Part shown: positions 1 to 64,000 of the stretch, piece by piece
How the letters are laid out: each line of letters starts with the position of its first letter
Numbering within the stretch: position 1 is the first letter of the stretch
DNA from: a virus
Reading direction: 5' to 3' (one strand)
IMG/VR virus record: IMGVR_UViG_3300046820_003928
Coordinates: 64,001-128,000 of that record
Length of the DNA: 64,000 nt
Notes under the pieces: model-generated
Seen by the model: the letters and a program-made list of their open reading frames with translations, nothing else
The model's database searches: none
What the model was told of the DNA's origin: nothing
Position numbers and translations under genes: made by a program

Positions 1-276
1 GGGTGAATCCTTGACATCGAGAGCCTGGACAGGCTTTTCTTCTTCGAGACTTGGCGCTTTGTCGAATGTCGTGAGAGGAGCTTCTTTAGAAAGAGATTCA
101 GATGGGGACACCAGCTCTGCTGTCTGGGCGTCTGTTACCTGAAGAGGTTCGACATGAAAACCTGAAGCACTAGCAGAGGCATCTGTAGTTACAGCTGGGA
201 TAGACTTGTCATCGACCTTGCTGGGCTGATTCTGATGCTGAGTCTTAGGGTTTTGCTTTTTTTGCTTTTTTCCCAT
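1..276 (-). CDS. Hypothetical protein, 3'-partial (MGKKQKKQNPKTQHQNQPSK...), low complexity
   Basis: ATG at 276, 3 nt after the upstream stop; frame read by hand is open for 92 codons to the window edge; absent from the ORF track because it has no stop. Confidence 0.7.
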   Translation of the reverse strand, partial: MGKKQKKQNPKTQHQNQPSKVDDKSIPAVTTDASASASGFHVEPLQVTDAQTAELVSPSESLSKEAPLTTFDKAPSLEEEKPVQALDVKDSP

Positions 277-279
277 AAA

Positions 280-711
280 TTAGCTCACGACTGGAGAGAG
301 CGTATTTCCAATTGCAACGTTGTGCGCAGACATTAGACTCCAGCCTACATTTGTCCAGATAAGTTCAGCGACATCTCCGGCATTCGTAAATACGATCTGT
401 GAAAGCTGATTCCCCTTGGAGACTGAAATTGTTGCATCCCCGCCATCGGAGACCATCATGATACGCTTTAGTTGTCCCACAGCACTTCCGTTTCCAAGCT
501 CGAGAGCAGCAGATCCTGCTGCTACGTCCACGTAGGATGTGTGACACCGCACACTGACTGGGCCAGATGCTGTAACAGTCTCGGGAGCAGCAGCAGGAAT
601 AAACCCAGCAAAACATACAGAGCTTGCAATTCCAGTAGATCCATCAACACTAAAGCCAGATCCCGGGTATTGAACGAGGCCCTCTCCCGGGCTATAAACT
701 ACACTTGGCAT
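280..711 (-). CDS. Hypothetical 143-aa protein, probably virion-associated
   Basis: AGGAG RBS; ATAGTTA motif upstream; G/S/A/V-rich beta-type sequence. Confidence 0.7.
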   Translation of the reverse strand: MPSVVYSPGEGLVQYPGSGFSVDGSTGIASSVCFAGFIPAAAPETVTASGPVSVRCHTSYVDVAAGSAALELGNGSAVGQLKRIMMVSDGGDATISVSKGNQLSQIVFTNAGDVAELIWTNVGWSLMSAHNVAIGNTLSPVVS

Positions 712-769
712 ATGATCTCCTGTTTTCTTTGCTAGCTTTTAGAAAAGCTTGATAGCAGTATTGTACTTA

Positions 770-776
770 TAACTAT
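770..776 (-). promoter_or_regulatory. Putative late promoter ATAGTTA
   Basis: Matches the ATA-N-TTA motif that recurs in short intergenic gaps before structural genes. Confidence 0.45.
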
Positions 777-807
777 ACTGGCGTTTAAAAAGACATACAA
801 TCAAGGA

Positions 808-2550
808 CTATCCCTTAATGCACATCTGAACGAAAGATCGCAAAGTGATCTCTGAGATCGTTTCTGGCTTGTCCAGAATGTTCCAGATTTCTTTCTTTGA
901 CCTGTCGTCCAAGTCGCTTGGTAGCAGTGAAACAAACTGTTTTTCACTCCTGGATGCGAGTAGATCCCTCATATGAGTTCCGGATATTCTTTCTCCGCTA
1001 GAAAGCTGGACATTTTTTACGAAGACGGGTTCAATTCTCCCAGTGCCGTACTGGACTGGATAGTATTTCTGCAGAGACTCTGGAGAAAATCTGTCCTTAT
1101 CGTCTTCTCCTGCATAGAGTCTAAAAAAGACCTCAGGATCGTTAGCGTATGATCTTATTGCGCCTCTTGTGTCTCCCACAGGTTCTGCGCTGTAGCTAAT
1201 GTCTACATTTTTAGGAAGAATTGGTTCAAGATATCTCTTCCATATTTTTATCATGTCTGAACCAGAGATCTGGACTCCTCCGCTCTCTCTTGATTTTACT
1301 GAAACAATGAGAAATACCTTGTCGTTCTCTCTTGCAGCTTGCTCAATAACTGCCCAGTGTCCCTTGTGAACTGGTTTCACTGCCATCGGGACGACTCCGA
1401 TACTGACAGATCCTCTTCCCTTTCCTAGCCCGACTGCCTGTCGCTTTCCGAGAATATTACGAACAGCAGCAAGAGCGTCTTCTTGAATGTTTATGAGATT
1501 TTTTCTATCATTTTCTACGCCGACTGTAGCAAAGTCTTCCCTTGACATCGAAAAAACAATCTTAGAAAGGAAGGAGATTGCATCACCCATCGGTTCATCG
1601 TCAAGGTCGTCTTCATCAATTTTATTTCTAATGAACTTTGAAAGTTTTTCGTAATAAACATTCTCTTCTTCTGCAGATTTCTCACCAAACTCTTCTTGCT
1701 TCTTGGCACGTCTCGCTTCCTGGTCGTGCTGATCAGCCCGGGACGTCTTGAATAGCTTTCCAGTAAATCTTGTAGTCTGGCCGGTTTCTGGATCAGCAAT
1801 CGGAGAAACCACAACACCCTCAGCATCTCCACCAAGAGAAGAAGTAAAATCAGACAGAACATTAACAAAGGTGTCCAGAACTCCTTTCCAGTTCCCCCTT
1901 GAAATAAAACTGTCTATCTCTTCACTTAGATTCTCAAATCTTGTGCGAATACTGCTATCTTTGCACCCGTCGATAATTGAATCTGTAGAATCAAGTCTTC
2001 CTTCAAATATGACGGGATAAGCTTCGAGGTCAAGTGCACGTCTAAATTCTTCTTTTCTTTGTGTATCGTTTTCAAACTCTGCAAGAGATGTGACCCTGCC
2101 TCCTCTAAGGGAGTATGTTGTAGGTCCAAACCCAGTCAAAAATAGACCGCCTGTCTTTTCATAGCTCCTTGAAATTGTCGGCTTTCTCTGGATGAACTCA
2201 ACAAAAAATTCATAGTCCCTAGGAATTTTTGATGTTTGCGGGTGGACACGTGCAAGATGATCATGGACAAAAGAATACTGGCTTCTTCCTGCTGACTGTC
2301 TCTCTATTTCCTTTTCTCTGCCTAGCCCCTTTAGGCCGGCAAATTCCTCAGGAAAAACAACGTTTTCCTTGTATGAGACTATCCAGTTGTTTAGATAGCT
2401 CTTAGGATCAAAAGGCTGATCATTTCTAATAAGAGTAAGCTTTGTACCATCAAGCTTCTCTTCAACAACCATGTATTGATTGCAAAATTCTTTGGCTGCA
2501 GAATTTGATGTGATAGTCTTGACAATCTTTGGAATTGAAATATCAAGCAT
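808..2550 (-). CDS. ATP-dependent RNA-ligase-like nucleotidyltransferase fused to an HxGH (cytidylyltransferase/NMNAT/PPAT-like) domain
   Basis: N-terminal ligase motifs I EEKLDGT, III FFVEFI, IV AEGVVV, V KLFK; C-terminal KPVHKGH, AGEDD and ISGTHMR. Confidence 0.75.
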   Translation of the reverse strand: MLDISIPKIVKTITSNSAAKEFCNQYMVVEEKLDGTKLTLIRNDQPFDPKSYLNNWIVSYKENVVFPEEFAGLKGLGREKEIERQSAGRSQYSFVHDHLARVHPQTSKIPRDYEFFVEFIQRKPTISRSYEKTGGLFLTGFGPTTYSLRGGRVTSLAEFENDTQRKEEFRRALDLEAYPVIFEGRLDSTDSIIDGCKDSSIRTRFENLSEEIDSFISRGNWKGVLDTFVNVLSDFTSSLGGDAEGVVVSPIADPETGQTTRFTGKLFKTSRADQHDQEARRAKKQEEFGEKSAEEENVYYEKLSKFIRNKIDEDDLDDEPMGDAISFLSKIVFSMSREDFATVGVENDRKNLINIQEDALAAVRNILGKRQAVGLGKGRGSVSIGVVPMAVKPVHKGHWAVIEQAARENDKVFLIVSVKSRESGGVQISGSDMIKIWKRYLEPILPKNVDISYSAEPVGDTRGAIRSYANDPEVFFRLYAGEDDKDRFSPESLQKYYPVQYGTGRIEPVFVKNVQLSSGERISGTHMRDLLASRSEKQFVSLLPSDLDDRSKKEIWNILDKPETISEITLRSFVQMCIKG

Positions 2551-3841
2551 TGAGAATTCCTCTGATTAGCCTGCGTAGCCCTTCTTCAAGTTCAACTGGC
2601 GCAAGCTCTTCATCGTCACTAGCGAGCGAGCCTCTATCCGCCATTTTCAGCTTGAATCTTTTATAATATTTCTCAAGCATTGCCTCAATCTCTTCAGGAG
2701 GTAGCACTTCATTGAGAACATCATCAAATCCAAAAGATCTAATTGCAGCAACAGCAGCTGCCTTTGGCTTGATGTCCTTGGCCTCACTATACGTGCTGAT
2801 CTCTTGTCCGTGATCACCTATAAGCTTATACAAAAAAGATTTAAGAACTTTCCCACAAAACTTCCTGCCCTCGGGATCTGGTAGAAGATTCTCTCGCATA
2901 ATATCGAGTAATCCTAAAAAGGATCTCATCTTCTCAAGATCCTCAGGCTCAGCAGAAAATCCAAAGGCTGCCTCGAAGATTTTTTCAGCATCAGTCACGT
3001 ATTTTTTCTCGCTAGGCTGCGTCACCTTGTAGACAGGCTGCCCCTCGTGTTCATAATCTTGCTTTGTAAGACGCGTTGTCCCTAGACCCTTGTCAACTGC
3101 AAGAGACTGCATATGGAGATCTGGTCCGGGCTCTTTCACAAGTCTTAGCTTTTCTTTTGTCGAAGCTGGGGTAGCAATATGTCCAGAGACACGAGATCTG
3201 ATTGATACGAGAGACTGCAACAGGTATTTGTGAAAAACTCCCTTGACTGACTGCTGAACATCTCGCCAGTTGGATGAGTGACTCAATTTGACCCATGATT
3301 TTAATGCTTTAGAAGTCTTCTCATCCTCTCCCTGCACTGGAATAGGTTGTGGCATAAAGTCAAACTGAATATATGGATTTCCCTTTCCATCCACGTACTG
3401 AAAGATTGTATTTGTGCCCCTATCATTGGCAACATTTTCGTTTGGCTGGATCTTCGTTCCAATAATCTTAAATTTGGATCCGAGCATCGATCCCTTGTTT
3501 TGATCGAGGAACTTTATTAACGAAGATCCGCGCTCTCCTGCTTGCGGGATGTAGATGTCAAGATCGCTAAAGGTCTCTTTATAAAATGAGAAATCCTCGT
3601 CGCTGATGCTAGGGTCAACGATGTGCTCAGTTGAACCGCCAAAGATCAAAAGATCACTGAAGTAGCTCTCAAGTTCGGGCCAAAGCAACTTGCCAAACAT
3701 TGATGAAAATCCATCATTGAGAGCAGACAGCATTTCTTTGATATCTGCAATAAATCGATTTCTAGCGTTCTCTGATTTGAATTTAAGAGAATTTCCAGAG
3801 ATCAGTTTGCCATCAAGATCATAACGATAATTTCCACCCAT
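2543..3841 (-). CDS. DNA polymerase beta-superfamily nucleotidyltransferase
   Basis: IFGGST...FSDLDIYI (hG[GS]...DxD) plus a third acidic residue in YIQFDFM; ATG at 3841 preferred over TTG 3847; overlaps the next gene by 8 nt. Confidence 0.7.
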   Translation of the reverse strand: MGGNYRYDLDGKLISGNSLKFKSENARNRFIADIKEMLSALNDGFSSMFGKLLWPELESYFSDLLIFGGSTEHIVDPSISDEDFSFYKETFSDLDIYIPQAGERGSSLIKFLDQNKGSMLGSKFKIIGTKIQPNENVANDRGTNTIFQYVDGKGNPYIQFDFMPQPIPVQGEDEKTSKALKSWVKLSHSSNWRDVQQSVKGVFHKYLLQSLVSIRSRVSGHIATPASTKEKLRLVKEPGPDLHMQSLAVDKGLGTTRLTKQDYEHEGQPVYKVTQPSEKKYVTDAEKIFEAAFGFSAEPEDLEKMRSFLGLLDIMRENLLPDPEGRKFCGKVLKSFLYKLIGDHGQEISTYSEAKDIKPKAAAVAAIRSFGFDDVLNEVLPPEEIEAMLEKYYKRFKLKMADRGSLASDDEELAPVELEEGLRRLIRGILNA

Positions 3842-3862
3842 ATGCAATCACTCGCTTTTAGC

Positions 3863-3869
3863 TAACTAT
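3863..3869 (-). promoter_or_regulatory. Putative late promoter ATAGTTA for the nucleotidyltransferase pair
   Basis: GATAGTTA overlapping the upstream stop codon, 21 nt before ATG 3841. Confidence 0.45.
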
Positions 3870-5278
3870 CGTGAAATAGTAAAAATCTTTGATCCTGCAC
3901 CCCAGATCCTAAAAACTCGGGATTCTGATGCTATCTGTCGCTCAGATTTTCCATCTCTTGCTCTGAACTTAAATCGATCAAACCTGCTTCTGAGATCTGA
4001 GTACCAGTAGTCAGGACCCGTTGATCCCACTTCGACAAATCCCGACTTTAGATACCCTTCTCCCTTTCCGACTCGACGATCGACGTAAGTCATCAATCCT
4101 TGTTTTTCAGATTCTACTGCATATTTGTAAGCCACACTAGAAATTCTCGACAATCCTCCTGGAATATTCCATCCGGGAGCAATTGCAAATCTTGAGATCT
4201 CAAGCCATTCATTCCACTTTTTCTGTCGTGGCGCCCGCAAAGACATACAAGCAACAATCTCGCCCTTGTGCTCTAGCCCCCACGCGATCTTTGCTACTGC
4301 ATACCCAGACAGGTGGCTTCTTTCAAAAAACTGTCGCTGCGTATGAGCGTCAACTTCTACAATCTTGCACTGTCTTGCTCCAGCGTGATATTTAAAAAGA
4401 CCTAGACGACTAAGGATCATACCTTTGACAATCTCCTGTCGATCTTGCCATTCATCTTGAAAAATCTGTAAGAGTCGAACTCCTGCAGCATCTGCAAGAT
4501 TTGCCTTTATAGAATGTGCTTTAGGGTCACACCCAGTTTTTGCCTCAGAGTGAAAATAGAGACCGTGACACTCGATGCCAAGATTCTTCTCTGGAACAAA
4601 GATGTCAATCTCTTTCGGGGCTATTACAGTTCTGTCTCCCCTTCTTGTCTGTATGCCAAGATCTTTGATCCAGGACTCGACCTCAATCTGCCATTGAGAC
4701 GCTGTGACTGGGTGACAGGTCTCACAGAGGGATCCTCGTTCAAATGCTTGCAAAGTCTTCTGCTGGATATCTCCACAGGTTTTGCATCTGAGTTCAAGAT
4801 ATTGACGCTGTCTGCTAAAATATTCATGCAAAGGAGTTAGAAGCTTAAAATCAGAATCTCTTTCCTCGATTCGTGATGCTATCGTCTCTTTCCCCAGCCG
4901 CTTTGAGATGCTGATGCGTGCCCGAGTGACATCATCGTGCCTGCGACCAAAAAAGGGATTTCCGGATCCAGATACCTTGTTAGAAATTTCTCTAATGCGA
5001 GAGTCAGTCTGCGCCGTTTTTCCCTTGTTCCATGATTCAGCCCTTCCTCCCTTTGCGCCGCCTTCTCTAGCTGCAATTCTGGAACACCCTTGACAGTATT
5101 TCTTAAACTGGAAAGAAGAGTATCTCGTTAAAGATCCACATGAAGCGCAAAGGGGTCGCACATCATGATGATGGAACTTTATTGTATATTCCTCTCCTGA
5201 CATGCCATGAGACTTCTTGATATGGTTTGACAGAGATTTACCATCAGGAAAATCAGCATCGCATCCAAGACACTTCAT
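3866..5278 (-). CDS. Hef-like homing endonuclease (Zn-finger + NUMOD3 + Vsr/DUF559-type nuclease + GNAT/Mom-like C-terminus)
   Basis: C2H2-like N-terminus; SWNKGK and GSGNPFFGRRH (NUMOD3); EIDIFVPEKNLGIECHGLYFHS and IFQDEW; C-terminal LEISRFA, GGLSRI, TYVDRR. Confidence 0.75.
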   Translation of the reverse strand: MKCLGCDADFPDGKSLSNHIKKSHGMSGEEYTIKFHHHDVRPLCASCGSLTRYSSFQFKKYCQGCSRIAAREGGAKGGRAESWNKGKTAQTDSRIREISNKVSGSGNPFFGRRHDDVTRARISISKRLGKETIASRIEERDSDFKLLTPLHEYFSRQRQYLELRCKTCGDIQQKTLQAFERGSLCETCHPVTASQWQIEVESWIKDLGIQTRRGDRTVIAPKEIDIFVPEKNLGIECHGLYFHSEAKTGCDPKAHSIKANLADAAGVRLLQIFQDEWQDRQEIVKGMILSRLGLFKYHAGARQCKIVEVDAHTQRQFFERSHLSGYAVAKIAWGLEHKGEIVACMSLRAPRQKKWNEWLEISRFAIAPGWNIPGGLSRISSVAYKYAVESEKQGLMTYVDRRVGKGEGYLKSGFVEVGSTGPDYWYSDLRSRFDRFKFRARDGKSERQIASESRVFRIWGAGSKIFTISR

Positions 5279-5327
5279 GTCATAATACCCTTGTATGATA
5301 TTTATTCTAATAGAAAATGATGTTTAT

Positions 5328-5361
5328 AAAACAAAAACGGCCACCCCGGTGAGAGCGTAGC
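5328..5361 (-). terminator. Degenerate or half intrinsic terminator
   Basis: CCGGGGTGGCCG followed by TTTTTGTTTT; the 5' arm pairs only weakly. Confidence 0.3.
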
Positions 5362-5364
5362 GAA

Positions 5365-6153
5365 TCAAGAGAATCTAACCACCTCAAGATGCGCTTCGTT
5401 CTGGATGCACCATGTCATTGTTGCACGCCACTTTTCACGGTCGGTGTCAGTCTCATGCCCTTTCACCTCGTACAGAGTCTTTCTGTCAAGCGTCAGAAAG
5501 TCTGGGATGTAGACCCGCTCGACACCGTTCGGGTCCACGTACGGGATGCGGATGCCGTGCTGCTTGGTGACAGGAATATTCCGTTCGATGCACTCATCGA
5601 GGAATCGAGTCTCCCAGGAGGAGTGCATGTATTCCTCCCGACCGGTGAATGGGTTGAGCTTCCACTCGGTTCTGTAGGGCGCCTGGGGACCGATCTTGCC
5701 CTGCTCGAGGAGATCACAAGCTCGGGAGGACTGCAGCTTTCTCTTCCCAGCTGATTCGGGCTTCTGCCAGTTCTCGGCGTTTGTTTTTGCTGAGCGCTTT
5801 CGGACTTCAGGGGTGATGTGCGCTCGCATAAGCGAAGCTTGATTTGTTGCCTTGTCTTTATTTTCTCCGTAAAAACGGACTAAGTTTTTACGATTCTTCT
5901 CGCCAATTTTCGCTTTCGATTCATTTGTCAGACGACCCTCAATTCTTGCCGAGTGGCCGTGAATATACCGCAGAAATCTCATTCCCTGAGATCTTGAGAA
6001 GGGTACATCGAGTCCGCAGCCACATTCACACTTTGGGTTGACTCCTCCGTGTATGTAGTTTAGAAGATAACTTTCGTAAGAAGTGTTGTGTGCCCGGAGC
6101 ACGTGTGGTGCAAGACGTTCGAAATCTTTCTGGCAGATTTTGCATGATTCCAT
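5365..6153 (-). CDS. Putative homing endonuclease (Zn-finger + TnsA-like PD-(D/E)XK nuclease)
   Basis: CKIC...HVLRAH and CECGCG; C-terminal SSWE...IPY...YIPDFL...YEVKG; free-standing downstream of the capsid gene. Confidence 0.7.
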   Translation of the reverse strand: MESCKICQKDFERLAPHVLRAHNTSYESYLLNYIHGGVNPKCECGCGLDVPFSRSQGMRFLRYIHGHSARIEGRLTNESKAKIGEKNRKNLVRFYGENKDKATNQASLMRAHITPEVRKRSAKTNAENWQKPESAGKRKLQSSRACDLLEQGKIGPQAPYRTEWKLNPFTGREEYMHSSWETRFLDECIERNIPVTKQHGIRIPYVDPNGVERVYIPDFLTLDRKTLYEVKGHETDTDREKWRATMTWCIQNEAHLEVVRFS

Positions 6154-6159
6154 GATTAG

Positions 6160-6165
6160 ATTATA
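6160..6165 (-). promoter_or_regulatory. -10 box TATAAT 6 nt upstream of the endonuclease ATG (leaderless)
   Basis: TATAAT-ctaatc-ATG, no SD, no clear -35. Confidence 0.4.
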
Positions 6166-6189
6166 TTCATATCAACATGAAAGTTATAT

Positions 6190-6232
6190 AAAAAAGAAAC
6201 AAAGATGGCGCCCTTTTTAGGGGGCGCCATCT
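6190..6232 (-). terminator. Rho-independent terminator after the major capsid gene
   Basis: 11-bp stem AGATGGCGCCC/GGGCGCCATCT followed by TTGTTTCTTTTT. Confidence 0.85.
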
Positions 6233-6271
6233 ATATAGTTGATCTAATTGATTAGATTAGATTACGTTCAA

Positions 6272-8179
6272 CTATATAATATTCATGTCAAGACACGTGA
6301 CCGTCCCGTAGAAGTCGGCGCGGACCATCTTCTTGCCGTAACGGGTCATAACGCCCTTGCGAGGAGTGAAATCCTCGGGAGCAAAGATCGTCGGGGTGAC
6401 GATGAGTGGGACGTAAGGAGCGTAGACATAGCCTGTCTCGAGGTAGCTGCCGCCCTTGTAGCCGACAAGAACCTTGTTACGGGGGAAGTAAGGGTCCTTG
6501 TAGACGGTGAAGCGGTTGCTCAGGGTGCCGATGGGGGTGGCGCCGATGGACATCGAGCCGCCGACCTGGCCCTGGCCATCGATCGAGTAGTTGGGCTTGT
6601 AGAGAACCGAAGCCTCGAGGACGGTGGCGACATCGGGTGAAACCACGATGAAGTTGGCCGAGCCGCGAAGGGTCTTGCGGTGGATCTCGTTAGCGACGTC
6701 GATGATGGTCTCGATGAGGGTCTCGTACCACTCGCGGACGGTGCCTGTGAAGGCAGGGCCGGGCTGCGTGGAAGAGGAGCGAGAGATCTCAGCGCCTGTG
6801 GTCTTGTTGACGAAGCGACCTGGTGCACGGCTCCAGTAGTAGTTGGCGCCACGAGCCTCGGTGAGGAGGTCGTTGAGGATCTCACGGTCGATCTCAAGAG
6901 CGATCTGCTCGGAGAGGATCTGGGTGAGCTCGACCTCTGCATCCATCGAGTGGTATGCGTTGAGGTCCTGGGCCAGCTCTGGTGACCAGCGAGCGCGCAG
7001 CTTGCGGGTTGTGGCTGTGACTGGGATGCTCTCGATCTTGATGTCGATCTCGGGGATGACAACCTGGGGCTGTGTAGCAAAGTCAGACTCGAACGAGGGG
7101 ATCGTCAGAGTTGATGCATCAGAGCCGTCAACGTTGAGCGAGTCAGCGATGGCGTATGATGCTGTGAGGTAGACAGCTGAGGTTGCTGCAGCGCCTGGGA
7201 TGTATGTACCAGAGACAACTGTAAGAACTGCTGCGCCGGCGGAGCCAGAGGGAAGCAGGGGGTTGGGGGTGAAGATGCCACCGCTGTAGGTGCCGAGCTG
7301 GTTGAGACGACGAACGTTGAGGATGTTCTGGCCGCCCTGGAAGGTCTCACCAGGAACTGCAAGGCCTGAAGTGCCTCCTGCAGAGTGAAGGGCGATCTCC
7401 TTGACCTGATTGAGGTCAACGTTTGATGGGAAGGAGGCAACGCTGAGGACCAGGAACTGGAACTGACCGGTGGAAGCTAGTGTACCATCAGCTGCATCTG
7501 TCTCGATAAGCGAGGTGATCTGTGGGTCGAACTGGAGGAAGCGACCGTCTGTACCAGTTGCAAAGGCCTTTGCAGCGTTGGTGAGTGTGGTGCCGCCCTG
7601 CCAGGAACCCGAGGCGAGGAGACCAACGCCGGTGGAGCTGGTGTGCACCTTTGTGAAACCGGTGCCGACGAGATCGTACTGGCCGCCGGTTGCGAGTGAA
7701 CCAGAGCGGATTCCCTTTCCGGTTGGGTTGTTGTAGATCGACTGACCACCCTTGTAGGTTGCGCCTGAGGTTGAGACGCCAGTCTGGAGGTTGGCATCGC
7801 CACCGACGTCTGAGCCGTAGGTGTAATCCAGGTAAAACAGGAGACCGGATGGGAGGCTCATTGGCTGGATGGAGACGAGCTCGTTAGCAACGAGACCGCC
7901 GAAGACGCGACGGACAATGGGGAAGGCGATGTTGGTGAAGCCACGGATATCACCGGAGCCAACTGCATTGGCGCCGCCGGTGCCGAGGGAGTTGACCTCG
8001 CGGAGGACCTGGGCTGCCTGGTTCTCCATGAGGCGGGCCATGTTGTCACGCTTGACGCCATCGAGACCGCGGAGGAGACCGGTGCGTGTCCACTTCTCGA
8101 TGAGGCGCTTGCCCTCCTCAGTCACATTACGATCGGAAATGCCCTCAGTGAGCATGTTGAGTGAAAAAGACTTAGACAT
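6272..8179 (-). CDS. gp23: Major capsid protein (T4 gp23-like) with a large variable insertion
   Basis: FPIVRRVF, VSIQPMSLPSGLLFYLD, TRKLRARWSPELAQDLNAYH, YAPYVPL, FTPRKGVMTRY; AGGAG RBS; strongly C/G-ending codons. Confidence 0.97.
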   Translation of the reverse strand: MSKSFSLNMLTEGISDRNVTEEGKRLIEKWTRTGLLRGLDGVKRDNMARLMENQAAQVLREVNSLGTGGANAVGSGDIRGFTNIAFPIVRRVFGGLVANELVSIQPMSLPSGLLFYLDYTYGSDVGGDANLQTGVSTSGATYKGGQSIYNNPTGKGIRSGSLATGGQYDLVGTGFTKVHTSSTGVGLLASGSWQGGTTLTNAAKAFATGTDGRFLQFDPQITSLIETDAADGTLASTGQFQFLVLSVASFPSNVDLNQVKEIALHSAGGTSGLAVPGETFQGGQNILNVRRLNQLGTYSGGIFTPNPLLPSGSAGAAVLTVVSGTYIPGAAATSAVYLTASYAIADSLNVDGSDASTLTIPSFESDFATQPQVVIPEIDIKIESIPVTATTRKLRARWSPELAQDLNAYHSMDAEVELTQILSEQIALEIDREILNDLLTEARGANYYWSRAPGRFVNKTTGAEISRSSSTQPGPAFTGTVREWYETLIETIIDVANEIHRKTLRGSANFIVVSPDVATVLEASVLYKPNYSIDGQGQVGGSMSIGATPIGTLSNRFTVYKDPYFPRNKVLVGYKGGSYLETGYVYAPYVPLIVTPTIFAPEDFTPRKGVMTRYGKKMVRADFYGTVTCLDMNII

Positions 8180-8205
8180 ATTAAAAACTCCTTAAGCTTG
8201 TTTGA

Positions 8206-9543
8206 TTACTTGAGACCTGCCAGGGTGGCCCAGCGATCGACTTCACCTGCACCGTTCATGCGAGCAGATGATGAGGTAACTGGACGTGATGCCAGACCGG
8301 CTGTGTGCTTGACTGATTCGTTGAGAGACTCATTCTTCGATGTGATCGAGGTGGTGAGGCTCTCAAAGAGCAACTTGGCTTCGCGAAGATTCGATGCGCC
8401 GTCAAGAGCCTCGATGATTGCGCGACGTTGATTAGGTGCAACGTCCTTGTTCTGGAGGATCTTGTTTACATAAAGAAGCTTGGCGTTGAACAAGTTTAGA
8501 TCGGAAAGTTGCTCACGAAGCGTTTCAATTGCGCCTCTGTAATCATTGAGCTGATTCTTGAGGGCGTGATTTTCACGCGCTCCTTCCTTGATCTTCTTCT
8601 TGGCGAGATCTAGCTCGTTCATGTTGACGTCCATTGCGTCACCCTCGAGCGTGCCACCGCCAAAGGCTGCTGCTGCAACCTTGTGCGATTTTTCAGATGA
8701 ACCCTTTTTACGAGACTTAGCCTCGCGGAGCCTTGCAAGCTCACGACGAAGCATGTTCTCATCAATCTCATAGACCATCTCAGCGAGAGCCTCCTCGTCG
8801 CCTTCTTCAGCGCCGGCCTCAGCTGCTGGCTCGACGGGAGCAGCCTCAGCTTCCTCCTCGCCAACCTCAACCTCTTCCTCCTCGCCTTCGGTCTCTTCGA
8901 ATTCAATTCCCATAAGACCGAGCTTGTCAAATGCCTCTTTCTCTTCGGCAGTTCCAACAAGCTTGAGCACGGCTTCTTCAAGGTCATCCTCGTCGCCGTG
9001 CATCATTTCATCGAGCTCATAGAGCTCCTCATCCATCACTTTGTTCATTTTAGCTCCTTTAGCCTTTGATTCAGTCTCAGAGACAACGGATTTCTTGAGT
9101 TCCTCAAGGTCTACCTCGTAGGATCCGCTTGCCTCAACAGTTTCGGTCTCCTCGGACTCACCCTCTTTGATGAGTGCCAGGAGCCTTCCCTGCTCCTCTT
9201 CTGAAAGCGAGTCAAAGGCTTCAGAAAGAGCTGCAAGATCATCATTCTTTCCGGCGGAGCTTCTTTGTGATCCATTCATTAGATCTACAAGAGAGCGAAG
9301 GGCAGTCTCATCAAGTGCCACTTCTTCATCGGCGCCTTCCGCCTTTCCGTCTTCTTCGGAGATCGCTGTTGCAAGAAAGTCTGCGTCTTCGTTGACTGGA
9401 GTCTCTCCTACAAGCTGACTTTCAATAAACTCTCTAATCTTAGGAGTAACCGCCTCGATGATGGCGTTCTTTGCATTGAGCTCTGCTACTTCTCGAAGCT
9501 GCTTAGCGTCAGCAATCGCCTCTTCGAACAGTGATCTCGACAT
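8206..9543 (-). CDS. Prohead core/scaffolding protein (gp22-like)
   Basis: Directly upstream of the capsid gene; very acidic, coiled-coil, many [IL]xE sites; C-terminal RWATLAGLK. Confidence 0.8.
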   Translation of the reverse strand: MSRSLFEEAIADAKQLREVAELNAKNAIIEAVTPKIREFIESQLVGETPVNEDADFLATAISEEDGKAEGADEEVALDETALRSLVDLMNGSQRSSAGKNDDLAALSEAFDSLSEEEQGRLLALIKEGESEETETVEASGSYEVDLEELKKSVVSETESKAKGAKMNKVMDEELYELDEMMHGDEDDLEEAVLKLVGTAEEKEAFDKLGLMGIEFEETEGEEEEVEVGEEEAEAAPVEPAAEAGAEEGDEEALAEMVYEIDENMLRRELARLREAKSRKKGSSEKSHKVAAAAFGGGTLEGDAMDVNMNELDLAKKKIKEGARENHALKNQLNDYRGAIETLREQLSDLNLFNAKLLYVNKILQNKDVAPNQRRAIIEALDGASNLREAKLLFESLTTSITSKNESLNESVKHTAGLASRPVTSSSARMNGAGEVDRWATLAGLK

Positions 9544-9593
9544 ATTCTTTCCTCTAATGCTGAAATTATGTATATCTATGCTTTGGTTTCTTC

Positions 9594-10139
9594 TTATTCT
9601 TGACTAAGTCTTGCAATTTTTAGCTTTTTTCTTGTTCTTTCTCGAAGATCGGGATTAACAGCGTCTACAAATCGAAAGGGAGCCTGATCTGTCACAGGGT
9701 TTGCTTTGACATCTCCCATTGACCACCCGCGTGGATCGACATCGACGACGCCTGGTGCAACAGTAAAAGAGGGATTTGAAGATGTCCCACCAAGAGCAGG
9801 TCCGTCAAATTTTCTCATTGGAAAAGGAACGATTCCAGAAAGTGTAGTTCTAGGAGTCGCTGAGTTCTCTGCGAGATCTAATCGATTCTTTGCCATTGTG
9901 AATCGATCAGTTCTTGAGAACGGTTCAGGTCTTTTTGCAAGGTTGCCATAGCTAACTTTTTTATTTATGAGGGCTCTCAGATTTAGTCCAGAATCACTAT
10001 CATCATACGCTTCTTCTTCATCACTGTTTTCTGTATTGTAGGGAAATTTATCACCAGATTTCTCTGGATTTTGAAATCCCTTCCTTCCAGTAAACCCATA
10101 GCCAGCGCCAGTCCTTTGATCGTGGACAAATTTTGGCAT
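9594..10139 (-). CDS. Hypothetical head-module protein
   Basis: 181-aa ORF, TGATG-coupled to the upstream gene. Confidence 0.65.
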   Translation of the reverse strand: MPKFVHDQRTGAGYGFTGRKGFQNPEKSGDKFPYNTENSDEEEAYDDSDSGLNLRALINKKVSYGNLAKRPEPFSRTDRFTMAKNRLDLAENSATPRTTLSGIVPFPMRKFDGPALGGTSSNPSFTVAPGVVDVDPRGWSMGDVKANPVTDQAPFRFVDAVNPDLRERTRKKLKIARLSQE

Positions 10140-10669
10140 CAGGAACGTCCGTCAGATCCTAGATAAGACCTTCCTGAGATGTATGATCCAATTGTCTGCC
10201 CTGCAACACCAGGAGTCGTCTCTGATGGTGATACTGCGCCTAGACCAAATCCATATTCATTTCCCTTTTCTGGAAGCTGTCCAACATACTCAGGAATATC
10301 GTACGGAGACGTGCTACCCGGACCAGGAGATGCTGGGTTGGGAACATATGGAGATGCTGGGAGGCCCTCGCCTCCGACAGGAACTGTTTCAAGGTCTGGC
10401 ACGCCAGAGAAATTTAGATCGAATGACCCAAAGGCATATCCGCCATCATTTACGACGCCAGATGTGACACCGATGTTTGGTATGCTATCCCCGGGACCGC
10501 CATTCCCATTCAGCGCAGCAATTGCTGCATTCTTTACAGCCTCTTCGCTGTATGTCGTTCCCACAGGAGTTGCAAACATCGCCGAAAGATTGACATCGTT
10601 CCGATGACCAAGACCACCCTCTCCGGGAACGCCTTGCGGCACAACAGTCGAATACTTTACAGATGACAT
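10139..10669 (-). CDS. Hypothetical G/P-rich head-module protein
   Basis: AGGAG RBS 6 nt before ATG 10669 (track starts at TTG 10675). Confidence 0.7.
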   Translation of the reverse strand: MSSVKYSTVVPQGVPGEGGLGHRNDVNLSAMFATPVGTTYSEEAVKNAAIAALNGNGGPGDSIPNIGVTSGVVNDGGYAFGSFDLNFSGVPDLETVPVGGEGLPASPYVPNPASPGPGSTSPYDIPEYVGQLPEKGNEYGFGLGAVSPSETTPGVAGQTIGSYISGRSYLGSDGRS

Positions 10670-10702
10670 TTGCAACTCCTGTGTAACAGTTTTTAAGGTT
10701 GA

Positions 10703-10987
10703 TTAATCAAGATCGTTGACAATCTGACGGCGGAGAGCAAGACGACGCTCCTGGATCTTGCGAAGCTGGTCGCGAAGCTCGACTTCCTGCTCCTTGAGCA
10801 TCTTGAGGGTCTGAAGCTTCTTGCCGGGAGTCTGCTTCACTGTGTGTGCAGGCTTGCCTGGCCACTCCTCGTCCATCTCAAGAGCAAGATCCTTCTTTGC
10901 CTGCTTTGTCTTCTTGTCATTCATCATCTTCGCCTTCTCCTCGAGAACGAGCTTGCGAAGCATATCGGGTGTAAGCTTGGTTGCCAT
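10703..10987 (-). CDS. Small coiled-coil head protein, probable internal/core protein
   Basis: AAGGAG RBS, late motif upstream, high GC3, N-terminal KLTPDMLRKLVLEE. Confidence 0.7.
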   Translation of the reverse strand: MATKLTPDMLRKLVLEEKAKMMNDKKTKQAKKDLALEMDEEWPGKPAHTVKQTPGKKLQTLKMLKEQEVELRDQLRKIQERRLALRRQIVNDLD

Positions 10988-11014
10988 TTTAAAACTCCTT
11001 AGGGTTTCAAAGAT

Positions 11015-11028
11015 TAAATATCACAGAA
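11015..11028 (-). promoter_or_regulatory. Putative late promoter TTCTGTGATATTTA
   Basis: 13/14 identical to 20661-20674; shares TGTGATATTTA with 26543-26553. Confidence 0.55.
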
Positions 11029-11029
11029 C

Positions 11030-11539
11030 CTACGATCTTGTGGGAACCTTTTCAGCAAATGCCAGCGCAGCCCACATTCCTGCACTTTCTCCAAAAATGT
11101 CTGTCGGATCGCTTTTTAGCATTGCTCTAGATGCGGCATCTCCTGCAGATTCAATCATCTGTTCGTGACTAACCCGACCAGAAGAAGATTCAGACATGCT
11201 CATGTAGGCACCATTTCTTGCAGTGTCTGCAAAGATGTCAGCCATTATAGGATCAGATGTGATAGAGCTGGCAAGAGCTGCTGTTCTTTGATTTACAGAT
11301 GTAGTGCCTTCCCGTATTTCTTCCCTCTTTGGAAGAAAGCTAATCTTATCTGCAATTGATTGTCTTGGATTCTGAGGTTGTTTGGTGCCTTGCGAGGTGC
11401 TCATTCCGCGAACCGGAGCAGCCGTGCGCATCTGTCGTGACTCATTTATAGTCTGCTGAGTCTCTGAGAGACCCTCTGCGAGGATCTCAACGAGGCATTC
11501 TTTGACCAGGTTTTTCAGGTCATTTCTTGTCATCTTCAT
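11030..11539 (-). CDS. Hypothetical head protein, probable internal/core protein
   Basis: Follows the prohead protease; N-terminal MKMTRNDLKNLVKECLVEILAE amphipathic helix. Confidence 0.7.
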   Translation of the reverse strand: MKMTRNDLKNLVKECLVEILAEGLSETQQTINESRQMRTAAPVRGMSTSQGTKQPQNPRQSIADKISFLPKREEIREGTTSVNQRTAALASSITSDPIMADIFADTARNGAYMSMSESSSGRVSHEQMIESAGDAASRAMLKSDPTDIFGESAGMWAALAFAEKVPTRS

Positions 11540-11542
11540 TTA

Positions 11543-12148
11543 TCACTTCCAGGATTTGATCTCATTGAAGATTCTATTGATGCGATCAGATCTATTAAAG
11601 GTTGCACGAAGATCGACAGGATTTATTGATCTTGACTCACGAAGCATAAAGGCACCGGGTGTGCTCGGCTCAGAAACAATATCAAAACAGATCAGCTGGA
11701 AATCCTCTTGTACAACTGTGTGTCCGTCCTGCTGACGAGTAGATCCTACGCCTCTTGAGGAAATCCCAAGTGTAACTCCTGATTCGATGAGACTCTGCAA
11801 GATCTTTCCGCTAGGAGTATCTAGCAGCTCAACAGATCCATAAACAGTATCTCCCTCCATCCGGGCTTCTCTAACGATATGAGAGGCGTTCTTGAGTTCA
11901 ACAACAGAGGTGTCTGGGTGATCACACTCACCAAGCGCGCGATTTTCTCGGATGAACTTCTGGTAGTTGATTATCTCTCTTTCCAGTATGGCTCGTGGGT
12001 AGATTCTACCATTTTGATTGAGTGTATCAGATCTCTGGATTATGCCCTTAAGCATGATCTTGCCCCCGTTAAGGGCTCGAGACTCCTTGATGAGGTCAGG
12101 AGTAAGTGAGAGGGGTGTCCACTCAGTAAGCAGAGAAAGTGCGCTCAT
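11543..12148 (-). CDS. gp21: Prohead core protease (T4 gp21-like)
   Basis: NQNGRIYP, ALGECDHP, LGISSRGVGS, FDIVSEPSTPGA. Confidence 0.95.
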   Translation of the reverse strand: MSALSLLTEWTPLSLTPDLIKESRALNGGKIMLKGIIQRSDTLNQNGRIYPRAILEREIINYQKFIRENRALGECDHPDTSVVELKNASHIVREARMEGDTVYGSVELLDTPSGKILQSLIESGVTLGISSRGVGSTRQQDGHTVVQEDFQLICFDIVSEPSTPGAFMLRESRSINPVDLRATFNRSDRINRIFNEIKSWK

Positions 12149-13002
12149 TTTGCCTCCTTAGATTCCTCGATGAGCTGTGATAGAGTCATTAGTCGACCAA
12201 GGGTCTCGTCATTTAGGTTCTTAGTATCAAGATCATTAACGCGCTTTCTTATGTTAGAGATGTTCTCCTGGATAATCTGATTTTTCTCATTCTTCTCAAT
12301 TTCATCTAGGCAGGCAAGAGAATCAACTTTAATCTTTTGAGCACGCTCAATCATCCGCTCTGTTGGTCCCACATCAGACTTCATGAGGACATAATCTCTT
12401 ATGATCGCCTGCTGATCCTGCGTAAGACTTCCTGCATACTTTTTATTGAATTTTTCATTGAGGATTTTGACAACAAGCGTGTCAACATTTTCGTTTACCT
12501 GAGGCATTGGCTCGGCGTGGGGCAATTCACTTCTTAGCATCTCAACGAGCTTTGTCTCAATTAGAACTGTCTTGGCAAGATCAGATCTATCGCCAAGCGC
12601 CCATTCATTGAGCGCCACCTGGATCGTAGCAAGGTCTCTGTAGTTTGAGATTCGACGGTGAAAAAACATGCTATCATTGAGCGTGTGATTGATATCCTTG
12701 ATTAGAAGAGACTTCTCTCTATCAAGCTTTGTAAAGTCAATACGACGCGCTGCTGCCTTCGACTCTGTCAGAATAACTGCAGATATGGCAGAATCAGAAA
12801 CTCTTGTTTTTGCAAGAGCATTGAACAGTCTGAACTCCTTAAATAGCTCAGTGTCCCTAGCAAACCGCTTTGAAACAATGTCAAGCGCGATTTGTGCCTT
12901 GCTTCTGTTTCCTTCGATTAGGTATGAAGAAACTGCACGAAGCAAGAGCTCATATACAATTCCAACATTTCTTTTCTTGTTATGATTGATTCCCGTTTCC
13001 AT
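12145..13002 (-). CDS. Hypothetical head morphogenesis protein
   Basis: Between portal and protease, coupled at both ends; HNKKRNVGIVYELL. Confidence 0.75.
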   Translation of the reverse strand: METGINHNKKRNVGIVYELLLRAVSSYLIEGNRSKAQIALDIVSKRFARDTELFKEFRLFNALAKTRVSDSAISAVILTESKAAARRIDFTKLDREKSLLIKDINHTLNDSMFFHRRISNYRDLATIQVALNEWALGDRSDLAKTVLIETKLVEMLRSELPHAEPMPQVNENVDTLVVKILNEKFNKKYAGSLTQDQQAIIRDYVLMKSDVGPTERMIERAQKIKVDSLACLDEIEKNEKNQIIQENISNIRKRVNDLDTKNLNDETLGRLMTLSQLIEESKEAK

Positions 13003-15035
13003 TACTCTTTCTCCCCTGTCGTATTTGACACAGAGCCGATATTATCTAATGATCTAAGTATCCCTTCGACTTCAAGATCTCTTTGTTCAGTACTTCTTAT
13101 ACTTCTATCTAGAAATTTTTCAATAAAGCTATCCTTTTCGTCAATCTTTATCTTGTGTGCATTCTTGAGGGGATTGACGAGATCTTTCTTTTCTCCGTAG
13201 GGATGTGCTATTGAATCTCTTGGGTCTTTCTTGTCGGATCCAGCAAGATCATCATGGTGAGTCCTGGTCCCGATAGATCCTGTCATCTTTCTTCTTGATC
13301 TGTTGTAAATTTCTCTCTCTGCATAATCGGGTCCAACTTTTGTCTTCTCATCAAGAATCTTGCGAGGTGAAACCGGCGGAGATCTTGTGAGTCCAGCAAA
13401 AGCCTTCAAGGGCAATCCCTTTGAGGCAGCTATGCGAGACAGATCGATCTCTGGATCTCCGTCAAGCTCATCAATCTTCGGGAGTCCCCTTGGATTTCTG
13501 GTGTCTCCTGCTGTTATTGGAGTCTCTCCGCCGCCGGGACCAAGGTCAATACTTGAGGTCTCAGGGCCTGTCTCAGCGGACTCACCAGGAGATCTTCCTG
13601 GAGCACCTTCAGCTCCTTCCTCATCAGTCCCAGGTAGCTTAACAGCTTCGAGCTGGAGTGACTGCTCCTTGTCCTGCACAAGACCCTTGTCAATCGCATC
13701 AATCTCTTCGTCTGGCATCATAAAGATGTTCTTCTTGATCCACTTTAGATCGACAAGATTCTCAACGTTCTTTGCTGCCTGTGCAATGGTAAACTTTGTA
13801 TTGTAAAGCTCCAGCTTCTGTTGTTGTGCAATTGTTGAAGGATTTGTGAGCTTGAGCTCAAAATCAAGAAGATCGTGTCCGTCAAAACCGTTGCAATAAA
13901 GATGAACAATTGCAAGCTTGTTTAGCTCAGAAATGATAGTGCGCTGAATTCTGTTGATTGATCGAGAAAATCTAATGTCTTCCTGCGACAGTGTTGCTTT
14001 GGCGCCGAGACCCTCATCGTATCCAAGGTATGCCTTGGGAATCTTGAGAGCAGAAAACAGCTTCTTTTGGATGTACTGGACGTCTTCAATTGCTGCAGCG
14101 TTGGTTCCGCCTCCTAGATTTTCAACCTTTGTCCCAGTTTGTCCGCCTCGAACGGGAATAAAATAATCCTCATCGACGCTCATTGGATTATATCTGAGAT
14201 CAACTCGACCAGAAGTTCTATCGATAACCTGGTTTTTCTTAAGAGTAGCCTGTGCCTGCTCCATGTAGTTTGGAATTTCCTCAGGAGGAACGTTTCCTAC
14301 GTCAACATAGAAGACTCTTCTATCTGGTGATCTAACAATTCGATAGACAAGCATCGAATCTTCAATGAGAATAAGCTGTCTCCAGATTCTTCTAGCAGCC
14401 TCAAGAACAGAAGTTCCATAAGGTAAAAATGCATCATTTCCAAGAAGTCTAAAATGCGAAACTTGCCAATTCTGGAGAAGTTGATTTCCCTGTGTTACCC
14501 AGCGGTATCTAACAGCAAGCGGATCATTTTTATCAAATCCTTCCTCTCTTTCGATCTCATTTACAGCAATCGGAAAGACGTTGATGACGCCATGCTCAGG
14601 AGAGACGTCATTGAAAAGGAAGAAGTCTCCATACTTGCACATGTTCCTGGCCCATGAAGTCATGTTAAAGTTGACATTCAGGGTGTCATAAAAAAGCTCG
14701 TTTAGAAGCCTCTGGATCTGTGAATTCTCAGAGTAGATGTGAAGAATATTTCCCTTGTCATCGGGAGATACTGTCTCTTCTGAGTAGATGTCGAGGGCAC
14801 TTGCAATCTCAGGAGTATATTCCATTTCTTGGAAATCAGAATATCTCGCCATTCTATCATACGCGCCGTAGGCGCTCATTGCTGTGCTATAGACGTTGCT
14901 TTGTGTCTTTCTAAATAGCTCGTATGCAGACGTGCTTGTGTCGTTCGGCTTGTACTCTCTTACTCTTCTTTTAACGACAGGGCCACTGCGAAACAGGGAT
15001 GTGAGTCGATTGAAGATGTTTTCGTTTTTTGCCAT
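13002..15035 (-). CDS. gp20: Portal protein (T4 gp20-like) with a long disordered C-terminal tail
   Basis: PEIASALD, QLILIEDSMLVYRIVRSPDRRVFYVDVGN, EDYFIPVRG, DVQYIQKKLFSALKIP. Confidence 0.95.
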   Translation of the reverse strand: MAKNENIFNRLTSLFRSGPVVKRRVREYKPNDTSTSAYELFRKTQSNVYSTAMSAYGAYDRMARYSDFQEMEYTPEIASALDIYSEETVSPDDKGNILHIYSENSQIQRLLNELFYDTLNVNFNMTSWARNMCKYGDFFLFNDVSPEHGVINVFPIAVNEIEREEGFDKNDPLAVRYRWVTQGNQLLQNWQVSHFRLLGNDAFLPYGTSVLEAARRIWRQLILIEDSMLVYRIVRSPDRRVFYVDVGNVPPEEIPNYMEQAQATLKKNQVIDRTSGRVDLRYNPMSVDEDYFIPVRGGQTGTKVENLGGGTNAAAIEDVQYIQKKLFSALKIPKAYLGYDEGLGAKATLSQEDIRFSRSINRIQRTIISELNKLAIVHLYCNGFDGHDLLDFELKLTNPSTIAQQQKLELYNTKFTIAQAAKNVENLVDLKWIKKNIFMMPDEEIDAIDKGLVQDKEQSLQLEAVKLPGTDEEGAEGAPGRSPGESAETGPETSSIDLGPGGGETPITAGDTRNPRGLPKIDELDGDPEIDLSRIAASKGLPLKAFAGLTRSPPVSPRKILDEKTKVGPDYAEREIYNRSRRKMTGSIGTRTHHDDLAGSDKKDPRDSIAHPYGEKKDLVNPLKNAHKIKIDEKDSFIEKFLDRSIRSTEQRDLEVEGILRSLDNIGSVSNTTGEKE

Positions 15036-15037
15036 GT

Positions 15038-16651
15038 CTATCCTTTAAAGACCCACGCAAATTCAGGCGGGATCATTCCTGGTTGATTTCTTATTCCTCC
15101 AGTCACAAGATCTCTCTTTGCCTGGACGTTCCGTATGTGTTCGTTCCTCATAATACTATTCGATGCGCCGTTAAAGTGATTAGCATTAACTGCCATTCCT
15201 GCAAGCATTGCTCTATTTATTGCACCCGAATCTCGAGAATGTTCTGCAGATGCATCATAAAGCCACGATCCAATTGCAAGAGACATCACAAGATCATCGT
15301 TCTCTCCCTTCATAGCAGAAACCCTGTTGTCCTGCCAGACGAAAGTCTTAAGTTCATCATAAAAGCGAGAAGAATAAGTTACAAGCTGCTTGTTTCTTAG
15401 TAATTCTTCAAGTTTTGTAAGAATCAATCCGCGAGTCTTGCCGCTGGTGTTGAATCCTGCTGTCTCGGTCTCTCCAGGGGGAATATAGTCTCCGATATAG
15501 ACTGCATTGCTCTTCTGGTAATACATCCTCGGATAGTTTAGATCTCTCAGCTTTATGATAGTGGCATATCCGTATGTGTTATTTTCAGGGCAGAGCAATG
15601 CTTTGTTGTATAGCATCCCAAATTCATATAACAGGTCACCAAATCTATCTGGTGCAATTTTTCCACGGTATTCTGCAACTACGTCTCCGACTCCGAGATC
15701 TATCACGTGGAAAGTGGAATAGTCCTTTCCGTCACCGCGTGCAACATCAGCTGAAATTAGATACTTTGATTCTGCTAGTGGGTATCTCCAGATCCAGACG
15801 TTTCTATCGAGTCCCTTTCTATCAATCGGTGTCTTGATATTCGCATACACCCACTTTAGCTCGTCATCTCCGAGAAAAGTCTCTCCTGATGATGCGAAAT
15901 CGCATAAAAGCTCTTGTGCAACTTGACGAGAAGACATATTTCTTGTCTCCTTGTCAAACCACGATTGATCTCTTTCTGGGTGAACGTCCCAGTTAAGCTT
16001 GATGGGATTGAATTCATTGACCCCTGATTCAGCTTCTTTGTAGAGCTTATAGTACTGTCCTCCGACACCGTTCGGAGTTGACAAAATAATTGCCCTGCCA
16101 CCGGTTGACAAAGTAGGATAAAGACCTGTCCATAGCTCGTCAAAGTTTCTAACGAAGGCAGCCTCATCTACAATTAGCAGAGAGAGTGACTCAGATCGAC
16201 CAGCATCATCAGAAGTCGGAACTGCCTTAATAGAAGATCCGTGACTAAACTCTACAAATTGCTTGTTATCAGCCACAACCTGCGGAAGAACTAGCCAGGG
16301 CGGAAGATTTCTGAGGATTGTCTTTGTTTTCTTGATGAAGTTCTGTGCAACCTGCAGCTTTGTTGCAATAATAAGGATGTTTTTATCTTTTTGAAAGAGT
16401 GCCAGCCATACTGCGTATGCTGCAGTAAGTGTTGAAAGACCAAGCTGTCGACTTTTTACAACAATATTAAATCGATGATCTATGAAGTCTTTGACACAGT
16501 CATCCTGGAAGGGGTATGTCTTAAATGACAGAAGTCCCTTGGTTGGATGCTGGATCTTGACATAAGTGTTAAAGAAATAAACTGGATCCTTTCCACATCT
16601 GATTATCTCTTGGACCTGCTTTGTCTTGTTTGGTGCAGGTGATGTCGCCAT
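15038..16651 (-). CDS. gp17: Terminase large subunit (T4 gp17-like)
   Basis: KSRQLGLST, LLIVDEAAF, STPNG; nuclease motifs ADVARGDGKDYS and DDLVMSLA. Confidence 0.95.
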   Translation of the reverse strand: MATSPAPNKTKQVQEIIRCGKDPVYFFNTYVKIQHPTKGLLSFKTYPFQDDCVKDFIDHRFNIVVKSRQLGLSTLTAAYAVWLALFQKDKNILIIATKLQVAQNFIKKTKTILRNLPPWLVLPQVVADNKQFVEFSHGSSIKAVPTSDDAGRSESLSLLIVDEAAFVRNFDELWTGLYPTLSTGGRAIILSTPNGVGGQYYKLYKEAESGVNEFNPIKLNWDVHPERDQSWFDKETRNMSSRQVAQELLCDFASSGETFLGDDELKWVYANIKTPIDRKGLDRNVWIWRYPLAESKYLISADVARGDGKDYSTFHVIDLGVGDVVAEYRGKIAPDRFGDLLYEFGMLYNKALLCPENNTYGYATIIKLRDLNYPRMYYQKSNAVYIGDYIPPGETETAGFNTSGKTRGLILTKLEELLRNKQLVTYSSRFYDELKTFVWQDNRVSAMKGENDDLVMSLAIGSWLYDASAEHSRDSGAINRAMLAGMAVNANHFNGASNSIMRNEHIRNVQAKRDLVTGGIRNQPGMIPPEFAWVFKG

Positions 16652-17035
16652 TTAATCACCGATTTTGTATGTCGTCTTTCTCCGATAATAAACAGTGCGC
16701 TTTGGATTGTAAGGGGACATTGAAATCATCTCAACGGAGTCATCAGATACAACCTCTTTTAGCTTTAGAGCGCTTCCTGATGCCGCCTTGTATGCCTTCT
16801 CAATTTCCTTCACTCTGTCCTTGATCTTTACGACAGACTCTTCTGCTTGAGCTCTTAGCTGGTCTCTTGGGTTTATTCCCATTACGACATTTGCTATCGT
16901 CGTGTACGTAAAGACAATGACATCTCCCTGCATTGTGCTTTTTATGGAGTGTGTCGGGGATGCAACAGTTGAGCTAGCACCCCAGGTGTCATTTAGAATC
17001 TGTCCAAGAATATTGACCTCTTGTGTGCTAAGCAT
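16652..17035 (-). CDS. Hypothetical protein
   Basis: 127-aa ORF abutting the terminase; GAGG RBS. Confidence 0.7.
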   Translation of the reverse strand: MLSTQEVNILGQILNDTWGASSTVASPTHSIKSTMQGDVIVFTYTTIANVVMGINPRDQLRAQAEESVVKIKDRVKEIEKAYKAASGSALKLKEVVSDDSVEMISMSPYNPKRTVYYRRKTTYKIGD

Positions 17036-17276
17036 TGTAACCTCTTTGTCGACGAATTAGTTGCATTCTACTGTTGATATACATATCTATCTGCTCACGT
17101 GATGGCCTCCACCCGGATAGCCACTCGGATTGGCGTGCCTCAACAAGCGTCATAGCACATTCTTGACACATCTCAAATTTCTCAAAATACATCCAGTCCC
17201 TGTTTGCATCATGTGGAAATTCACATGTACCACAGAAAAATGGCATCGAATCAACATGAGACTTTTGCGAATCCAT
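17028..17276 (-). CDS. Small Zn-binding hypothetical protein
   Basis: CGTC...CQEC; start MDSQK at 17276 chosen to minimise overlap. Confidence 0.55.
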   Translation of the reverse strand: MDSQKSHVDSMPFFCGTCEFPHDANRDWMYFEKFEMCQECAMTLVEARQSEWLSGWRPSREQIDMYINSRMQLIRRQRGYNA

Positions 17277-20200
17277 CTTCCCATCCAATGTCGACAACAT
17301 TATCAACAATATCCTTGATTGCATCAACATGTGAAATAATAAGAATGTTTTTGAAATAAGTTTTTAGATTAGTTAGAAGTCTAGCACAGGCTTCGAGATT
17401 GCTGTCGTCGAGTGCACCAAATCCCTCGTCGATTATGAACATGCTTGACTTAGGAAGAGAAGAAATATTGGTAAGTGCGACACGGATCGCTATCGAAGCA
17501 ATCATTTTCTCCATACCAGATCCAAGCTCAATAAGGCGCTTGTTATCACCATAGTTCAAATAGATCTCAACAGAATTTGAATCATCACAGTCTATTTCAA
17601 CTGTGAATCCTGCGATCCCATCAAGAATCTCTCCGATCTCCTGATTGATCTTGGGAAGTGCATGTGAAATAATCTCTTGGGGCACACCTTTCTTAGAAAA
17701 TGCAAGCTCGAGAGTCTCTAGAATCCTAAGTGCCCTGATAGATGAGTTAATTTCACTGATCTGGTTCTTAATGTGTCGGATCTTTTCAGTTTGAATTCCT
17801 ATCTCTGTTGCAATCTTGATAAGTCTAGATTCGCAGTCCTTTAGGTCTCTTTCAAGGTCTGAGATTAGTTTCTCATCTGATTCATTGGTATCTCTGGTAA
17901 GCTCAGAAATTTCAATGATTCGCCTGTTGATTGTAGAAAGATTAGTCTCTCGAGAAGCTATTCTTTCGTTTAGAATTTCCTCTTTGGAATGTTTTGCCTT
18001 AAGATCAGACTCAAGCTCCCTGGATAGATCTTTTATTTTCTTAGCTTTTTCAAGGGCAGCAACAGGATTGTCTCTCTCAAGTGCTGACGCCCGATTTTTA
18101 AGGATGTCGATGGCACGCTGCTTCATAGTAACCTGCGATTCAGCTACAGGAAGCTTCTCCTTGTTAGCGTGTGACTGACAGATGAACTGGCAGGTCGGGT
18201 ACTGACCCATACATGGTACAACGTCTAGAAGTTCAACAGACTTAAGGAGAGTGTCTCTTTCACGCTGTCTTGAATTGAGATCTTTCTCTTCAGAAATAAT
18301 TTGCTTTCTAATGTCAGTCTGATCTACAGCCATCTTCTCGAGATCTGAGAAGTTAATGCCTTCGAGTGCAGACTGGGCTCGCGTCGACTTGTCCTTGATT
18401 GATTCAATCTTTTCTTCTAGAGAAGACTTTTCCTGTCTAATCTTCTCAAGTTCAGACTCGATGGATGCTTTTTCACTTTCGAGACGAGACAGCTCCCTTC
18501 TGTTCTTTATTTGATCATGTGGGACTTTGCTTGTGGCGTCATTTATCTTGTCACGCAGAGATCCGATCTTTGTCTGGGTCTCTTCTTTTTCCTGCTCAAG
18601 ATTTTCAATCTTGTCCTCGCAGATCTTAATTTGCTCATTGCATTCAATTTCAGATCCGGCAAGTTTTAGCTTCGTCTTGTAAGGAGCAATGTCTGACTTT
18701 ACCTTGTTGTTAAGATCTTCAAAATAATCAATGTCAAGAAATCTTGTTAGCATTTGCTTTCTTGCTGTAGACTTCTCATTGATGAAGAGATTCATGTTTC
18801 CCTGGGGAGAGAGACATGTGTAGAAAAAGTCATCTGATGTCCCAATTAGGCGACGCAAGACCTTTTCTGTCTCTCTTCTCTGTTCATCGTTTAGGTCTAC
18901 ATGCTCAGCAAGTCCGTTCTCAACCTTTGAAACAGAAAGAGTTGTGCTTGCCCAGACTTCTGACTTTTTAGGGTAGTTCTTGACTGTCTCTCTGGTGATC
19001 TCGTATTCATCAGAAGAAACTGACAGATTAATCTTTGTTTTGCAAAATTCCTTTTTTGAATTTATCACGTGAAGATTTTTCATACTTCCACGATCCGTGG
19101 TATTGAAAAGTCCGTATGTAATAGATCCAATAATAGAAGACTTGCCAGATCGATTCTTTCCAAAGATGCCTGTTATTCCAGGAAGCTTTCTAAAATCGAT
19201 GCTGTTGCTATCGCCATAGGCAAACAGATTGTCAAAATCAATCTTATTAAGATCCCACTTAACATTTCTTACTTCATCTTCAGCACCTTGTCTTGACTTT
19301 AGATAAAAGTCTAGCTTCTGAAGTGTTTCAGATTCTATCTCGCTGGGAAGCTCTCTTCTTTTTATGAAATCCACAAGAGACTGTTTGACATCAATTGTAG
19401 AAATTTCTTGAACTCTTTCGGGCGTCGAAATAACCGAATCAGCGAGAGTTTTGTATGTTATCTCAACAGGAGAGCATGACGATTCTACAAGATTGCAAAT
19501 CTCTCTTACTTTAATCGCATCCCGTGTTTTAATGTCAAATCTTACTCTTGCCTGGCCGGGGATTGACTTGACAATTTGCTCTGGATGATGAACGTCATCA
19601 ATCTCAACAGTTAAAAACGGGTGTACGTTTTTAACAGAATGAAATTCAACATCAAAATCATTCTTTGATCTGATATCCCAGACAAGAAATCCCTTTCGGT
19701 TTTCTTCAGAATAATTTTGCTGGATAGTTGATCCCGGGTAAGCGATAGTTCTTTGCTTGTTTAGAAACTGTCGCTTGTGAATGTCACCAAGCAGAGAAAA
19801 ATCAAATCTTTCAAAGAAGCTTAAATTTGTCTCTCCCTCTAGCTCGTAGTCTGTATCAGAAACAGCGCCCTTCACAGATCCGTGATAAAGCGCAATATTC
19901 ACCTTACTAGGGTCGATTTTTACATCTTCCCAAGGCTCTCTGTCAAACAGGGAAAAGACATGAAAAAGAACATCAGGATCGAGCGTCTCGTAGGTTCCTG
20001 ACTTCTTCATAAGTCTAATTCTTGGATTGTTTAGCGTGGATATGATCGGAGAGATTGCATCTTGCCGATTCTTGTTCATGATTAGTCCATCATGATTGCC
20101 AAGAATGACATCAACAGGTGCAATCTTTGCAAGAGATTCAAACCACCAGCTTAGAATGTCAATAAGCTCTGGAGTAATTCCCTGTGTCTTAGAATGGACA

Positions 20201-20334
20201 ATGTCACCGCCGATATAAATCAGATCGGGGTTTATTTCTCGAAGTGAGTTAAATGCATCTTCGAAAGCGATCTTGTATTCACTGTGCCTAGCAAGGCCAC
20301 GAAAATGAATGTCGGCAAAGTGCGCAATTTTCAT
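17251..20334 (-). CDS. sbcCD: Fused SbcD/Mre11 nuclease - SbcC/Rad50 ATPase (gp47-gp46-like)
   Basis: Phosphoesterase ADIH, GGDIVH, GNHD, GDIH; Walker A GKNRSGKS, coiled coil, signature GSGME, Walker B IIDEGFGALD, ISH. Confidence 0.92.
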   Translation of the reverse strand: MKIAHFADIHFRGLARHSEYKIAFEDAFNSLREINPDLIYIGGDIVHSKTQGITPELIDILSWWFESLAKIAPVDVILGNHDGLIMNKNRQDAISPIISTLNNPRIRLMKKSGTYETLDPDVLFHVFSLFDREPWEDVKIDPSKVNIALYHGSVKGAVSDTDYELEGETNLSFFERFDFSLLGDIHKRQFLNKQRTIAYPGSTIQQNYSEENRKGFLVWDIRSKNDFDVEFHSVKNVHPFLTVEIDDVHHPEQIVKSIPGQARVRFDIKTRDAIKVREICNLVESSCSPVEITYKTLADSVISTPERVQEISTIDVKQSLVDFIKRRELPSEIESETLQKLDFYLKSRQGAEDEVRNVKWDLNKIDFDNLFAYGDSNSIDFRKLPGITGIFGKNRSGKSSIIGSITYGLFNTTDRGSMKNLHVINSKKEFCKTKINLSVSSDEYEITRETVKNYPKKSEVWASTTLSVSKVENGLAEHVDLNDEQRRETEKVLRRLIGTSDDFFYTCLSPQGNMNLFINEKSTARKQMLTRFLDIDYFEDLNNKVKSDIAPYKTKLKLAGSEIECNEQIKICEDKIENLEQEKEETQTKIGSLRDKINDATSKVPHDQIKNRRELSRLESEKASIESELEKIRQEKSSLEEKIESIKDKSTRAQSALEGINFSDLEKMAVDQTDIRKQIISEEKDLNSRQRERDTLLKSVELLDVVPCMGQYPTCQFICQSHANKEKLPVAESQVTMKQRAIDILKNRASALERDNPVAALEKAKKIKDLSRELESDLKAKHSKEEILNERIASRETNLSTINRRIIEISELTRDTNESDEKLISDLERDLKDCESRLIKIATEIGIQTEKIRHIKNQISEINSSIRALRILETLELAFSKKGVPQEIISHALPKINQEIGEILDGIAGFTVEIDCDDSNSVEIYLNYGDNKRLIELGSGMEKMIASIAIRVALTNISSLPKSSMFIIDEGFGALDDSNLEACARLLTNLKTYFKNILIISHVDAIKDIVDNVVDIGWEDGFAKVSC

Positions 20335-20340
20335 AGATCA

Positions 20341-20369
20341 ACTATACGTGTGAATTTACTAGAATTCAA
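20341..20369 (-). promoter_or_regulatory. Sigma70-type promoter TTGAAT-17-TATAGT, leaderless to sbcCD
   Basis: 17-nt spacer; -10 ends 6 nt before the ATG; no SD. Confidence 0.6.
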
Positions 20370-20653
20370 TTTCTAAGCTTCTTTATTACCCGTGCCATCT
20401 CAACGATTTTTTCGTCAAGTTCAGGAATTCCAGTCTCATCTCCGCTCATTCCGTCATAGAGATCAATTGCCGCTCTAATGAGAGAGAAAAGTGCGTATCT
20501 TGTTGTGACAAAATCGTCGTCACATTTGCATGATCCTGAGCAGCCGCAGCCATCTGTAGCTGGCGGATCATCGATGTCTCCGGGTAGGTCCTTCCTTCGA
20601 TAGATTGCATCATCAGATAGGATCTTTCTTATTATTTCTCTTATGTTCTGCAT
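20366..20653 (-). CDS. Small hypothetical protein with a Cys cluster (CGCSGSCKC)
   Basis: ATG 20653 follows a late motif; N-terminal NIREIIRKIL helix. Confidence 0.55.
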   Translation of the reverse strand: MQNIREIIRKILSDDAIYRRKDLPGDIDDPPATDGCGCSGSCKCDDDFVTTRYALFSLIRAAIDLYDGMSGDETGIPELDEKIVEMARVIKKLRN

Positions 20654-20660
20654 GATGATA

Positions 20661-20674
20661 TAACTATCACAGAA
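20661..20674 (-). promoter_or_regulatory. Putative late promoter TTCTGTGATAGTTA
   Basis: Near-identical to 11015-11028; 7 nt before ATG 20653. Confidence 0.5.
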
Positions 20675-21632
20675 TTGAGCCACTTCTAATTGAATGAATG
20701 CGAGAAAGAAGGGAAGTCCTAGCAGACCAATCTGTTATTCTCGCTACAGATTCCTCGATCTCATCCCGACTCATGCTTCCTAGGTCTTTTTGATCAGGAA
20801 TATTCATAAACTGAACCTTGCATCCGTATTCTACAAGAGAGTCAGCAATTTTTTTTGCCTTGTCTTGTGCATCATGATCAAGTGCCATTATAACGTGTGA
20901 TTCATTGAGGACAAGTTTTCTGAAAATTAGGCTTGTAGGTAACAGAGAGGATCCAAGAATAACAGCACTATTTCTGTTCAGGCTGATTTGGTCAAAAACA
21001 CCTTCAACAAGGAATATTGGTTCATCCCAGTTTATGTCACATTCATTAAAAATAATTGAAGTCTTATCGACCTTTGAATTAATGTACCTGTATCTTGACT
21101 GATCGTCGATACTTCTAGAGACAAAGTAGTTTTCGTCTCCCTGATCATCGAGAGAGATAAAAAAGATTCGTCTGGGGTCTCTTCCAGTGGGTGTCATTCC
21201 AATTCGATATCGATACATTTCTGGTTCATTGACACCACGAGAAGACAGATAAGATATTGCTGCCCTTACGTTTGGAGATCTCGATCCAAGTAGATTTACG
21301 ATAGGAACAAAACCCTCTGGATACTCAAAGACAATCTCTTCTTCTTTTTCAGCAATATCTTTGATAATGTGCTGGTTGAGAAACTTTTCTCGATAAAGGT
21401 TGACAAGCTCTCGAGATTTTGATTTTCTTAAAATCGGAACAAGAGTCTTGCCTTTTTCATTGCAAACCCAGCAGTGAAAGCTCCAAGTGCTCAAAGAGAT
21501 TGAAAGCTTTTTCTTTTTTGCGTCTTTGCAGAGTGGGCAAGAAACAGCAATATCCTCTCCGCTTCGAGAGACTATTCCCTTTCCAAAGGTTCTCTCGATG
21601 AAAGATACTTTCTCAGTTATTGTTGGTTGCAC
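20667..21632 (-). CDS. DNA primase (Zn ribbon + TOPRIM)
   Basis: CPLC...FHCWVC; LVEGVFD; ALDHDA; KDLG; GTG 21632 preferred because it avoids overlap and follows a promoter. Confidence 0.88.
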   Translation of the reverse strand: MQPTITEKVSFIERTFGKGIVSRSGEDIAVSCPLCKDAKKKKLSISLSTWSFHCWVCNEKGKTLVPILRKSKSRELVNLYREKFLNQHIIKDIAEKEEEIVFEYPEGFVPIVNLLGSRSPNVRAAISYLSSRGVNEPEMYRYRIGMTPTGRDPRRIFFISLDDQGDENYFVSRSIDDQSRYRYINSKVDKTSIIFNECDINWDEPIFLVEGVFDQISLNRNSAVILGSSLLPTSLIFRKLVLNESHVIMALDHDAQDKAKKIADSLVEYGCKVQFMNIPDQKDLGSMSRDEIEESVARITDWSARTSLLSRIHSIRSGSIL

Positions 21633-21639
21633 ATATAAG

Positions 21640-21667
21640 ATTCTATGTGAAGACCTACTCTTTACAA
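21640..21667 (-). promoter_or_regulatory. Sigma70-type promoter TTGTAA-16-TAGAAT, leaderless to primase
   Basis: -10 ends 7 nt before the GTG; no SD. Confidence 0.45.
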
Positions 21668-22188
21668 CCCATCGATCCCGCAAGGGCTATAACATAGGCA
21701 TCTGCCATATCATAGGCGATCTCTTTGATCTCACCAGATTTCTTCAAAGGCCAGTCAATGCTTACTTGACTTGACACCCACTCAAAGACTTTCTGCTTTG
21801 TATTTTTTGTTTTGTCTTTGTGATCAATTTTGATCTTTAGGTGGTTTCTTGCGTTTGTTACATTGAGAGACACTGGATCAACTTGAAAAACCTGGTATGA
21901 GACATAGCTGCAAGCTCCGTTGAATCTTGCAAGCGTATTGATAGTGTGTGCAGAAGAGAGGCCCCTTCTAAATGAACTCAAGTTCTGCTCGATGAAGACT
22001 CTATCGACATTGAAGTCTTTCTTGATGACTTGTAATCGCTCTTTCACAAACTCACACTTTTCTGAAAATGATGTGTGCTTGGTTAGAACGATAGGCTCTA
22101 TGTGGACAATTTTCCCAGAAGAATCAAGGCAACAAACACCTGTGCAAGATGTTGAAATGTCAAGTCCCATCACAACGCTAGAAGTCAT
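21655..22188 (-). CDS. RuvC-like Holliday junction resolvase
   Basis: MGLDISTSCTG, VFIEQ, DMADAYVIA. Confidence 0.85.
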   Translation of the reverse strand: MTSSVVMGLDISTSCTGVCCLDSSGKIVHIEPIVLTKHTSFSEKCEFVKERLQVIKKDFNVDRVFIEQNLSSFRRGLSSAHTINTLARFNGACSYVSYQVFQVDPVSLNVTNARNHLKIKIDHKDKTKNTKQKVFEWVSSQVSIDWPLKKSGEIKEIAYDMADAYVIALAGSMGCKE

Positions 22189-24514
22189 ATCTCAGCCTAA
22201 AGGTAATTTCATCTCCCTCTCTCTTTTGAACAACTTGAGAGAGATTTGCACGCATAACAATGTTGAAGTTTTCATCGTGCAGGTTTATTCCAGAAATATA
22301 CACGAAGTCTTCTGCCTGTTCTGATATTAGATTTGTTGGTGGGAAACTCTTGTATGTCTGATTATTTGATTTATTGAATAGATCGGATCTAGCAGGTACA
22401 GAGAAGTTTGCAACTGTCTTTCTCATTTCTCCCCTGAAGCTTATCTCGAATGAGTTTTTTCCAAAGAAAGAAAGGTGAGGAGAGATGATAGTGATAATTC
22501 CGTGATCATAAAAGACAGAACCTACACGATTCCAGGCTGCAGCCTTGGTAGAAGAGTCTGATCTATAAATGTTTCCCCTAGAATCATCTCGAAGGGTCAT
22601 GGATAGACCTCCAGACCCAGAAAGAGAAGAATCTGTCATGACAAGAGTCCCAGGGACTATTCTTGTCATATAGTAGAGGCTTGGAACAGAGAACATGACT
22701 GACCTATTTGAGCTATTATCAATAGATCTCGTAGTAGTAGATCCATAATTGACATTCTGGTATAGAGGCAAGTATGGATCAGATCCGTCATAGCTAAAGT
22801 CATCAAAGGCGACGGAAGGAACGTAGATTCCAGCCGGAACAAGAGAGTCCATCGAAATTAGCATTGAAGATGTTCCAAATCCAATTTCTTTGAATCTAGA
22901 TCTATCTTTCTCTAGAACAGAAAATGAGGGCTCAAAATTTCCATCATCGCAGGGAAGAATAAAAAAGTTTCTTGCTCTATTTTTTTGCTGCTGCATTAGC
23001 AGCTGCTCAACAGTTCCATCACGAGAATCAAAAGGTGTAGTTACAACAGTCCCTTCAGACATGTTATAGGCTCGAGATTGCTTGACCCTTGCGAAATCAA
23101 TTGTGAAATTTTGAAGATTAACAAAGGTTGAATTATATCCGGATGCAAGACTAAAAGATACTGGGCTATCAGTGCGCTGTGAAGATATCGAAGTGGGTGT
23201 ATAGTAGGTAAACACTGCAGAAGGAATTGATGAAGTAAAAAACGGAGGGAGGAAGAAAGCGGGCCCAGTTGTTTCTGGAGAGTCAACAATTATATCATTG
23301 ATGTTTGAAACTTCAGAATCTGTGATGTATCTCTTGAATAGCGTTAGATTGTGAATTTCTGCGTTTAGAGGGTGACTAAATCCAAATCCTACAGGGTCAG
23401 TTGTACTTCCTACAGGATCTATTAGAGTCCCGTAATTTATCGCGGCAAAAGTGTTGAAAAACTTGGATATTCTGTCTCCGCTATTGTAATAGTTTCCAAT
23501 CACAAGTGCATCAGATGAAAGACCTGTTGATATTGAACTACTTGGAATGTTGAAGATGAATCTTTTTTCATCAATGTTTATCGAACAGTCTCCGTAGCTT
23601 CTTGTGCTTCCTCCCCATCTAATTGTAACTCGATGCCAGCTGTCTCTCTTCAGCTCCTCAGGAGGCGAAAATATAAGATTTGCAGGAAATGAAAGTGGGA
23701 TAGAGGAAGCATCAATGCTGGATGGCGCAATATCAGCACTCTGACTAAGCTGCAACAAGACTCTAAATGTATCTGGTTTTCCATCAATCCCAACAATTGA
23801 TCCGCTTATCAGAGAAACGCAGATAGAAGAAGAAAGATGAAATACTGTCCCAGCTCTAAAATGCCCAGTTTCGTCGATAGGTGCCCTCGGCTTGATGAAA
23901 AAGTCAAGGCTGAACGGACCTTCGGGCGTATAGTCTCTAATTCCGTCAATGTTTGGAAAATTTGGAAATACAAGAGCTGAGCTTGTTCCAAAGTTGCTGG
24001 AAGAGACAAAGTTCAAGCTGTTGTAGTTTGTGTAAGCATTGAAAGAAAGAGGGTTCTGGATTCTCTGTTCTCTCATTAGAACATGTGTGGCGGATTTTCT
24101 TTGAAAATTTATCCATTCTCCAGGATCTTGATCTGCTCCTCCGCTTGGTCCTTCAATGACTGAAGGTGGAGATGAATATCTAACGGGATATGTTGTTGAA
24201 AACTGCTGTGCATTCACAGCAGAGTCAGTTGCACTTCGAAGATACGTCTCCATGATCGTACTGACATCTAATACACCAGAGATGACTTGCTGACTTGCGT
24301 CATACAGGAAGTCATCATCTGCTGTAACGCCATCTGTCTCAACAAATCTCGTACCTGATCTTTCTCCTACAAAAGACCTGATCGTTTGTGACTGATTTGA
24401 AAAGATATCAACTGATCCAGTCAGGCCCGAAGATGAAGAGGAAAACGATCGGCTTGGTTGTAATACAAGCGTCGTTACCTCTATCAGATCCGGGCTGATC
24501 TCGATGACAGACAT
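22178..24514 (-). CDS. Tail/baseplate structural protein with a LamG-like domain
   Basis: FSLDFFIKP...WHRVTIRW...LVIGN...AEIHNLTLF; C-terminus paralogous to 24521-25807. Confidence 0.65.
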   Translation of the reverse strand: MSVIEISPDLIEVTTLVLQPSRSFSSSSSGLTGSVDIFSNQSQTIRSFVGERSGTRFVETDGVTADDDFLYDASQQVISGVLDVSTIMETYLRSATDSAVNAQQFSTTYPVRYSSPPSVIEGPSGGADQDPGEWINFQRKSATHVLMREQRIQNPLSFNAYTNYNSLNFVSSSNFGTSSALVFPNFPNIDGIRDYTPEGPFSLDFFIKPRAPIDETGHFRAGTVFHLSSSICVSLISGSIVGIDGKPDTFRVLLQLSQSADIAPSSIDASSIPLSFPANLIFSPPEELKRDSWHRVTIRWGGSTRSYGDCSINIDEKRFIFNIPSSSISTGLSSDALVIGNYYNSGDRISKFFNTFAAINYGTLIDPVGSTTDPVGFGFSHPLNAEIHNLTLFKRYITDSEVSNINDIIVDSPETTGPAFFLPPFFTSSIPSAVFTYYTPTSISSQRTDSPVSFSLASGYNSTFVNLQNFTIDFARVKQSRAYNMSEGTVVTTPFDSRDGTVEQLLMQQQKNRARNFFILPCDDGNFEPSFSVLEKDRSRFKEIGFGTSSMLISMDSLVPAGIYVPSVAFDDFSYDGSDPYLPLYQNVNYGSTTTRSIDNSSNRSVMFSVPSLYYMTRIVPGTLVMTDSSLSGSGGLSMTLRDDSRGNIYRSDSSTKAAAWNRVGSVFYDHGIITIISPHLSFFGKNSFEISFRGEMRKTVANFSVPARSDLFNKSNNQTYKSFPPTNLISEQAEDFVYISGINLHDENFNIVMRANLSQVVQKREGDEITFRLRYDF

Positions 24515-24520
24515 AACACC

Positions 24521-25807
24521 TCAGTAGTCGAGTCTTACTCTAAATGACAGCTTCTTTTCGTCATTTTTCTCAACAGGTCTCGAAAGTTTTGCAACTGCAA
24601 GAAGGTTATCTGCAGCATCGTAGAGTCCGATCGTTGTAATAAACGTAAAGGACTTCTGTGTTGTCTCTTCGCCCTGATCAATTACAACTATTCTTCCATC
24701 AGAATCTGTGAATGTCGGGTTTGATGAATAGTTGAACTCATCTGCAGAGGCCTCACAGAACACCAGTGTTGAATTGATTGCAGTAAGATTCTGGAATGTG
24801 ATAGCAGTGTCGTTAGAATTGCTAGAATTTCCAAATCTAACCGAAGCTAAGTGATTGATGATGTCATCCATTGAAGAGGATACAACAAAGTCTGGAATGA
24901 ATCTGGCAGATGGATTTTCAACAGCTGACCAAACATTTCTTCCGATAAACGTTGTTCCTGCCTGGGTGGTGACTCCGCCAAATGTATCAGATGCAGTTGC
25001 TGCACTGATTACTCCGCTCATATGCTGCGATGAAAAGAACACCTTTTCCATGTCAAGGACAGCGATTCCCTGATCGTAGAAGATCAAGCCCACGTTCTGC
25101 GAGGTGTTAGATGCATTTATCAAATTTGAAACAGTTCCACCATAGGTAAACTGGGGAGCTGATCCGGCGCCTGCATCGGTGACAATAAATGATCCTGATG
25201 CAGCAGGATAGTCTATGTTAGATGCTGTCAGGGTGTTTCTGATTGACTTCTCATATGCAGAAGCATTGACAGATCCGTCAAGGGCTGCCGATGCGAAGAT
25301 CTTCATTGCGAATGTTTCGTGCTTTATTCCATCTCTTGAAAAGAGTCTCTTAAATGGAATAAAGACCGCAGCGTCAATTTTGTCATCGGTTCCAGCATTT
25401 GTAAAAGGAGAGGTAAACTGAGCGTTTGCATTCCCGAGTAGAATCTGCGCAAACTGACTGTAGACTTGAACCTTCTCTCTCATCATTGCAGTATTTGAAT
25501 CAAATGTAAGCTTACCAGCAGTGTCAACTCCGTATCCAGGAGCTCCTGTAACGAGTGTGCTAGAAGCAAAAAGACCAACTGTTATGTCAAACATCTCGTT
25601 GGCGGTTGCAAGAGTAAAATCTTGATCAAAGACTGTCTGGAATAAAGAAGACGTGATAGATGCAGCACCAGATCCAGAAATGAAAACTTCATATGCCTTT
25701 CTGGTTGCTGATCCGCTGACACTTTCCTGGACAACATCGACAAGCTGATTTAGAAAAGACTTTGCTGTCTTTATGTCTTTAGGTCCGATACCTTTGTAGA
25801 CTGGCAT
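24521..25807 (-). CDS. Tail/baseplate structural protein with a tail-collar-like C-terminus
   Basis: EFNYSSNPTF...FITTIGLYDAADNLLAVAKLSRP...RVRLDY. Confidence 0.7.
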   Translation of the reverse strand: MPVYKGIGPKDIKTAKSFLNQLVDVVQESVSGSATRKAYEVFISGSGAASITSSLFQTVFDQDFTLATANEMFDITVGLFASSTLVTGAPGYGVDTAGKLTFDSNTAMMREKVQVYSQFAQILLGNANAQFTSPFTNAGTDDKIDAAVFIPFKRLFSRDGIKHETFAMKIFASAALDGSVNASAYEKSIRNTLTASNIDYPAASGSFIVTDAGAGSAPQFTYGGTVSNLINASNTSQNVGLIFYDQGIAVLDMEKVFFSSQHMSGVISAATASDTFGGVTTQAGTTFIGRNVWSAVENPSARFIPDFVVSSSMDDIINHLASVRFGNSSNSNDTAITFQNLTAINSTLVFCEASADEFNYSSNPTFTDSDGRIVVIDQGEETTQKSFTFITTIGLYDAADNLLAVAKLSRPVEKNDEKKLSFRVRLDY

Positions 25808-25816
25808 TTTTTATCC

Positions 25817-26521
25817 TTACTGTGTAGTTGTAACGTTGACCTGAATGTCAGTTCTCTGACCTGAATTTCTTCCAATTATTGCAACGTATGTTGTGATGTA
25901 TGAAGTTCCAGGAATTTTATATGCAAGTTGAGTTGCTGCAGGAACAGACTGTGGCACGATGCTAAAGGAAAGCTGCGAAAGCGGGTTTGTTGCAGATGTT
26001 GAGCTTGCCGGGAATGTGTAAGTTGCAACGTTTGTTGAAGAAATAGACGTCGGAGTAGTTACATTGTTAGAAAAAGCACGAAGAAAACGATTATCAAGGT
26101 AGACAAAGAAGTCATCATCGATAAGCTCAGGAGGACAAGAAAATCCATCTGCTATTGTTAGCTGTACACTTACTGCCTGAGCTGATTTGCTGGAAAAGTT
26201 CAAAGAAATTGCACCAACAGGAGAGATCTCAAAAGTCGGAAGGTAAGTTACAACATTTGAAACTGTCGATACGCTAACAAGACTATTTCTAAGGGCAATA
26301 TTTGGATTCGTAAGGGCCTCGAAGACAGGTGTGTTCTTTTCTATCTTCTCTTTTCCAACTGTTCGACCGTATTGCTCTATGATTCCATAGTCAACTTCAT
26401 CATCAGCAAGCGCAAACTTCGTAATAACAAATCGACCCTGTGAGGCAAGTAGCCTTCTACCTGTATCTGTAAGAACAGCGTCAAGGATGATGTTGTTCGT
26501 GCTCTGGTCTAAGAAACCCAT
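25817..26521 (-). CDS. Tail/baseplate structural protein with a tail-collar-like N-terminus
   Basis: DAVLTDTGRRLLA...ITKFALADDEVDY; late motif upstream. Confidence 0.7.
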   Translation of the reverse strand: MGFLDQSTNNIILDAVLTDTGRRLLASQGRFVITKFALADDEVDYGIIEQYGRTVGKEKIEKNTPVFEALTNPNIALRNSLVSVSTVSNVVTYLPTFEISPVGAISLNFSSKSAQAVSVQLTIADGFSCPPELIDDDFFVYLDNRFLRAFSNNVTTPTSISSTNVATYTFPASSTSATNPLSQLSFSIVPQSVPAATQLAYKIPGTSYITTYVAIIGRNSGQRTDIQVNVTTTQ

Positions 26522-26542
26522 ATTCTTCTAACCTCTCATCTT

Positions 26543-26553
26543 TAAATATCACA
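26543..26553 (-). promoter_or_regulatory. Putative late promoter TGTGATATTTA
   Basis: Same 11-mer as at 11015-11025; GAGG RBS downstream. Confidence 0.55.
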
Positions 26554-26573
26554 CTTTTTAGTTCGCAGGTAAA

Positions 26574-28355
26574 TCAATTAGCTGTGTAAAACCTGGCTAG
26601 ACTTGCAGGTATTCCGTCTGATCCTATTCTAATGTCTCCGATTGAAATGTCAACTGTTTGATTTTGAATGAGATTTATTTCTGTAAGTGAAAGTTTGTAA
26701 TTTATGCCATCAAATCCTGTTGTCGAAATCAAAGAAAGCGATTCTCCCTCTCTTGTGACATCAAGATATTCGGGATCAAAGTAGATCCTAATCCTGCTGT
26801 GTCCGCTGTCCTTGATTAGATCGCTGAAGAAATCACCCAGAATATTGACATTTGGATATGGCTTTGGTGCACCAGCAGTAGAGATCCTAGAAACAAGAAG
26901 TTTTCCTGTTATTCTATCAAATCTTACACGGAATTGCTCAGAAAAAGAAGAAGAGTATCCGTGAGCATCAATACAGCACAGGGCGTAGATGTAATCGCTG
27001 GAAAAATCAACGAAGGTTGTATCAAGATAACTCTTCTTTGGACCTGACTCTATTTGAATCTTGCTCTCAGGAATTGTCTCTCCTGACGTGTATGGCAAAA
27101 TTGTGTTATCAAAATTGATCTCTCTTATGATTGAGAAGGGATCATTTATACTCTTCCTTCTAAAGACCTGAAATCTCTTGATATCTTTTTGTGGATTAGA
27201 GGGAAAGTTCCATCGAATGTATAGTCCAGAAAGTGTCTGCTGGAAGGAAATGTTGACCGGTGGGTCGGGAGGAATTATCTCAATGCAGTCAACAGTTGCA
27301 AATTCACCAGTAGATGCAAATAAAGAAATTGCGACAGAAAACCCTTCAGGCGTAGGAAATGATGATGTATCTGCAAGAGAAAAAACAGACGAATAAATCG
27401 TTCTAATCTTGTACTTGTATGTTGCTCCGTACCTTACTTGTGTATCCTGGTATGAGCTGATTGTGGGATCTTCAATTACTATATCTGGGTAACGAAGCGT
27501 TGAACCGTCAAGCTGCTCACCATATTTCTCAATAATATAGCCAACTTTTCCGCTTCGAAGACCCGATGTCTCTGTTCCCGATCGAAAAAAATTAGAATAA
27601 ACAGTCTCAATTTCAACGTCAATTTCATTTTCTGTTATTCTAAAGGGATCAAATGCCGTAGATTTTGCCCTATCCTGAACGGGAACTGATTCATTATACG
27701 CTGCTGCAAATTCATCAGCATATGCAGATGCTTGCCATCGTGCAGAAGTCTCAAGAATATCAGATACAAATAGGTTATTCAGAGACAGGCCAAGATTTAC
27801 TGCTTTTACATCGGTCTCATATAAGTTTGTTATCTCTGAACGTGTGTCTGCCTCGGAAAATTTAAGACCAGACGACTGTTGCCTTCCTGCGCTAAGAAAA
27901 TCTCTTGTCGATGCATTCGTTGCAGAAACATCCGACGAGCTTGCAAAGCTGTAGATCTTCTCATCGACTGCGGTGTCATGAATGAGAATTCCCGAAAAAT
28001 TATTATCAAAGGGTGCATCCTCGTAGATTAGCTTTCCTTGATCGATTGCGTTGCTAATCGTCAACCCCTCGGGCAGTGAAGTATTTTCATATTCAGTATT
28101 TGATGAAAATGAAAGGTTCACAACTCGAGGTAGAACTCCATTTTCATAGTTTTCAGATACAAAAAGATATTGATCAGTGTCTGCATCGATTGAATCTAAG
28201 AAAGTCTCCTCAGAGACTCCTTCGTCTCTTGTGTAGTAGTTGTACACAAACTCTGCTTCTATTTTTTCACTTTTTGGAAAGTAAATGTAATAGAAAGGAA
28301 TGCTTACAGATGAAGTTGCGAAGAGAAGATCAGAATCTGTAATGTATGAAGACAT
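26574..28355 (-). CDS. Virion structural protein with FN3/Ig-like domains
   Basis: YQDTQVRYGATYKYKIR, PPDPPVN...IRWNFP, YIYALCCIDAHG. Confidence 0.6.
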   Translation of the reverse strand: MSSYITDSDLLFATSSVSIPFYYIYFPKSEKIEAEFVYNYYTRDEGVSEETFLDSIDADTDQYLFVSENYENGVLPRVVNLSFSSNTEYENTSLPEGLTISNAIDQGKLIYEDAPFDNNFSGILIHDTAVDEKIYSFASSSDVSATNASTRDFLSAGRQQSSGLKFSEADTRSEITNLYETDVKAVNLGLSLNNLFVSDILETSARWQASAYADEFAAAYNESVPVQDRAKSTAFDPFRITENEIDVEIETVYSNFFRSGTETSGLRSGKVGYIIEKYGEQLDGSTLRYPDIVIEDPTISSYQDTQVRYGATYKYKIRTIYSSVFSLADTSSFPTPEGFSVAISLFASTGEFATVDCIEIIPPDPPVNISFQQTLSGLYIRWNFPSNPQKDIKRFQVFRRKSINDPFSIIREINFDNTILPYTSGETIPESKIQIESGPKKSYLDTTFVDFSSDYIYALCCIDAHGYSSSFSEQFRVRFDRITGKLLVSRISTAGAPKPYPNVNILGDFFSDLIKDSGHSRIRIYFDPEYLDVTREGESLSLISTTGFDGINYKLSLTEINLIQNQTVDISIGDIRIGSDGIPASLARFYTAN

Positions 28356-31300
28356 TATGAGTTTATCCTTGCATAAAATTCTGTAAGAACATTTCCTACA
28401 TTTTTTCCTTCATATAGAACATATACGATCTTGTCAAACAGAGGTGAAGATTCAAGGTCATCAAGCATTGTTGTAGTTATAAAGTCTCTGTGCATCATTA
28501 TCATAGATCTAAGCCTTGCATATTCGAGTGCTCTATCTGCATCCTCAGTCCCATATCCAGCTGCTATAAGGATCTCATTGGCTGTGATGAGCTCTGGATA
28601 GTCTCGTGACATGGGGGTTTTTGTAGTAGCATACCTTACATATAGACCGTAAACGTCCTCAAGATATGACTGCAATGCTGCCTGGACCACTGCAGAAGAG
28701 TAATCGATGGATCTCTGATTTTCTGTCATTTCAGATCTAAATAGAGTTGAAAGAGAAGAAAGACCAGAGTTCGACACTAGATACCCGATGCTATTATCGG
28801 ATAGATCGCTTGGTCTTGCATTTGATTCAAAGTCATCATACATTCCAACGATGAGACTATTGAACGGACCTCCAGTATCTGGTCTATTGTTTTTTGCAGA
28901 TTCAATATACTTGAACTGGTAATCTATTTTGTTTTCATCAGTTTCTGCAGAGACATCGTCAGCAAAAAGATCAACTCCAAAATAAAACTTTCTTTCGGAT
29001 TGAGCAAGTCGTAATCTCTCGAGTAGGCCGTACGGGATACCCACTATACAGACTTGAAGGTCTGATCTTTCTGGTATCCTGTCTTTAAAAACTGCCTCAA
29101 TTATCGATCTATAGTTTTGTGACCTTGTCGCAATCGTGCTTATGCTTGTTCCGGGTATAAGTGTCTGGTATCTTTGTGATCTATAGAGAAGCTCAACAAT
29201 TGACTCTGGTGTTAGATATCTTCCAGCGATCCTTGATGCTCTGTCTGAATCTCCGCCATATTGTCCTGCTATTATTGAGATTTGATTTTCAATCTGCCTA
29301 ATTGCACTAACTTGGGAATTCAGCGTGGTTAACTGATACGCAATGAGAGAAATCAAGTCTTGAGATACCTGAAGTGAGAATTTCACAGGAGATCTTGCGA
29401 ACTTAAAAAATGACTCCTGTCCTATGTCAATATCTGACTGTTCAGGGGATTCTCCTGTGATTATCTGATAGTATTCGAAATCAAGATCACTTGCCTGAGT
29501 ATTCTCAAAGGCTCCTCTCAAAGATTCAACAAGAAATGCAGCAGATGATCTGAACCACTCAATCGAACCTCTAAACCTGTTGTTTGACTCATTATAAGAA
29601 AGTGCAATTCTAAGTCTTAGCTTTCTAATGAAGTAAAGAAACATTGTAAAAGCTGAGATTTTTATCTTTCTTCTTAGACTTTCTGATGTTGAAATTGCTG
29701 GGTACTTTGTCTCAAGTACACCTAGAATTCCATCAAAAATACCAAGAATTCCACTTGAGGCAAAGATGTTGCTAAATGTATCTTCGTAGTTGTCTCCCTT
29801 TCCAAAGTCTATCTCAGATTTTGCCTGATTTTTCTGGATTTGATCACCAGTTCCTGTTCTTGTTTTGGTAAAATCAGACTTGCTATCTTTGACAAATCCA
29901 GTTGAAAAAGTAAATTTATCATATCCATCACTTTCATTAAAGATGTCGTCTCTGGATCGAAAGAGATCACTTTCAGGATTTTCATTCATAATCTTGGAAA
30001 GAAGCATGAGAGCATTTTCATCATTCTTGGATGCAAGACCAAACATTATCATTCTAAGGGTGTCTAATTCGCTTGGTGAATCTGAACAAAGCGAGACGTT
30101 TATTGCATGTCCAAAATAATCATAGAAAGCTCTCAGAACTGTCAATGCACACTGGTTCGTTATTACGGCTCTATTTTCAGAAGGAAATCTTGAAAGAGAT
30201 CCGGCAATTTCATCGATTCCAGATTTTATCAAAGCAAGATCTTCTAGTTTTTTAATCAAAATGTCTTCAATAGGAGAATAAATGTTAGATTCATTGACAT
30301 TAGAACTAATAAAACTGTCAAATAGTGATAAAATCTGACCTTCAGAAGTTTCCACAAATCGTATAGAGTCCTCGGTTGTCTGATTGATAGTAATGTTTAC
30401 CAGATCGTCCGGAAGAAAGGCAGAAATTCTTCCCGCATCTTCTCTTCCTGGACGAATTGAAACTGGGAGGCTTTCTAGCTGCGAAAATCCAGACACTTCC
30501 ATTATTTCATATGCAAGAAATACCGGAATCTGTCTAATAAACTCTGTTGTAGCAGCATCATTTCTAATTGCATATCCGAATTTAAAGGCAAGAGAGTTTC
30601 CGTAAGATATGTTATTGTCAATGGCAGCCTGCTCAATTTCATTATAATTGTTAGATGCAGAATAAAATTCAGCAACCTTTGCAATCGATGATTTTGCAAA
30701 GGATAGATTAGAATTCATTGATATTCTATCGGATGTAAAATCCTGAAGCTTTGCCACAGTAAATGCATCGACATCATCATATGGATTTAGATAACCAAAT
30801 TCATCGATATCATTTAGCCTAATTCCCTGAGTTATCTGAAAAAGAGCTGCCTTTAAAATCTGATATTGTCTTGTGGTCTTTATCTGGCTATTTCTCTCAA
30901 ATTCAGATCCAGCAGGGCCAATCTTCTTTCCTATGAATCTGTCAACCATCTGAGAGTAGATGTCTTTGTTTGAGCTATTGTATTTTGAAACATCGTCATC
31001 GACATAGTCGACTGACATATTTCCAAAGTCTCCCGTATCTGAACTTGTAAAAGAAAATGAAAATGCAGATGGTCCAGCAGGTCCTAGCACGTTTCTAGGT
31101 TCTGCAACTGTTGTAGCAGAGTCTATCGACACGCTTAAAAGTTCTGAATCTGTGGGCGTGGTAATTTTTGTTGTATCAATAATTTGCTCTTTTAGAGACC
31201 CAATCTCTATGAGAGCTTTTGAGACTGTATTGTATTTAGAAAGATTCTCGTTGCGCCGTGACGCAATGACTTCCGGCGCCGTTGGAGATCCGTCACTCAG

Positions 31301-31804
31301 AACTGAGCCCAGGCTAAGATAGTATTGATTTACTATATCATTTGCCTTTGTAACCGTTGAATCCCTGAGATCATTCTGGATCTCATATATTGACCCAAGA
31401 TTTGTAGGAACATCTCCCTTAAAGAGGTTTGTTAGAGGAAACGTCCCAAGTATAACAGGATAGCCACTGCAAATTCCGCTTCCGGTAATCTCTGTGTCAT
31501 AAATCGTTGAATCATATGAAAAGACTGTGCTAGTAATTTCGGGTATTGTTCTTGCTTCAACACCAAGTGATCCTGCTGCCCCTACAGCAGCAGTATTCGG
31601 TATTGTAACTCTAAATGCAGGATTTGAAGGTTCTTCACTATCACTTATAACAGCAGGAGATACCTGTGAAAGTGTTGCAGGAATTACCGGGATAGTCACA
31701 GCAAGGCTGGGAGATCCGTAATCCGAAATTCTTAGCTGATTAGGCTTTGCAGCGGAGACATTTGAAGCTGAGATTTTTGATCTTGTTGTATCTTCTATTG
31801 GCAC
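28355..31804 (-). CDS. Large hypothetical virion protein (1149 aa)
   Basis: Long ORF coupled at both ends within the structural block. Confidence 0.65.
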   Translation of the reverse strand: MPIEDTTRSKISASNVSAAKPNQLRISDYGSPSLAVTIPVIPATLSQVSPAVISDSEEPSNPAFRVTIPNTAAVGAAGSLGVEARTIPEITSTVFSYDSTIYDTEITGSGICSGYPVILGTFPLTNLFKGDVPTNLGSIYEIQNDLRDSTVTKANDIVNQYYLSLGSVLSDGSPTAPEVIASRRNENLSKYNTVSKALIEIGSLKEQIIDTTKITTPTDSELLSVSIDSATTVAEPRNVLGPAGPSAFSFSFTSSDTGDFGNMSVDYVDDDVSKYNSSNKDIYSQMVDRFIGKKIGPAGSEFERNSQIKTTRQYQILKAALFQITQGIRLNDIDEFGYLNPYDDVDAFTVAKLQDFTSDRISMNSNLSFAKSSIAKVAEFYSASNNYNEIEQAAIDNNISYGNSLAFKFGYAIRNDAATTEFIRQIPVFLAYEIMEVSGFSQLESLPVSIRPGREDAGRISAFLPDDLVNITINQTTEDSIRFVETSEGQILSLFDSFISSNVNESNIYSPIEDILIKKLEDLALIKSGIDEIAGSLSRFPSENRAVITNQCALTVLRAFYDYFGHAINVSLCSDSPSELDTLRMIMFGLASKNDENALMLLSKIMNENPESDLFRSRDDIFNESDGYDKFTFSTGFVKDSKSDFTKTRTGTGDQIQKNQAKSEIDFGKGDNYEDTFSNIFASSGILGIFDGILGVLETKYPAISTSESLRRKIKISAFTMFLYFIRKLRLRIALSYNESNNRFRGSIEWFRSSAAFLVESLRGAFENTQASDLDFEYYQIITGESPEQSDIDIGQESFFKFARSPVKFSLQVSQDLISLIAYQLTTLNSQVSAIRQIENQISIIAGQYGGDSDRASRIAGRYLTPESIVELLYRSQRYQTLIPGTSISTIATRSQNYRSIIEAVFKDRIPERSDLQVCIVGIPYGLLERLRLAQSERKFYFGVDLFADDVSAETDENKIDYQFKYIESAKNNRPDTGGPFNSLIVGMYDDFESNARPSDLSDNSIGYLVSNSGLSSLSTLFRSEMTENQRSIDYSSAVVQAALQSYLEDVYGLYVRYATTKTPMSRDYPELITANEILIAAGYGTEDADRALEYARLRSMIMMHRDFITTTMLDDLESSPLFDKIVYVLYEGKNVGNVLTEFYARINS

Positions 31805-33747
31805 TAGAATCTCCTTGCAAGGCTAATATTTCCACGATTTCCTGAATAAAAGACTGGAATAATAGAAACTGATATTGGTCTCTGGGTTCCTAAGAAATAA
31901 ACTTGTCGACTAAGTCCTGTGGGAGTAGACTTAAACACTTCTTGATCGGCAGTTATCTCAAAATAGTCTATTTCTTCGGTATTTCCTGCTGCATTCCAGG
32001 AAATGAAATTTCCTCGTCTTGTGATTGACAACCCTAGATTTGACAAAGACACAGATTCCTGAGATTCTGTGCTTATCCTAACATCTGAAAAAACTCCAGT
32101 TCTGCCCGAGTAATATCCTATATCAGATAGAGACAAAGAATTTCCCGATCTTATCGTGGATGTTCTAAGTGAAGATCTTGTGAAAAACTTTGAGCTAAAG
32201 CTTGTTGATTCTTTTTGTCTATTTCCTATCAACTTGGTTGTGAGATCAACACTTGTTCCGAGATTGAAGGCATTGTTTGCTAGTATTTCCCTTCCTGATG
32301 CGAGAGACTCAAGCGACTCTGGTGTCGATCTAACTGCTGCTTCAAATCTATAGATGTATCCGGATATGCTATCATCAGAAATTGTAATGCTTCCCGTTGG
32401 AAACACTCCGATTTCTTGCTCTATTCCCGTTGCAAGAGAGATCCTTGTAGTAATGACTCTTGTTATTGGTTTTAAATTGTTTGTCATTTTTTCAAGATCA
32501 TTTGACAAAAGAGACTCTAGGCCAAGTGACTTTATATCTCCTATGAGATTGTCATACAGCGACTCAGTCTTGTAATCAACAGAAACATCAAAGGTTGCAA
32601 AACCCGAGTCTTGACTTGATTCTACAAGAGACGACTTAACAATAGCAAGTTTGTCAAGCTTTAGACCCGGCACAACAATTTCAGACGGACTAGCGTGACT
32701 AGTTCCCTGGCTGTCGACGTACTCAATAGAGTAGACGTAATCATATTGTGGTATTCTACTTAGATCTTGAATTAGAAGTGTAGAACTTCCAAAGACATTT
32801 GAGCTTCCTACGAACTCTCTATCGCCTCCGAGGAGTTTTTGTCTGTAAAGAAAAACCTTCTTTATAGTGCTATTGATCCCAAAGACTGAAAAATCAACAG
32901 ACTCATTTGTTAGAGACTTAACATAGAACGGAATAGTCTTGACGTCATTTATGAATCCTGATTTAATCTCTTGAAAGTTTCCTATCCTTTGAGAAAAAAA
33001 TCTAGAGACTGGAATTGCCCTAACTGAATAGGTTCGATCTGAGTTGTCTACTTCAAACTCAAATGCAGCAACTCCAGAACTATTAACTGGCGACACAGCT
33101 GATCCTAGCGTGTCCCGAGATGACATCTCAGTAAAGGAATTACTTGTAACTACAAACTGAAATTCAGATGTTACAGGATCTTCTGTTGTTGCTGCAACTT
33201 GTATTTTATTTTTCTCATTCCTGGTTGTTGTCAAATAGAAATGATTATCTGGTATGTCGTATGTTTTTAATGCCTTTGTATGGCTGATTTCCATTGTATC
33301 AATTGTAGCTGTTGATCCGTTGGAAAGGACATAAGCAATTTCAGCAGTAAAAATGTCATCTAAATAGGCAGAACCAATCTGGGCCTCAAATTCTATCTTT
33401 TCTAGAGAAAAATCAGGTCTATCAATAAACTTTTCAAAGAAAAATCTCTTGGTGTATTTCCTGCTTTCAATGTTTTGATATCTCTGTGAATCGATTTTTT
33501 TTATGATGTTTGAACCTGCAACATCTGATTTCTTTATTGAAATGGCAGGTTCTCTTTTTTGAGACGAAAAAAGCCTAACCTTTAGATCTCCATCGATTTG
33601 ACCAATTAGGCTCTGATCTACTAGAATTGGAAAAACATAGTTGAATCTTATCCCAGGAGATGCCTCTTCATGGGATTTAATGAACACACTTGTAGGCCCT
33701 TCAAATTTTGCAAATAATTTGCTTTGTATTCTCTTTATTTTGATCAT
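31804..33747 (-). CDS. Hypothetical virion protein with Ig/FN3-like repeats
   Basis: TYSVRAIP, YVYSIEYVD, ISWNAAG beta-sandwich patterns. Confidence 0.6.
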   Translation of the reverse strand: MIKIKRIQSKLFAKFEGPTSVFIKSHEEASPGIRFNYVFPILVDQSLIGQIDGDLKVRLFSSQKREPAISIKKSDVAGSNIIKKIDSQRYQNIESRKYTKRFFFEKFIDRPDFSLEKIEFEAQIGSAYLDDIFTAEIAYVLSNGSTATIDTMEISHTKALKTYDIPDNHFYLTTTRNEKNKIQVAATTEDPVTSEFQFVVTSNSFTEMSSRDTLGSAVSPVNSSGVAAFEFEVDNSDRTYSVRAIPVSRFFSQRIGNFQEIKSGFINDVKTIPFYVKSLTNESVDFSVFGINSTIKKVFLYRQKLLGGDREFVGSSNVFGSSTLLIQDLSRIPQYDYVYSIEYVDSQGTSHASPSEIVVPGLKLDKLAIVKSSLVESSQDSGFATFDVSVDYKTESLYDNLIGDIKSLGLESLLSNDLEKMTNNLKPITRVITTRISLATGIEQEIGVFPTGSITISDDSISGYIYRFEAAVRSTPESLESLASGREILANNAFNLGTSVDLTTKLIGNRQKESTSFSSKFFTRSSLRTSTIRSGNSLSLSDIGYYSGRTGVFSDVRISTESQESVSLSNLGLSITRRGNFISWNAAGNTEEIDYFEITADQEVFKSTPTGLSRQVYFLGTQRPISVSIIPVFYSGNRGNISLARRF

Positions 33748-34683
33748 TTAATCAAATACCACAGTGAAAAGGTTGATAAAAGTAGCTGTCTGAGTGTCAT
33801 CAAGAAAGACCTTTCCAAAGAAAACTATTCTCTTCCTCGGATGCTCTCTATCAGTTGAATCAAATGCCTCTCCAAAGTCAACTGCATCAAGCTTTGTCAA
33901 TCCATTTGGAGAGACTTCAAAAAACTGTGCGACCATATCGTTGTCAAGAGAAGTATCTTGTACCTGTATATCGATCCTTTGCTTTATTGGATTGGCATCT
34001 GTGCCAAATATCTCTGATTTTAGATCCTCGTATGTGAGGCTGTTGTACTCTTTTATATTGTTAAATTCTGCTATCTCAACGCTTCCTGTAGTGGTTTCAA
34101 CAACTGGGGGCAAGAACTTAAACTGTGGGTTGTTGGCAAACCGCTTGTCAAAAAATAAAGAGTCAGCTTGATTGACGCTTGAAACTTCTATTTCCTTCGA
34201 CATGCTATTGTCAATCTTAAAGAATCCACTTATTGGATTCAGAATAAAATTAGGCGTATCGTCAAGAGGATCAGCAGAGGAAATTACTGTGTTATATTGA
34301 AGAGAGTTCTTAAATAGATCGACTATTCCACTAATTGCAGAAGAGAAATCAGATCCTGACGTTAAACCCTTAACAACAGATGATCCCTTGTAGGGGGTTC
34401 CATCAGACCCAATTTTTGTTCCAAATGCGCTAGCCGGTATCAGCTTGCCCGTGTCATCAGTGACAAGAGAAAGAATATTTTGAGGCTGTTGCGGCATTGC
34501 CTCAAGATACAGTCTATCGGTCGCTGTATCGTAAGATCCAGTTACGCTTCCGGGGTCATAGAATGCATGTCCATCTGAAAGGGTTGCATAAGCGATCTTA
34601 AGCCCACCCCTTGCAAGCGCCTCTCTTCCCGTGGGTGTCATAACAACATCCATGACTCTCGTCTTTGGATTTAGAATTCCCAT
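33748..34683 (-). CDS. Tail/baseplate structural protein, N-terminus paralogous to 25817-26521
   Basis: MGILNPKTRVMDVVMTPTGREALA...SD vs MGFLDQSTNNIILDAVLTDTGRRLLA...AD. Confidence 0.65.
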   Translation of the reverse strand: MGILNPKTRVMDVVMTPTGREALARGGLKIAYATLSDGHAFYDPGSVTGSYDTATDRLYLEAMPQQPQNILSLVTDDTGKLIPASAFGTKIGSDGTPYKGSSVVKGLTSGSDFSSAISGIVDLFKNSLQYNTVISSADPLDDTPNFILNPISGFFKIDNSMSKEIEVSSVNQADSLFFDKRFANNPQFKFLPPVVETTTGSVEIAEFNNIKEYNSLTYEDLKSEIFGTDANPIKQRIDIQVQDTSLDNDMVAQFFEVSPNGLTKLDAVDFGEAFDSTDREHPRKRIVFFGKVFLDDTQTATFINLFTVVFD

Positions 34684-34700
34684 AAATGGGCCCTCATAGT

Positions 34701-37496
34701 CTAATTATTGAATCCAAAACTTCCCGTTATACCAAATACAAGGTTATTGGGACCAAATTTAGCAAATGAAGCTGGAAGGGGACCTCTATTGTGAACAATT
34801 CCATCATCAGCATAGGGTCTTGAAGATGTGCACTCGAAGCTAAGATTGCTAGATTGTGTCTCACTGGGAGAAACTACTGTGTCAGCTGATGCGCTAACAA
34901 ACATTGCATTAATAGCAGCTTCTCCAACGACATCTTTTCCAGTGCTTGTAATTACATATTTTGTATTTCTACCTTGCTCAAGAAGATCTCTAAACTGTCC
35001 ATATCTATCTCTTCTATAGACACTTCCAGGTCCAATTATTCTCGGGCTTATCATTCCATATCTAATTGAGGCAGCACCCTTATAGTTCTTCTGGACAGCT
35101 GCTGGATCATCTACTGCCGGATTTGTTGCTCCATTGTAATACATAAAAAATCTGGAAACATCGCCACGTCCTGCTCCTAAATAAATAGAAGCTGAAGGAT
35201 TTAAAAGAGAAACAATAAAATCACGCTGTCTAGCTTGTGAATTCTCTTTTTCATAAGTGAAGGGTCGACTAAAAAGAGAATTTCCTTCTCTTATGTTTTC
35301 AACTGGATAACCCCTTGTTCCATCTTTGTTTATTTGAAGTGCTGGCTCTTTAGTTAAAAACGATACAGATACCAGGCTATTATCAAGGCCATCAGCAATT
35401 ACTGATATTGGTGGTACAAAAGTATCGTAGTAGAGAAAGTCGCTAGATATAAGTTTGATATTTCTCTGGAGAGATCCTGTTATCCATGCCTCTCCTTTTG
35501 TTGCAAATGACACCCTTTCTCTTTCCCCTGCAAAGATGTCTCCAGAGAAGACATTGTCAACATATGATGCAGAAAGAATTGACCTGTCATAGATGTCAAA
35601 TTGATCAAAGGGCCCTGATTCATGGATGTCTTCCTGGACAGCAGATGATCCAAGATGTTGATTTAGGACAGGGAGTTGCTCAACCTTATTTGAAATTAGG
35701 GATCCGTAAAGCACAACCTGCGCATTTCCTGCTCGTATTGTGACACGAGAACCAGTTATTGCTAGGACGCTTGTGTCTATTCCTTCATCACTTCTTCCCG
35801 TTCCGGGAGATTGCATATTTGAATTTGCACCTGAATCGATTCCAAACACAAGCTCATCATCGGGAAAGAGAATGATAGGAGTCATCTTGGAAGTTGAAAA
35901 GTCTGAAACTGTGCTTATTTCAGTTCCAGCTAAATTTCCTAGACCGCTTCCCGATGTTATTGATGCTGGAGATCCCTCCCAGAACGAAGAAACAAGAGAT
36001 CTTGGGCTTGGTTTGCAATTTTGAAATTGAACTGTCGGAGAAAATGCACCGGGAATAACGTTTAAATTTCTGAATCCAGAAGGAACAAACGGAGCTACAG
36101 ACGTTCCAGAGGCAACCTGACCTCCTCTCCAGAAGTTTTGAATAAATACGCTACCTGTTACAGATCCAGTTCCGGCCCTAAAAGCAGATCCTGCAAGCTT
36201 TGATGTGGTCCCAAACACGCTATTGAACGTAAGAGGTCTAAAAGTCATATCAATTTTTGCATTTATTGACTTTTTTACTGAGACACCTGGCATTGACGCA
36301 GTTCTGAATGGAAGATCAAAGGAGTAGAACTGTGAAACGTTGTGCAACAAGGGCTGTCCCGGTCTTACAGCATCGAGCGTGTTTCTATTAAAAAAGCAAA
36401 AAGATTCTTTTCCAACAAGGTATCTTATGCTACTTGATACGTCTTGCTCGCTATCCGGGGTTGCATTTGATCTATTTTGAACATAGACAAAAAACACATA
36501 GTTGTCGATATCTCGACCAAAACCAAAGTCTGTTGCTCCGACACCGCTTCTGGGATCTTGCGTTCTAAATGCAGTTACTGGAAAATTTACTGAGATTCTG
36601 TCAACTACGAATGGCGCAGTGATATAGTCAGATAATTTTAAAGAGCTTCCAGTAGGAGAGTGATATCTTGGTGCATAAGGGGCTTCAAAAAAAGATGTGG
36701 GCTCTCCGATTCTGTGATAACCTCTTGCCTCAAGAGCAGCGTCGTTAGATGGCCTGTAAAGAGGATCCTCAGAGACCAGGCTGTATGGACTTCCTGTAAA
36801 TTGTCCAAGATATGTATTTGTTCCGCTTACTATTTTATAGACAGGAGTTCCGGCAAATGGAAGTGCAAGATTTTCATCTAGCTGAAATATGGGATCGTAA
36901 GCAACAGGGCTACCAGTTGATGGATCCCTTGTTCCAACATCTTCCCAGGATTTTGTCTTATGATTGTAATAAAGGAATCCCGATCCTGATCTTCCGTAGA
37001 AAGGACCTGACGGGTCTCGGTTGCTATCTCCAGAATTTAGCTTAATAACATCAAAATCAGATGTTGTGCTTAGATCAAAGACAAGCGCTGTCTTGTCCGA
37101 ATCAGGTGAAGCAAATCCAGGAAATAGCTCTGAAGGGAAGCCTGGATCGTCTCTTTTGCTGTAGGCAGCCGGATTTGATCCTTCTTTAAATGGAAAGACT
37201 GGATTATATTGAATTTTTTTATCCTGATATGATGATCCATCTCTAATTGATGAAGTTAGAAAAAGTGTTCCAGTCAAAAATCCAGACTCAGAAGCCCTAT
37301 CTGCAGGAATCATATACGGTGCGAGGATTGATCTGTTGTTTTCAAAGACTATAGTATTATCATTTTCAGAAAACGGAGATGACTCTTCACCAATTTCATT
37401 CTGATATCCAGTTCTAACTACTGGAGGTATAACATTGACAGAGTCTTTCTGCCTAGCGTAGGCTCTTGGTGAAACATTTAGAAATCTACTTTTCAT
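34701..37496 (-). CDS. Large hypothetical virion protein (931 aa, S/T-G-S rich)
   Basis: Coupled ORF in the baseplate block. Confidence 0.65.
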   Translation of the reverse strand: MKSRFLNVSPRAYARQKDSVNVIPPVVRTGYQNEIGEESSPFSENDNTIVFENNRSILAPYMIPADRASESGFLTGTLFLTSSIRDGSSYQDKKIQYNPVFPFKEGSNPAAYSKRDDPGFPSELFPGFASPDSDKTALVFDLSTTSDFDVIKLNSGDSNRDPSGPFYGRSGSGFLYYNHKTKSWEDVGTRDPSTGSPVAYDPIFQLDENLALPFAGTPVYKIVSGTNTYLGQFTGSPYSLVSEDPLYRPSNDAALEARGYHRIGEPTSFFEAPYAPRYHSPTGSSLKLSDYITAPFVVDRISVNFPVTAFRTQDPRSGVGATDFGFGRDIDNYVFFVYVQNRSNATPDSEQDVSSSIRYLVGKESFCFFNRNTLDAVRPGQPLLHNVSQFYSFDLPFRTASMPGVSVKKSINAKIDMTFRPLTFNSVFGTTSKLAGSAFRAGTGSVTGSVFIQNFWRGGQVASGTSVAPFVPSGFRNLNVIPGAFSPTVQFQNCKPSPRSLVSSFWEGSPASITSGSGLGNLAGTEISTVSDFSTSKMTPIILFPDDELVFGIDSGANSNMQSPGTGRSDEGIDTSVLAITGSRVTIRAGNAQVVLYGSLISNKVEQLPVLNQHLGSSAVQEDIHESGPFDQFDIYDRSILSASYVDNVFSGDIFAGERERVSFATKGEAWITGSLQRNIKLISSDFLYYDTFVPPISVIADGLDNSLVSVSFLTKEPALQINKDGTRGYPVENIREGNSLFSRPFTYEKENSQARQRDFIVSLLNPSASIYLGAGRGDVSRFFMYYNGATNPAVDDPAAVQKNYKGAASIRYGMISPRIIGPGSVYRRDRYGQFRDLLEQGRNTKYVITSTGKDVVGEAAINAMFVSASADTVVSPSETQSSNLSFECTSSRPYADDGIVHNRGPLPASFAKFGPNNLVFGITGSFGFNN

Positions 37497-38209
37497 TTAA
37501 GAAGTCCTAAAAATGCAACTGAGTCTGTTCCAAATTCTGAGGAATAGAGAGAAAACCCATGTGTCCCGATTGACTCAGTAGAGTCATAATCTCCCGTATC
37601 ATCTAGAATCATATTGAAATCATTCACAATCTCTCTATCTGTGAAAGGATCTGTTGTTATTTTTTTAGATCCATAGAACCCTTCTCTTGTTATTCCAAGA
37701 GATGATTCTCCGCCATCTAAGAATGAAAAAACTGAGATTCCAGAACTGATTCCCGATATGGTCTCATCAACAGCTTTTATGCCACGCGTTTTAAATGGAA
37801 TCTCTTCATTTACTACATATCCCCTGGCCCGAATGTCAAAGACTGTAATTCTTCCGTCTTTGTTTGCACCACCCTCATAGTCAATTGATTGACCCAGGAT
37901 AATCTCACCTGATTCCAAAACTGCAGTCAGTGACTTTCTTTCGTCAGCATCTGCGAACGGGACAATATCAAGTGGATCAATCAGTTCTCCAATTACAGAA
38001 GGAGAGATCTCTTGATCGATCAATCCATCATTTGACATCTCAGCCCACTTTCCTGACGATATGAAGAATGAATTTTCTCTCTTCTTTATGTCTCTCCCAT
38101 ACCGTATTTCAACGCCGTACCCTGTCTTCGAAGGAACAAATGCAGGTGTAGTTGTCCCAGGAGACGGTAGATCATTTCTAAATTGACCCTTGTCGTAAAA
38201 AGGCTTCAT
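37493..38209 (-). CDS. Hypothetical virion protein
   Basis: 238 aa, 4-nt overlaps at both ends. Confidence 0.65.
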   Translation of the reverse strand: MKPFYDKGQFRNDLPSPGTTTPAFVPSKTGYGVEIRYGRDIKKRENSFFISSGKWAEMSNDGLIDQEISPSVIGELIDPLDIVPFADADERKSLTAVLESGEIILGQSIDYEGGANKDGRITVFDIRARGYVVNEEIPFKTRGIKAVDETISGISSGISVFSFLDGGESSLGITREGFYGSKKITTDPFTDREIVNDFNMILDDTGDYDSTESIGTHGFSLYSSEFGTDSVAFLGLLK

Positions 38210-41200
38210 GGTCTAACCGTTGTAGTAAAAAAAACAATAGCCTCTACAGTTGTCCTGGAACTAGACTCAGCAGATCCAGGAGCAGACAGTATGAACATCT
38301 CTTCTGATCTATATCTAAGCTTTCCTCTCTCTATTAGATGCGGCTCAATTACATAATTTATTCCCAAGAATCTAGTTCGCTTAGGAAGAATTGATTCAAC
38401 AAGTTCTGTTAAAGCGACATCAACCCATCTAAAAACCTCATAGGTTCTCATTAGATCCATTTTTCCTGTGAGTCGATTGAAATAAACTCGAGAAAAATGA
38501 TCAAGGCCCGGGTATGTGTCAGAAAACATAAGTGCGGGATCTCCCATGACATTGTCTATGTACTGAGTATCTCCAATTGTCGATATGATATCTTCATTTA
38601 GGGCTTTTACTACGGAGTGTTCAATTGCAAATCTAACATCATCCACTATTTCATCTGTGTTGTAGATTTCATAGACTGGACCAGAAATTGTAAATTCAGG
38701 ATCTGTCTCACCTGGAACGCTAAGACCTCTTACACGCACCTTGTTTTCAGCTTGCTGAAGATCAAATCTCGGAGAAATCCTATTGATACTAATAAGATGA
38801 GGAACTACAATTGATTTTTCTGGCTTAAATCCGGATCCTGAGAGGTGAAGTCCATTTTGGCTAAAGTCAAAGATTCTAATGTTTCCCAGAGAATCAGAAA
38901 CTGTTGTCGCCTGGTCACACGAAGCGTCTATTCTTAGCCGCTCAAATGCACCTGTTTGAACTAGATCGAATCCTAGACCAATTTCTGGATTTTCAAGACC
39001 GATGCTATAGAAGTTTCTAGCGTGTTCAATAAATGACCTATCTCCGGTTTTTGCAGAGGAAAACCTAATTCCAGAAATTTTTCCTGTAAAGAGCGTTCCA
39101 ATGTAATCACTAAAGCCATTCAAGAATCTAGATGAAGAATCGATGCTTTGAGATCCGATTATGAAATAAGATCCTGATGAATTGTATGTCGACGTTTTTG
39201 TCGTGAATGCACTTGTATTGAGAGCCTGAGCGCAGTCTGAATAGAAAGATGAAGTTACAAAGAAGTCTGTGCTCTCTCCTGTCTGTCTTGCACATCTAAG
39301 CGTATAACTTGATGAAGTTGAACCAAAGATGTCCCCTCTTATCCTCTCAACTCCAAGTGTCCATCTTTCTCCATCAAACAAATTCAATCCCGGGATTGAT
39401 AAGACCAGCGGGCTTGGTGCGATTGTACCTGGCTCCTGTGAGGGCCTTGCTGCAAAAACAACGGATCCGGTCTCTTCTCCTTCTTGTCTGTAGAAAAGGT
39501 TTCCAACTAAAAAGTTTGAAGGTGAAGCGCTTCCTGTTGTTAGTATTCTAAAAATGCTCTGTGTAACTGGATGAGAGACATTTTTATCAAAAACAACAGA
39601 TGCTTCGAGAGAAAACGATCCGGATGTTAGGAGGCCATCGCTAGGATTATTTGATATTCCATGCGGAGGAAAACTGGATTTGTTAACAAATGTTCCTGCA
39701 GGATCTGGATATCCAATTTCTATTCTTGATGCACTTAAAAATGGGCTGATTATTCTTGGAGAGTCTTTTCGAACTCCAGGAGAAACAAAGGAACCTGTTG
39801 CATTTGTTCCAGATGGAAATTGAATCATGGAAGAGACCTCAAAGGCATAGTCTCTTAGATCTGCAATTCTAGCCTCACCAGAATTTCCGAATTCTCTGAT
39901 CACAAAGAAGTTCTCTGGAATAATTCCTGAGGATAGGAATATGGATCTTACTGCTGATTTTGTTCCCTTGGACGTGTTAACATAGGTCATATTTGCAAGA
40001 ACCCTTCTCCAGAGATCATCTCTGAGTGCTCGAAGAGTGGTATTGAAATAGCTATCCTCTAGAACGTTCTCGCCAAATGAAAATTGATCTGATGTTGACT
40101 TGGCAAAGAAATTTGGAAGATCTAATCCAAAATAATCAGCAGCAAATCTTATCATTTGGCTGCTGATCTTATCTTCACTTCCGAGTTCAACAGAAAGAAG
40201 TGTTGACATACTATCAATAAACTGCTTTATCTCATCGAGAGATATCGACATGATAATCAGAGATTTTAGAAGAGCAGAGGTATCAGGCATCTCTCCTGTA
40301 CCGGGAACACTAATGAGACTTGGAGTAACTCCAATTCCTGCATCATATTTTGAGAGACCAGATGCCCTTGCACTGTCCTCAAGATAGTGTGAAGGTATAA
40401 GGTTTGTCACAATGTTAGGATTTTGATCATCATAATCTGAGGCGCTAGAGATAAGGCTTGAAATGTTAGAAGAGAAAGATGAAAAATCAGGATAAAGAAC
40501 TGGACTGTAATATGGATTCTGTCTAACAAGGGGAACTTCAATTGATGAAGTTATCTTAAGACTGCTCGTAAAATTTGAAATCCTAGAATGAAGACATTTT
40601 CCTGAATAATCAAGAACAACGTCTTTCATGCTGAAATTGCCAAAGGGCTCATCTAGCCTAAAATAGACAGATAGACCATCTTGTGCAAATATTTGCTGGT
40701 CTTTTCCTTGCTCAATCTCTGCCTGTGTCCGCTCCTTTGTGAAAAATCTAAATTCATCAATAGCACCACTCAGTGTTTGTACAGGCAAGAAATCATAATC
40801 AAGAATCTGATGATAAGATCCGCTTCCAATTACGAGGCTTGATGTGTCAAATTCCAAAGATTCAAAATTCTGAATATCTGAAGATGATCCGATCAATTTT
40901 TCATTGACATAGATGAACGATCTTTTTCCATCTTCATCATTGAAAAGACAGGCTCTAACATGAGAGAAACCTCCCTTTTCTATTGTTCCAGAGGCAATTA
41001 CATATGAATCTGATGCTGAGGAGACAAGGAAAAGAACCGTGCAGTCTGTAGTCGAAGAAGACTCTGATAGTGCGAGTGTAAATCCAGCTTCATTTTGCAG
41101 TCTTTGCACAATTACCTGATTGTCATTTGAAATCTCTGGTATGTGAAGATGCATCTCTATTTCAAATGGACTGCTATTGATTAGAAGAGCATTTTCTGCA

Positions 41201-41664
41201 CTTGCACCTGGGGCTTCTGGAAAATCTTTTCCAGATATTGGAGACACAGAGATTGAAGTTCCTCCAGATGTCTCTCCTACCTGAGTTCCAGAGAAAAAAA
41301 GATATCCTATATTCCTTGGGATAGAATCAAAGACATGCTTCTCAAAACCAGTCAATCCTGTGATGAATCTGTTGATGTCTTTTATTGTTCCGGAGAAGGG
41401 ATATTCATTGATTGATTTAAAAAGAGCTACATCGACCTTTGCTCTTGCTGGTGAAAAAAATGTGTGATTTTCAAACTTTGAAAAATCAAGAGAGAGCTGC
41501 TGTGTTGATTTGAATCCACCCTTGAAAGAGTCTAGTAAAAAATTTTCATCACTTGAATCTTTACCAAGAGAAGCATTTGATACACTTCTTTTGACAGCAT
41601 TTGTAGTCGTCTGCTGCTTCTTTGATCTAAAGAGTGGAGGTCTGTTTCTAAGCCTGGGCATCAT
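38206..41664 (-). CDS. Baseplate wedge protein (gp7/P2 gpI-like core) with LamG domains
   Basis: LWRRVLANM...SKGTKSAVR; LamG SGAIDEFRFF, VYFRLDE...DYSG; downstream of gp6. Confidence 0.65.
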   Translation of the reverse strand: MMPRLRNRPPLFRSKKQQTTTNAVKRSVSNASLGKDSSDENFLLDSFKGGFKSTQQLSLDFSKFENHTFFSPARAKVDVALFKSINEYPFSGTIKDINRFITGLTGFEKHVFDSIPRNIGYLFFSGTQVGETSGGTSISVSPISGKDFPEAPGASAENALLINSSPFEIEMHLHIPEISNDNQVIVQRLQNEAGFTLALSESSSTTDCTVLFLVSSASDSYVIASGTIEKGGFSHVRACLFNDEDGKRSFIYVNEKLIGSSSDIQNFESLEFDTSSLVIGSGSYHQILDYDFLPVQTLSGAIDEFRFFTKERTQAEIEQGKDQQIFAQDGLSVYFRLDEPFGNFSMKDVVLDYSGKCLHSRISNFTSSLKITSSIEVPLVRQNPYYSPVLYPDFSSFSSNISSLISSASDYDDQNPNIVTNLIPSHYLEDSARASGLSKYDAGIGVTPSLISVPGTGEMPDTSALLKSLIIMSISLDEIKQFIDSMSTLLSVELGSEDKISSQMIRFAADYFGLDLPNFFAKSTSDQFSFGENVLEDSYFNTTLRALRDDLWRRVLANMTYVNTSKGTKSAVRSIFLSSGIIPENFFVIREFGNSGEARIADLRDYAFEVSSMIQFPSGTNATGSFVSPGVRKDSPRIISPFLSASRIEIGYPDPAGTFVNKSSFPPHGISNNPSDGLLTSGSFSLEASVVFDKNVSHPVTQSIFRILTTGSASPSNFLVGNLFYRQEGEETGSVVFAARPSQEPGTIAPSPLVLSIPGLNLFDGERWTLGVERIRGDIFGSTSSSYTLRCARQTGESTDFFVTSSFYSDCAQALNTSAFTTKTSTYNSSGSYFIIGSQSIDSSSRFLNGFSDYIGTLFTGKISGIRFSSAKTGDRSFIEHARNFYSIGLENPEIGLGFDLVQTGAFERLRIDASCDQATTVSDSLGNIRIFDFSQNGLHLSGSGFKPEKSIVVPHLISINRISPRFDLQQAENKVRVRGLSVPGETDPEFTISGPVYEIYNTDEIVDDVRFAIEHSVVKALNEDIISTIGDTQYIDNVMGDPALMFSDTYPGLDHFSRVYFNRLTGKMDLMRTYEVFRWVDVALTELVESILPKRTRFLGINYVIEPHLIERGKLRYRSEEMFILSAPGSAESSSRTTVEAIVFFTTTVRP

Positions 41665-43181
41665 TCAATCCTAAATTTTGCTGCTACATCAGCAACATTT
41701 GTCTCTATTCCCTTGTTTATTATTCTAAAATCAAACGTGTATGTTCTTCCTTTTGGCAAAGATGACATGTAAAAATCAAAATAATGAGAAGTTGAGTCAT
41801 TTGAGACTTGCGTTCCCGGATCGTGGAAAGGGATAACAATGTCTCCGCTCTCAAAGTCTCTAATTCTATAAAAGCACTTCTCAACTATGATTCCTGTGTT
41901 TTCAAGTGGAAGCTTAACTTTTACAATATTTCTATTGAAGTCTTCAACAAACATTCTAAATCTTATCTTTTCATTCTCTCCGTATGAAGACTGCATGTTG
42001 GTGATGTTTATGAAGTATCTTTCTGGAGTTTGTGAAAAATAAGTTGTATCCCTTCTTTTAATTGGCAGAGATCCTGTTGCAAATTGGACTTTCTCATCGA
42101 GAGACAGCCACTTTACTCCAAAGTTAAAAGAATCAATATTGAGAGCAGAACCTGTCAGCTTAGGGTAGATGTCGCTATCAAAAGAATTAACAAGAAAACT
42201 AGAGGAATAAATTCCAGTTACTGGAACGGATCCTACTGAATACTGAGATCCTAGAAAGGTTCTTTCAATTGATCCTGATCGTATCTTTACCTTTATGCAG
42301 TTATTTCCGGTGAGCTGTGTAAGGCTAGATCCAGAAACAAGATTTGAAGGGGAGCCTGCCGCAAAAGTGTTTAGAAAGATTGTTCCAGAAGTATTGAATT
42401 CAAAATTTTGAGTTTTATCTGAAATAACATCATTGTAAGTAACAATTAGTCGTGGACGATTTGCAGTATTTGTTGTGTTTCTTGATGCAAAGCGCTTCAC
42501 AAATCTAGTCTTCTGGTCTGTTTCCTGATTCGGAATAAAAGAAATTCTAAATCCAGAATCTGGGATCTGATTTGCAAGGACACCAGATACGATTCTTGTT
42601 ACATCAACATTTAGATCTTCTTTTCCTGTTGAAAATATCTGGGTTGATGCAAATGATACAGATCCAAGTCCATCCCCAAGATTTCCTTGAGTAAAGTAGT
42701 CAACCCCGGGTGCTAGAAGATCACCTCCGGCACCTGCTCCAGAAACTGACCATGTTACTACTGTGGTAGAAATAGAAGCTGTTATGAAGTTGGAAACATC
42801 AATATCTTCGAACCTTATAACGTCTCTTCCGATTCCTTCATCAAAACTTTTTGAAAGGGGATAGACAACCAAAGAAAAGTTATTAGGAGTCGTCTGTCCG
42901 CCATAAACATCATGTAGATAAAGGCTGCAAGAGAAAGACGGACTTGAAATATCGATCTCTCCTCTTGTCAAAGAATCTCGAAGATCGTCTAAATCAAAAT
43001 GAACCAATGCCCTGCTAATCTCAATAGGATTTGACTCGGATTCAAACGTATTCTCGTCATATAGCTTAAAAAGATCAATAGTTCCTGCCTGACCCGTGTT
43101 TGAGTCAGTTGCACGAAGCGTATTTGAAATAATCTTATTTGTTATGTATGAATCTTTATCTGCCTGAAGTATTCTATACAT
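41661..43181 (-). CDS. Baseplate-associated protein with a DNRLRE/CBM96-like domain
   Basis: ADKDSYI...SRALVHFDL...FASRN...RPRLIVTY. Confidence 0.55.
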   Translation of the reverse strand: MYRILQADKDSYITNKIISNTLRATDSNTGQAGTIDLFKLYDENTFESESNPIEISRALVHFDLDDLRDSLTRGEIDISSPSFSCSLYLHDVYGGQTTPNNFSLVVYPLSKSFDEGIGRDVIRFEDIDVSNFITASISTTVVTWSVSGAGAGGDLLAPGVDYFTQGNLGDGLGSVSFASTQIFSTGKEDLNVDVTRIVSGVLANQIPDSGFRISFIPNQETDQKTRFVKRFASRNTTNTANRPRLIVTYNDVISDKTQNFEFNTSGTIFLNTFAAGSPSNLVSGSSLTQLTGNNCIKVKIRSGSIERTFLGSQYSVGSVPVTGIYSSSFLVNSFDSDIYPKLTGSALNIDSFNFGVKWLSLDEKVQFATGSLPIKRRDTTYFSQTPERYFINITNMQSSYGENEKIRFRMFVEDFNRNIVKVKLPLENTGIIVEKCFYRIRDFESGDIVIPFHDPGTQVSNDSTSHYFDFYMSSLPKGRTYTFDFRIINKGIETNVADVAAKFRIE

Positions 43182-43189
43182 GTCAACTC

Positions 43190-45040
43190 CTAGATAGCAT
43201 TTCCAACGATGTCAAAATCAGGATATTTCACTTCAAAAATACCGCCCAGAGGAGGAGAAATGACGCCCCTTCTTATTGAAGTACTTGGATTTATAGAAAA
43301 GATAGAGTATGATCTGTCATCAATATCTCCTGACAGACTTGTAAAAGTGTAGCTTTCCAAGTTTATAACTCCATCTTGATTGAGAACAAGGTTAATGATG
43401 TCAGATATCTGTATTCCGCCATCAATTTGCATATTGACTAGAGAAAGATACTCAATTATGGAATTATTGATCCTTGTAATAATTCCAGACTTATCTTCTC
43501 TTGGATCAATTGAGACGTTATAGTTGAATCCAATGTTAACTATCTTTGCATCAAGGATATCAAAAGCGTCAGAGATAACTCTGAACTCATTTAGATAGGT
43601 TGAAATATTTCTCTTTAGTGTATCAGGAGATTGTGTGAGATTTCCATTTGCATCCCTGCTAACTACATAAAGAAGGGAAGAAAGAGGATTAACAGGATTT
43701 GGCTGTATTCCAACCCTAAATGCCCTTCCAAAATTTGTAGGCATCAAAAAGACCCGTGCAATAAGGTCTTCTTTTGAAACAACTCTATTTTGAGAATTTC
43801 TAACGCTCAATGCAACTGATCTTAGTTCTTCGATTGTTGGGGCATTTTCTCCACCCTGTGCTGCACTTTCATTATTGACAGATATGCTGGCTCTTATTGT
43901 TGATGATTTTGATGGGGATATTGCGGGGTTGAATTTTGTCACAAGGTTGCTTACGACTCTAATTGTTCCCGGAGATACGTTGTGAGATATTCCTCCTCCA
44001 TTTCTATATCTAACCCTTATTGAGGTATTGATAGGAGTAACTCCAAGGCTCTTTGATCCAAGCATCGAATTGGGATCTATTGCAACTCTTGTAAAAGTCT
44101 TCTTGTCACCAAAAAGAGGTAGAGATACCTCGCTAGGATCAGGAAGAATATCATTGTCAAGAGTATCTGATCTTCCAGATCCAAACACGATTGTTGCAAT
44201 TCCCGTATCTGAGTCTGATCTGGTTATAAACCTATACGGAGCAGGAACAACTGCGATTGCATTTTCAACCTGGGAAGAGTCTGAGTTGTAGTTTTCGATA
44301 GACTTGAATGCAGTATCTTGGGCTAGAGAGTCTACCTCATAGTATTCATTTCCTTCGCTATCTACAACAAGAACGATATCGCTAACATTTGGCTTAGATA
44401 ATGTAATTGTCTTGAATGGAGTAGGATCAGATCCAAACGTAAAAGTTTCCTCAGAAACCTCTCCTGATTCACAAATTCCTATTCTTGTAACTGTGAAGGA
44501 GGTGGGATTTCCAGATGAATCTGTTGTGTTTGTAACATAGGTGCAAACTAGGTTTCCAAACTCATCTCTTTCAGCAAAATCAACATCGCTCCTAAGAGAA
44601 AAGGATATTCCTGTATTAGAAGAAACTCTTGTTCCGGCCCTTAAGATGGGAAGCTGAGATGTATTTGGGATATATCCGTTTGATCCAAGGGACGCATCAA
44701 CTGTAAAAGAAAAACTAATATCGGCATATGCAGGAGAAGCTCCCCTGATCTTTACGCCTGCAAGTCTAACAAGCCTCTCAACATTTCTTCTCTCAACTGC
44801 TGTATCAAGTCCCATCTCATTAAACTGATGGTCCATGTAAAAGGCAGTAGAATCTCCCACGTATGCAACTAGATCAACAAGCATTCCTCCCACAGATGCT
44901 TCTGAGAAATCCTGAATCTGATCCGGGAAGTAGAGTTTTGCATATTTTAGGAGCTCAGATCTGAATCCTTCGAAATCTCTTGCTAGATAATTTCTCTGTC
45001 TCTTCTGAGTTAGATTCTTTTTTACGTTTGTAAGTGACAT
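43190..45040 (-). CDS. gp6: Baseplate wedge subunit (T4 gp6 / P2 gpJ-like)
   Basis: NYLARDF, DFSEASVGGMLVDLVAYVGD, FGSG, AQGGENAPTIEELR, QNRVVSKED. Confidence 0.9.
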   Translation of the reverse strand: MSLTNVKKNLTQKRQRNYLARDFEGFRSELLKYAKLYFPDQIQDFSEASVGGMLVDLVAYVGDSTAFYMDHQFNEMGLDTAVERRNVERLVRLAGVKIRGASPAYADISFSFTVDASLGSNGYIPNTSQLPILRAGTRVSSNTGISFSLRSDVDFAERDEFGNLVCTYVTNTTDSSGNPTSFTVTRIGICESGEVSEETFTFGSDPTPFKTITLSKPNVSDIVLVVDSEGNEYYEVDSLAQDTAFKSIENYNSDSSQVENAIAVVPAPYRFITRSDSDTGIATIVFGSGRSDTLDNDILPDPSEVSLPLFGDKKTFTRVAIDPNSMLGSKSLGVTPINTSIRVRYRNGGGISHNVSPGTIRVVSNLVTKFNPAISPSKSSTIRASISVNNESAAQGGENAPTIEELRSVALSVRNSQNRVVSKEDLIARVFLMPTNFGRAFRVGIQPNPVNPLSSLLYVVSRDANGNLTQSPDTLKRNISTYLNEFRVISDAFDILDAKIVNIGFNYNVSIDPREDKSGIITRINNSIIEYLSLVNMQIDGGIQISDIINLVLNQDGVINLESYTFTSLSGDIDDRSYSIFSINPSTSIRRGVISPPLGGIFEVKYPDFDIVGNAI

Positions 45041-45043
45041 CTT

Positions 45044-45514
45044 TTATCCAATGTTCGATAGGATGATCTCGACAGTTTTTTCAGCAGTTGAAAGTCTGGG
45101 AATTGAAAACTTTATAAGAATTCTCATCCTTGAAGTTCCATTCCTTTCACTTTCAATAGGCTGGGCATCAAAAGATCCCAGGCTAATATAGGGCATGTAC
45201 TTCTCTGTTGTTGCCTTGATGAACATCATAGCTTGTTCATCGTAGTCTGGCTGTGACAACCTTTCTGTTAGTAGGTATCTAAGATTTCCTCCGAAGTCGT
45301 AGAGGGGTAATCTTTCTCCGTGATTAACAAGTAGCATGTTCTTGAAGTTATCAACCATCTGATCGAGAACAGAGGTTGACATTTCAAACGGACCTCCCAC
45401 TTTTGTCTTTGATCTTACCGGTGTTAATATTCCAACAGGAAGAGGCTGGGGAGCCTGAACACTCCTGGGATTATCCTTTAGATCTCCAACGCTCTTAAAG
45501 CTTATTGCTGCCAT
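45044..45514 (-). CDS. gp25: Baseplate wedge/sheath initiator (T4 gp25-like)
   Basis: NFKNMLLVNHGERLPLYDFGGNLRYLL; adjacent to gp6. Confidence 0.85.
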   Translation of the reverse strand: MAAISFKSVGDLKDNPRSVQAPQPLPVGILTPVRSKTKVGGPFEMSTSVLDQMVDNFKNMLLVNHGERLPLYDFGGNLRYLLTERLSQPDYDEQAMMFIKATTEKYMPYISLGSFDAQPIESERNGTSRMRILIKFSIPRLSTAEKTVEIILSNIG

Positions 45515-45519
45515 GTCTG

Positions 45520-45526
45520 TAATTAT
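45520..45526 (-). promoter_or_regulatory. Putative late promoter ATAATTA
   Basis: ATA-N-TTA 5 nt upstream of the gp25 ATG. Confidence 0.35.
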
Positions 45527-45557
45527 TTAGAGAAAAAGCATGCCATGAATCTCTTAT

Positions 45558-46655
45558 CTAGATAATTTCTAGAATTTTGGCTGCAGCCAGAGAGATCAAT
45601 CCGGACCCTAGAAGAAATCCAATAAGAGAGACTATGAAACACTTTGCAAAGAAAAAGATGACATTCAAAAATGAAGATATCTCTAAAAAGGCAGTTGAAG
45701 CTATTCCTATAACAGGGCTCAAAAGAGACCACACAAAATCGGTAATTGATGAAAATAGATCGGAAACTGCCTCTTGCACATTTGTCAAAAGCTTTCCAAT
45801 TGCACTTGATATTTTTTGAATAGCTGCGGAAGCAGCCTGTGCTGCACCAGATATGGCAGAAGATACAGCTTCTATAATCTCAGACGGGATTGATAGAAAA
45901 ACTGTCATAGCTTTGATAAATTTTGTACCAATACCGTCAATTCCATTAGATTCAATTGTTGCAAAAAGAGGAGAAATATCTAGCCTTGGGTCAATAAAAG
46001 AAGTATCAAGAACTGGAACAGGAAGATCGGGAACAATGCCTGAAACGGACTCCGCAGCCTCCTCTATGATCTGGGTTGCAAGATTTTCTATTTCTGATTT
46101 TCTTTCTTCTAGCTTTTGAACTACAGGGTCGGGATTGATTCCGGCAGACCTAAATGCCTCTGCTATTGTATTGGACAGAGAATTAAAGAACTCCGCTGTG
46201 TTTCCGACATCTATTGCAGCGCTAATATCAGCTGCATTTTTTATAACGACGTCAATTTGAGAAATTAGGACATCAACTACGGGAACACCTATGCTCGATT
46301 CAATCGAAGATAGAGTTTCCTGTAATTCTGTGATTATTGTTGCGACAGGCTTTGTTGGGTCAAAAATTGGGACAGTTTTAAGAATTCCAACATCAGGAAT
46401 TGAATCAACAAGAACGCCTATGTTTTGAATGTATCCATTAACATAGACTCCGTGCCATGCTGGGTAGTCCTCTTGAATAACTCCAATGGAATCAGTCTTA
46501 AAGTCCCCCATGCCTATTGAGTCCGGAGGAAGATTTATGCTCCCAAGTGAAATTCCTTCTTTGAGAGTTTTAACAACGTTGTCCCGATATCTGGTAGCAG
46601 CTATTTGAGTAATTTTACCGTCAGATACAACTCCAACTGTAGCAAGAGTTCCCAT
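45558..46655 (-). CDS. Hypothetical helical protein with a hydrophobic C-terminus
   Basis: 365 aa; C-terminal FLNVIFFFAKCFIVSLIGFLLGSGLISLAAA could span a membrane. Confidence 0.6.
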   Translation of the reverse strand: MGTLATVGVVSDGKITQIAATRYRDNVVKTLKEGISLGSINLPPDSIGMGDFKTDSIGVIQEDYPAWHGVYVNGYIQNIGVLVDSIPDVGILKTVPIFDPTKPVATIITELQETLSSIESSIGVPVVDVLISQIDVVIKNAADISAAIDVGNTAEFFNSLSNTIAEAFRSAGINPDPVVQKLEERKSEIENLATQIIEEAAESVSGIVPDLPVPVLDTSFIDPRLDISPLFATIESNGIDGIGTKFIKAMTVFLSIPSEIIEAVSSAISGAAQAASAAIQKISSAIGKLLTNVQEAVSDLFSSITDFVWSLLSPVIGIASTAFLEISSFLNVIFFFAKCFIVSLIGFLLGSGLISLAAAKILEII

Positions 46656-46661
46656 AAATCT

Positions 46662-47759
46662 CTACACCTTGACCAGAATCTTAGTTGCAAAAACTCCTGT
46701 TGCTGGGACTCCTTCTACACCCAGAACTCCGCCTGCTGTGTCAACGATGGGTGTCCCTACGACAGTTCCACCAGCATTTAGGGCAGTTTGACAAGCAAGA
46801 ATTGCCCCTGTTGCATCATCCCCACCCAGCTTGATTACTCCTGTCAAAGAAGGGGTAACAACAATGTCTCCATTACTTTTTATGATGATACTAGACGGAT
46901 CGGATCCTTCTCCTACAACAATTTTAAGATCATTTTTTGCAATAATTCTCACACTATCAGACTTTAGGGATATTGAAGGTTGCGAACCGCTGTCATCTCC
47001 GGGAAGAGAATAATATGAATCAGAGTTAAAAGAACGAGAAACAGTAATCCTGGACTCATCGTCAGGACTTAGATTTCCCAATTCAGGAGTGTTGTCTTCT
47101 CTTAGCGGAGGCTTAAGAGAAGTTTCATTTCTTGAATTTAGAATTTTTCTACCGGATTCTGCAGTAGAAATTCCTGCAACCAGGTCTACAGTTCCTGTTC
47201 CTTTTTCTCCTAGATTTCTGAGAATTATTGCAGATCCATTCGATCCCTGCAGAAGAAGATCTAGAGATGTCTTTGAAACCGGGAAGACAGCCTCTCCTAC
47301 AAATTCACTCTTTGAAATTGCGTCATCTCGAACGCCCTGAAGAGAAACTCCAGCTGAATTTGCATCAAAGATTATGCCAGAAGCTTTCTCTCTTGCATCG
47401 GGCTCATTTCCCAAAGCCAAGAAAAGTCGAGCATTATCGTCATTTGTAAAGTTTAGATCTTCAGCAGATGAATTCTGTACCTTCCTAGACATCCAATAGG
47501 AAACTCTTGAATTTCCAGGCTCAAATATCCAGGCTCTCTCTCCTGACTTAATTGGAAAGCTTATGTGAGAGAAAAATGGAAAGTATACTCTTTTCTGGAG
47601 ATCTGAATCTTTGCCAATCTTCACACCAATAATTGTGCCATTTGGACAATTGGATAGAAAATTTACCCCGACTACATCTTTTGAAATCTTTTGAATCTGT
47701 TCGCTAGTTAGCTTGCTATAGTCTGCGATGTAGTCAACGACAAGAACTTCCTGGAACAC
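46662..47759 (-). CDS. Baseplate hub/spike (gp5/gpV-like)
   Basis: OB-fold-like YFPFFSHISFPIKSGERAW; DLLLQGSNGSAI; C-terminal beta-helix-like strands; near gp25. Confidence 0.55.
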   Translation of the reverse strand: MFQEVLVVDYIADYSKLTSEQIQKISKDVVGVNFLSNCPNGTIIGVKIGKDSDLQKRVYFPFFSHISFPIKSGERAWIFEPGNSRVSYWMSRKVQNSSAEDLNFTNDDNARLFLALGNEPDAREKASGIIFDANSAGVSLQGVRDDAISKSEFVGEAVFPVSKTSLDLLLQGSNGSAIILRNLGEKGTGTVDLVAGISTAESGRKILNSRNETSLKPPLREDNTPELGNLSPDDESRITVSRSFNSDSYYSLPGDDSGSQPSISLKSDSVRIIAKNDLKIVVGEGSDPSSIIIKSNGDIVVTPSLTGVIKLGGDDATGAILACQTALNAGGTVVGTPIVDTAGGVLGVEGVPATGVFATKILVKV

Positions 47760-47760
47760 G

Positions 47761-48141
47761 TTAGTCCTCAGAGATTTGGTAAAATATTGAATCTGTGTCG
47801 AGAGGCCTATTTTCTTCCTTGGTTATAATCTCAGCAAGCTTTATAATCTGATCGTTGGCTCGAGACATTCTCTCGATATATTTCACAACAATGGGACCAA
47901 GAATGCTATGGTTTGCAGCATTTCCCTTTATTTGCATGATGGTATCAGTAAATAGAATTGAGGCGCTCTCTCTATCTGTTAGAGCATTTCTATAGATCTC
48001 AGACCATAGGATTCTCTTTTTATTATCAAGTCCCTCAATTGAATTTAGCAGATCATCGAACTGTGCAACTTTGGACTCTTTTCTTTTAAGATCTCCCAGC
48101 TTATCATTGAGATCTTCGATGTCTGCTTCCTTCTTTGCCAT
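47761..48141 (-). CDS. Hypothetical coiled-coil protein
   Basis: ATG 48141 (MAKKEAD) after an AGGAAGG RBS. Confidence 0.65.
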   Translation of the reverse strand: MAKKEADIEDLNDKLGDLKRKESKVAQFDDLLNSIEGLDNKKRILWSEIYRNALTDRESASILFTDTIMQIKGNAANHSILGPIVVKYIERMSRANDQIIKLAEIITKEENRPLDTDSIFYQISED

Positions 48142-48154
48142 TTTCCTTCCTAGA

Positions 48155-48874
48155 TTAGAATATGTCGAACTCACACTCTTTCATAGTTTCTCTATAGTGC
48201 TTCTTGATAGCGGACATTGCAGTTGAAATCTGCTTTGTATTAAGATTCGTCATTTCTCTGATGTAGACAAAAATTGCTCGCTTATTAAAGAAATCAATGT
48301 CATCAATGTTCTGGAATATCTTGACAATTGCTTCCATGCATATTCTTTCATTTTCCTGTGAAACTCTGTCAGATATTTCAAAAAATAGCATATCAAGTTG
48401 TTCCGTCTGAGCTGACTTCTTACCACCTTCTCCGTACAGCTCAAAAGATGCTTCAACCGTGTTTAAAACATCAAGCTCTGGAACAATTGCCTTGTCATCA
48501 ATGTTGAAATGTCTCTTTGCGTACTTGATCTTCTGTCTCATTCTCATGATGATCCAGTTTTTGGCAACAACATTAAAATAAGAAAATGCCTTGCTACCTC
48601 TGGATGCATCAAATTTCTTCAGCTTCTCATAAAGAAAGCTGATGCAGTCACTTTTAAACTCTTCAACTGAAACATGTGTGTTTGCACTATGAATGAAGAT
48701 TAGATTTTCAACTAACTTTGTGAAAGCAGGAAGAATCTCAGATGTATAAATTAGATTTCTTGCTTCAATGTCATCCTCTTGCTGGAATTTTACGATAGCA
48801 TCGTGTGTCCCAGAATGGAAATACATCTTTAGGTCGTTTTTCTTGGGAGATCCCGTTTTTCTAGTCTTCTTCAT
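48155..48874 (-). CDS. gp55: Late-transcription sigma factor (T4 gp55-like)
   Basis: FTKLVENLI...KLKKFDASRGSKAFSYFNVVAKNWI (sigma region 2); ATG 48874 after GGAG. Confidence 0.75.
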   Translation of the reverse strand: MKKTRKTGSPKKNDLKMYFHSGTHDAIVKFQQEDDIEARNLIYTSEILPAFTKLVENLIFIHSANTHVSVEEFKSDCISFLYEKLKKFDASRGSKAFSYFNVVAKNWIIMRMRQKIKYAKRHFNIDDKAIVPELDVLNTVEASFELYGEGGKKSAQTEQLDMLFFEISDRVSQENERICMEAIVKIFQNIDDIDFFNKRAIFVYIREMTNLNTKQISTAMSAIKKHYRETMKECEFDIF

Positions 48875-49148
48875 TCTTCGATCTCCCAAACTGGGAAAGA
48901 TTGTTTGCAATTGAAAGAAGAAGATCTTGACTTGACTTTATTTCTTGGATTACCTGTCTCACTTCTACAGAATCAAAAAATACGGGTTTTTCCAGGATTT
49001 TGGCAAAAATTCCATATTTTTCATCGAGTCTGTCAAGACCTTCTTCGATAGCATCGACACAATTCAAAATAATTATTCCAAATTTTATGTTGAAATAAAT
49101 AGAGACAACAAGAAGAACAAAAAAGACAAGAGATAAAATCTCAAACAT
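48861..49148 (-). CDS. Small single-TM membrane protein with coiled coil
   Basis: N-terminal ILSLVFFVLLVVSIYFNIKFGIIIL. Confidence 0.6.
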   Translation of the reverse strand: MFEILSLVFFVLLVVSIYFNIKFGIIILNCVDAIEEGLDRLDEKYGIFAKILEKPVFFDSVEVRQVIQEIKSSQDLLLSIANNLSQFGRSKNEED

Positions 49149-50301
49149 CTTTTAGTATCTGCGAGAATACGTCATTGTAGATTTTAAGAATGGAATTCTT
49201 TGAGAACTTCTCAAGACATTTACTCTTAAGATCTTTTGCCCATTCTGCAGGCATTTGACTTGATTCTCTAAATTTTTTAATCTTCTTTTTGAAATCTTCT
49301 TCTCTAGGTTTTGCCCACTTGGATCCCTTGATAAAGATTCTTTCATCTGCTCTTGAATCTGAGATCTCTACTAGGTCTGACTCTATCTTAATCCATTTTC
49401 CAAGATTCAAAAACTCAGTATGGGCAGACCAGTTTGTAGCGATAACTGGAAGACCAGATGCTGCTGCTTCAAGTAGGGGTAGACCGAAGCCTTCTCCTCT
49501 TGTTAGACTTACAAGTGCACGAATAGATTTGTCTCTGTAAAGACTTGCAATCTCTTCATTTGTCATGCATCCATGAACAAAATAAACTGGGACTTTGCTT
49601 TCTCCTCTTGTCTGGGAGATGACTCGATTTAAAACTTGCTCTGTAAGAGATCTATCTATGGTTGTTCCACGACCGCTATTTGTCTTTAGGACGATTCCAA
49701 CATCTTTGTCTGCTTTAAAAGTTTCGAAGATCCACTTCAGTGTATTTGCAATGTTCTTTCTATCGTGTTCTGGATCAGCTGCTGTAAGCTGACTTACAAT
49801 TAAAAAGTTGAAATTTGTTCTTGTAGTTATATCAGCTATTTTTGAATCACTTTCAATTTCTTCAATAAACCACTCAGGAACAACAAAGATAGGCTTTTCA
49901 ACTTTTCCAGTATTCAAAAGAACGTCTTTTGTGAACTGAGAGGGTACAATAATGGCATCCATCTTGTTGCACTTCTCAATCCAGGCAGGGTTGCACTTGT
50001 CTGTCTCAACAGCTGCAGTTACACCCACGTTTATTTTTGCGAGGGTGTCTGACCATTCATCAGGAAGCTGCACCTGGAAGGAAACATCAAAACCGCTCTG
50101 TCTATCTGTTGAGCGCTTCATGATTTCACCAGAAAGTCCGCCTTCTTCCTCTGGATTAATCATCCAAGATGTATTTCCCCACTGGACAACTTGAGAAAAT
50201 ACATTTGCGTCAGGTATTCTCTTTACTGCTTCAAATAGCTGTCTGCTATGATGTCCATACCCGGAGATGCTCAACAAGGGAGCCCGAACTACTATCTCCA
50301 T
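49141..50301 (-). CDS. GT4 (GT-B) glycosyltransferase
   Basis: SGYGHHSR, RKN, GEGFGLPLLEAAASGLPVIAT; ATG 50301 coupled to the upstream stop. Confidence 0.9.
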   Translation of the reverse strand: MEIVVRAPLLSISGYGHHSRQLFEAVKRIPDANVFSQVVQWGNTSWMINPEEEGGLSGEIMKRSTDRQSGFDVSFQVQLPDEWSDTLAKINVGVTAAVETDKCNPAWIEKCNKMDAIIVPSQFTKDVLLNTGKVEKPIFVVPEWFIEEIESDSKIADITTRTNFNFLIVSQLTAADPEHDRKNIANTLKWIFETFKADKDVGIVLKTNSGRGTTIDRSLTEQVLNRVISQTRGESKVPVYFVHGCMTNEEIASLYRDKSIRALVSLTRGEGFGLPLLEAAASGLPVIATNWSAHTEFLNLGKWIKIESDLVEISDSRADERIFIKGSKWAKPREEDFKKKIKKFRESSQMPAEWAKDLKSKCLEKFSKNSILKIYNDVFSQILKDV

Positions 50302-51542
50302 CACATCTCCTTCACGGTGAATGTCTTTCTTTTTGTCTTCCAACTATCTACAAGATTACTTGCTGTGCTATGCCAATCGTCTATCGTCTTATTGAATGAA
50401 AACTCAGATCTTGCATAGTCAAAGACCTTCTTTCGAAGATTCTCTTTCTCAGAGTCTGATAGATTAAACATCTTCATGATTGCTCGAGAAGTGTTCTCTG
50501 TAGAAACATAGTCTTCATAGATGTATGGAACTCCTTGAGATCCAACCATCACCTTCATATCAATGTCCAGGGCGACGCCATTGTGAGACCCATCCCTATG
50601 ATCGACTGCCTGTCTCGTTAGACCGCCCGTCTTTGCTGCGATGATGGGTACACCTGCATTCATTGCCTCAAGCGTGGCAAGACCAAAGCCCTCTGCAAAA
50701 CTGATGTTGAGACATACATCAGAAATATTGTATAGGATGTTCATCTTGTCGAATCCTAACCGCTCTCTTGAAAAGACGACATTTGATGAAATCCCAAAAT
50801 GATCACACACGGCATAAAGATTTGGCCCCTCTTGATCGAGGGGATCAGTATGCATAATCAGGGTGGCTCTCTGGTGACCTTTCTCTCTCTTCAGATCATC
50901 AAGAAAAATCTTCCATGACTCAATGACGTCACTTGGTCTCTTTCTTCTTGCATTTCTATTAACCCAGATTGCAACAAAATCATCAGCTCTATTGTGTCCA
51001 AGGAGAGAAGACTTATGCATCTTCTTCTCTTGCATAGAGATTGGATAGAAAAGATCTGGAGGAAGAGAATGAGGAATAAAGTTTGTCTTATCTGGAAACT
51101 TATCTTTCAACATTGAATATGTTGCGTAAGAATGACAGTTGATAAGATCTGTCGCCTCATAGAGTGGAGCATTAAATGCCGGATAGGGTAGATTATCCCA
51201 GACATGCCACCACGCAATGGGACAAACCTGATGAATCTCATCCTCCATCTCAAACAGCCAAATAAAGAATCTTGGGTCTGTAAAGATTAACAGAAGATCG
51301 GGCTTCTCTGTGGCAAGTGTCACTCGAAGAAGATCTCTGTTTCCAAATCCATCGATGGGCTTGATGATAAAATCATCATTGACAACAACTGTTCGATAGT
51401 CTGTGTGCTTCATTGCAGCACCAAACTGCCTAAATGTCCATCCGCCCTTCTGGAGAAGTCCATTTACCAGGTGACGTGTTTGAGTTCCAACTCCGGAAGT
51501 TGAAAGAGCGTGATCAGATAGAATTAGTACTTTCTTTTTCAT
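50301..51542 (-). CDS. GT4 (GT-B) glycosyltransferase
   Basis: SGVGTQTR, NRNARRK, AEGFGLATLEAMNAGVPII. Confidence 0.9.
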   Translation of the reverse strand: MKKKVLILSDHALSTSGVGTQTRHLVNGLLQKGGWTFRQFGAAMKHTDYRTVVVNDDFIIKPIDGFGNRDLLRVTLATEKPDLLLIFTDPRFFIWLFEMEDEIHQVCPIAWWHVWDNLPYPAFNAPLYEATDLINCHSYATYSMLKDKFPDKTNFIPHSLPPDLFYPISMQEKKMHKSSLLGHNRADDFVAIWVNRNARRKRPSDVIESWKIFLDDLKREKGHQRATLIMHTDPLDQEGPNLYAVCDHFGISSNVVFSRERLGFDKMNILYNISDVCLNISFAEGFGLATLEAMNAGVPIIAAKTGGLTRQAVDHRDGSHNGVALDIDMKVMVGSQGVPYIYEDYVSTENTSRAIMKMFNLSDSEKENLRKKVFDYARSEFSFNKTIDDWHSTASNLVDSWKTKRKTFTVKEM

Positions 51543-51565
51543 GTCTATTTATCTAAAGATAGTGA

Positions 51566-52381
51566 CTATTTACCAGGCGTAAATGCTGAAAATTCAGAGG
51601 ATCCTGGACAATGATCTGTTCCTTTGAATTCACAGTATGTGCAAGACATTCTGTTCTTAATTACCTTTCCAGACTGGACGCTTGTTATCATCGAAGTAAC
51701 AAGCTTGTTTGCATTCTCGAGAGTTTTGGGACCGACAGAGATATCGATTAGTTCACAAGCCTTTCCTGGCTTTGTACCCCGCTTTAAAAGAACAAAGCCG
51801 CACTTAATTTCTTTGGGATCTATCTCAAACTTCTGGCTTGTGTAATACTTGTAGAGTGCAAGCTGCGCCTGAACTAGGAAATCTCTTCGCTTATCAGCAT
51901 TCCACCCTCTTGCAGACGTCGTCTTCCAGTCAATGAGCCAGAGACGATCTTGTCCTCTTTTATTCTTGGCCTTGATCATTCCGTCAATAAATCCCTTGAA
52001 CTTGACGCTATGACCTTCAACAGACTCATACAATGCATGCTCAGATGAAATACACTCCCACCCTGGAAAGTTTTCTTCAAGAAATTGCGGTATCTCTTCG
52101 ATTATTTGCTTTGCTTCTTTGACCCAGGGATCAGGATTTCCAAATCCTTTTTTCTCCCATCCTGTTCGAATATTCTCTTCAAGTCTCTCAAGATTGAAGG
52201 TTCGAGACTTTAGAAAATCCTCACACTCAAGATGGACGTGTGTTCCAAAGTCGATGTTAGGGCTTGGCTTGAACATGTCAATTTTGTCAATATAGACAAG
52301 CCTATGACGCCAAGAGCATTCTTTCCAAGCCCTAACCTCAGAATATGAAACGTGTGGTTTACCAGTTGGGAATGTAGTCAC
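51566..52381 (-). CDS. Cas4/RecB-like PD-(D/E)XK exonuclease with predicted Fe-S cysteines
   Basis: SYS...EC, FGTHVH, GFID, IDWKT, QLALY, CTYC...HC. Confidence 0.85.
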   Translation of the reverse strand: MTTFPTGKPHVSYSEVRAWKECSWRHRLVYIDKIDMFKPSPNIDFGTHVHLECEDFLKSRTFNLERLEENIRTGWEKKGFGNPDPWVKEAKQIIEEIPQFLEENFPGWECISSEHALYESVEGHSVKFKGFIDGMIKAKNKRGQDRLWLIDWKTTSARGWNADKRRDFLVQAQLALYKYYTSQKFEIDPKEIKCGFVLLKRGTKPGKACELIDISVGPKTLENANKLVTSMITSVQSGKVIKNRMSCTYCEFKGTDHCPGSSEFSAFTPGK

Positions 52382-52387
52382 AACCTA

Positions 52388-52416
52388 AAAATAATCAAAA
52401 ATTTAAACTTTTACAA
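52388..52416 (-). promoter_or_regulatory. Sigma70-type promoter TTGTAA-17-TATTTT, leaderless to the exonuclease
   Basis: Fills the whole intergenic gap; -10 ends 6 nt before the GTG. Confidence 0.45.
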
Positions 52417-52417
52417 G

Positions 52418-53383
52418 CTAAATGACCTCTTTCCAATAGTCGACCATTTCCTTGATCATTGTTTCAAAAGTATAAGTCGGTTCCCAGCCTAGAACTCTTC
52501 TTGCCTTTTCTGAGTCTCCACACAGATAGTTCAATTCCTCGGGTCTTTTGAATTTGTCATCTTGCACAACAAAATCACGATAATCCATTCCAAGATGCTC
52601 AAAAGTAACCTTGCAAAGATCTCTAACAGATTGAGTTTTTCCTGTTGCCACAACAAAATCATCAGCAACATTGTGATTCACTATAAGATTCATTGCCTTA
52701 ACGTAATCTTTTGAATGTCCCCAGTCTCGATATGAATCTAAATTTCCTAAAACAAGCTTGTCTGCCTGTCCTTTAGAAATCTGGACTGCAGTTTTTACGA
52801 CTTTATTTGTAACAAAATTCGAACCTCTTCTAGGAGACTCGTGATTGAAAAGAATTCCATTGCAAGCGTGTAAACCATAGGCATGACGATAATGTCTAAC
52901 AAGATTAAAACCTAAAAGTTTTGCGCAGCCATATGGGCTAACTGGTTTCATTTGTGTATTCTCATTTTGAGAACCGTTTGATTCTACACTATTACCAAAC
53001 ATCTCAGAAGATGAAGCTTGATAGAATTTTGCATTAGGAGAAATGTTTCTATATGCCTCTAGAGCATTTAGAACACCTACGGCGTTTGTCTGAATGGTGA
53101 ATGCAGGCATATCAAAGCTAATTCTAACATGACTCATTGCGCCCAGGTTATAGATCTCATCTGGCATAACATCGCCAAAAATTCTATTAATTGAAAATGG
53201 ATCCAGCAAATCACCATAATGTGTGACTATCTTTCCCACAAGATGCTTGATTCTTGCATCTTGATTTTCTGCAACTGAATGTCTACGAACTATTCCATGA
53301 ACTTCGTATCCTTTCTCGATCAAATGCTCAGCAAGATAGCTTCCATCCTGCCCAGAGATTCCTGTTATAAGAGCTTTTTTCAC
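52418..53383 (-). CDS. gmd: GDP-mannose 4,6-dehydratase
   Basis: ALITGISGQDGSYLAE, FYQASSSE, SPYGCAK, GILFNHESPRRG, RDWGH. Confidence 0.96.
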   Translation of the reverse strand: MKKALITGISGQDGSYLAEHLIEKGYEVHGIVRRHSVAENQDARIKHLVGKIVTHYGDLLDPFSINRIFGDVMPDEIYNLGAMSHVRISFDMPAFTIQTNAVGVLNALEAYRNISPNAKFYQASSSEMFGNSVESNGSQNENTQMKPVSPYGCAKLLGFNLVRHYRHAYGLHACNGILFNHESPRRGSNFVTNKVVKTAVQISKGQADKLVLGNLDSYRDWGHSKDYVKAMNLIVNHNVADDFVVATGKTQSVRDLCKVTFEHLGMDYRDFVVQDDKFKRPEELNYLCGDSEKARRVLGWEPTYTFETMIKEMVDYWKEVI

Positions 53384-54112
53384 TTATTCTCCAAAAATTG
53401 TTAGATCTGAGAGCTTTGTGTAATTGTAAGATCCCCCAGAATCCTCGTTCACTGTTGGAACTTGATCCATAAGAAGAATGCCGCGAGCTGCATCTTCGGG
53501 TGTCATGTACATATGATAACCTAGAATTCTAACATGACCATCATTGGTGTAAGGAGTTGTTAGATCTCTACCGTCATAAGAAGCAAGTTTTAGCCACCTT
53601 GCTGCTTCTTCATCATTTGTTAGAATAATTCCACCTTTTCCAATCGGGACTCGCTTTTTAAGCTGGAAGGATACCACTTGTAATGCATCTTCTCCCACAA
53701 ACATTCCTTGTGTCCACCTAACGGCTGCATCCCAGATTCTTGTTCCTTCTAGCTGGTAGAGTCCACTCCACTCTAGATCTTTAAATTTCACTGCAAGACC
53801 TGCATGCTTGATTTGCATAGGTACAGAGACATATGTTCGATCTGGAATTGTAATGATACTATTATCGTCTAGTTCACCTTTGTACTGGAGAAACTTAAGA
53901 GATAGAAATAGACCGTGGGAGCAACAATCTGTCGTAATTGCATATTTTGCTCCTGCAAAGTCAGCTACTTTTTTCTCAAAAATATCCACTACATCTCGAG
54001 GATCTTTCCATTCATATCCATGACTCTTGATGGTTTCTAGTTCATGTCTTTGGAACTCTTTGGGAAGTTTACCAAGAGGCCAACTATTATATTGATACTT
54101 GCTTTTTTCCAT
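53384..54112 (-). CDS. Short DegT/DnrJ/EryC1/StrS-family PLP enzyme
   Basis: FEKKVADFAGAKYAI, WDAA, SFQLKK (PLP lysine region), GGIILT, GYHMYM; ATG 54112. Confidence 0.8.
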   Translation of the reverse strand: MEKSKYQYNSWPLGKLPKEFQRHELETIKSHGYEWKDPRDVVDIFEKKVADFAGAKYAITTDCCSHGLFLSLKFLQYKGELDDNSIITIPDRTYVSVPMQIKHAGLAVKFKDLEWSGLYQLEGTRIWDAAVRWTQGMFVGEDALQVVSFQLKKRVPIGKGGIILTNDEEAARWLKLASYDGRDLTTPYTNDGHVRILGYHMYMTPEDAARGILLMDQVPTVNEDSGGSYNYTKLSDLTIFGE

Positions 54113-54791
54113 GTTGATCACACTCAATAATATCGTGAAATTCTTCAATGATTAAATGAATTGCACTTTGACCTAGATGAATATCATCCATAATGTATTT
54201 CTGGTCTGTCAATCCATTAGAGAGAATCATTTTTTTTGTGATGTCCCTGTATAGGACATATTCATTATCACATTCTTTTCTTAAAATTTCATTAAAAAGA
54301 AGCGTCATTTTATTTCTAGTTAAAACATTTCCATAGCCAGGAGCGTCTGCTGAGGCGATTGGTCCATAGACTCCGAGTTTAGGATGTATAGTTTTTACAG
54401 ATCTAATCGTATTCAAATAGTTTTCAATACAGGTCTTAATAGTTTTTTCGTAAGATTCTGAATTTCTATCCGCAATATAGCCTATGTGGTGCCTAATATC
54501 AATTTCACCAAAAGATAAAAAGACATAGTTGTTTTGAGTTATTTTGTATTGTTCAATAACTTCTTTGATTTTTTCTATCTTTGTATAAGAATTAAATGCT
54601 GTGTGAGCACCTATTCTAACAGCACAAAAATATGGAATTTTTTGTTCAAAACGATTCACTTTTTCTTTTATTTGGCCTTCTTTCAGAGTATAGCAAGATC
54701 CAAATTCTGGCTGCATGTGTCTCAATCCATCATGAGTCTTGTCAGCTCCTGAGAAAACAGAAACATGACTATCACCTATTAAATAAATCAT
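54087..54791 (-). CDS. SGNH/GDSL-like hydrolase
   Basis: LIGDSH, FGEIDIR, DDIHL. Confidence 0.65.
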   Translation of the reverse strand: MIYLIGDSHVSVFSGADKTHDGLRHMQPEFGSCYTLKEGQIKEKVNRFEQKIPYFCAVRIGAHTAFNSYTKIEKIKEVIEQYKITQNNYVFLSFGEIDIRHHIGYIADRNSESYEKTIKTCIENYLNTIRSVKTIHPKLGVYGPIASADAPGYGNVLTRNKMTLLFNEILRKECDNEYVLYRDITKKMILSNGLTDQKYIMDDIHLGQSAIHLIIEEFHDIIECDQHGKKQVSI

Positions 54792-55608
54792 TTGAATACA
54801 CCTTTTTGATATTTTCTGTCAACATAATAGAAACCATTGATATTGCAGAAATATCTGCCTTTAGAAGGAAGTCACATTTAGACAGCGCATAAATCTCTCT
54901 CATACACTCTAAACCTAATTTGTAGTTGTGCATGGGTCTTACGTAGGCATGCCTATCATATGGATCTAAATGCTGATTTATGATATCTGCCCTATAAAAA
55001 TCTTCGTGGTATATTATGGGAATATCTACAGATCTCTGTATTTCATGTATTGATTCTATTGAATCTGAGGCTAGAAAAATTTGTTGTATTGAAGCATTCT
55101 CAATTAAAATTTTCTTGATTGAATTAATATATTGTTGAATATCAGAAACGTTGTTGTATCTTTTCATATCTGTCAGTCGAACTTGGACTCCAAGTGTCAC
55201 AAGATTCTTTATCTTTGATTCATAATATTCATTTATTTTTTGATTCAAATCTTCTTTCAAAGAAAAAGAATTATAGAATTTATCTTTCAATGTTACGAAA
55301 TCGGATGGGTCTTTAAAAATCTCTTGATTATTGTAGCTTATGGATCCGCATGTTACGCTATCAAAAAATTGATCAACATGTACCGGTCTAGCCTCTTGAT
55401 CAAAGTAGTATTCCCAACAGTTATCTGTGTTGAATAATGTGTGTTCTTTTTCTGTACAAACACAAGCGTTTTTTGACATATCAACAAAAAGTTTTTTATC
55501 GTTGCTTATCTGAGAAAGCGCATTTAAGACTATAAAAATATTTCCTGCAAAACCTACGCCAGCAAATTTGTGATCATTTGAAATCTTATTGAATTGCAAC
55601 AAGTTCAT
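54772..55608 (-). CDS. NodZ/GT23-like fucosyltransferase-family protein
   Basis: LGVQVRLTD, IFLASDS, LSKCDFLL. Confidence 0.65.
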   Translation of the reverse strand: MNLLQFNKISNDHKFAGVGFAGNIFIVLNALSQISNDKKLFVDMSKNACVCTEKEHTLFNTDNCWEYYFDQEARPVHVDQFFDSVTCGSISYNNQEIFKDPSDFVTLKDKFYNSFSLKEDLNQKINEYYESKIKNLVTLGVQVRLTDMKRYNNVSDIQQYINSIKKILIENASIQQIFLASDSIESIHEIQRSVDIPIIYHEDFYRADIINQHLDPYDRHAYVRPMHNYKLGLECMREIYALSKCDFLLKADISAISMVSIMLTENIKKVYSNDLFNR

Positions 55609-56129
55609 TCTTTGTATCCTAGTTCTTTGGCATTTTCTAGAATTTTATCTGGGTTTATTAGCTTAACTAGCTTTGCAGGATTTCCTTTATAAACTCCCCA
55701 CGGCACTGTGTCACCAATTAGAACACTACCAACAGTAACTAAAGTACCTTTTCTTAAGATAGACCCAGGCATTACAACGGCATTTGTTCCAATATTAGAG
55801 AATTCCTCCATAACTACGGGTTCAATTATTTGACTTCCCTTAAGATGTTTTGGAATCATTGCACCAAATAGACCAGAATCATCAAATCTATCAGATCCGC
55901 AAATAATTCTGGCTCCCGCCATAATGTTGTTGAATCCTAAAGCCGTAAATGATCCTAAATCTCCACCAATGCAAGTAACGTAAGGAGAGATGTGAATATA
56001 GTTACCTAATTTTAGCTGTGTGGTACAATAAAATCCTTTATCAATAGCTACATGATCACCAATAGATGCATTTTCATGATTTTTTATGTAAACATCAGAA
56101 TTTATAATAACATCCTTTCCTAGTATCAT
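55605..56129 (-). CDS. Hexapeptide-repeat (LbH) acyltransferase
   Basis: IGDHVAI, IGTNAVVMPG, YKGNPAK. Confidence 0.85.
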   Translation of the reverse strand: MILGKDVIINSDVYIKNHENASIGDHVAIDKGFYCTTQLKLGNYIHISPYVTCIGGDLGSFTALGFNNIMAGARIICGSDRFDDSGLFGAMIPKHLKGSQIIEPVVMEEFSNIGTNAVVMPGSILRKGTLVTVGSVLIGDTVPWGVYKGNPAKLVKLINPDKILENAKELGYKE

Positions 56130-56138
56130 CTATTTCAC

Positions 56139-56561
56139 CTAAATGAAGACTTTATCGTTGGACTGACCTTCGTATGGTCCCGTCTTGTACTCATATACGA
56201 TGGTGTCATCCTCTAATATCTCATAGTTGTGACCAGCATCTAAGGTAAAACTAGCATCACCTTGTTCAAGGATTGGAGTTGCAAGAACTGTATCATCAAT
56301 ATCATAGAAAATACATCTAACTCTACCTTTAATTACAACCCAAGATTCCTGAGCAATCTGCTCATGATACTCTCTATGCTTTCTAATGTGCTTATGAGGC
56401 TTAAAAGTTTTTCCACCATTCATTGACAAGAAAGAACATTGAATAAAGTTATTTTCATCAATCAAGTCAACTCGATGATTCTCGCCCGTCTTAATGTTAA
56501 GACGGTGAATTACATGAAGAAGCTTGCAAGGATCAACTTTAGAGTAGTATTTCTCAATCAT
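56139..56561 (-). CDS. WbuC-like cupin
   Basis: PHKH...QESWVVIKG...GHNYEILED...EYKTGPY. Confidence 0.75.
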   Translation of the reverse strand: MIEKYYSKVDPCKLLHVIHRLNIKTGENHRVDLIDENNFIQCSFLSMNGGKTFKPHKHIRKHREYHEQIAQESWVVIKGRVRCIFYDIDDTVLATPILEQGDASFTLDAGHNYEILEDDTIVYEYKTGPYEGQSNDKVFI

Positions 56562-57354
56562 TTAGGTAATTCTCACATAGATAGTCTTCTGCTATTGGCA
56601 AACTATTTGTAATATCAAAATTTTCTTCAATTGCTTTCATTTTATCATAATATATGCTTTCATCAAGATTTTTAATATCAGTGTTGTCATCTAGAAATAT
56701 AACTCCATCTGGATTGAAGAATTTTTCAATAGATCTTGTGCCCCAATAGATTGGAATTGTTTTAGAAGCAAAACAATCAGTTAGTTTTTCAGTAAACATT
56801 GTATCATAATTTCCATTTTCAATGGCTACAGAAAACTTGTAATCAAATAAGCCTTCATCTTTGGTTTTAATTTCATTAAAACCCCTTCCAAAGTGATCAA
56901 CTTGATTCTTAAACTTCTGTATTAGATGCTGTCGATATAAGTGCTCATTGCACATAATTTTTGAAGATGCAATCATTGATACTTTTTTAGACTTTGGCCT
57001 ATTGTCAAAATCTCCAACCCAGGGCTTGGAATTGCATATTACAAATTTTATTTTATTAGAAAGAGACATCAAGCTCTTGTCGTGTGTAAAGATATAATCA
57101 AATTCTTGCTCAAGAAAACTAATGTTATTCTCTACTGCAGAATATACGCCAGGTATGATTGATCTTGCTTCAACAATCCAGGCATAGTTCTTATTTCTTT
57201 TATTAACCCTGTGCGTGAACATTGCATTATCAATGTGAATTGATATATTGCTTGATAAATCCTTTGTCCATTCTATTTTGGTTGGAACGTAACCCGCAGA
57301 TGAGCAAATGTCGTGCTGAAAACCCCCGCCAACCATGTTGACTTTTATTCTCAT
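56554..57354 (-). CDS. GT10 alpha-1,3-fucosyltransferase-like protein
   Basis: YKFSVAIEN...TEKLTDCF...IPIYWG. Confidence 0.8.
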   Translation of the reverse strand: MRIKVNMVGGGFQHDICSSAGYVPTKIEWTKDLSSNISIHIDNAMFTHRVNKRNKNYAWIVEARSIIPGVYSAVENNISFLEQEFDYIFTHDKSLMSLSNKIKFVICNSKPWVGDFDNRPKSKKVSMIASSKIMCNEHLYRQHLIQKFKNQVDHFGRGFNEIKTKDEGLFDYKFSVAIENGNYDTMFTEKLTDCFASKTIPIYWGTRSIEKFFNPDGVIFLDDNTDIKNLDESIYYDKMKAIEENFDITNSLPIAEDYLCENYLND

Positions 57355-58154
57355 AGTTTTAACCAGGTTTCAGGTATTAGATCAGAAGAATTTAGATGTT
57401 CTAGATTCTTTCCAAACCACTGCTGCGGTGCTATGACTATCTTTTCAGGATTAGTATTAAGCCACGCACCCCACCAAGAAAAAGATGAGTTAGCTATGAT
57501 ATTATGCGCACACTTAGACATCAAAGACATCTCCATGTAATCCTTGTTTTCACTCGAGAACATAATATCTTTCTTAAAATCACTTTCTTTAAAATTTTTT
57601 TTGCACCATTCAATATCATCACTAAAGATCATGACATGATCTATTTTTGCACCAATTTGATTAATAGAATTAATGTAGTATTCTTTTGAGATAACTGGAT
57701 GATTTTCACTAAACTTTAGATAATCTCCCCTTCTTATATGAATTGAACACGTCTTTTTTAAATCAAAATTATTATATTTTGAAATATCAATGCAATCTGT
57801 GTCAAAGATTTTAACTATATCATCCCTTGAATCTATAAAGTACTTTTCACTTTGAAAAAATCCGTCAAATAGCATTCCATCTCTAATATCATTAAATTGG
57901 ACATAGTGAAATGGAAAATTAACTTGATATTGAGGCGGGTTATGAACACTTTCATCGATATTTTTTATGAATCTTCGATACTCGTGCGAATAATGACAGT
58001 TTTGATTGTGTATCTTGTCATTTTTTAAATTTTCTATGTGATTACTAAAATTTGGAAAAGAGCATGAGATGCCCGATCTTTTAGAAAAACTATTCATGGC
58101 TGCTATTTGAAACATCATGTTTCCTAGCCCACCCTTTAGATTGCAGTAAATCAT
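57351..58154 (-). CDS. GT11 alpha-1,2-fucosyltransferase-like protein
   Basis: GGLGNMMFQ, GFFQSEKYF, HIRRGDY, IIANSSFSWWGAWL. Confidence 0.92.
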   Translation of the reverse strand: MIYCNLKGGLGNMMFQIAAMNSFSKRSGISCSFPNFSNHIENLKNDKIHNQNCHYSHEYRRFIKNIDESVHNPPQYQVNFPFHYVQFNDIRDGMLFDGFFQSEKYFIDSRDDIVKIFDTDCIDISKYNNFDLKKTCSIHIRRGDYLKFSENHPVISKEYYINSINQIGAKIDHVMIFSDDIEWCKKNFKESDFKKDIMFSSENKDYMEMSLMSKCAHNIIANSSFSWWGAWLNTNPEKIVIAPQQWFGKNLEHLNSSDLIPETWLKL

Positions 58155-58909
58155 CTATTTTTTTCAATTGTGTTGTATGGATTTCTTGTTCGAATGAGTC
58201 TGTCAACTCTATTCTGGTCATCTGCGTTAATTACATCATCACTGATTGGATTCCACCTATTATAGACATAAAGAATATTTGGAATATAGACAAAATTTCC
58301 TCCTGACATTTCAAGCATAGGAATCATAAATGAGACGTCCCATCCGGTTCTGAAATATTCTCCATCTTCGTCTCTCAGATCCTCATCTTTAATGGCATAC
58401 CATAGATGACTTTTAAATGTCCTAAGATGACTTGAAATAAACTTGTAAGATCTATAAGATCCATCCCTAATTACTTCTGGTGGAAAGTTCCTTGGAAAAG
58501 AAGTCTCTCCTGTTGGCCAGTGAATAAAACTTCCGTACGTAAGAAGAGGATTGTTTTTCTCATACACCTGATCAACGAGACTTAGGGAGTACTCACAAAA
58601 AAGATAATCATCCCCATCAACAATCATGAGAACAGATTCAGGATCTTCCTTGCATCCTAGCTGATTAAAACCGTCGACAATATTTTGAAGCGCTTTTTTG
58701 TTTATTGTGTTGTGAACAACAGAGAATCTACTGTCTCCAAAATTCTGGATGAATTCATCTATTTTTTGTCCAGTCCCATCTGTTGATGCATCATTAAAGA
58801 TGATGCACTCATAGTTTGTGTGTGCCTGGTTTCTAATTGAAAAAAGACAGCGCTGTATCCAATTTTCAGTATTATAAGTTGGAACAACTATCTTGAATTT
58901 TGTTGTCAT
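58151..58909 (-). CDS. GT2 glycosyltransferase
   Basis: IVVPTYN, NDASTD, VDGDD. Confidence 0.9.
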   Translation of the reverse strand: MTTKFKIVVPTYNTENWIQRCLFSIRNQAHTNYECIIFNDASTDGTGQKIDEFIQNFGDSRFSVVHNTINKKALQNIVDGFNQLGCKEDPESVLMIVDGDDYLFCEYSLSLVDQVYEKNNPLLTYGSFIHWPTGETSFPRNFPPEVIRDGSYRSYKFISSHLRTFKSHLWYAIKDEDLRDEDGEYFRTGWDVSFMIPMLEMSGGNFVYIPNILYVYNRWNPISDDVINADDQNRVDRLIRTRNPYNTIEKNR

Positions 58910-59622
58910 CTTTCTTCTCTATTTGTGCTAGTATTTCTTCTGTAGAGATAAGGAGATTCTGCAAGAATAGAAGTCGATCTAAGGCTCAATGTAACTCTTG
59001 AATTGAAATCAGAATCTTCACTATGCAAAACTCTAATTCCAATTTCGGGCGGATTAAATCTAAATCCAATATCCCATATCTGCTTAATGAACATTGCGCT
59101 TACACCTGCTGTCTCAAAATCTCCAGTAAAGTAATGATTAATTCCAGGTGTTTGGAATCCAAAAGCAACAGCAGCAGAGACATCACTTGGCCCTATGATC
59201 TTCAAAGATTCTGGCTTCTTTAGAGAAGAACCTTCAAGAACGTCTTTTTCATTCCAGCAGTGCTTAAATCCACAAAGATTGTGGATTGTGTTTGTCTCTT
59301 TCATTGCTGCAATCTGCGATGAGATCCTCCAGGAAAGAGAAACATCATCTGCATCGTGAGCTGTACAGATTGATGCGTTAGTTGTTGAAAATGCAACGTT
59401 AAGAGCGTTCCACTTACCAGAGTTCTTTTCAAGTCCTATGAATCTTATCCTGGGATCAGAGAAAGATCCTACGATATCTCGAACCTGATCTCTATCATCC
59501 GAGAAATCGTCAATAATTGCGATATCAAGATTTTGATAATCTTGGGACAGAATGCTCTTGATCGACTCTTTAAGATATGATTGATGATTGTAGTTGCAAA
59601 TTGCAACGCAAACCTTGCTCAT
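58906..59622 (-). CDS. GT2 glycosyltransferase
   Basis: AICNYN, IDDFSDD, HDADD, SED. Confidence 0.88.
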   Translation of the reverse strand: MSKVCVAICNYNHQSYLKESIKSILSQDYQNLDIAIIDDFSDDRDQVRDIVGSFSDPRIRFIGLEKNSGKWNALNVAFSTTNASICTAHDADDVSLSWRISSQIAAMKETNTIHNLCGFKHCWNEKDVLEGSSLKKPESLKIIGPSDVSAAVAFGFQTPGINHYFTGDFETAGVSAMFIKQIWDIGFRFNPPEIGIRVLHSEDSDFNSRVTLSLRSTSILAESPYLYRRNTSTNREER

Positions 59623-61451
59623 TCTTCAATTACCAAATGAGGCGTCTTATTGCTCCAGTCGATCTTTCGGTGAAATATGTGTCCACCTAGATCATCTGCA
59701 ATTCTTCGTGCAAGATCTGATATTTCTGCATCTGTTACTTCAGACCAGGGCTTATCAAAGAACATGTTGTTCTCTGCCGTGTCTTCTTGCTTAATATCAT
59801 ACAGGCTTTGCCAGTGTCTCTGCCAGAAGGTCTTATATGTCTTAATCTTCCTCTCTATATCAAACCAGGAATAATGACGAACTGAAGGTAGAACATTTAT
59901 CACATTTCGATACCAAGCTTGGTAAGCTTCCAAGGCTTCTCCGCTCCCATTCAGGGCAGCAGATCTTGCGCGATGAGCCTCTTCTGTGTAAAAATTTGCG
60001 CTCTGGATTGGGTATCCTGTCTCACTGTGAATGTAGTCGCATCCATCAGTTCCCTGCATCGAAAAAAGGTCTCCGTTTTCATCAAATCTTCTTAGCTGAG
60101 CAGGGATTCCGTGTGTAACGTGAGGAAGATTTCTACTAAGTCTCCACTTCCAGGGAGTTATATCCATCCGCACCTTTTCCTTGGATCCCCAATATTCAAC
60201 CACGGGAAGACAAATTAGAGTTGCGCTCTTTGGAAAGTTCTTGCATAGATTTCTAACCTTCTCCCAGTCTGATTCTGGTAGAATCTCATCTGCATCCATC
60301 TGCCAGCAAAAATCACCTGTGCACAGCTTCCTAGCAACTGCCTTCTGGTCGCCGTCAAAGACAGCAAACCGCTTATGATTCCAGTCCCTAATGTTTTGGT
60401 GGATCTTTAGCTTGGGCTCAATTTCTGCCCAAGAGCTTAGGTGCTCCCAGGTTCCGTCAGTAGATCCCCCATCAACAACGACAACCTCATCACAGAATCC
60501 AAGGAGAGATCGTATCGATTCCTCGTAGGGATACTTGTTCTTGATGCAATCAAGTGAGGTTGTGTATCCAGATAGGCTGGGTTCATTCTGTGCTATCTTT
60601 TTGACAACACCCCAGAACACATCAGGCCTGCCCTTAAGATAGTCACAGACGTCATCTGGCGCTGACTGGAACCAGTCTTCACTTGCATGCTGGACGTTTT
60701 CATTGTTGACAACTTGACATCCTAAAAGCTTTGCCTCAATCACCATCCTGGGGCAGGTATCTCCGCCTCGGGGTAGATAAACAAACCCCTCAGATCTAGA
60801 AAGCTTATCAAGAAGCTGGTCATATGGCATATCCCAGACAATCTCATATTCCTTCTTGTTTAGCTTGCACCAATCTTCGGCATCTTCTGCACCTTTAATC
60901 CAGGATTTAGATCCCAATACAACCCATCCTTTTCTGATGGGTCCACCTCGAAGGATCGATAGCTGGTCAATTTTTTCAAAAAAGCTCCTTCCAAACACAG
61001 AACTCAAAACTGTGCTATTTCGATCCTTTAGAAACGGGAATCGATCATAGTATCGACCTCGCTGCTCTTGAGACATCCAGAAGACATGATCTGCTGCATA
61101 ATAGAAAGCAGAGACCATCTTTCCTGTATCTTGATTGTGGCAGTCACAATCTTGTCCCGATTCATGCTTGTGCTTCTCAACAGATCTATACCTGCAGAAC
61201 TTGTAGTCATATTCCAGGACTGAGTATCTTAGATTGGCAGCAATTGCAGGAATTAGATTAAAGTCAATGCTTGCAAAATTTCCAAAAATCCAGACATCAT
61301 CCTTGAATCTCTGGATTGTCTCAAGATTAAGATTTCTGGCGTGGATTTTAACCACCTCAATCGGGCTAGATTCAACAAGTGCCTCTGTTGTAAGCTCCGC
61401 TCCACCTGCATAGTCACTAGAAAAAAGATCTGCTACGAATATTGCTCTCAT
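59619..61451 (-). CDS. Bifunctional glycosyltransferase (GT-B-like N-half + GT2 C-half)
   Basis: GGAE, IKG, DTCPRMVIEAKLLG; then VVVDGGSTDGT and MDADE. Confidence 0.8.
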   Translation of the reverse strand: MRAIFVADLFSSDYAGGAELTTEALVESSPIEVVKIHARNLNLETIQRFKDDVWIFGNFASIDFNLIPAIAANLRYSVLEYDYKFCRYRSVEKHKHESGQDCDCHNQDTGKMVSAFYYAADHVFWMSQEQRGRYYDRFPFLKDRNSTVLSSVFGRSFFEKIDQLSILRGGPIRKGWVVLGSKSWIKGAEDAEDWCKLNKKEYEIVWDMPYDQLLDKLSRSEGFVYLPRGGDTCPRMVIEAKLLGCQVVNNENVQHASEDWFQSAPDDVCDYLKGRPDVFWGVVKKIAQNEPSLSGYTTSLDCIKNKYPYEESIRSLLGFCDEVVVVDGGSTDGTWEHLSSWAEIEPKLKIHQNIRDWNHKRFAVFDGDQKAVARKLCTGDFCWQMDADEILPESDWEKVRNLCKNFPKSATLICLPVVEYWGSKEKVRMDITPWKWRLSRNLPHVTHGIPAQLRRFDENGDLFSMQGTDGCDYIHSETGYPIQSANFYTEEAHRARSAALNGSGEALEAYQAWYRNVINVLPSVRHYSWFDIERKIKTYKTFWQRHWQSLYDIKQEDTAENNMFFDKPWSEVTDAEISDLARRIADDLGGHIFHRKIDWSNKTPHLVIEE

Positions 61452-61490
61452 TTGTATACATTATTTCAAACTAGATCTAGCGTATACAGG

Positions 61491-61516
61491 TCCGCCCCGA
61501 TTTGTATCGGGGCGGA
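61491..61516 (-). terminator. Perfect 11-bp GC-rich hairpin after the fibre gene (no U-tract)
   Basis: TCCGCCCCGAT-acaa-ATCGGGGCGGA, 13 nt after the stop. Confidence 0.55.
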
Positions 61517-61529
61517 ACCTAAAGAGAGA

Positions 61530-63215
61530 TTAGATTTCTTCCATTAGGAATTTGTATCTCTTTCCTGTCTTATTGTTGGTGATAGACAGGAAAGTCTCTT
61601 CCTCGATGACTGTCCAGTCACCGCGGTCGTTACGAAGGTGAAGGTCACCGGTATACATGTTACGCCAGCGCTTAGTTGGAGATCCAAGATCAAACGAAAT
61701 GTCCGAGCCTGGCTCCAGGGATCCGCTTACCGAAACTAGCGTTGTTCCAGCTGTAGACCCGAGATTAATGTTGGTTGTAGATCCGGCCAGACCTCCAGTT
61801 CCAAAATTAAGAGTCTTTGTAGTGGCAGTCGCTGTTGCGCCTGTTCCAATGTTGTAGGTTGAAGATCCGGTTGAGGCAGTTCCAAGGTTTAGCGTCTGTG
61901 CAACAGTTGCAACGTTTCCAATTGCAAGAGTCGTTGCTGCTCCTGCAAAGTTAACAGTAGTTGCATTTGTATTGACGAGGTTGGTGGTAGTTAATCCAGC
62001 TCCTGGATTCATAGTAAGAGTCGTAGAGTTGGGAGAGACAACTGAGAATGCTGGTGATCCGTCTCTCTGGAATACGACACCAGAAGTTCCCGCCTTCAGG
62101 TAGAGAACGCTACCAGTTAGAGCAGTCTCTGCAGTGCTTCCTAGAATAGCACCTTTTGATGATTGAGCAATAAATCGAATTGCATTAACCGACTCAGCGT
62201 AAGATCCTGACTGAACTCGAAGTATGTTTGTTGCATTCTCTTGGAACTGAACAAATTGACCTGTTCCAAACTGAAGATTAATTGCATTGGAGGCAGAGAC
62301 TGCAAGATCTGATCCATCAAGTTTCAGAGCGTTTGTTGCTCCAGCAACTTGGAACTGAGAAGCTCTAATCGGGGTCGGAGTATATCCGGTTGCATCCCCG
62401 ATTGTTCCTTCTGTGACATCTTGTCTTCCTGCTCCCCAAGTATTTGTGTCAACCTTGACAAAAACAAGGGCTTGATTAGCAACGTCTGATCCTGAAGCTA
62501 TTGCAACTCCCCCATAGGAAACAACGCCAGGAGAGGATGCGCTTGCAATATAAATCAGCTTATCTTTAACTGTAAGATTTTCAGTATTGATCGTTGTTGT
62601 CGTTCCATTAACAACAAGATTTCCTGGAAGGATTACGCTGCTTCCTACAAAAGTAACAGCTGTATCTCCAGTGCTAGACTTGATTGCGTTTCCATTAAGC
62701 TTTAGAGACCCAGAAACTGAGAGATCTCCCGATGTCTCTGCGAGAATAACCTGATTTCCAGATCCGTTTTTGATAGAGAAAGAACCCGATGTTACGACAG
62801 AGCCCGTGGTAAAGGCCTCACCAGCAGTAACTGAATTCCAGTATGATGGCTGAGCGTGAGAACCTACAATTATCTCAGAGAGTGAAATATCTCCGCTTGA
62901 GTCAGCAAATGTAAGACCTTCCGTTCCGCTAAAAATCTGAGCGATTCCACCCTGGAACTTGATATCATTGGAAGTAATTGTTATAGAGCCAGTTCCTACT
63001 GTTAGAGATCCGCTTACTACGGTGTCTCCTCCAAAGACTGAAACTCCTGAAGTTCCTTTTCCTCCCCTTGATCCGCTTACAAAGAAATCAACATCATTGC
63101 CTGGCATTGCAGGAAATGGATTTGAACGCGGGTTTGCTATCCTGACTGATCCTGTTATTCCAATGCGCCAAGAGTCAGAACTACTTCCCGAGATATTATT
63201 GGTAATGAGAGCCAT
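61530..63215 (-). CDS. Fibre-like virion protein with a conserved YTGDLHL C-terminal module
   Basis: G/S/T-rich; GNLVVNGTTTTINTENLTVKD; DLGSPTKRWRNMYTGDLHLRNDRGDWT; AGGAG RBS. Confidence 0.75.
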   Translation of the reverse strand: MALITNNISGSSSDSWRIGITGSVRIANPRSNPFPAMPGNDVDFFVSGSRGGKGTSGVSVFGGDTVVSGSLTVGTGSITITSNDIKFQGGIAQIFSGTEGLTFADSSGDISLSEIIVGSHAQPSYWNSVTAGEAFTTGSVVTSGSFSIKNGSGNQVILAETSGDLSVSGSLKLNGNAIKSSTGDTAVTFVGSSVILPGNLVVNGTTTTINTENLTVKDKLIYIASASSPGVVSYGGVAIASGSDVANQALVFVKVDTNTWGAGRQDVTEGTIGDATGYTPTPIRASQFQVAGATNALKLDGSDLAVSASNAINLQFGTGQFVQFQENATNILRVQSGSYAESVNAIRFIAQSSKGAILGSTAETALTGSVLYLKAGTSGVVFQRDGSPAFSVVSPNSTTLTMNPGAGLTTTNLVNTNATTVNFAGAATTLAIGNVATVAQTLNLGTASTGSSTYNIGTGATATATTKTLNFGTGGLAGSTTNINLGSTAGTTLVSVSGSLEPGSDISFDLGSPTKRWRNMYTGDLHLRNDRGDWTVIEEETFLSITNNKTGKRYKFLMEEI

Positions 63216-63241
63216 TCAATTCTCCTTGAATTCTTAGCTAA

Positions 63242-64000
63242 TTATCTTTCATCAAACTCTGGAGCCGGCTCAAGAACAAATCTGTATCTTTTTCCTGACT
63301 TATTAAATCTAATTGTGAGACAGTCTTCTTCTTCGATTAAAGTGTAGTCTCCACGATCATTTCGAAGGTGGAGGTCTCCGGTGTAGACATTTGCAAATCT
63401 ATTTGAAGCCGAGCCAAGATCTATAGTTCTGTCTCCGACTGGAATGATGTCAGAAGAAATTCTGGCTTGAATTGAAAGAGTATTTGACAGGCTATTTCCA
63501 ATAACAGTAGATCCCGAGACGACAAGATCTCCTCCGAAGACTGAGACTCCTGATGTTCCAATTCCACCAGAGGATCCTGAAACAAAGAAAAATACATCGG
63601 AGCCTTTTGAATCTGCTGAGGTATTAATTCCTACAGCAACCGATCCCGTGGAATAGATCTTATTTAAGGACGCCTCAGACCAATAAGAGGCTCCTCCTCC
63701 GCCTGCAGTTGAATTAATTGTTATTTGACCGTTTGATGCAGTCGTAATTGTGACGTTTGTTCCTGCTACAAGATACGGTAATCCAGCAGCAGTTCTCTGT
63801 AGAGATCCAGACATATCAGAATCAAAGACAGCACGGCTGGTTACCCTGGCATAATCAAAAGATCCTGTCAAAGAAACGGCTTCCAGCCATTTTCTAGAAG
63901 GAATTCCCAGCGAAAAAAGACTTGTTGATGAGGGAATTATGTTTGAATTAACTCTTCCAACAAAAGAGACAAGGTCTCCAGATGTCTCGCCAAAAGTAGT
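63242..64000 (-). CDS. Fibre-like virion protein, 5'-partial; paralog of 61530-63215
   Basis: Frame stays open past the track start (63871) to the window edge (TTFGETSGDLVSFVGRVNSNIIP...); shares two blocks with its neighbour. Confidence 0.75.
   Translation of the reverse strand, partial: TTFGETSGDLVSFVGRVNSNIIPSSTSLFSLGIPSRKWLEAVSLTGSFDYARVTSRAVFDSDMSGSLQRTAAGLPYLVAGTNVTITTASNGQITINSTAGGGGASYWSEASLNKIYSTGSVAVGINTSADSKGSDVFFFVSGSSGGIGTSGVSVFGGDLVVSGSTVIGNSLSNTLSIQARISSDIIPVGDRTIDLGSASNRFANVYTGDLHLRNDRGDYTLIEEEDCLTIRFNKSGKRYRFVLEPAPEFDER

Follow-up and report, generated by a model that had tools for sequence, protein, structure and literature searches.

A Pol-beta-superfamily enzyme and a ligase–HxGH fusion in the head gene block of a marine T4-like phage: a probable virion-packaged nucleic-acid repair kit

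We found that two overlapping genes of an uncultured marine T4-like phage encode three nucleotidyltransferase folds and probably represent a kit for nucleic-acid repair that is carried in the virion. The first, gene A, encodes a divergent Pol-beta-superfamily nucleotidyltransferase, and the second, gene B, a fusion of an Rnl2-like ligase with an HxGH domain of NMNAT/PPAT-like type. The proposed role follows from the linkage or fusion of A and B across viral genomes combined with terminal tags of the head-loading type. The window, by which we mean the whole 64,000-nucleotide stretch that was analyzed, belongs to a contig covering only ~39% of a genome, and its relevant features are as follows:

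808–2550, minus strand: gene B, open reading frame of 580 aa
811–858, minus strand: tail of B, I-S-E at residues 565–567 followed by an amphipathic helix at 568–580 (family alignment; helix pLDDT 60–81)
871–1425, minus strand: HxGH (HIGH-type) Rossmann nucleotidyltransferase domain, B residues 376–560, with HxGH at 395–398 and ISGTxMR at 522–528
1426–1680, minus strand: helical linker, B residues 291–375 (secondary structure of the model)
1681–2550, minus strand: covalent nucleotidyltransferase (ligase) domain, B residues 1–290, with KxDG motif I (K32), EG motif IV (244–245) and motif V (K268)
2543–2550, minus strand: 8-nt overlap of the A stop and the B start, translational coupling
2543–3841, minus strand: gene A, open reading frame of 432 aa from ATG, comprising a PolX-like palm and thumb and a helical C-terminal domain, without an N-terminal leader (model and fold searches)
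2546–2590, minus strand: tail of A, L-E-E at residues 418–420 followed by a 12-residue Arg-striped amphipathic helix at 421–432 (family-conserved)
3863–3869, minus strand: ATAGTTA heptamer, overlapping the stop codon of the 3866–5278 gene; not enriched
3866–5278 and 5365–6153, minus strand: two homing-endonuclease-like genes between gp23 and A (NUMOD3, phrog_3339, TnsA-like and phrog_15427 matches)
6203–6232, minus strand: strong terminator-like hairpin right behind gp23 (11 base pairs, including 8 G-C, followed by a T-run)
6272–8179, minus strand: gp23 major capsid protein, 635 aa, at the head of the gp23-A-B block (Pfam Gp23, 4.7e-79; aligned to T4 gp23)
11543–12148, in the window: homologue of gp21, the prohead protease

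The initial annotation had read two overlapping genes with three unrelated folds from this sequence, and both points are borne out: the genes share the minus strand, and the motifs of the Pol-beta fold in A and of the ligase and HxGH folds in B are conserved. The TTG at 3847, listed as the start of A, would add 2 residues to a protein that is identical to the 432-aa cluster P0001.

All fold matches of A fell within the Pol-beta nucleotidyltransferase superfamily, and the protein has the hG[GS] turn, the DxD motif, the third carboxylate on a neighboring strand and the alpha-beta nucleotidyltransferase fold of that group. Three aspartates are invariant in the family alignment (D93, D95 and D161) and two further residues nearly so (G69 and S70). 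The top structural matches, namely Pol mu, Pol beta, ASFV Pol X, TdT and Pol lambda, extend across palm and thumb; they are middling (Z ≤7.4) and point to DNA polymerases X no less than to enzymes specific for RNA. At the family level, A matched phrog_19290 and no Pfam or NCBIfam family, the PF10127 (RlaP) profile gave no match at E up to 0.1, and a profile search against PDB sequences returned nothing meaningful. MenT-type toxins, CD-NTases and protein-AMPylating enzymes appeared among the weak fold matches; no CD-NTase or MenT family match was found, and the CD-NTase or CCA-adding identity first considered for A has no family match in its support.

Protein B was modeled with a pLDDT of 90, has 94 homologues and matches phrog_27149. 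Residues invariant across its family (K32, D34, G35, E114, E118, E244, G245, K268 and H398) span both enzymatic domains, and the catalytic motifs of A and B, whose conservation had been singled out as a check, are kept in both families. Per-domain fold searches, also suggested at the outset, connected the N-terminal part of B to T4 Rnl2 (Foldseek E 1e-7) and fungal Trl1 ligase (E 9e-7), with no DNA ligases among the best 50 structural matches of the ligase domain. Residues 1–290 have an Rnl2-like fold with KxDG and motifs III, IV and V and without an OB domain; by profile, PF09414 reached 21 bits, under its 27-bit gathering cut-off, and the C-terminal domain of Rnl2 is lacking. The C-terminal part of B combines HxGH, ISxTxxR and a Rossmann fold, as in the HIGH superfamily, with H398 invariant and S523 and R528 nearly invariant, and matched NadD, NMNAT and PPAT structurally at E 2e-6 and weaker. 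Its Pfam, PHROG and NCBIfam matches are weak and lie over the first 45 residues, and the matched phrog_3462 is annotated as NMNAT. Scores against NMNAT equivalogs were far below cut-off (19 bits versus 341 for TIGR01526 and 12.7 versus 181 for TIGR01527), and PPAT and citrate-lyase ligase models scored the domain alike, such that the equivalog level of an NMN/NaMN adenylyltransferase proper was not reached.

Co-occurrence of the two genes across large phages, a check proposed in the initial annotation, was confirmed in three ways. First, B follows A immediately and on the same strand in 29 of 80 IMG/VR viral loci with an A relative, and this linkage persists down to 25% identity of A. Second, at least 25 further loci encode a single giant protein that unites the A domain with a ligase motif and HxGH, with A at the head, a conserved KxDG ~40 residues past A and HxGH near residue 730–900; the order HxGH-A occurs in one locus. 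Third, the same 21 cultured phages hold both genes. Cultured carriers of the module include the Campylobacter CP220 group, the Stenotrophomonas Moby/Mendera group and Xanthomonas phage BUDD. The ligase profile gave no direct HMM match to the middle of the giant fusions, and hhalign gave a weak local match over motifs IV–V (E 7e-4, probability 27%), so the ligase call for the fusions relies mainly on the conserved KxDG. One fused form includes an HD_4 phosphohydrolase domain, and one giant multi-domain protein with an A-like domain also has a ParB domain. Overall, A comprises 718 cluster representatives at 50% identity and was found on 149 viral contigs. A predicted complex of A residues 16–432 with B residues 1–580 scored 0.04 against a mark of 0.32 in a prediction run without controls.

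The A-B pair belongs to the head gene block in this phage clade, with the order gp21-gp22-gp23-terminator-A-B found in at least 14 loci. An earlier statement that the pair lies just downstream of the capsid gene holds for relatives without homing-endonuclease insertions, where A directly follows gp23, but not for the window itself, where two homing-endonuclease genes and a terminator intervene. Each homing-endonuclease gene is present or absent among relatives, and hairpins equivalent to that after gp23 occur in loci L004 and L009. Aligned to T4 gp23, the window gp23 has L-x-E sites at the expected place. The ATAGTTA heptamer, previously taken as a motif preceding structural genes, does not behave as one: six copies were seen in the window versus 6.1 expected, only two are intergenic, and the copy before A overlaps the upstream stop codon. 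The T4-late-like ATAAATA was likewise rejected as a promoter motif (7 versus 10 expected), and counts of these two motifs in the window identified no late promoter for the pair.

Both proteins had been described as ending in [IL]xE and a short amphipathic helix, and comparison across the families upheld this: the tails are conserved and the A and B families, otherwise unrelated, share the same peptide, in which an Arg-striped amphipathic helix comes after an acidic residue. The h-x-E before the helix is found in 81% of A tails versus 5% in the background. Against a matrix built from relatives only, the A tail in the window scored 30 bits; the B tail is a degenerate copy of the family motif, with <10 bits against the family matrix. 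The low pLDDT of the A tail suggests that it is not docked on its own domain in the model. Among 719 open reading frames in the contig, only A and B have such a C-terminal ending, and the giant A-ligase-HxGH fusions also end in an acidic stretch and an amphipathic helix. Between A and B of one genome, presence or absence of the tail looked concordant when assessed by eye (26 of 27 distinct pairs). When the relatives' matrix was applied to other proteins, the N-terminus of the 11030–11539 gene ranked third with 10.4 bits; shuffled-proteome maxima reach 13.4, which leaves the idea of the tail as a general tag on head-protein N-termini unsupported.

A second type of tag was found at the other end of the proteins. 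An N-terminal leader ends in h-x-E/D exactly at the conserved GGN start in 46 of 162 stand-alone A representatives, and a leader precedes the conserved start in 10 of 94 B-family members. These leaders are 7–30 residues long, and many resemble the leaders of ipII and ipIII in the T4 record; two carry the tail helix itself. Leaders and C-terminal tails are rarely found together, a tendency toward mutual exclusion that has p values of 0.015 and 0.005. The window proteins begin at the conserved GGN (A) and LDISI (B), with no T4-type N-terminal leader in either, and neither tag is present in 93 of 162 A-family representatives or in the Vibrio phage copies.

Evidence on virions comes from Campylobacter phage IBB_35, for which 38 virion proteins were listed by mass spectrometry, including gene 1-56 with 17% coverage and genes 2-25 and 2-24 with 2.9% and 23.7% (PMC3322345). 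Gene 1-56 is an A homologue, and 2-25 and 2-24 are fragments of a single B homologue that is split at an A7 run, placing homologues of both proteins among those of the virion. This is one gel-based study of a relative at ~28–30% identity, and some entries may be contaminants given that a QueC-like enzyme is also on the list. Together, the leaders, the shared tail, the head-block position and the IBB_35 detection partly and indirectly support the earlier proposal that the enzymes are packaged in the head, the window proteins themselves being candidates for packaging and tail cleavage. Pointing away from packaging are the strong terminator between gp23 and the pair, the lack of an identified late promoter, the degenerate B tail and the untagged majority of A representatives just described. 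We know of no experimental precedent in T4 for a C-terminal targeting peptide.

The reading we place first, with about an even chance of being right as a whole, is that A and B are two halves of one conserved machine for broken nucleic-acid ends that is tagged, packed in the head and injected. A would add back missing nucleotides at a 3'-OH end, and the N-terminal domain of B, as an Rnl2/Trl1-like ATP-dependent ligase, would seal the break via lysyl-AMP at K32. The fused HxGH domain may perform a third nucleotidyl transfer, onto a phosphate. The terminal peptide, here the C-terminal h-x-E with its Arg-striped helix, would bring A and B into the prohead core, a role that an N-terminal targeting sequence plays in T4 internal proteins; there the prohead protease would cut after the Glu of the tail, and the two enzymes would then enter the host together with the DNA. 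A bolder version is tentative and, in our judgment, possible rather than probable: T4-like phages would load a three-enzyme repair machine by means of a portable peptide that works at either end and is removed by the protease, and the enzymes, injected ready-made, would mend host-made RNA or DNA breaks before phage gene expression, with the HxGH domain performing a hitherto undescribed adenylylation of a nucleic-acid end phosphate or making a ligase cofactor.

The strongest alternative, which we consider unlikely though a serious contender, keeps the same three-domain repair machine but leaves it unpackaged in the cytoplasm late in infection, with the terminal helix serving to recruit a shared partner, to hold A and B together or to anchor the proteins at the membrane as amphipathic helices of the MinD or FtsA type do. 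Arg-striped amphipathic helices are of a type that often binds membranes or partners, the tail is restricted to A and B in the contig rather than shared with other candidate head cargo, and its concordance between the two proteins would also fit a mutual or common-partner role. The terminator after gp23 agrees with this alternative as well, as does T4 rnlB, which adjoins head genes too and to our knowledge is not a virion protein. Against it, the giant fusions need no A-to-B glue yet retain the acidic stretch and helix, the leaders, whose terminal protease-type site falls precisely where the conserved sequence begins, mostly exclude tails, and homologues were found in IBB_35 virions.

For the substrate we lean modestly toward RNA, in the form of tRNA or rRNA cut by host nucleases, over DNA. 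The ligase domain is without an OB domain and best matches T4 Rnl2 and Trl1, three of five module-carrying relatives have a separate PF01068 DNA ligase, the module of Vibrio phage Va1 lies near a CCA-adding enzyme and an Rnl1-like gene, one fused form carries the HD_4 domain, and the Pol-beta enzyme RlaP, discussed below, extends damaged RNA 3' ends. No tRNA genes were found within the 64-kb window, and no end-healing enzyme, whether kinase or phosphoesterase, was seen adjoining the pair in this partial contig. It is rather improbable that the pair is instead a DNA repair kit for the phage genome, in which a mini Pol X fills gaps and the ligase seals nicks, as in ASFV Pol X/ligase or LigD, to mend nicks, gaps and abasic-site breaks in injected DNA. 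Such a role would suit the Pol X-type palm and thumb matches of A, and enzymes delivered with DNA would presumably meet DNA first; against it stand the OB-less ligase with no DNA ligase among its best 50 structural matches, the separate DNA ligase kept by relatives, and the fact that no AP endonuclease or lyase domain was seen. A role for B as the replicative DNA ligase of the phage was rejected because module-carrying relatives (three of five) also have the PF01068 enzyme. Least probable by far, and along the lines of the initial annotation, is that the proteins are effectors, with A nucleotidylating host proteins or RNAs or making a signaling nucleotide and HxGH rebuilding NAD+ against an NAD-depleting defense. 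In its favor, toxins, CD-NTases and AMPylating enzymes do occur among the weak matches of A, the closest folds to the HxGH domain are NadD and NMNAT and its matched PHROG is annotated as NMNAT, and A-like domains occur in giant multi-domain proteins such as that with ParB, comparable to polyvalent proteins (PMC5512222). Against it, A is constantly partnered by a ligase whose lysine is intact, a pairing that speaks for nucleic-acid ends, the NMNAT equivalog scores are low and similar to those of PPAT or citrate-lyase ligase models, neither a NadV- nor a Nampt-type gene was seen next to the pair, and A matched no CD-NTase or MenT family.

RNA repair by RlaP with an RNA ligase and T4 capsid targeting are already known, and the A-B module is a variant of these. 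RlaP (PF10127), a Pol-beta enzyme associated with ligases, is reported to extend damaged RNA 3' ends by one or two nucleotides ahead of sealing (PMC12776372). RNA repair operons of bacteria and phages combine it with an RNA ligase, either Rnl or RtcB, in the account that two later papers give of Burroughs and Aravind (2016) (PMC12776372, PMC7824862). A-B resembles that arrangement in that the gene for a Pol-beta-superfamily nucleotidyltransferase adjoins that for an RNA ligase. It differs in that A has no PF10127 match, is about twice the minimal nucleotidyltransferase size and has its own conserved helical domain, while its ligase partner has an extra HxGH domain and both proteins carry head-type tags. 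T4 RNA ligase 2 (rnlB, gp24.1; PF09414) is the best structural match of the B ligase domain, with motifs I, IV and V present in B, and its gene adjoins head genes 23 and 24, close to a homing endonuclease. Unlike A-B, rnlB is encoded on the strand opposite to these two head genes and its product bears no known tag; the Rnl2 C-terminal domain is replaced in B by the helical linker and HxGH, with the B Pfam score below cut-off. Trypanosome RNA editing pairs a fill-in TUTase with an Rnl2-type sealer, the same logic as A-B.

The capsid targeting sequence of T4 IPI–III, cut by gp21 after (L/I)-x-E, is similar to the h-x-E/D leaders on many A and B relatives, whereas the putative window tag is C-terminal, differs in sequence and has an Arg-striped helix after the Glu. 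Compared with ASFV Pol X and ASFV DNA ligase, A has 12% sequence identity to the polymerase and the B ligase is of the RNA-ligase type, and bacterial LigD (polymerase, phosphoesterase and ligase) has a polymerase of another fold than A. NadD, NMNAT and PPAT share the fold, HxGH motif and ISxTxxR motif with the C-terminal domain of B, which nonetheless falls far below every equivalog cut-off. Phage NMNAT fusions serve NAD+ salvage (PMC7824862); in B, the fusion partner of the HxGH domain is a ligase and not a Nudix or kinase domain.

The module is common and none of the papers searched deals with it, so a single biochemical study would give hundreds of genes an annotation. The ligase–HxGH fusion may reveal a novel means by which nucleic-acid ends are prepared or sealed. 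If the packaged reading is true, repair enzymes would be an added class of injected T4-like cargo, beside Alt, the internal proteins and gp2, and the tail would be a capsid-targeting peptide that works at the C-terminus and could serve to package foreign proteins in heads.

The contig that holds the window (its bases 64,001-128,000) was 140,420 bases long and viral, with an estimated completeness of ~39% (CheckV), and by its sequence the source is a T4-like phage. Gene A, encoding a divergent nucleotidyltransferase of the Pol-beta superfamily, and gene B, encoding an Rnl2-like ligase fused to an HxGH domain (NMNAT/PPAT-like), overlap by 8 nt, where the end of A runs into the beginning of B, and are found in the following setting:

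280-711, minus: ORF of 143 aa assigned to no family, 3' of B, with a copy of ATAGTTA 60 nt upstream of its start
808-2550, minus: gene B, 580 aa
2543-3841, minus: gene A, 432 aa with the ATG as its start and a product identical to cluster P0001
3866-5278, minus: homing-endonuclease-like gene between gp23 and A (NUMOD3/phrog_3339)
5365-6153, minus: homing-endonuclease-like gene between gp23 and A (TnsA-like/phrog_15427)
6203-6232, minus: strong terminator-like hairpin directly 3' of gp23 (11 base pairs, of which 8 are G-C, followed by a T-run)
6272-8179, minus: gp23 major capsid gene (Pfam Gp23, E = 4.7e-79)
8206-9543: gp22-like scaffold gene
11543-12148: gp21-like prohead protease gene

The initial annotation had described three nucleotidyltransferase folds with their catalytic residues, and these proved real according to fold matches and residue conservation in both proteins. 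Although A matched no Pfam or NCBIfam family, its AF2 model was confident (pLDDT 88, pTM 0.86), and Foldseek searches of the PDB gave only weak matches, every one a Pol-beta-superfamily enzyme. Across 29 aligned homologues D93, D95 and D161 were invariant and G69 and S70 nearly so, with a second invariant cluster formed by S189, S190, D194, K200, H204, K205, Y206 and R257. The model of B was likewise confident (pLDDT 90), its N-terminal 290 residues matching the structures of T4 Rnl2 (E = 1e-7) and the fungal Trl1 ligase, and residues 376-560 those of NadD, NMNAT and PPAT; sequence-profile matches (Pfam, PHROG, NCBIfam) were weak and under curated cut-offs. Among 36 homologues, K32, D34, G35, E244, G245, K268 and H398 were invariant, and S523 and R528 nearly so. 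As a candidate NMNAT proper, the HxGH domain was rejected at the equivalog level by NCBIfam scores.

The A family comprises 718 representatives at 50% identity, and a profile scan found relatives in 149 IMG/VR contigs. Among cultured phages, tblastn placed A and B in exactly the same 21 records, from the Campylobacter CP220 and Vibrio Va1 groups. A ligase-HxGH gene lay directly downstream of A on the same strand in 29 of 80 fetched loci, an order that held down to an A identity of only 25%. In at least 25 other loci, A was the N-terminal part of ORFs of 900-2,100 residues, with a conserved KxDG motif ~40 residues past A and, in most, an HxGH domain near residue 730-900; the middle domain gave a weak profile-profile match to ligase motifs IV-V, and one locus had the order HxGH-A. 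Further domains in some of these giants are an HD_4, or an amidoligase together with a second nucleotidyltransferase. Such fusion is evidence for the A, ligase and HxGH domains working as one unit. In the literature searched, a key 2016 review lying outside it, we came upon no account of the three-domain module, nor of the C-terminal tag discussed below.

Beyond the module, the giant ORFs (IMG/VR loci L030, L044, L053, L069, L075 and others) run into mostly unknown domains, with HD_4, Amidoligase_2, a second NTP_transf_2 and a weak GNAT match among them. Many end in an acidic stretch and an amphipathic helix, of a sequence type differing from the A and B tail.

At least 14 loci have the order gp21, gp22, gp23, A, B, their gp23 identities being 66-90%. 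In these loci, close relatives included, either endonuclease gene can be present or missing independently of the other, so both are insertions; where they are missing, A starts 80-90 nt past gp23, behind a hairpin resembling that of the window. Hairpins equivalent to 6203-6232 occur 3' of gp23 in loci L004 and L009. The suggestion that A and B lie just downstream of the capsid gene holds for relatives lacking the insertions, but needs qualifying for the window, where two endonuclease genes and a hairpin intervene. In T4, rnlB similarly sits beside genes 23 and 24, although on the other strand, and segD between them recalls the homing endonucleases of the window; since T4 rnlB is also next to head genes, position alone proves little. 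The proposed promoter motif ATAGTTA fell away, with 6 copies in the window against 6.1 expected and the copy preceding A overlapping the stop codon of the endonuclease gene on its upstream side; a motif count in the window likewise showed no enrichment of the T4-late-like ATAAATA.

The gp23 of the window has 635 residues versus 521 in T4, and residues ~125-375 are without counterpart in the alignment to T4 gp23. Unlike the remainder of the window, it has a high G+C content (0.57) and a positive GC skew, and it probably forms a surface domain inserted into the capsid protein. Between the gp21-like and gp22-like genes lie four extra genes (9594-11539, minus; ~181, 178, 95 and 169 aa), whose products are candidate internal head proteins, since an amphipathic helix opens the 169-aa one and L-x-E sites come after it.

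Both A and B end in a tail consisting of an acidic residue, two further residues and a helix of the form h-R-x-h-h-R-x-x-h, an ending carried by 2 of the 719 ORFs in the contig, A and B only. The tail is conserved in both families, with some A and B tails almost identical. Scored with a matrix built from relatives alone, the A tail reached 30 bits and that of B less than 10, marking the latter as a degenerate copy; the matrix singled out no other head proteins in this contig. An [LIVM]-x-E ending 0-2 residues ahead of the helix was present in 81% of the tails for A and 44% for B, compared with ~5% elsewhere in these proteins. T4 gp21 cleaves after (L/I)-x-E, taking the targeting leader off internal proteins, and L-x-E sites occur at the expected place in gp23 of the window phage.

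Other family members carry an N-terminal leader instead. In 46 of 162 stand-alone A representatives, 7-30 residues with an h-x-E/D end stand exactly before the conserved GGN at which A of the window begins, and just 2 of these 46 also have a tail (Fisher p = 0.015). Leaders precede the conserved start in 10 of 94 B relatives, none with a tail (p = 0.005). Many leaders resemble those of ipII and ipIII in the T4 record, and two include the very helix of the tail, with a score that 0.14% of shuffled leaders attain.

Homologues of both proteins were listed among 38 proteins identified by ESI-MS/MS in purified particles of Campylobacter phage IBB_35 (Table S2, Carvalho et al. 2012, PMC3322345), in a single gel-based study; the phage is only distantly related, and contaminants may be among the proteins listed. 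The A homologue is gene 1-56 (contig 1, 39251-40417; 44.4 kDa, 17% coverage), and genes 2-25 (2.9% coverage) and 2-24 (23.7%) are pieces of one B homologue. This B homologue is a single ligase-HxGH ORF, annotated as two genes because its frame shifts within an A7 run (L083, ~4060-4090; HM246721.1); either an error of 454 sequencing or a genuine slippery site is the probable cause. The A homologue has an N-terminal leader with an L-E end before GGN.

A and B may act on DNA, a role that the PolX-like matches of A and the proposed delivery along with DNA would allow. The evidence leans to RNA as the predicted substrate, given that B has an RNA-ligase-type domain without an OB domain, relatives keep a separate DNA ligase, the A and B genes of Vibrio phage Va1 have a CCA-adding enzyme and an Rnl1-like gene nearby, and one fused form has an HD_4 domain. 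RlaP, a Pol-beta enzyme, adds 1 or 2 nucleotides at damaged RNA 3' ends ahead of sealing (PMC12776372; PMC7824862); it is a member of PF10127, whereas A is not. The closest described logic for A and B is that of RlaP with RNA ligases, and by analogy A and B would most likely fill in and then seal broken ends.

Follow-up and report, generated by a model that had tools for sequence, protein, structure and literature searches.

Results

Organization of the locus

We analysed a 64-kb stretch of DNA (the window; positions 64,001-128,000 of IMGVR_UViG_3300046820_003928) from an uncultured marine T4-like phage belonging to the Far-T4 group. A first-pass annotation of this sequence had described a glycosyltransferase (GT) and sugar-synthesis cluster between the fibre and baseplate genes and on the same strand, and Pfam bears this arrangement out (Table 1), although it supports seven of the eight GT genes then counted, together with Gmd and aminosugar genes. 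The sugar-nucleotide cassette encodes a Gmd-like dehydratase, a short DegT-like fragment, a weak SGNH-like ORF, a 278-aa ORF, a NeuD/PglB/VioB-type acetyltransferase and a WbuC cupin, and the region from 54 to 58 kb is AT-rich (GC 0.32-0.33). The content of the cassette varies between relatives whose adjoining PD-(D/E)XK genes show 66-90% identity. Hydropathy analysis revealed no TM-like segment in any protein of the cluster, and Pfam gave no match to a flippase, polymerase, exporter, OTase or initiating phosphoglycosyltransferase. Of the hallmarks of a Wzx/Wzy or ABC-type surface-polysaccharide cluster, nucleotide-sugar enzymes and several GTs are present, but an initiator, flippase, polymerase, exporter and OTase are not.

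Table 1. Features of the analysed locus (positions within the window)
Feature	Position	Strand	Basis
Eleven peripheral baseplate/fibre-like proteins, including those of 506, 1152 and 931 aa	22178..43181	(-)	Motif counts, AF2/Foldseek, Pfam
gp6-like inner baseplate wedge, motif-free	43190..45040	(-)	PHROG 219/6
Five conserved small/medium genes between GT4 pair and baseplate wedge	45044..48910	(-)	PHROGs, synteny, hydropathy
Clade-core module PD-(D/E)XK nuclease–GT4a–GT4b	49141..52381	(-)	Pfam, synteny
GT4b	49141-50343	(-)	PF00534
GT4a	50301-51542	(-)	PF00534
Sugar-nucleotide cassette	52418..56561	(-)	Pfam, NCBIfam, GC
Five tightly packed GT genes: GT2 (610 aa), GT2, GT2, GT11, GT10	56554..61451	(-)	PF00535 x3, PF01531, PF00852
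GC-rich hairpin, ~13 bp, without U-tract, directly 3' of fibre stop codon	61489..61519	(-)	Direct reading
Tail-fibre-like protein, 561 aa, highest motif density	61530..63215	(-)	13 [ST]GS vs 2.3
Fibre paralogue, 334 aa	63242..64000 in window, runs to 64246	(-)	7 [ST]GS vs 1.7; sequence reading

Both GT4 families retain the EX7E motif, and the N-domain of GT4a, on the acceptor side, is unusually conserved. GT4a belongs to an almost virus-only family (its clusters are 87-100% viral). Its PDB matches include 5d00, 6kih, 3c48/3c4q and 3mbo, and small-molecule GT4s (BshA, MshA, TreT and SPS) are among them; the third best is the PBCV-1 GT B736L (3oy2), a weak match (E ~1e-5) that is generic for GT4, and the phage GT4s gave no specific sequence match to GtfA in PDB.

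As for the structural genes, the eleven peripheral proteins show no detectable mutual similarity (pairwise BLASTP, all E>0.1). The 506-aa protein is composed of CBM-like and FN3/Ig-like sandwiches (AF2 pLDDT 88, Foldseek), the 1152-aa protein contains a LamG domain (Pfam), and the fibre and its paralogue have in common an FFVSGS...VVSGS module and a C-terminal module. The gene at 45558-46655 encodes a 365-aa protein with hydrophobic segments and a weak resemblance to tape-measure proteins. In the major capsid protein (MCP), the Gp23 match reaches residue 625/635, leaving no C-terminal extension. The hairpin behind the fibre gene was missed by a consensus scan; its function may be to terminate transcription or to stabilise RNA, dividing the fibre from the GT operon.

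The tripeptide [ST]-G-S is enriched in peripheral tail proteins

In the outer tail proteins of this phage and its clade, [ST]-G-S occurs 3-6 times more often than chance predicts. Correction for composition, which the first-pass annotation had proposed, leaves the enrichment standing: the 13 peripheral tail proteins contain 52 copies against 15.6±3.9 in residue shuffles (n=2000, maximum 29), while the remaining genome contains 40 against 30.4 expected. Recounting gave the same numbers as the original manual counts, namely 13 in the fibre (2.3 expected from composition), 10 in the 931-aa protein (34701-37496; 1.9 expected), 7 in the 1152-aa protein (38206-41664; 2.3 expected) and none in the terminase or SbcCD. 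The 506-aa protein (4 vs 0.8) and the fibre paralogue (7 vs 1.7) carry an excess as well, as does a 352-aa protein encoded beyond the window (8 vs 1.3). The capsid insertion had also been named as a carrier; at 3 copies against 1.1 expected, the capsid protein is not significant alone. The claim that the motif recurs in different folds holds, as its carriers include LamG, CBM-like and FN3/Ig-like domains and proteins lacking detectable mutual similarity.

Among all tripeptides in the structural block, TGS ranks first (z 7.5) and SGS second (z 5.1). Residue order matters, with 27 SGS against 10 SSG and 12 GSS, and 25 TGS against 10-13 for each of the five other orders of T, G and S. Codons at the [ST]GS sites are varied, indicating that the signal lies at the protein level. 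SAS, TAS, SGT and TGT are not enriched in the structural block, and thus the broader pattern [ST]-[GAS]-[ST], put forward as the sequon on the strength of SAS/TAS/SGT variants, fails at its middle and third positions; the counts for SAS (12 vs 8.2), TAS (6 vs 4.9) and SSS (18 vs 18.5) likewise give no Ser-rich-repeat enrichment.

Homologues behave in the same way. In 120 fibre homologues [ST]GS totals 1482 against 350 expected, and the observed/expected ratio of 4.24 compares with 0.96 for [ST]GT, 0.6 for NGS and 1.0 for DGS. Several SGS/TGS sites within the N-terminal 80 residues of the fibre are invariant in an alignment of 46 homologues. The gp6-like wedge has no [ST]GS here (0.9 expected), and across 78 of its homologues the motif is depleted (13 vs 44 expected). 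The enrichment is real, order-dependent and limited to peripheral virion proteins.

Distribution of the motif and the GT4 pair

Enrichment of [ST]GS extends throughout the Far-T4 clade, including Flavobacterium phage immuto, Microcystis phage Mel-JY01, Rhodothermus phage RM378 and ~80 marine contigs, and is absent from T4 (9 vs ~13 expected) and cyanophage S-SSM4. The nuclease–GT4–GT4 synteny is kept in 22 loci and also in immuto, RM378 and Mel-JY01; every long relative tested has the GT4 pair, so that no Far-T4 member without it was found among them. T4 and S-SSM4 are without this core, and S-SSM4 has no PF00534 or PF00535 gene. The predicted correlation of the motif with GTs is seen, in that the clade with the motif is also the one with the GT4 pair and T4 and S-SSM4 have neither, but this is a single monophyletic clade, and the correlation counts as one event in evolution. 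The same enrichment in GT-less relatives had been named as grounds for refutation; the baseplate/fibre giants of S-SSM4 do enrich SGN (14/3.5), GSG (16/4.7) and SGT (15/5.2), but not [ST]GS. In the huge phage LR756508, GT4a and the nuclease are present and the motif is weakly enriched (6 vs 2.4).

Across phages of Cyanobacteria, Bacteroidota and Rhodothermota hosts, the GT4 core is up to 69% identical. In RM378 the GT4 pair lies among RNR, helicase and polymerase genes, and a motif-bearing block has no BLAST similarity to this phage. For a kinase-TS fusion encoded by the present genome, none of the cultured phages (immuto, Mel-JY01, RM378) has a homologue, which suggests that the fusion is not inherited together with the GT4 pair.

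Discussion

We consider it somewhat more likely that [ST]GS is a structural turn than a sugar-attachment site, and we give about an even chance to the full proposal that it is a structural turn motif to which glycosylation is not coupled. The motif and the GT cluster probably lie side by side while being mechanistically uncoupled. In this scenario Φ-[ST]-G-S-Φ (Φ = hydrophobic) would be a clade-specific structural signature, the beta-rich modules of Far-T4 outer tails (CBM-like, FN3/Ig-like, LamG and fibre repeats) favouring the tripeptide at strand ends and tight turns, where Gly would give a left-handed backbone conformation and Ser/Thr would cap strands. Sister tripeptides may do the same job in other lineages (SGN/SGT/GSG in S-SSM4, GST in T4). 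We infer this structural role, as we do the acceptor of the GTs and the timing of their action.

Our reasoning is as follows. Positions -1 and +1 of the motif are 56% hydrophobic, compared with a background of 33%. In recurrent alignment columns TGS/SGS swap with TDA, TDS, SNS, SPS, LNT and TSS, and the exchange of Gly for Asp, Asn or Pro at orthologous sites suggests that the middle residue is a turn-former. Mapping onto a structure model, another of the originally proposed checks, placed site 302 of the 506-aa protein in a two-residue beta-hairpin turn and site 283 at a strand end, but also site 369 inside a strand and site 343 after a helix, so that contexts are mixed over the four sites of this one AF2 model. 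Taken together, the hydrophobic flanks, the strand-edge and hairpin sites and the Gly exchanges fit a beta-turn motif. Also counted for a structural role were the invariant N-terminal fibre sites, the case of S-SSM4, which is free of GT2 and GT4 yet enriches its own SG-containing tripeptides, and that of LR756508, which bears GT4a but is motif-poor.

One textbook class of two-residue beta-hairpin turns (type II'/I') has Gly at the first loop position and then Ser, Thr or Asn, and ST-turns cap strands. The likeness to our motif consists of hydrophobic strand residues on both sides, a Gly exchangeable with Asn/Asp/Pro and one modelled site that is exactly such a hairpin. A generic turn preference nevertheless leaves unexplained why position 3 is strictly Ser, why Asn/Asp are excluded from position 1 and why the motif is restricted to one clade. 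Several observations were counted against a structural role: (i) a generic turn should tolerate more variation than this motif does, and Asx-type equivalents would be expected if geometry alone counted; (ii) it occurs in mutually dissimilar proteins and its enrichment is absent from T4; (iii) its clade distribution exactly matches that of the GT4 pair, whose GT4a acceptor-side domain is unusually conserved and (iv) the four modelled sites are heterogeneous and do not share one geometry. The occurrence in mutually dissimilar proteins, along with the RM378 block that lacks BLAST similarity, also leaves common ancestry of the modules unsupported.

With regard to the GT cluster, the PD-(D/E)XK–GT4–GT4 core and its swappable cassette (three GT2, GT10, GT11, Gmd, aminosugar and acetyltransferase genes) would form a wholly soluble cytoplasmic pathway that adds sugars singly. 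Its acceptor is most likely phage-made, since the GT4 core is conserved in phages with hosts of three phyla. Virion proteins head the list of candidates, ahead of DNA; the link between the sugar and [ST]GS itself is circumstantial. Counted for a phage-made cytoplasmic acceptor were the lack of TM segments, flippase, polymerase and OTase, the GT4 pair in every long relative tested, the predominantly viral GT4a clusters and the make-up of immuto DNA. Published LC-MS of immuto virion DNA found canonical dA, dC and dT, with dG fully replaced by the non-glycosylated fdPreQ1; with no glycosylated nucleoside reported, the suggestion that the GTs modify DNA instead is weakened.

It is possible, but in our judgement rather unlikely, that a virion O-glycosylation system common to the Far-T4 clade uses [ST]-G-S, presented on a strand-edge loop, as its acceptor tag. 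In the cytoplasm, one active GT4 would prime Ser/Thr on already folded tail proteins, leaving the other GT4 and the variable GTs of the cassette to extend this first sugar into a strain-specific glycan coat. We are similarly doubtful that all Far-T4 phages share a virus-specific, export-independent O-glycosylation in which the GT4 pair reads [ST]-G-S on folded baseplate and fibre proteins. Such a tag would be consistent with the top, order-specific ranks of TGS and SGS, an obligatory Ser at position 3 with S/T at position 1 (N and D being unused there), the spread of the motif over unrelated folds and families, its limitation to peripheral proteins with depletion in the gp6-like wedge, its clade being that of the virus-specific GT4 pair, a soluble pathway without export genes, immuto DNA without a reported glycosylated nucleoside and cassettes that differ among close relatives. 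However, the co-occurrence is one phylogenetic event with no GT4-less relative found for contrast, the turn-like context and the Gly exchanges suit a structural role, the invariant sites lie in the N-terminal attachment domain of the fibre, which is probably buried, the GT-less S-SSM4 enriches analogous SG-x tripeptides and LR756508 carries GT4a with little motif. To our knowledge, no cytoplasmic bacterial or phage O-GT reads a strict tripeptide.

We think it improbable that the cluster remodels a host molecule (lipid-linked LPS/capsule intermediates, a surface glycan or a small-molecule glycoside); such remodelling could help to exclude superinfecting phages or to redirect metabolism, and the motif would then be unrelated. 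The O-antigen-like gene set (Gmd, DegT, NeuD/VioB, WbuC, GT2, GT4, GT10, GT11), an AT-rich cassette that looks horizontally acquired and the small-molecule GT4s among the GT4a matches point this way, but a host-specific envelope acceptor would not leave the GT4 core so conserved across phages of three host phyla, nearly all of the GT4a family is viral, and an initiating transferase, flippase and polymerase are absent. Least probable by our estimate is that the GT4 pair, perhaps with the cassette, glycosylates a modified base of phage DNA, the adjacent nuclease acting on unmodified DNA and the motif being unrelated: GT4a shares PDB matches with the GT4-like DNA arabinosyltransferases, whose top structural matches are BshA 3mbo, MshA 3c4q/3c4v and SPS 6kih (PMC13326640), the nuclease–GT4–GT4 synteny is conserved and the RM378 pair sits among RNR, helicase and polymerase genes, but immuto has the module with no glycosylated nucleoside reported for its DNA, and the kinase-TS fusion does not seem to accompany the pair. 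Furthermore, seven GTs including GT10 and GT11 and a 6-deoxy-aminosugar route imply an oversized glycan. We know of no DNA modification as large as the glycan such a GT set would make.

T4 alpha/beta-gt and the 5-hydroxycytosine arabinosyltransferases of RB69/DLP3 resemble the present enzymes in being GT4-like GT-B proteins of T4-type phages with generic PDB matches in common, and T-even-like DNA glycosyltransferases also act several in series. In contrast to those systems, the neighbours of the GTs here include neither a base-hydroxylating enzyme nor a nucleotide kinase, the cluster is far larger and has a GDP-6-deoxyhexose route, and no glycosylated nucleoside was reported for immuto DNA.

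There is precedent for viruses glycosylating their own particles. The chlorovirus PBCV-1 encodes Gmd and cytoplasmic GTs that glycosylate its capsid, whose major protein bears N-linked glycans. Our cluster likewise combines a virus Gmd with multiple soluble GTs, and the PBCV-1 glycan is built on virion proteins independently of host machinery, but PBCV-1 is a eukaryotic virus with N-linked capsid glycans and the B736L similarity is weak. GtfA/GtfB (Gtf1/Gtf2) GT4 pairs O-GlcNAcylate serine-rich-repeat adhesins. The likeness is in two adjacent GT-B/GT4 genes and in the cytoplasmic Ser modification before export or assembly, with extension by other GTs, that would apply here. Both phage GT4s keep EX7E, arguing against a degenerate chaperone subunit as in GtfA/GtfB, and the acceptors here are not long SASA-type repeats. 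In mycobacteriophage virion O-glycosylation (Freeman et al. 2023, as described in PMC12619734), phage GTs place glycans on C-terminal extensions of siphovirus capsid and tail-tube subunits. Common to both cases are phage GTs that would modify their own structural proteins in the cytoplasm and a GT content that varies among relatives. Here, however, the candidate acceptor is a tripeptide that lies inside the baseplate and fibre proteins of a T4-like myovirus, whose MCP lacks a C-terminal extension.

Far-T4 phages are plentiful in oceans and lakes, and the majority of their tail proteins have no match to a known family. With three cultured members (immuto, Mel-JY01 and RM378), the question is directly testable. 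If [ST]GS is a glycosite, it would mark sugar-coated virion surfaces and account for the gene pair at the core of the clade. Virion glycosylation would then reach beyond actinobacteriophages to marine phages of the T4 type, as the first sequon-directed case among T4-type phages, with a bearing on host recognition, sticking to marine polysaccharides or mucus and escape from defence. If it is structural, it would serve as a warning that sequon-like enrichment beside GT islands can arise without glycosylation, and as a cheap sequence marker of outer tail proteins where homology searches fail.

Enrichment of an ordered tripeptide in peripheral proteins

The Ser/Thr-Gly-Ser tripeptide ([ST]GS) is over-represented in 13 peripheral proteins of this phage, which carry 52 copies, whereas 2000 residue shuffles of them give 15.6±3.9 (maximum 29); the remaining 117 ORFs hold 40 (30.4 expected). 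When all tripeptides of the structural block are ranked, TGS comes first (25 vs 6.2, z 7.5) and SGS second (27 vs 10.5, z 5.1). The counts made by eye in the first-pass annotation proved exact, namely 13 in the fibre (2.3 expected), 10 in the 931-aa protein (1.9) and 7 in the 1152-aa protein (2.3), and the absence it reported from the terminase and SbcCD was reproduced (0 and 0). The wider pattern that it proposed, [ST]-[GAS]-[ST], did not hold up: SAS (12/8.2, observed/expected), TAS (6/4.9) and SGT (10/6.2) show no clear enrichment, TGT (2/4.1) falls below expectation, and the count for the capsid protein (3 vs 1.1) is not significant by itself.

Reordering the same residues gives no such excess (SSG 10, GSS 12 and 10-13 for each of five other T/G/S orders), so neither overall nor local composition accounts for the enrichment; local S/T/G richness is ruled out as a cause because SSG, GSS, TSG and the like are not enriched. 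Codons at the motif mirror general usage, which points to selection at the protein level and, being unbiased at all three positions, rules out a DNA-level motif. Duplication of a few modules is partly ruled out: the fibre and its neighbour are paralogous and theirs is the sole similarity detected among motif-rich proteins, while the fibre, 931-aa, 1152-aa, 506-aa and 352-aa proteins show no significant mutual similarity. Phosphorylation by the phage PrkA module is ruled out at the clade level, PrkA being missing in immuto, Mel-JY01 and RM378, and SEA-type autoproteolysis between G and S is implausible with at least 10 sites per protein.

Besides the module listed in the Table, the fibre and its 334-aa neighbour share a C-terminal module, DLGS..RW.N.YTGDLHLRNDRGDYTLIEEED..., that is invariant in 46 homologues. 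The 352-aa protein, encoded outside the window, repeats the module [ST]GSL...G..YL.AG....I....NG.I.I, which is also found in the 334-aa paralogue.

The glycosyltransferase cluster

The first-pass annotation described a cluster with eight glycosyltransferase (GT) genes; the cluster is there, and seven of the GTs are supported by Pfam. No TM-like segment was found in any cluster protein, nor was an initiating transferase, flippase, polymerase, exporter or oligosaccharyltransferase found in the cluster, so that the encoded pathway, judged from its gene content, would be soluble and stepwise. The stretch at 54-58 kb has a GC content of just 32-33%, and the DegT-like ORF is perhaps what remains of an aminotransferase, truncated or decayed, within the AT-rich cassette. 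EX7E is conserved in both GT4 families, and viral sequences make up 87-100% of the neighbours of GT4a in ESM-Atlas.

Elsewhere in the window, the high GC of the major capsid protein (MCP) gene, together with its split Gp23 Pfam match (best stretch residues 358-625), suggests a compositionally foreign insertion in the N-terminal half of the protein. Promoter and terminator scans stayed at noise level. ATANTTA is under-represented (16 vs 32.7 expected); its minus-strand copies lie mostly just upstream of structural gene starts, with none directly upstream of a GT gene, a placement consistent with a late-promoter element.

Table. Features of the window and of related sequences (window positions unless prefixed)
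Feature	Coordinates	Strand	Description
MCP gene	6272-8179		
GC-rich segment at MCP gene	6001-8000		56.6% GC, positive GC skew; surroundings about 40-45%
ATANTTA copies	770, 3863, 11015, 20661, 26543, 34702, 45520, 49070, 63239	minus	
931-aa protein	34701-37496		
1152-aa protein	38206-41664		
gp6-like wedge	43190-45040		Inner baseplate protein
GT4b	49141-50343	minus	
GT4a	50301-51542	minus	
GT cluster	61451 down to 49141	minus	GT2 (610 aa), GT2, GT2, GT11, GT10, WbuC cupin, NeuD/PglB/VioB acetyltransferase, unknown 278-aa ORF, weak SGNH-like ORF, short DegT-like fragment, Gmd-like dehydratase, PD-(D/E)XK nuclease, GT4a, GT4b (Pfam/NCBIfam)
DegT-like ORF	within 53384-54791		254 aa; covers only first third of aminotransferase profile; overlaps following weak SGNH-like ORF by ~60 nt
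Fibre	61530-63215		561 aa
Fibre paralogue	63242-64246		334 aa, upstream neighbour
Module FFVSGS...VFGGD.VVSGS	61530-64000, on to 64246		N-terminus in fibre; C-terminal half (~residues 215-250) in 334-aa neighbour
352-aa protein	G000:C1:24601-25659; L093:4601-5659		8 [ST]GS vs 1.3; among early/nucleotide-metabolism genes
PrkA-type Ser kinase	L096:4988-6952; genome 132988-134952		Nearest cultured-phage homologues in Thermus phages TMA and phiYS40, not other Far-T4
RM378 GT4 pair	L089 8212-11893		After 'DNA polymerase I-like' ORF, before ribonucleotide reductase
UDP-galactopyranose mutase (RM378 entry)	L091 23986-25137		Close to homologues of window genes 24521 and 25817
LR756508 nuclease, GT4a, GT10-like gene	L088 10253-13311, 21315-22169		
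S-SSM4 tail giants	L086 1-17445		

Distribution of the motif and of the GT4 pair

The parent of the window is one virus contig of 140,420 bp, of which the window covers bases 64001-128000; nearly all genes are on the minus strand. A T4-type portal (PF07230), a gp23-type capsid protein (PF07068) and a large terminase were detected, which places the phage among distant T4-like myoviruses; the clade is the 'Far-T4' of Roux et al. 2015 (PMC4360716). Among cultured phages it is closest to Flavobacterium phage vB_FspM_immuto, Microcystis phage Mel-JY01 and Rhodothermus phage RM378, and approximately 80 related IMG/VR contigs were collected using the gp6-like wedge protein as query. Ten structural proteins had no match in PHROGs, a literature search found nothing on Mel-JY01, and the paper on the Kuenenia S-layer reports no motif.

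In 120 fibre homologues enrichment is specific to the exact tripeptide, the ratios being 4.2 for [ST]GS, 0.96 for [ST]GT, 0.6 for NGS and 1.0 for DGS. [ST]GS enrichment is also seen in homologues of the 506-aa peripheral protein both with (98/15.4) and without (244/41.7) a GT4 pair nearby, likewise in those of the 1152-aa protein (127/24.7 and 102/21.2), and in those of the 931-aa protein (61/15.6); the gp6-like wedge has fewer copies than expected (13/44). Tail proteins of immuto are enriched (e.g. 26/5.9 in a 1053-aa tail spike), as are proteins of Mel-JY01 (11/1.4, 9/0.6 and 5/0.6, with [ST]GT nearly absent) and the 64.8-76 kb block of RM378 (21/3.3), which has no BLAST similarity to this phage. 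Baseplate proteins of the 484-kb huge phage LR756508 are only weakly enriched (6/2.4). No enrichment was found in T4 (9 vs about 13) or in four baseplate/fibre giants of cyanophage S-SSM4 (10 vs 9), which rules out a general trait of T4-type or marine phage fibres as far as exact [ST]GS is concerned; neither control genome has a PF00534 or PF00535 gene.

As for the GT4 genes, 22 loci share the order nuclease-GT4-GT4-(five small genes)-gp6-like wedge-506 aa-1152 aa. Identity of GT4a reaches 69-87%, above that of the neighbouring tail proteins, and the gene immediately upstream of the nuclease differs even between closest relatives, indicating that the cassette is variable. In more distant contigs no GT lies closer than 10 kb to the baseplate. 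An adjacent GT4 pair lies elsewhere in the genome in three near-complete genomes of this distant group and in immuto and RM378: in immuto the nuclease-GT4-GT4 core, located a long way from the tail genes, precedes a sugar cassette of different content, and in RM378 it sits among replication genes. Mel-JY01 has two neighbouring GT4 genes, and LR756508 has the nuclease and GT4a with no adjacent second GT4. No Far-T4 member without GT4 was found among the long relatives tested, and all but LR756508 have the adjacent pair. The motif and the pair share one clade distribution, which is a single phylogenetic event; with one clade and no member found to lack GT4, their confounding is unbroken.

Structural turn or attachment site

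We put at roughly even the chance that [ST]GS is a structural turn motif, unlinked to the GTs. Positions -1/+1 are hydrophobic in 56% of cases vs 33% in the background, and such flanks favour a turn. Modelled with AF2 from a 50-sequence alignment (pLDDT 88.3), the 506-aa protein has a CBM-like domain with FN3/Ig-like sandwiches after it, and its four sites are predicted in a two-residue hairpin turn (302-304), at a strand end (283), in a strand (369) and in a post-helix coil (343); the strand-edge and hairpin placements would also favour a turn. No solved structure was found for this family, the structures that matched the MCP were all of T4-type (gp23-like) major capsid proteins, and the fibre monomer model (pLDDT 61.5) was unusable. 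In the 506-aa family alignment the motif occupies approximately 10 hot-spot columns, each filled in one third to three quarters of sequences, the alternatives being TDA, TDS, TGA, SGN, SNS, SPS, LNT, TSS and TAS. The hydroxyl residue at the first position varies least, the third Ser swaps with Ala, and Gly swaps with Asp, Asn, Pro or Ser, an exchange for turn-formers that favours a structural turn.

That [ST]GS is a true glycosylation sequon we consider unlikely, even though it has the top tripeptide rank and order specificity, demands Ser at position 3 while accepting S/T at position 1, recurs in unrelated proteins, is limited to peripheral ones, and matches in its clade distribution the GT4 pair, whose GT4a member has a conserved acceptor domain. 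Several fibre sites are invariant within the N-terminal 80 residues, its probable attachment domain, and enrichment in LR756508 is weak although GT4a is present. Furthermore, the tail giants of GT-less S-SSM4 enrich SGN (14/3.5), GSG (16/4.7) and SGT (15/5.2), so ordered S-G-polar tripeptides can rank top without any phage GT. The prior for strict tripeptide sequons of cytoplasmic O-GTs is also low.

Acceptor of the glycosyltransferases

The classical GT target in T4-type phages is DNA. GT4a shares generic PDB matches with known 5-hydroxycytosine arabinosyltransferases, which are GT4-like (PMC13326640). DNA is nevertheless disfavoured as the acceptor: when immuto virion DNA was analysed by LC-UV-MS, dA, dC and dT were canonical, dG was wholly replaced by formyl-preQ1, and the authors reported no glycosylated nucleoside (bioRxiv 10.1101/2023.04.13.536721). 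The kinase-TS fusion of the present genome has no homologue among cultured phages and hence does not co-travel with the GT4 pair. Remodelling of the host envelope is hard to reconcile with a GT4 family that is almost virus-only and conserved across hosts of three phyla. With DNA and host envelope disfavoured, we infer that the acceptor would be phage-made and cytoplasmic, virion proteins being the leading candidate. Whether or not the [ST]GS tag is involved, the odds that the cluster glycosylates virion proteins appear to us about evenly balanced.
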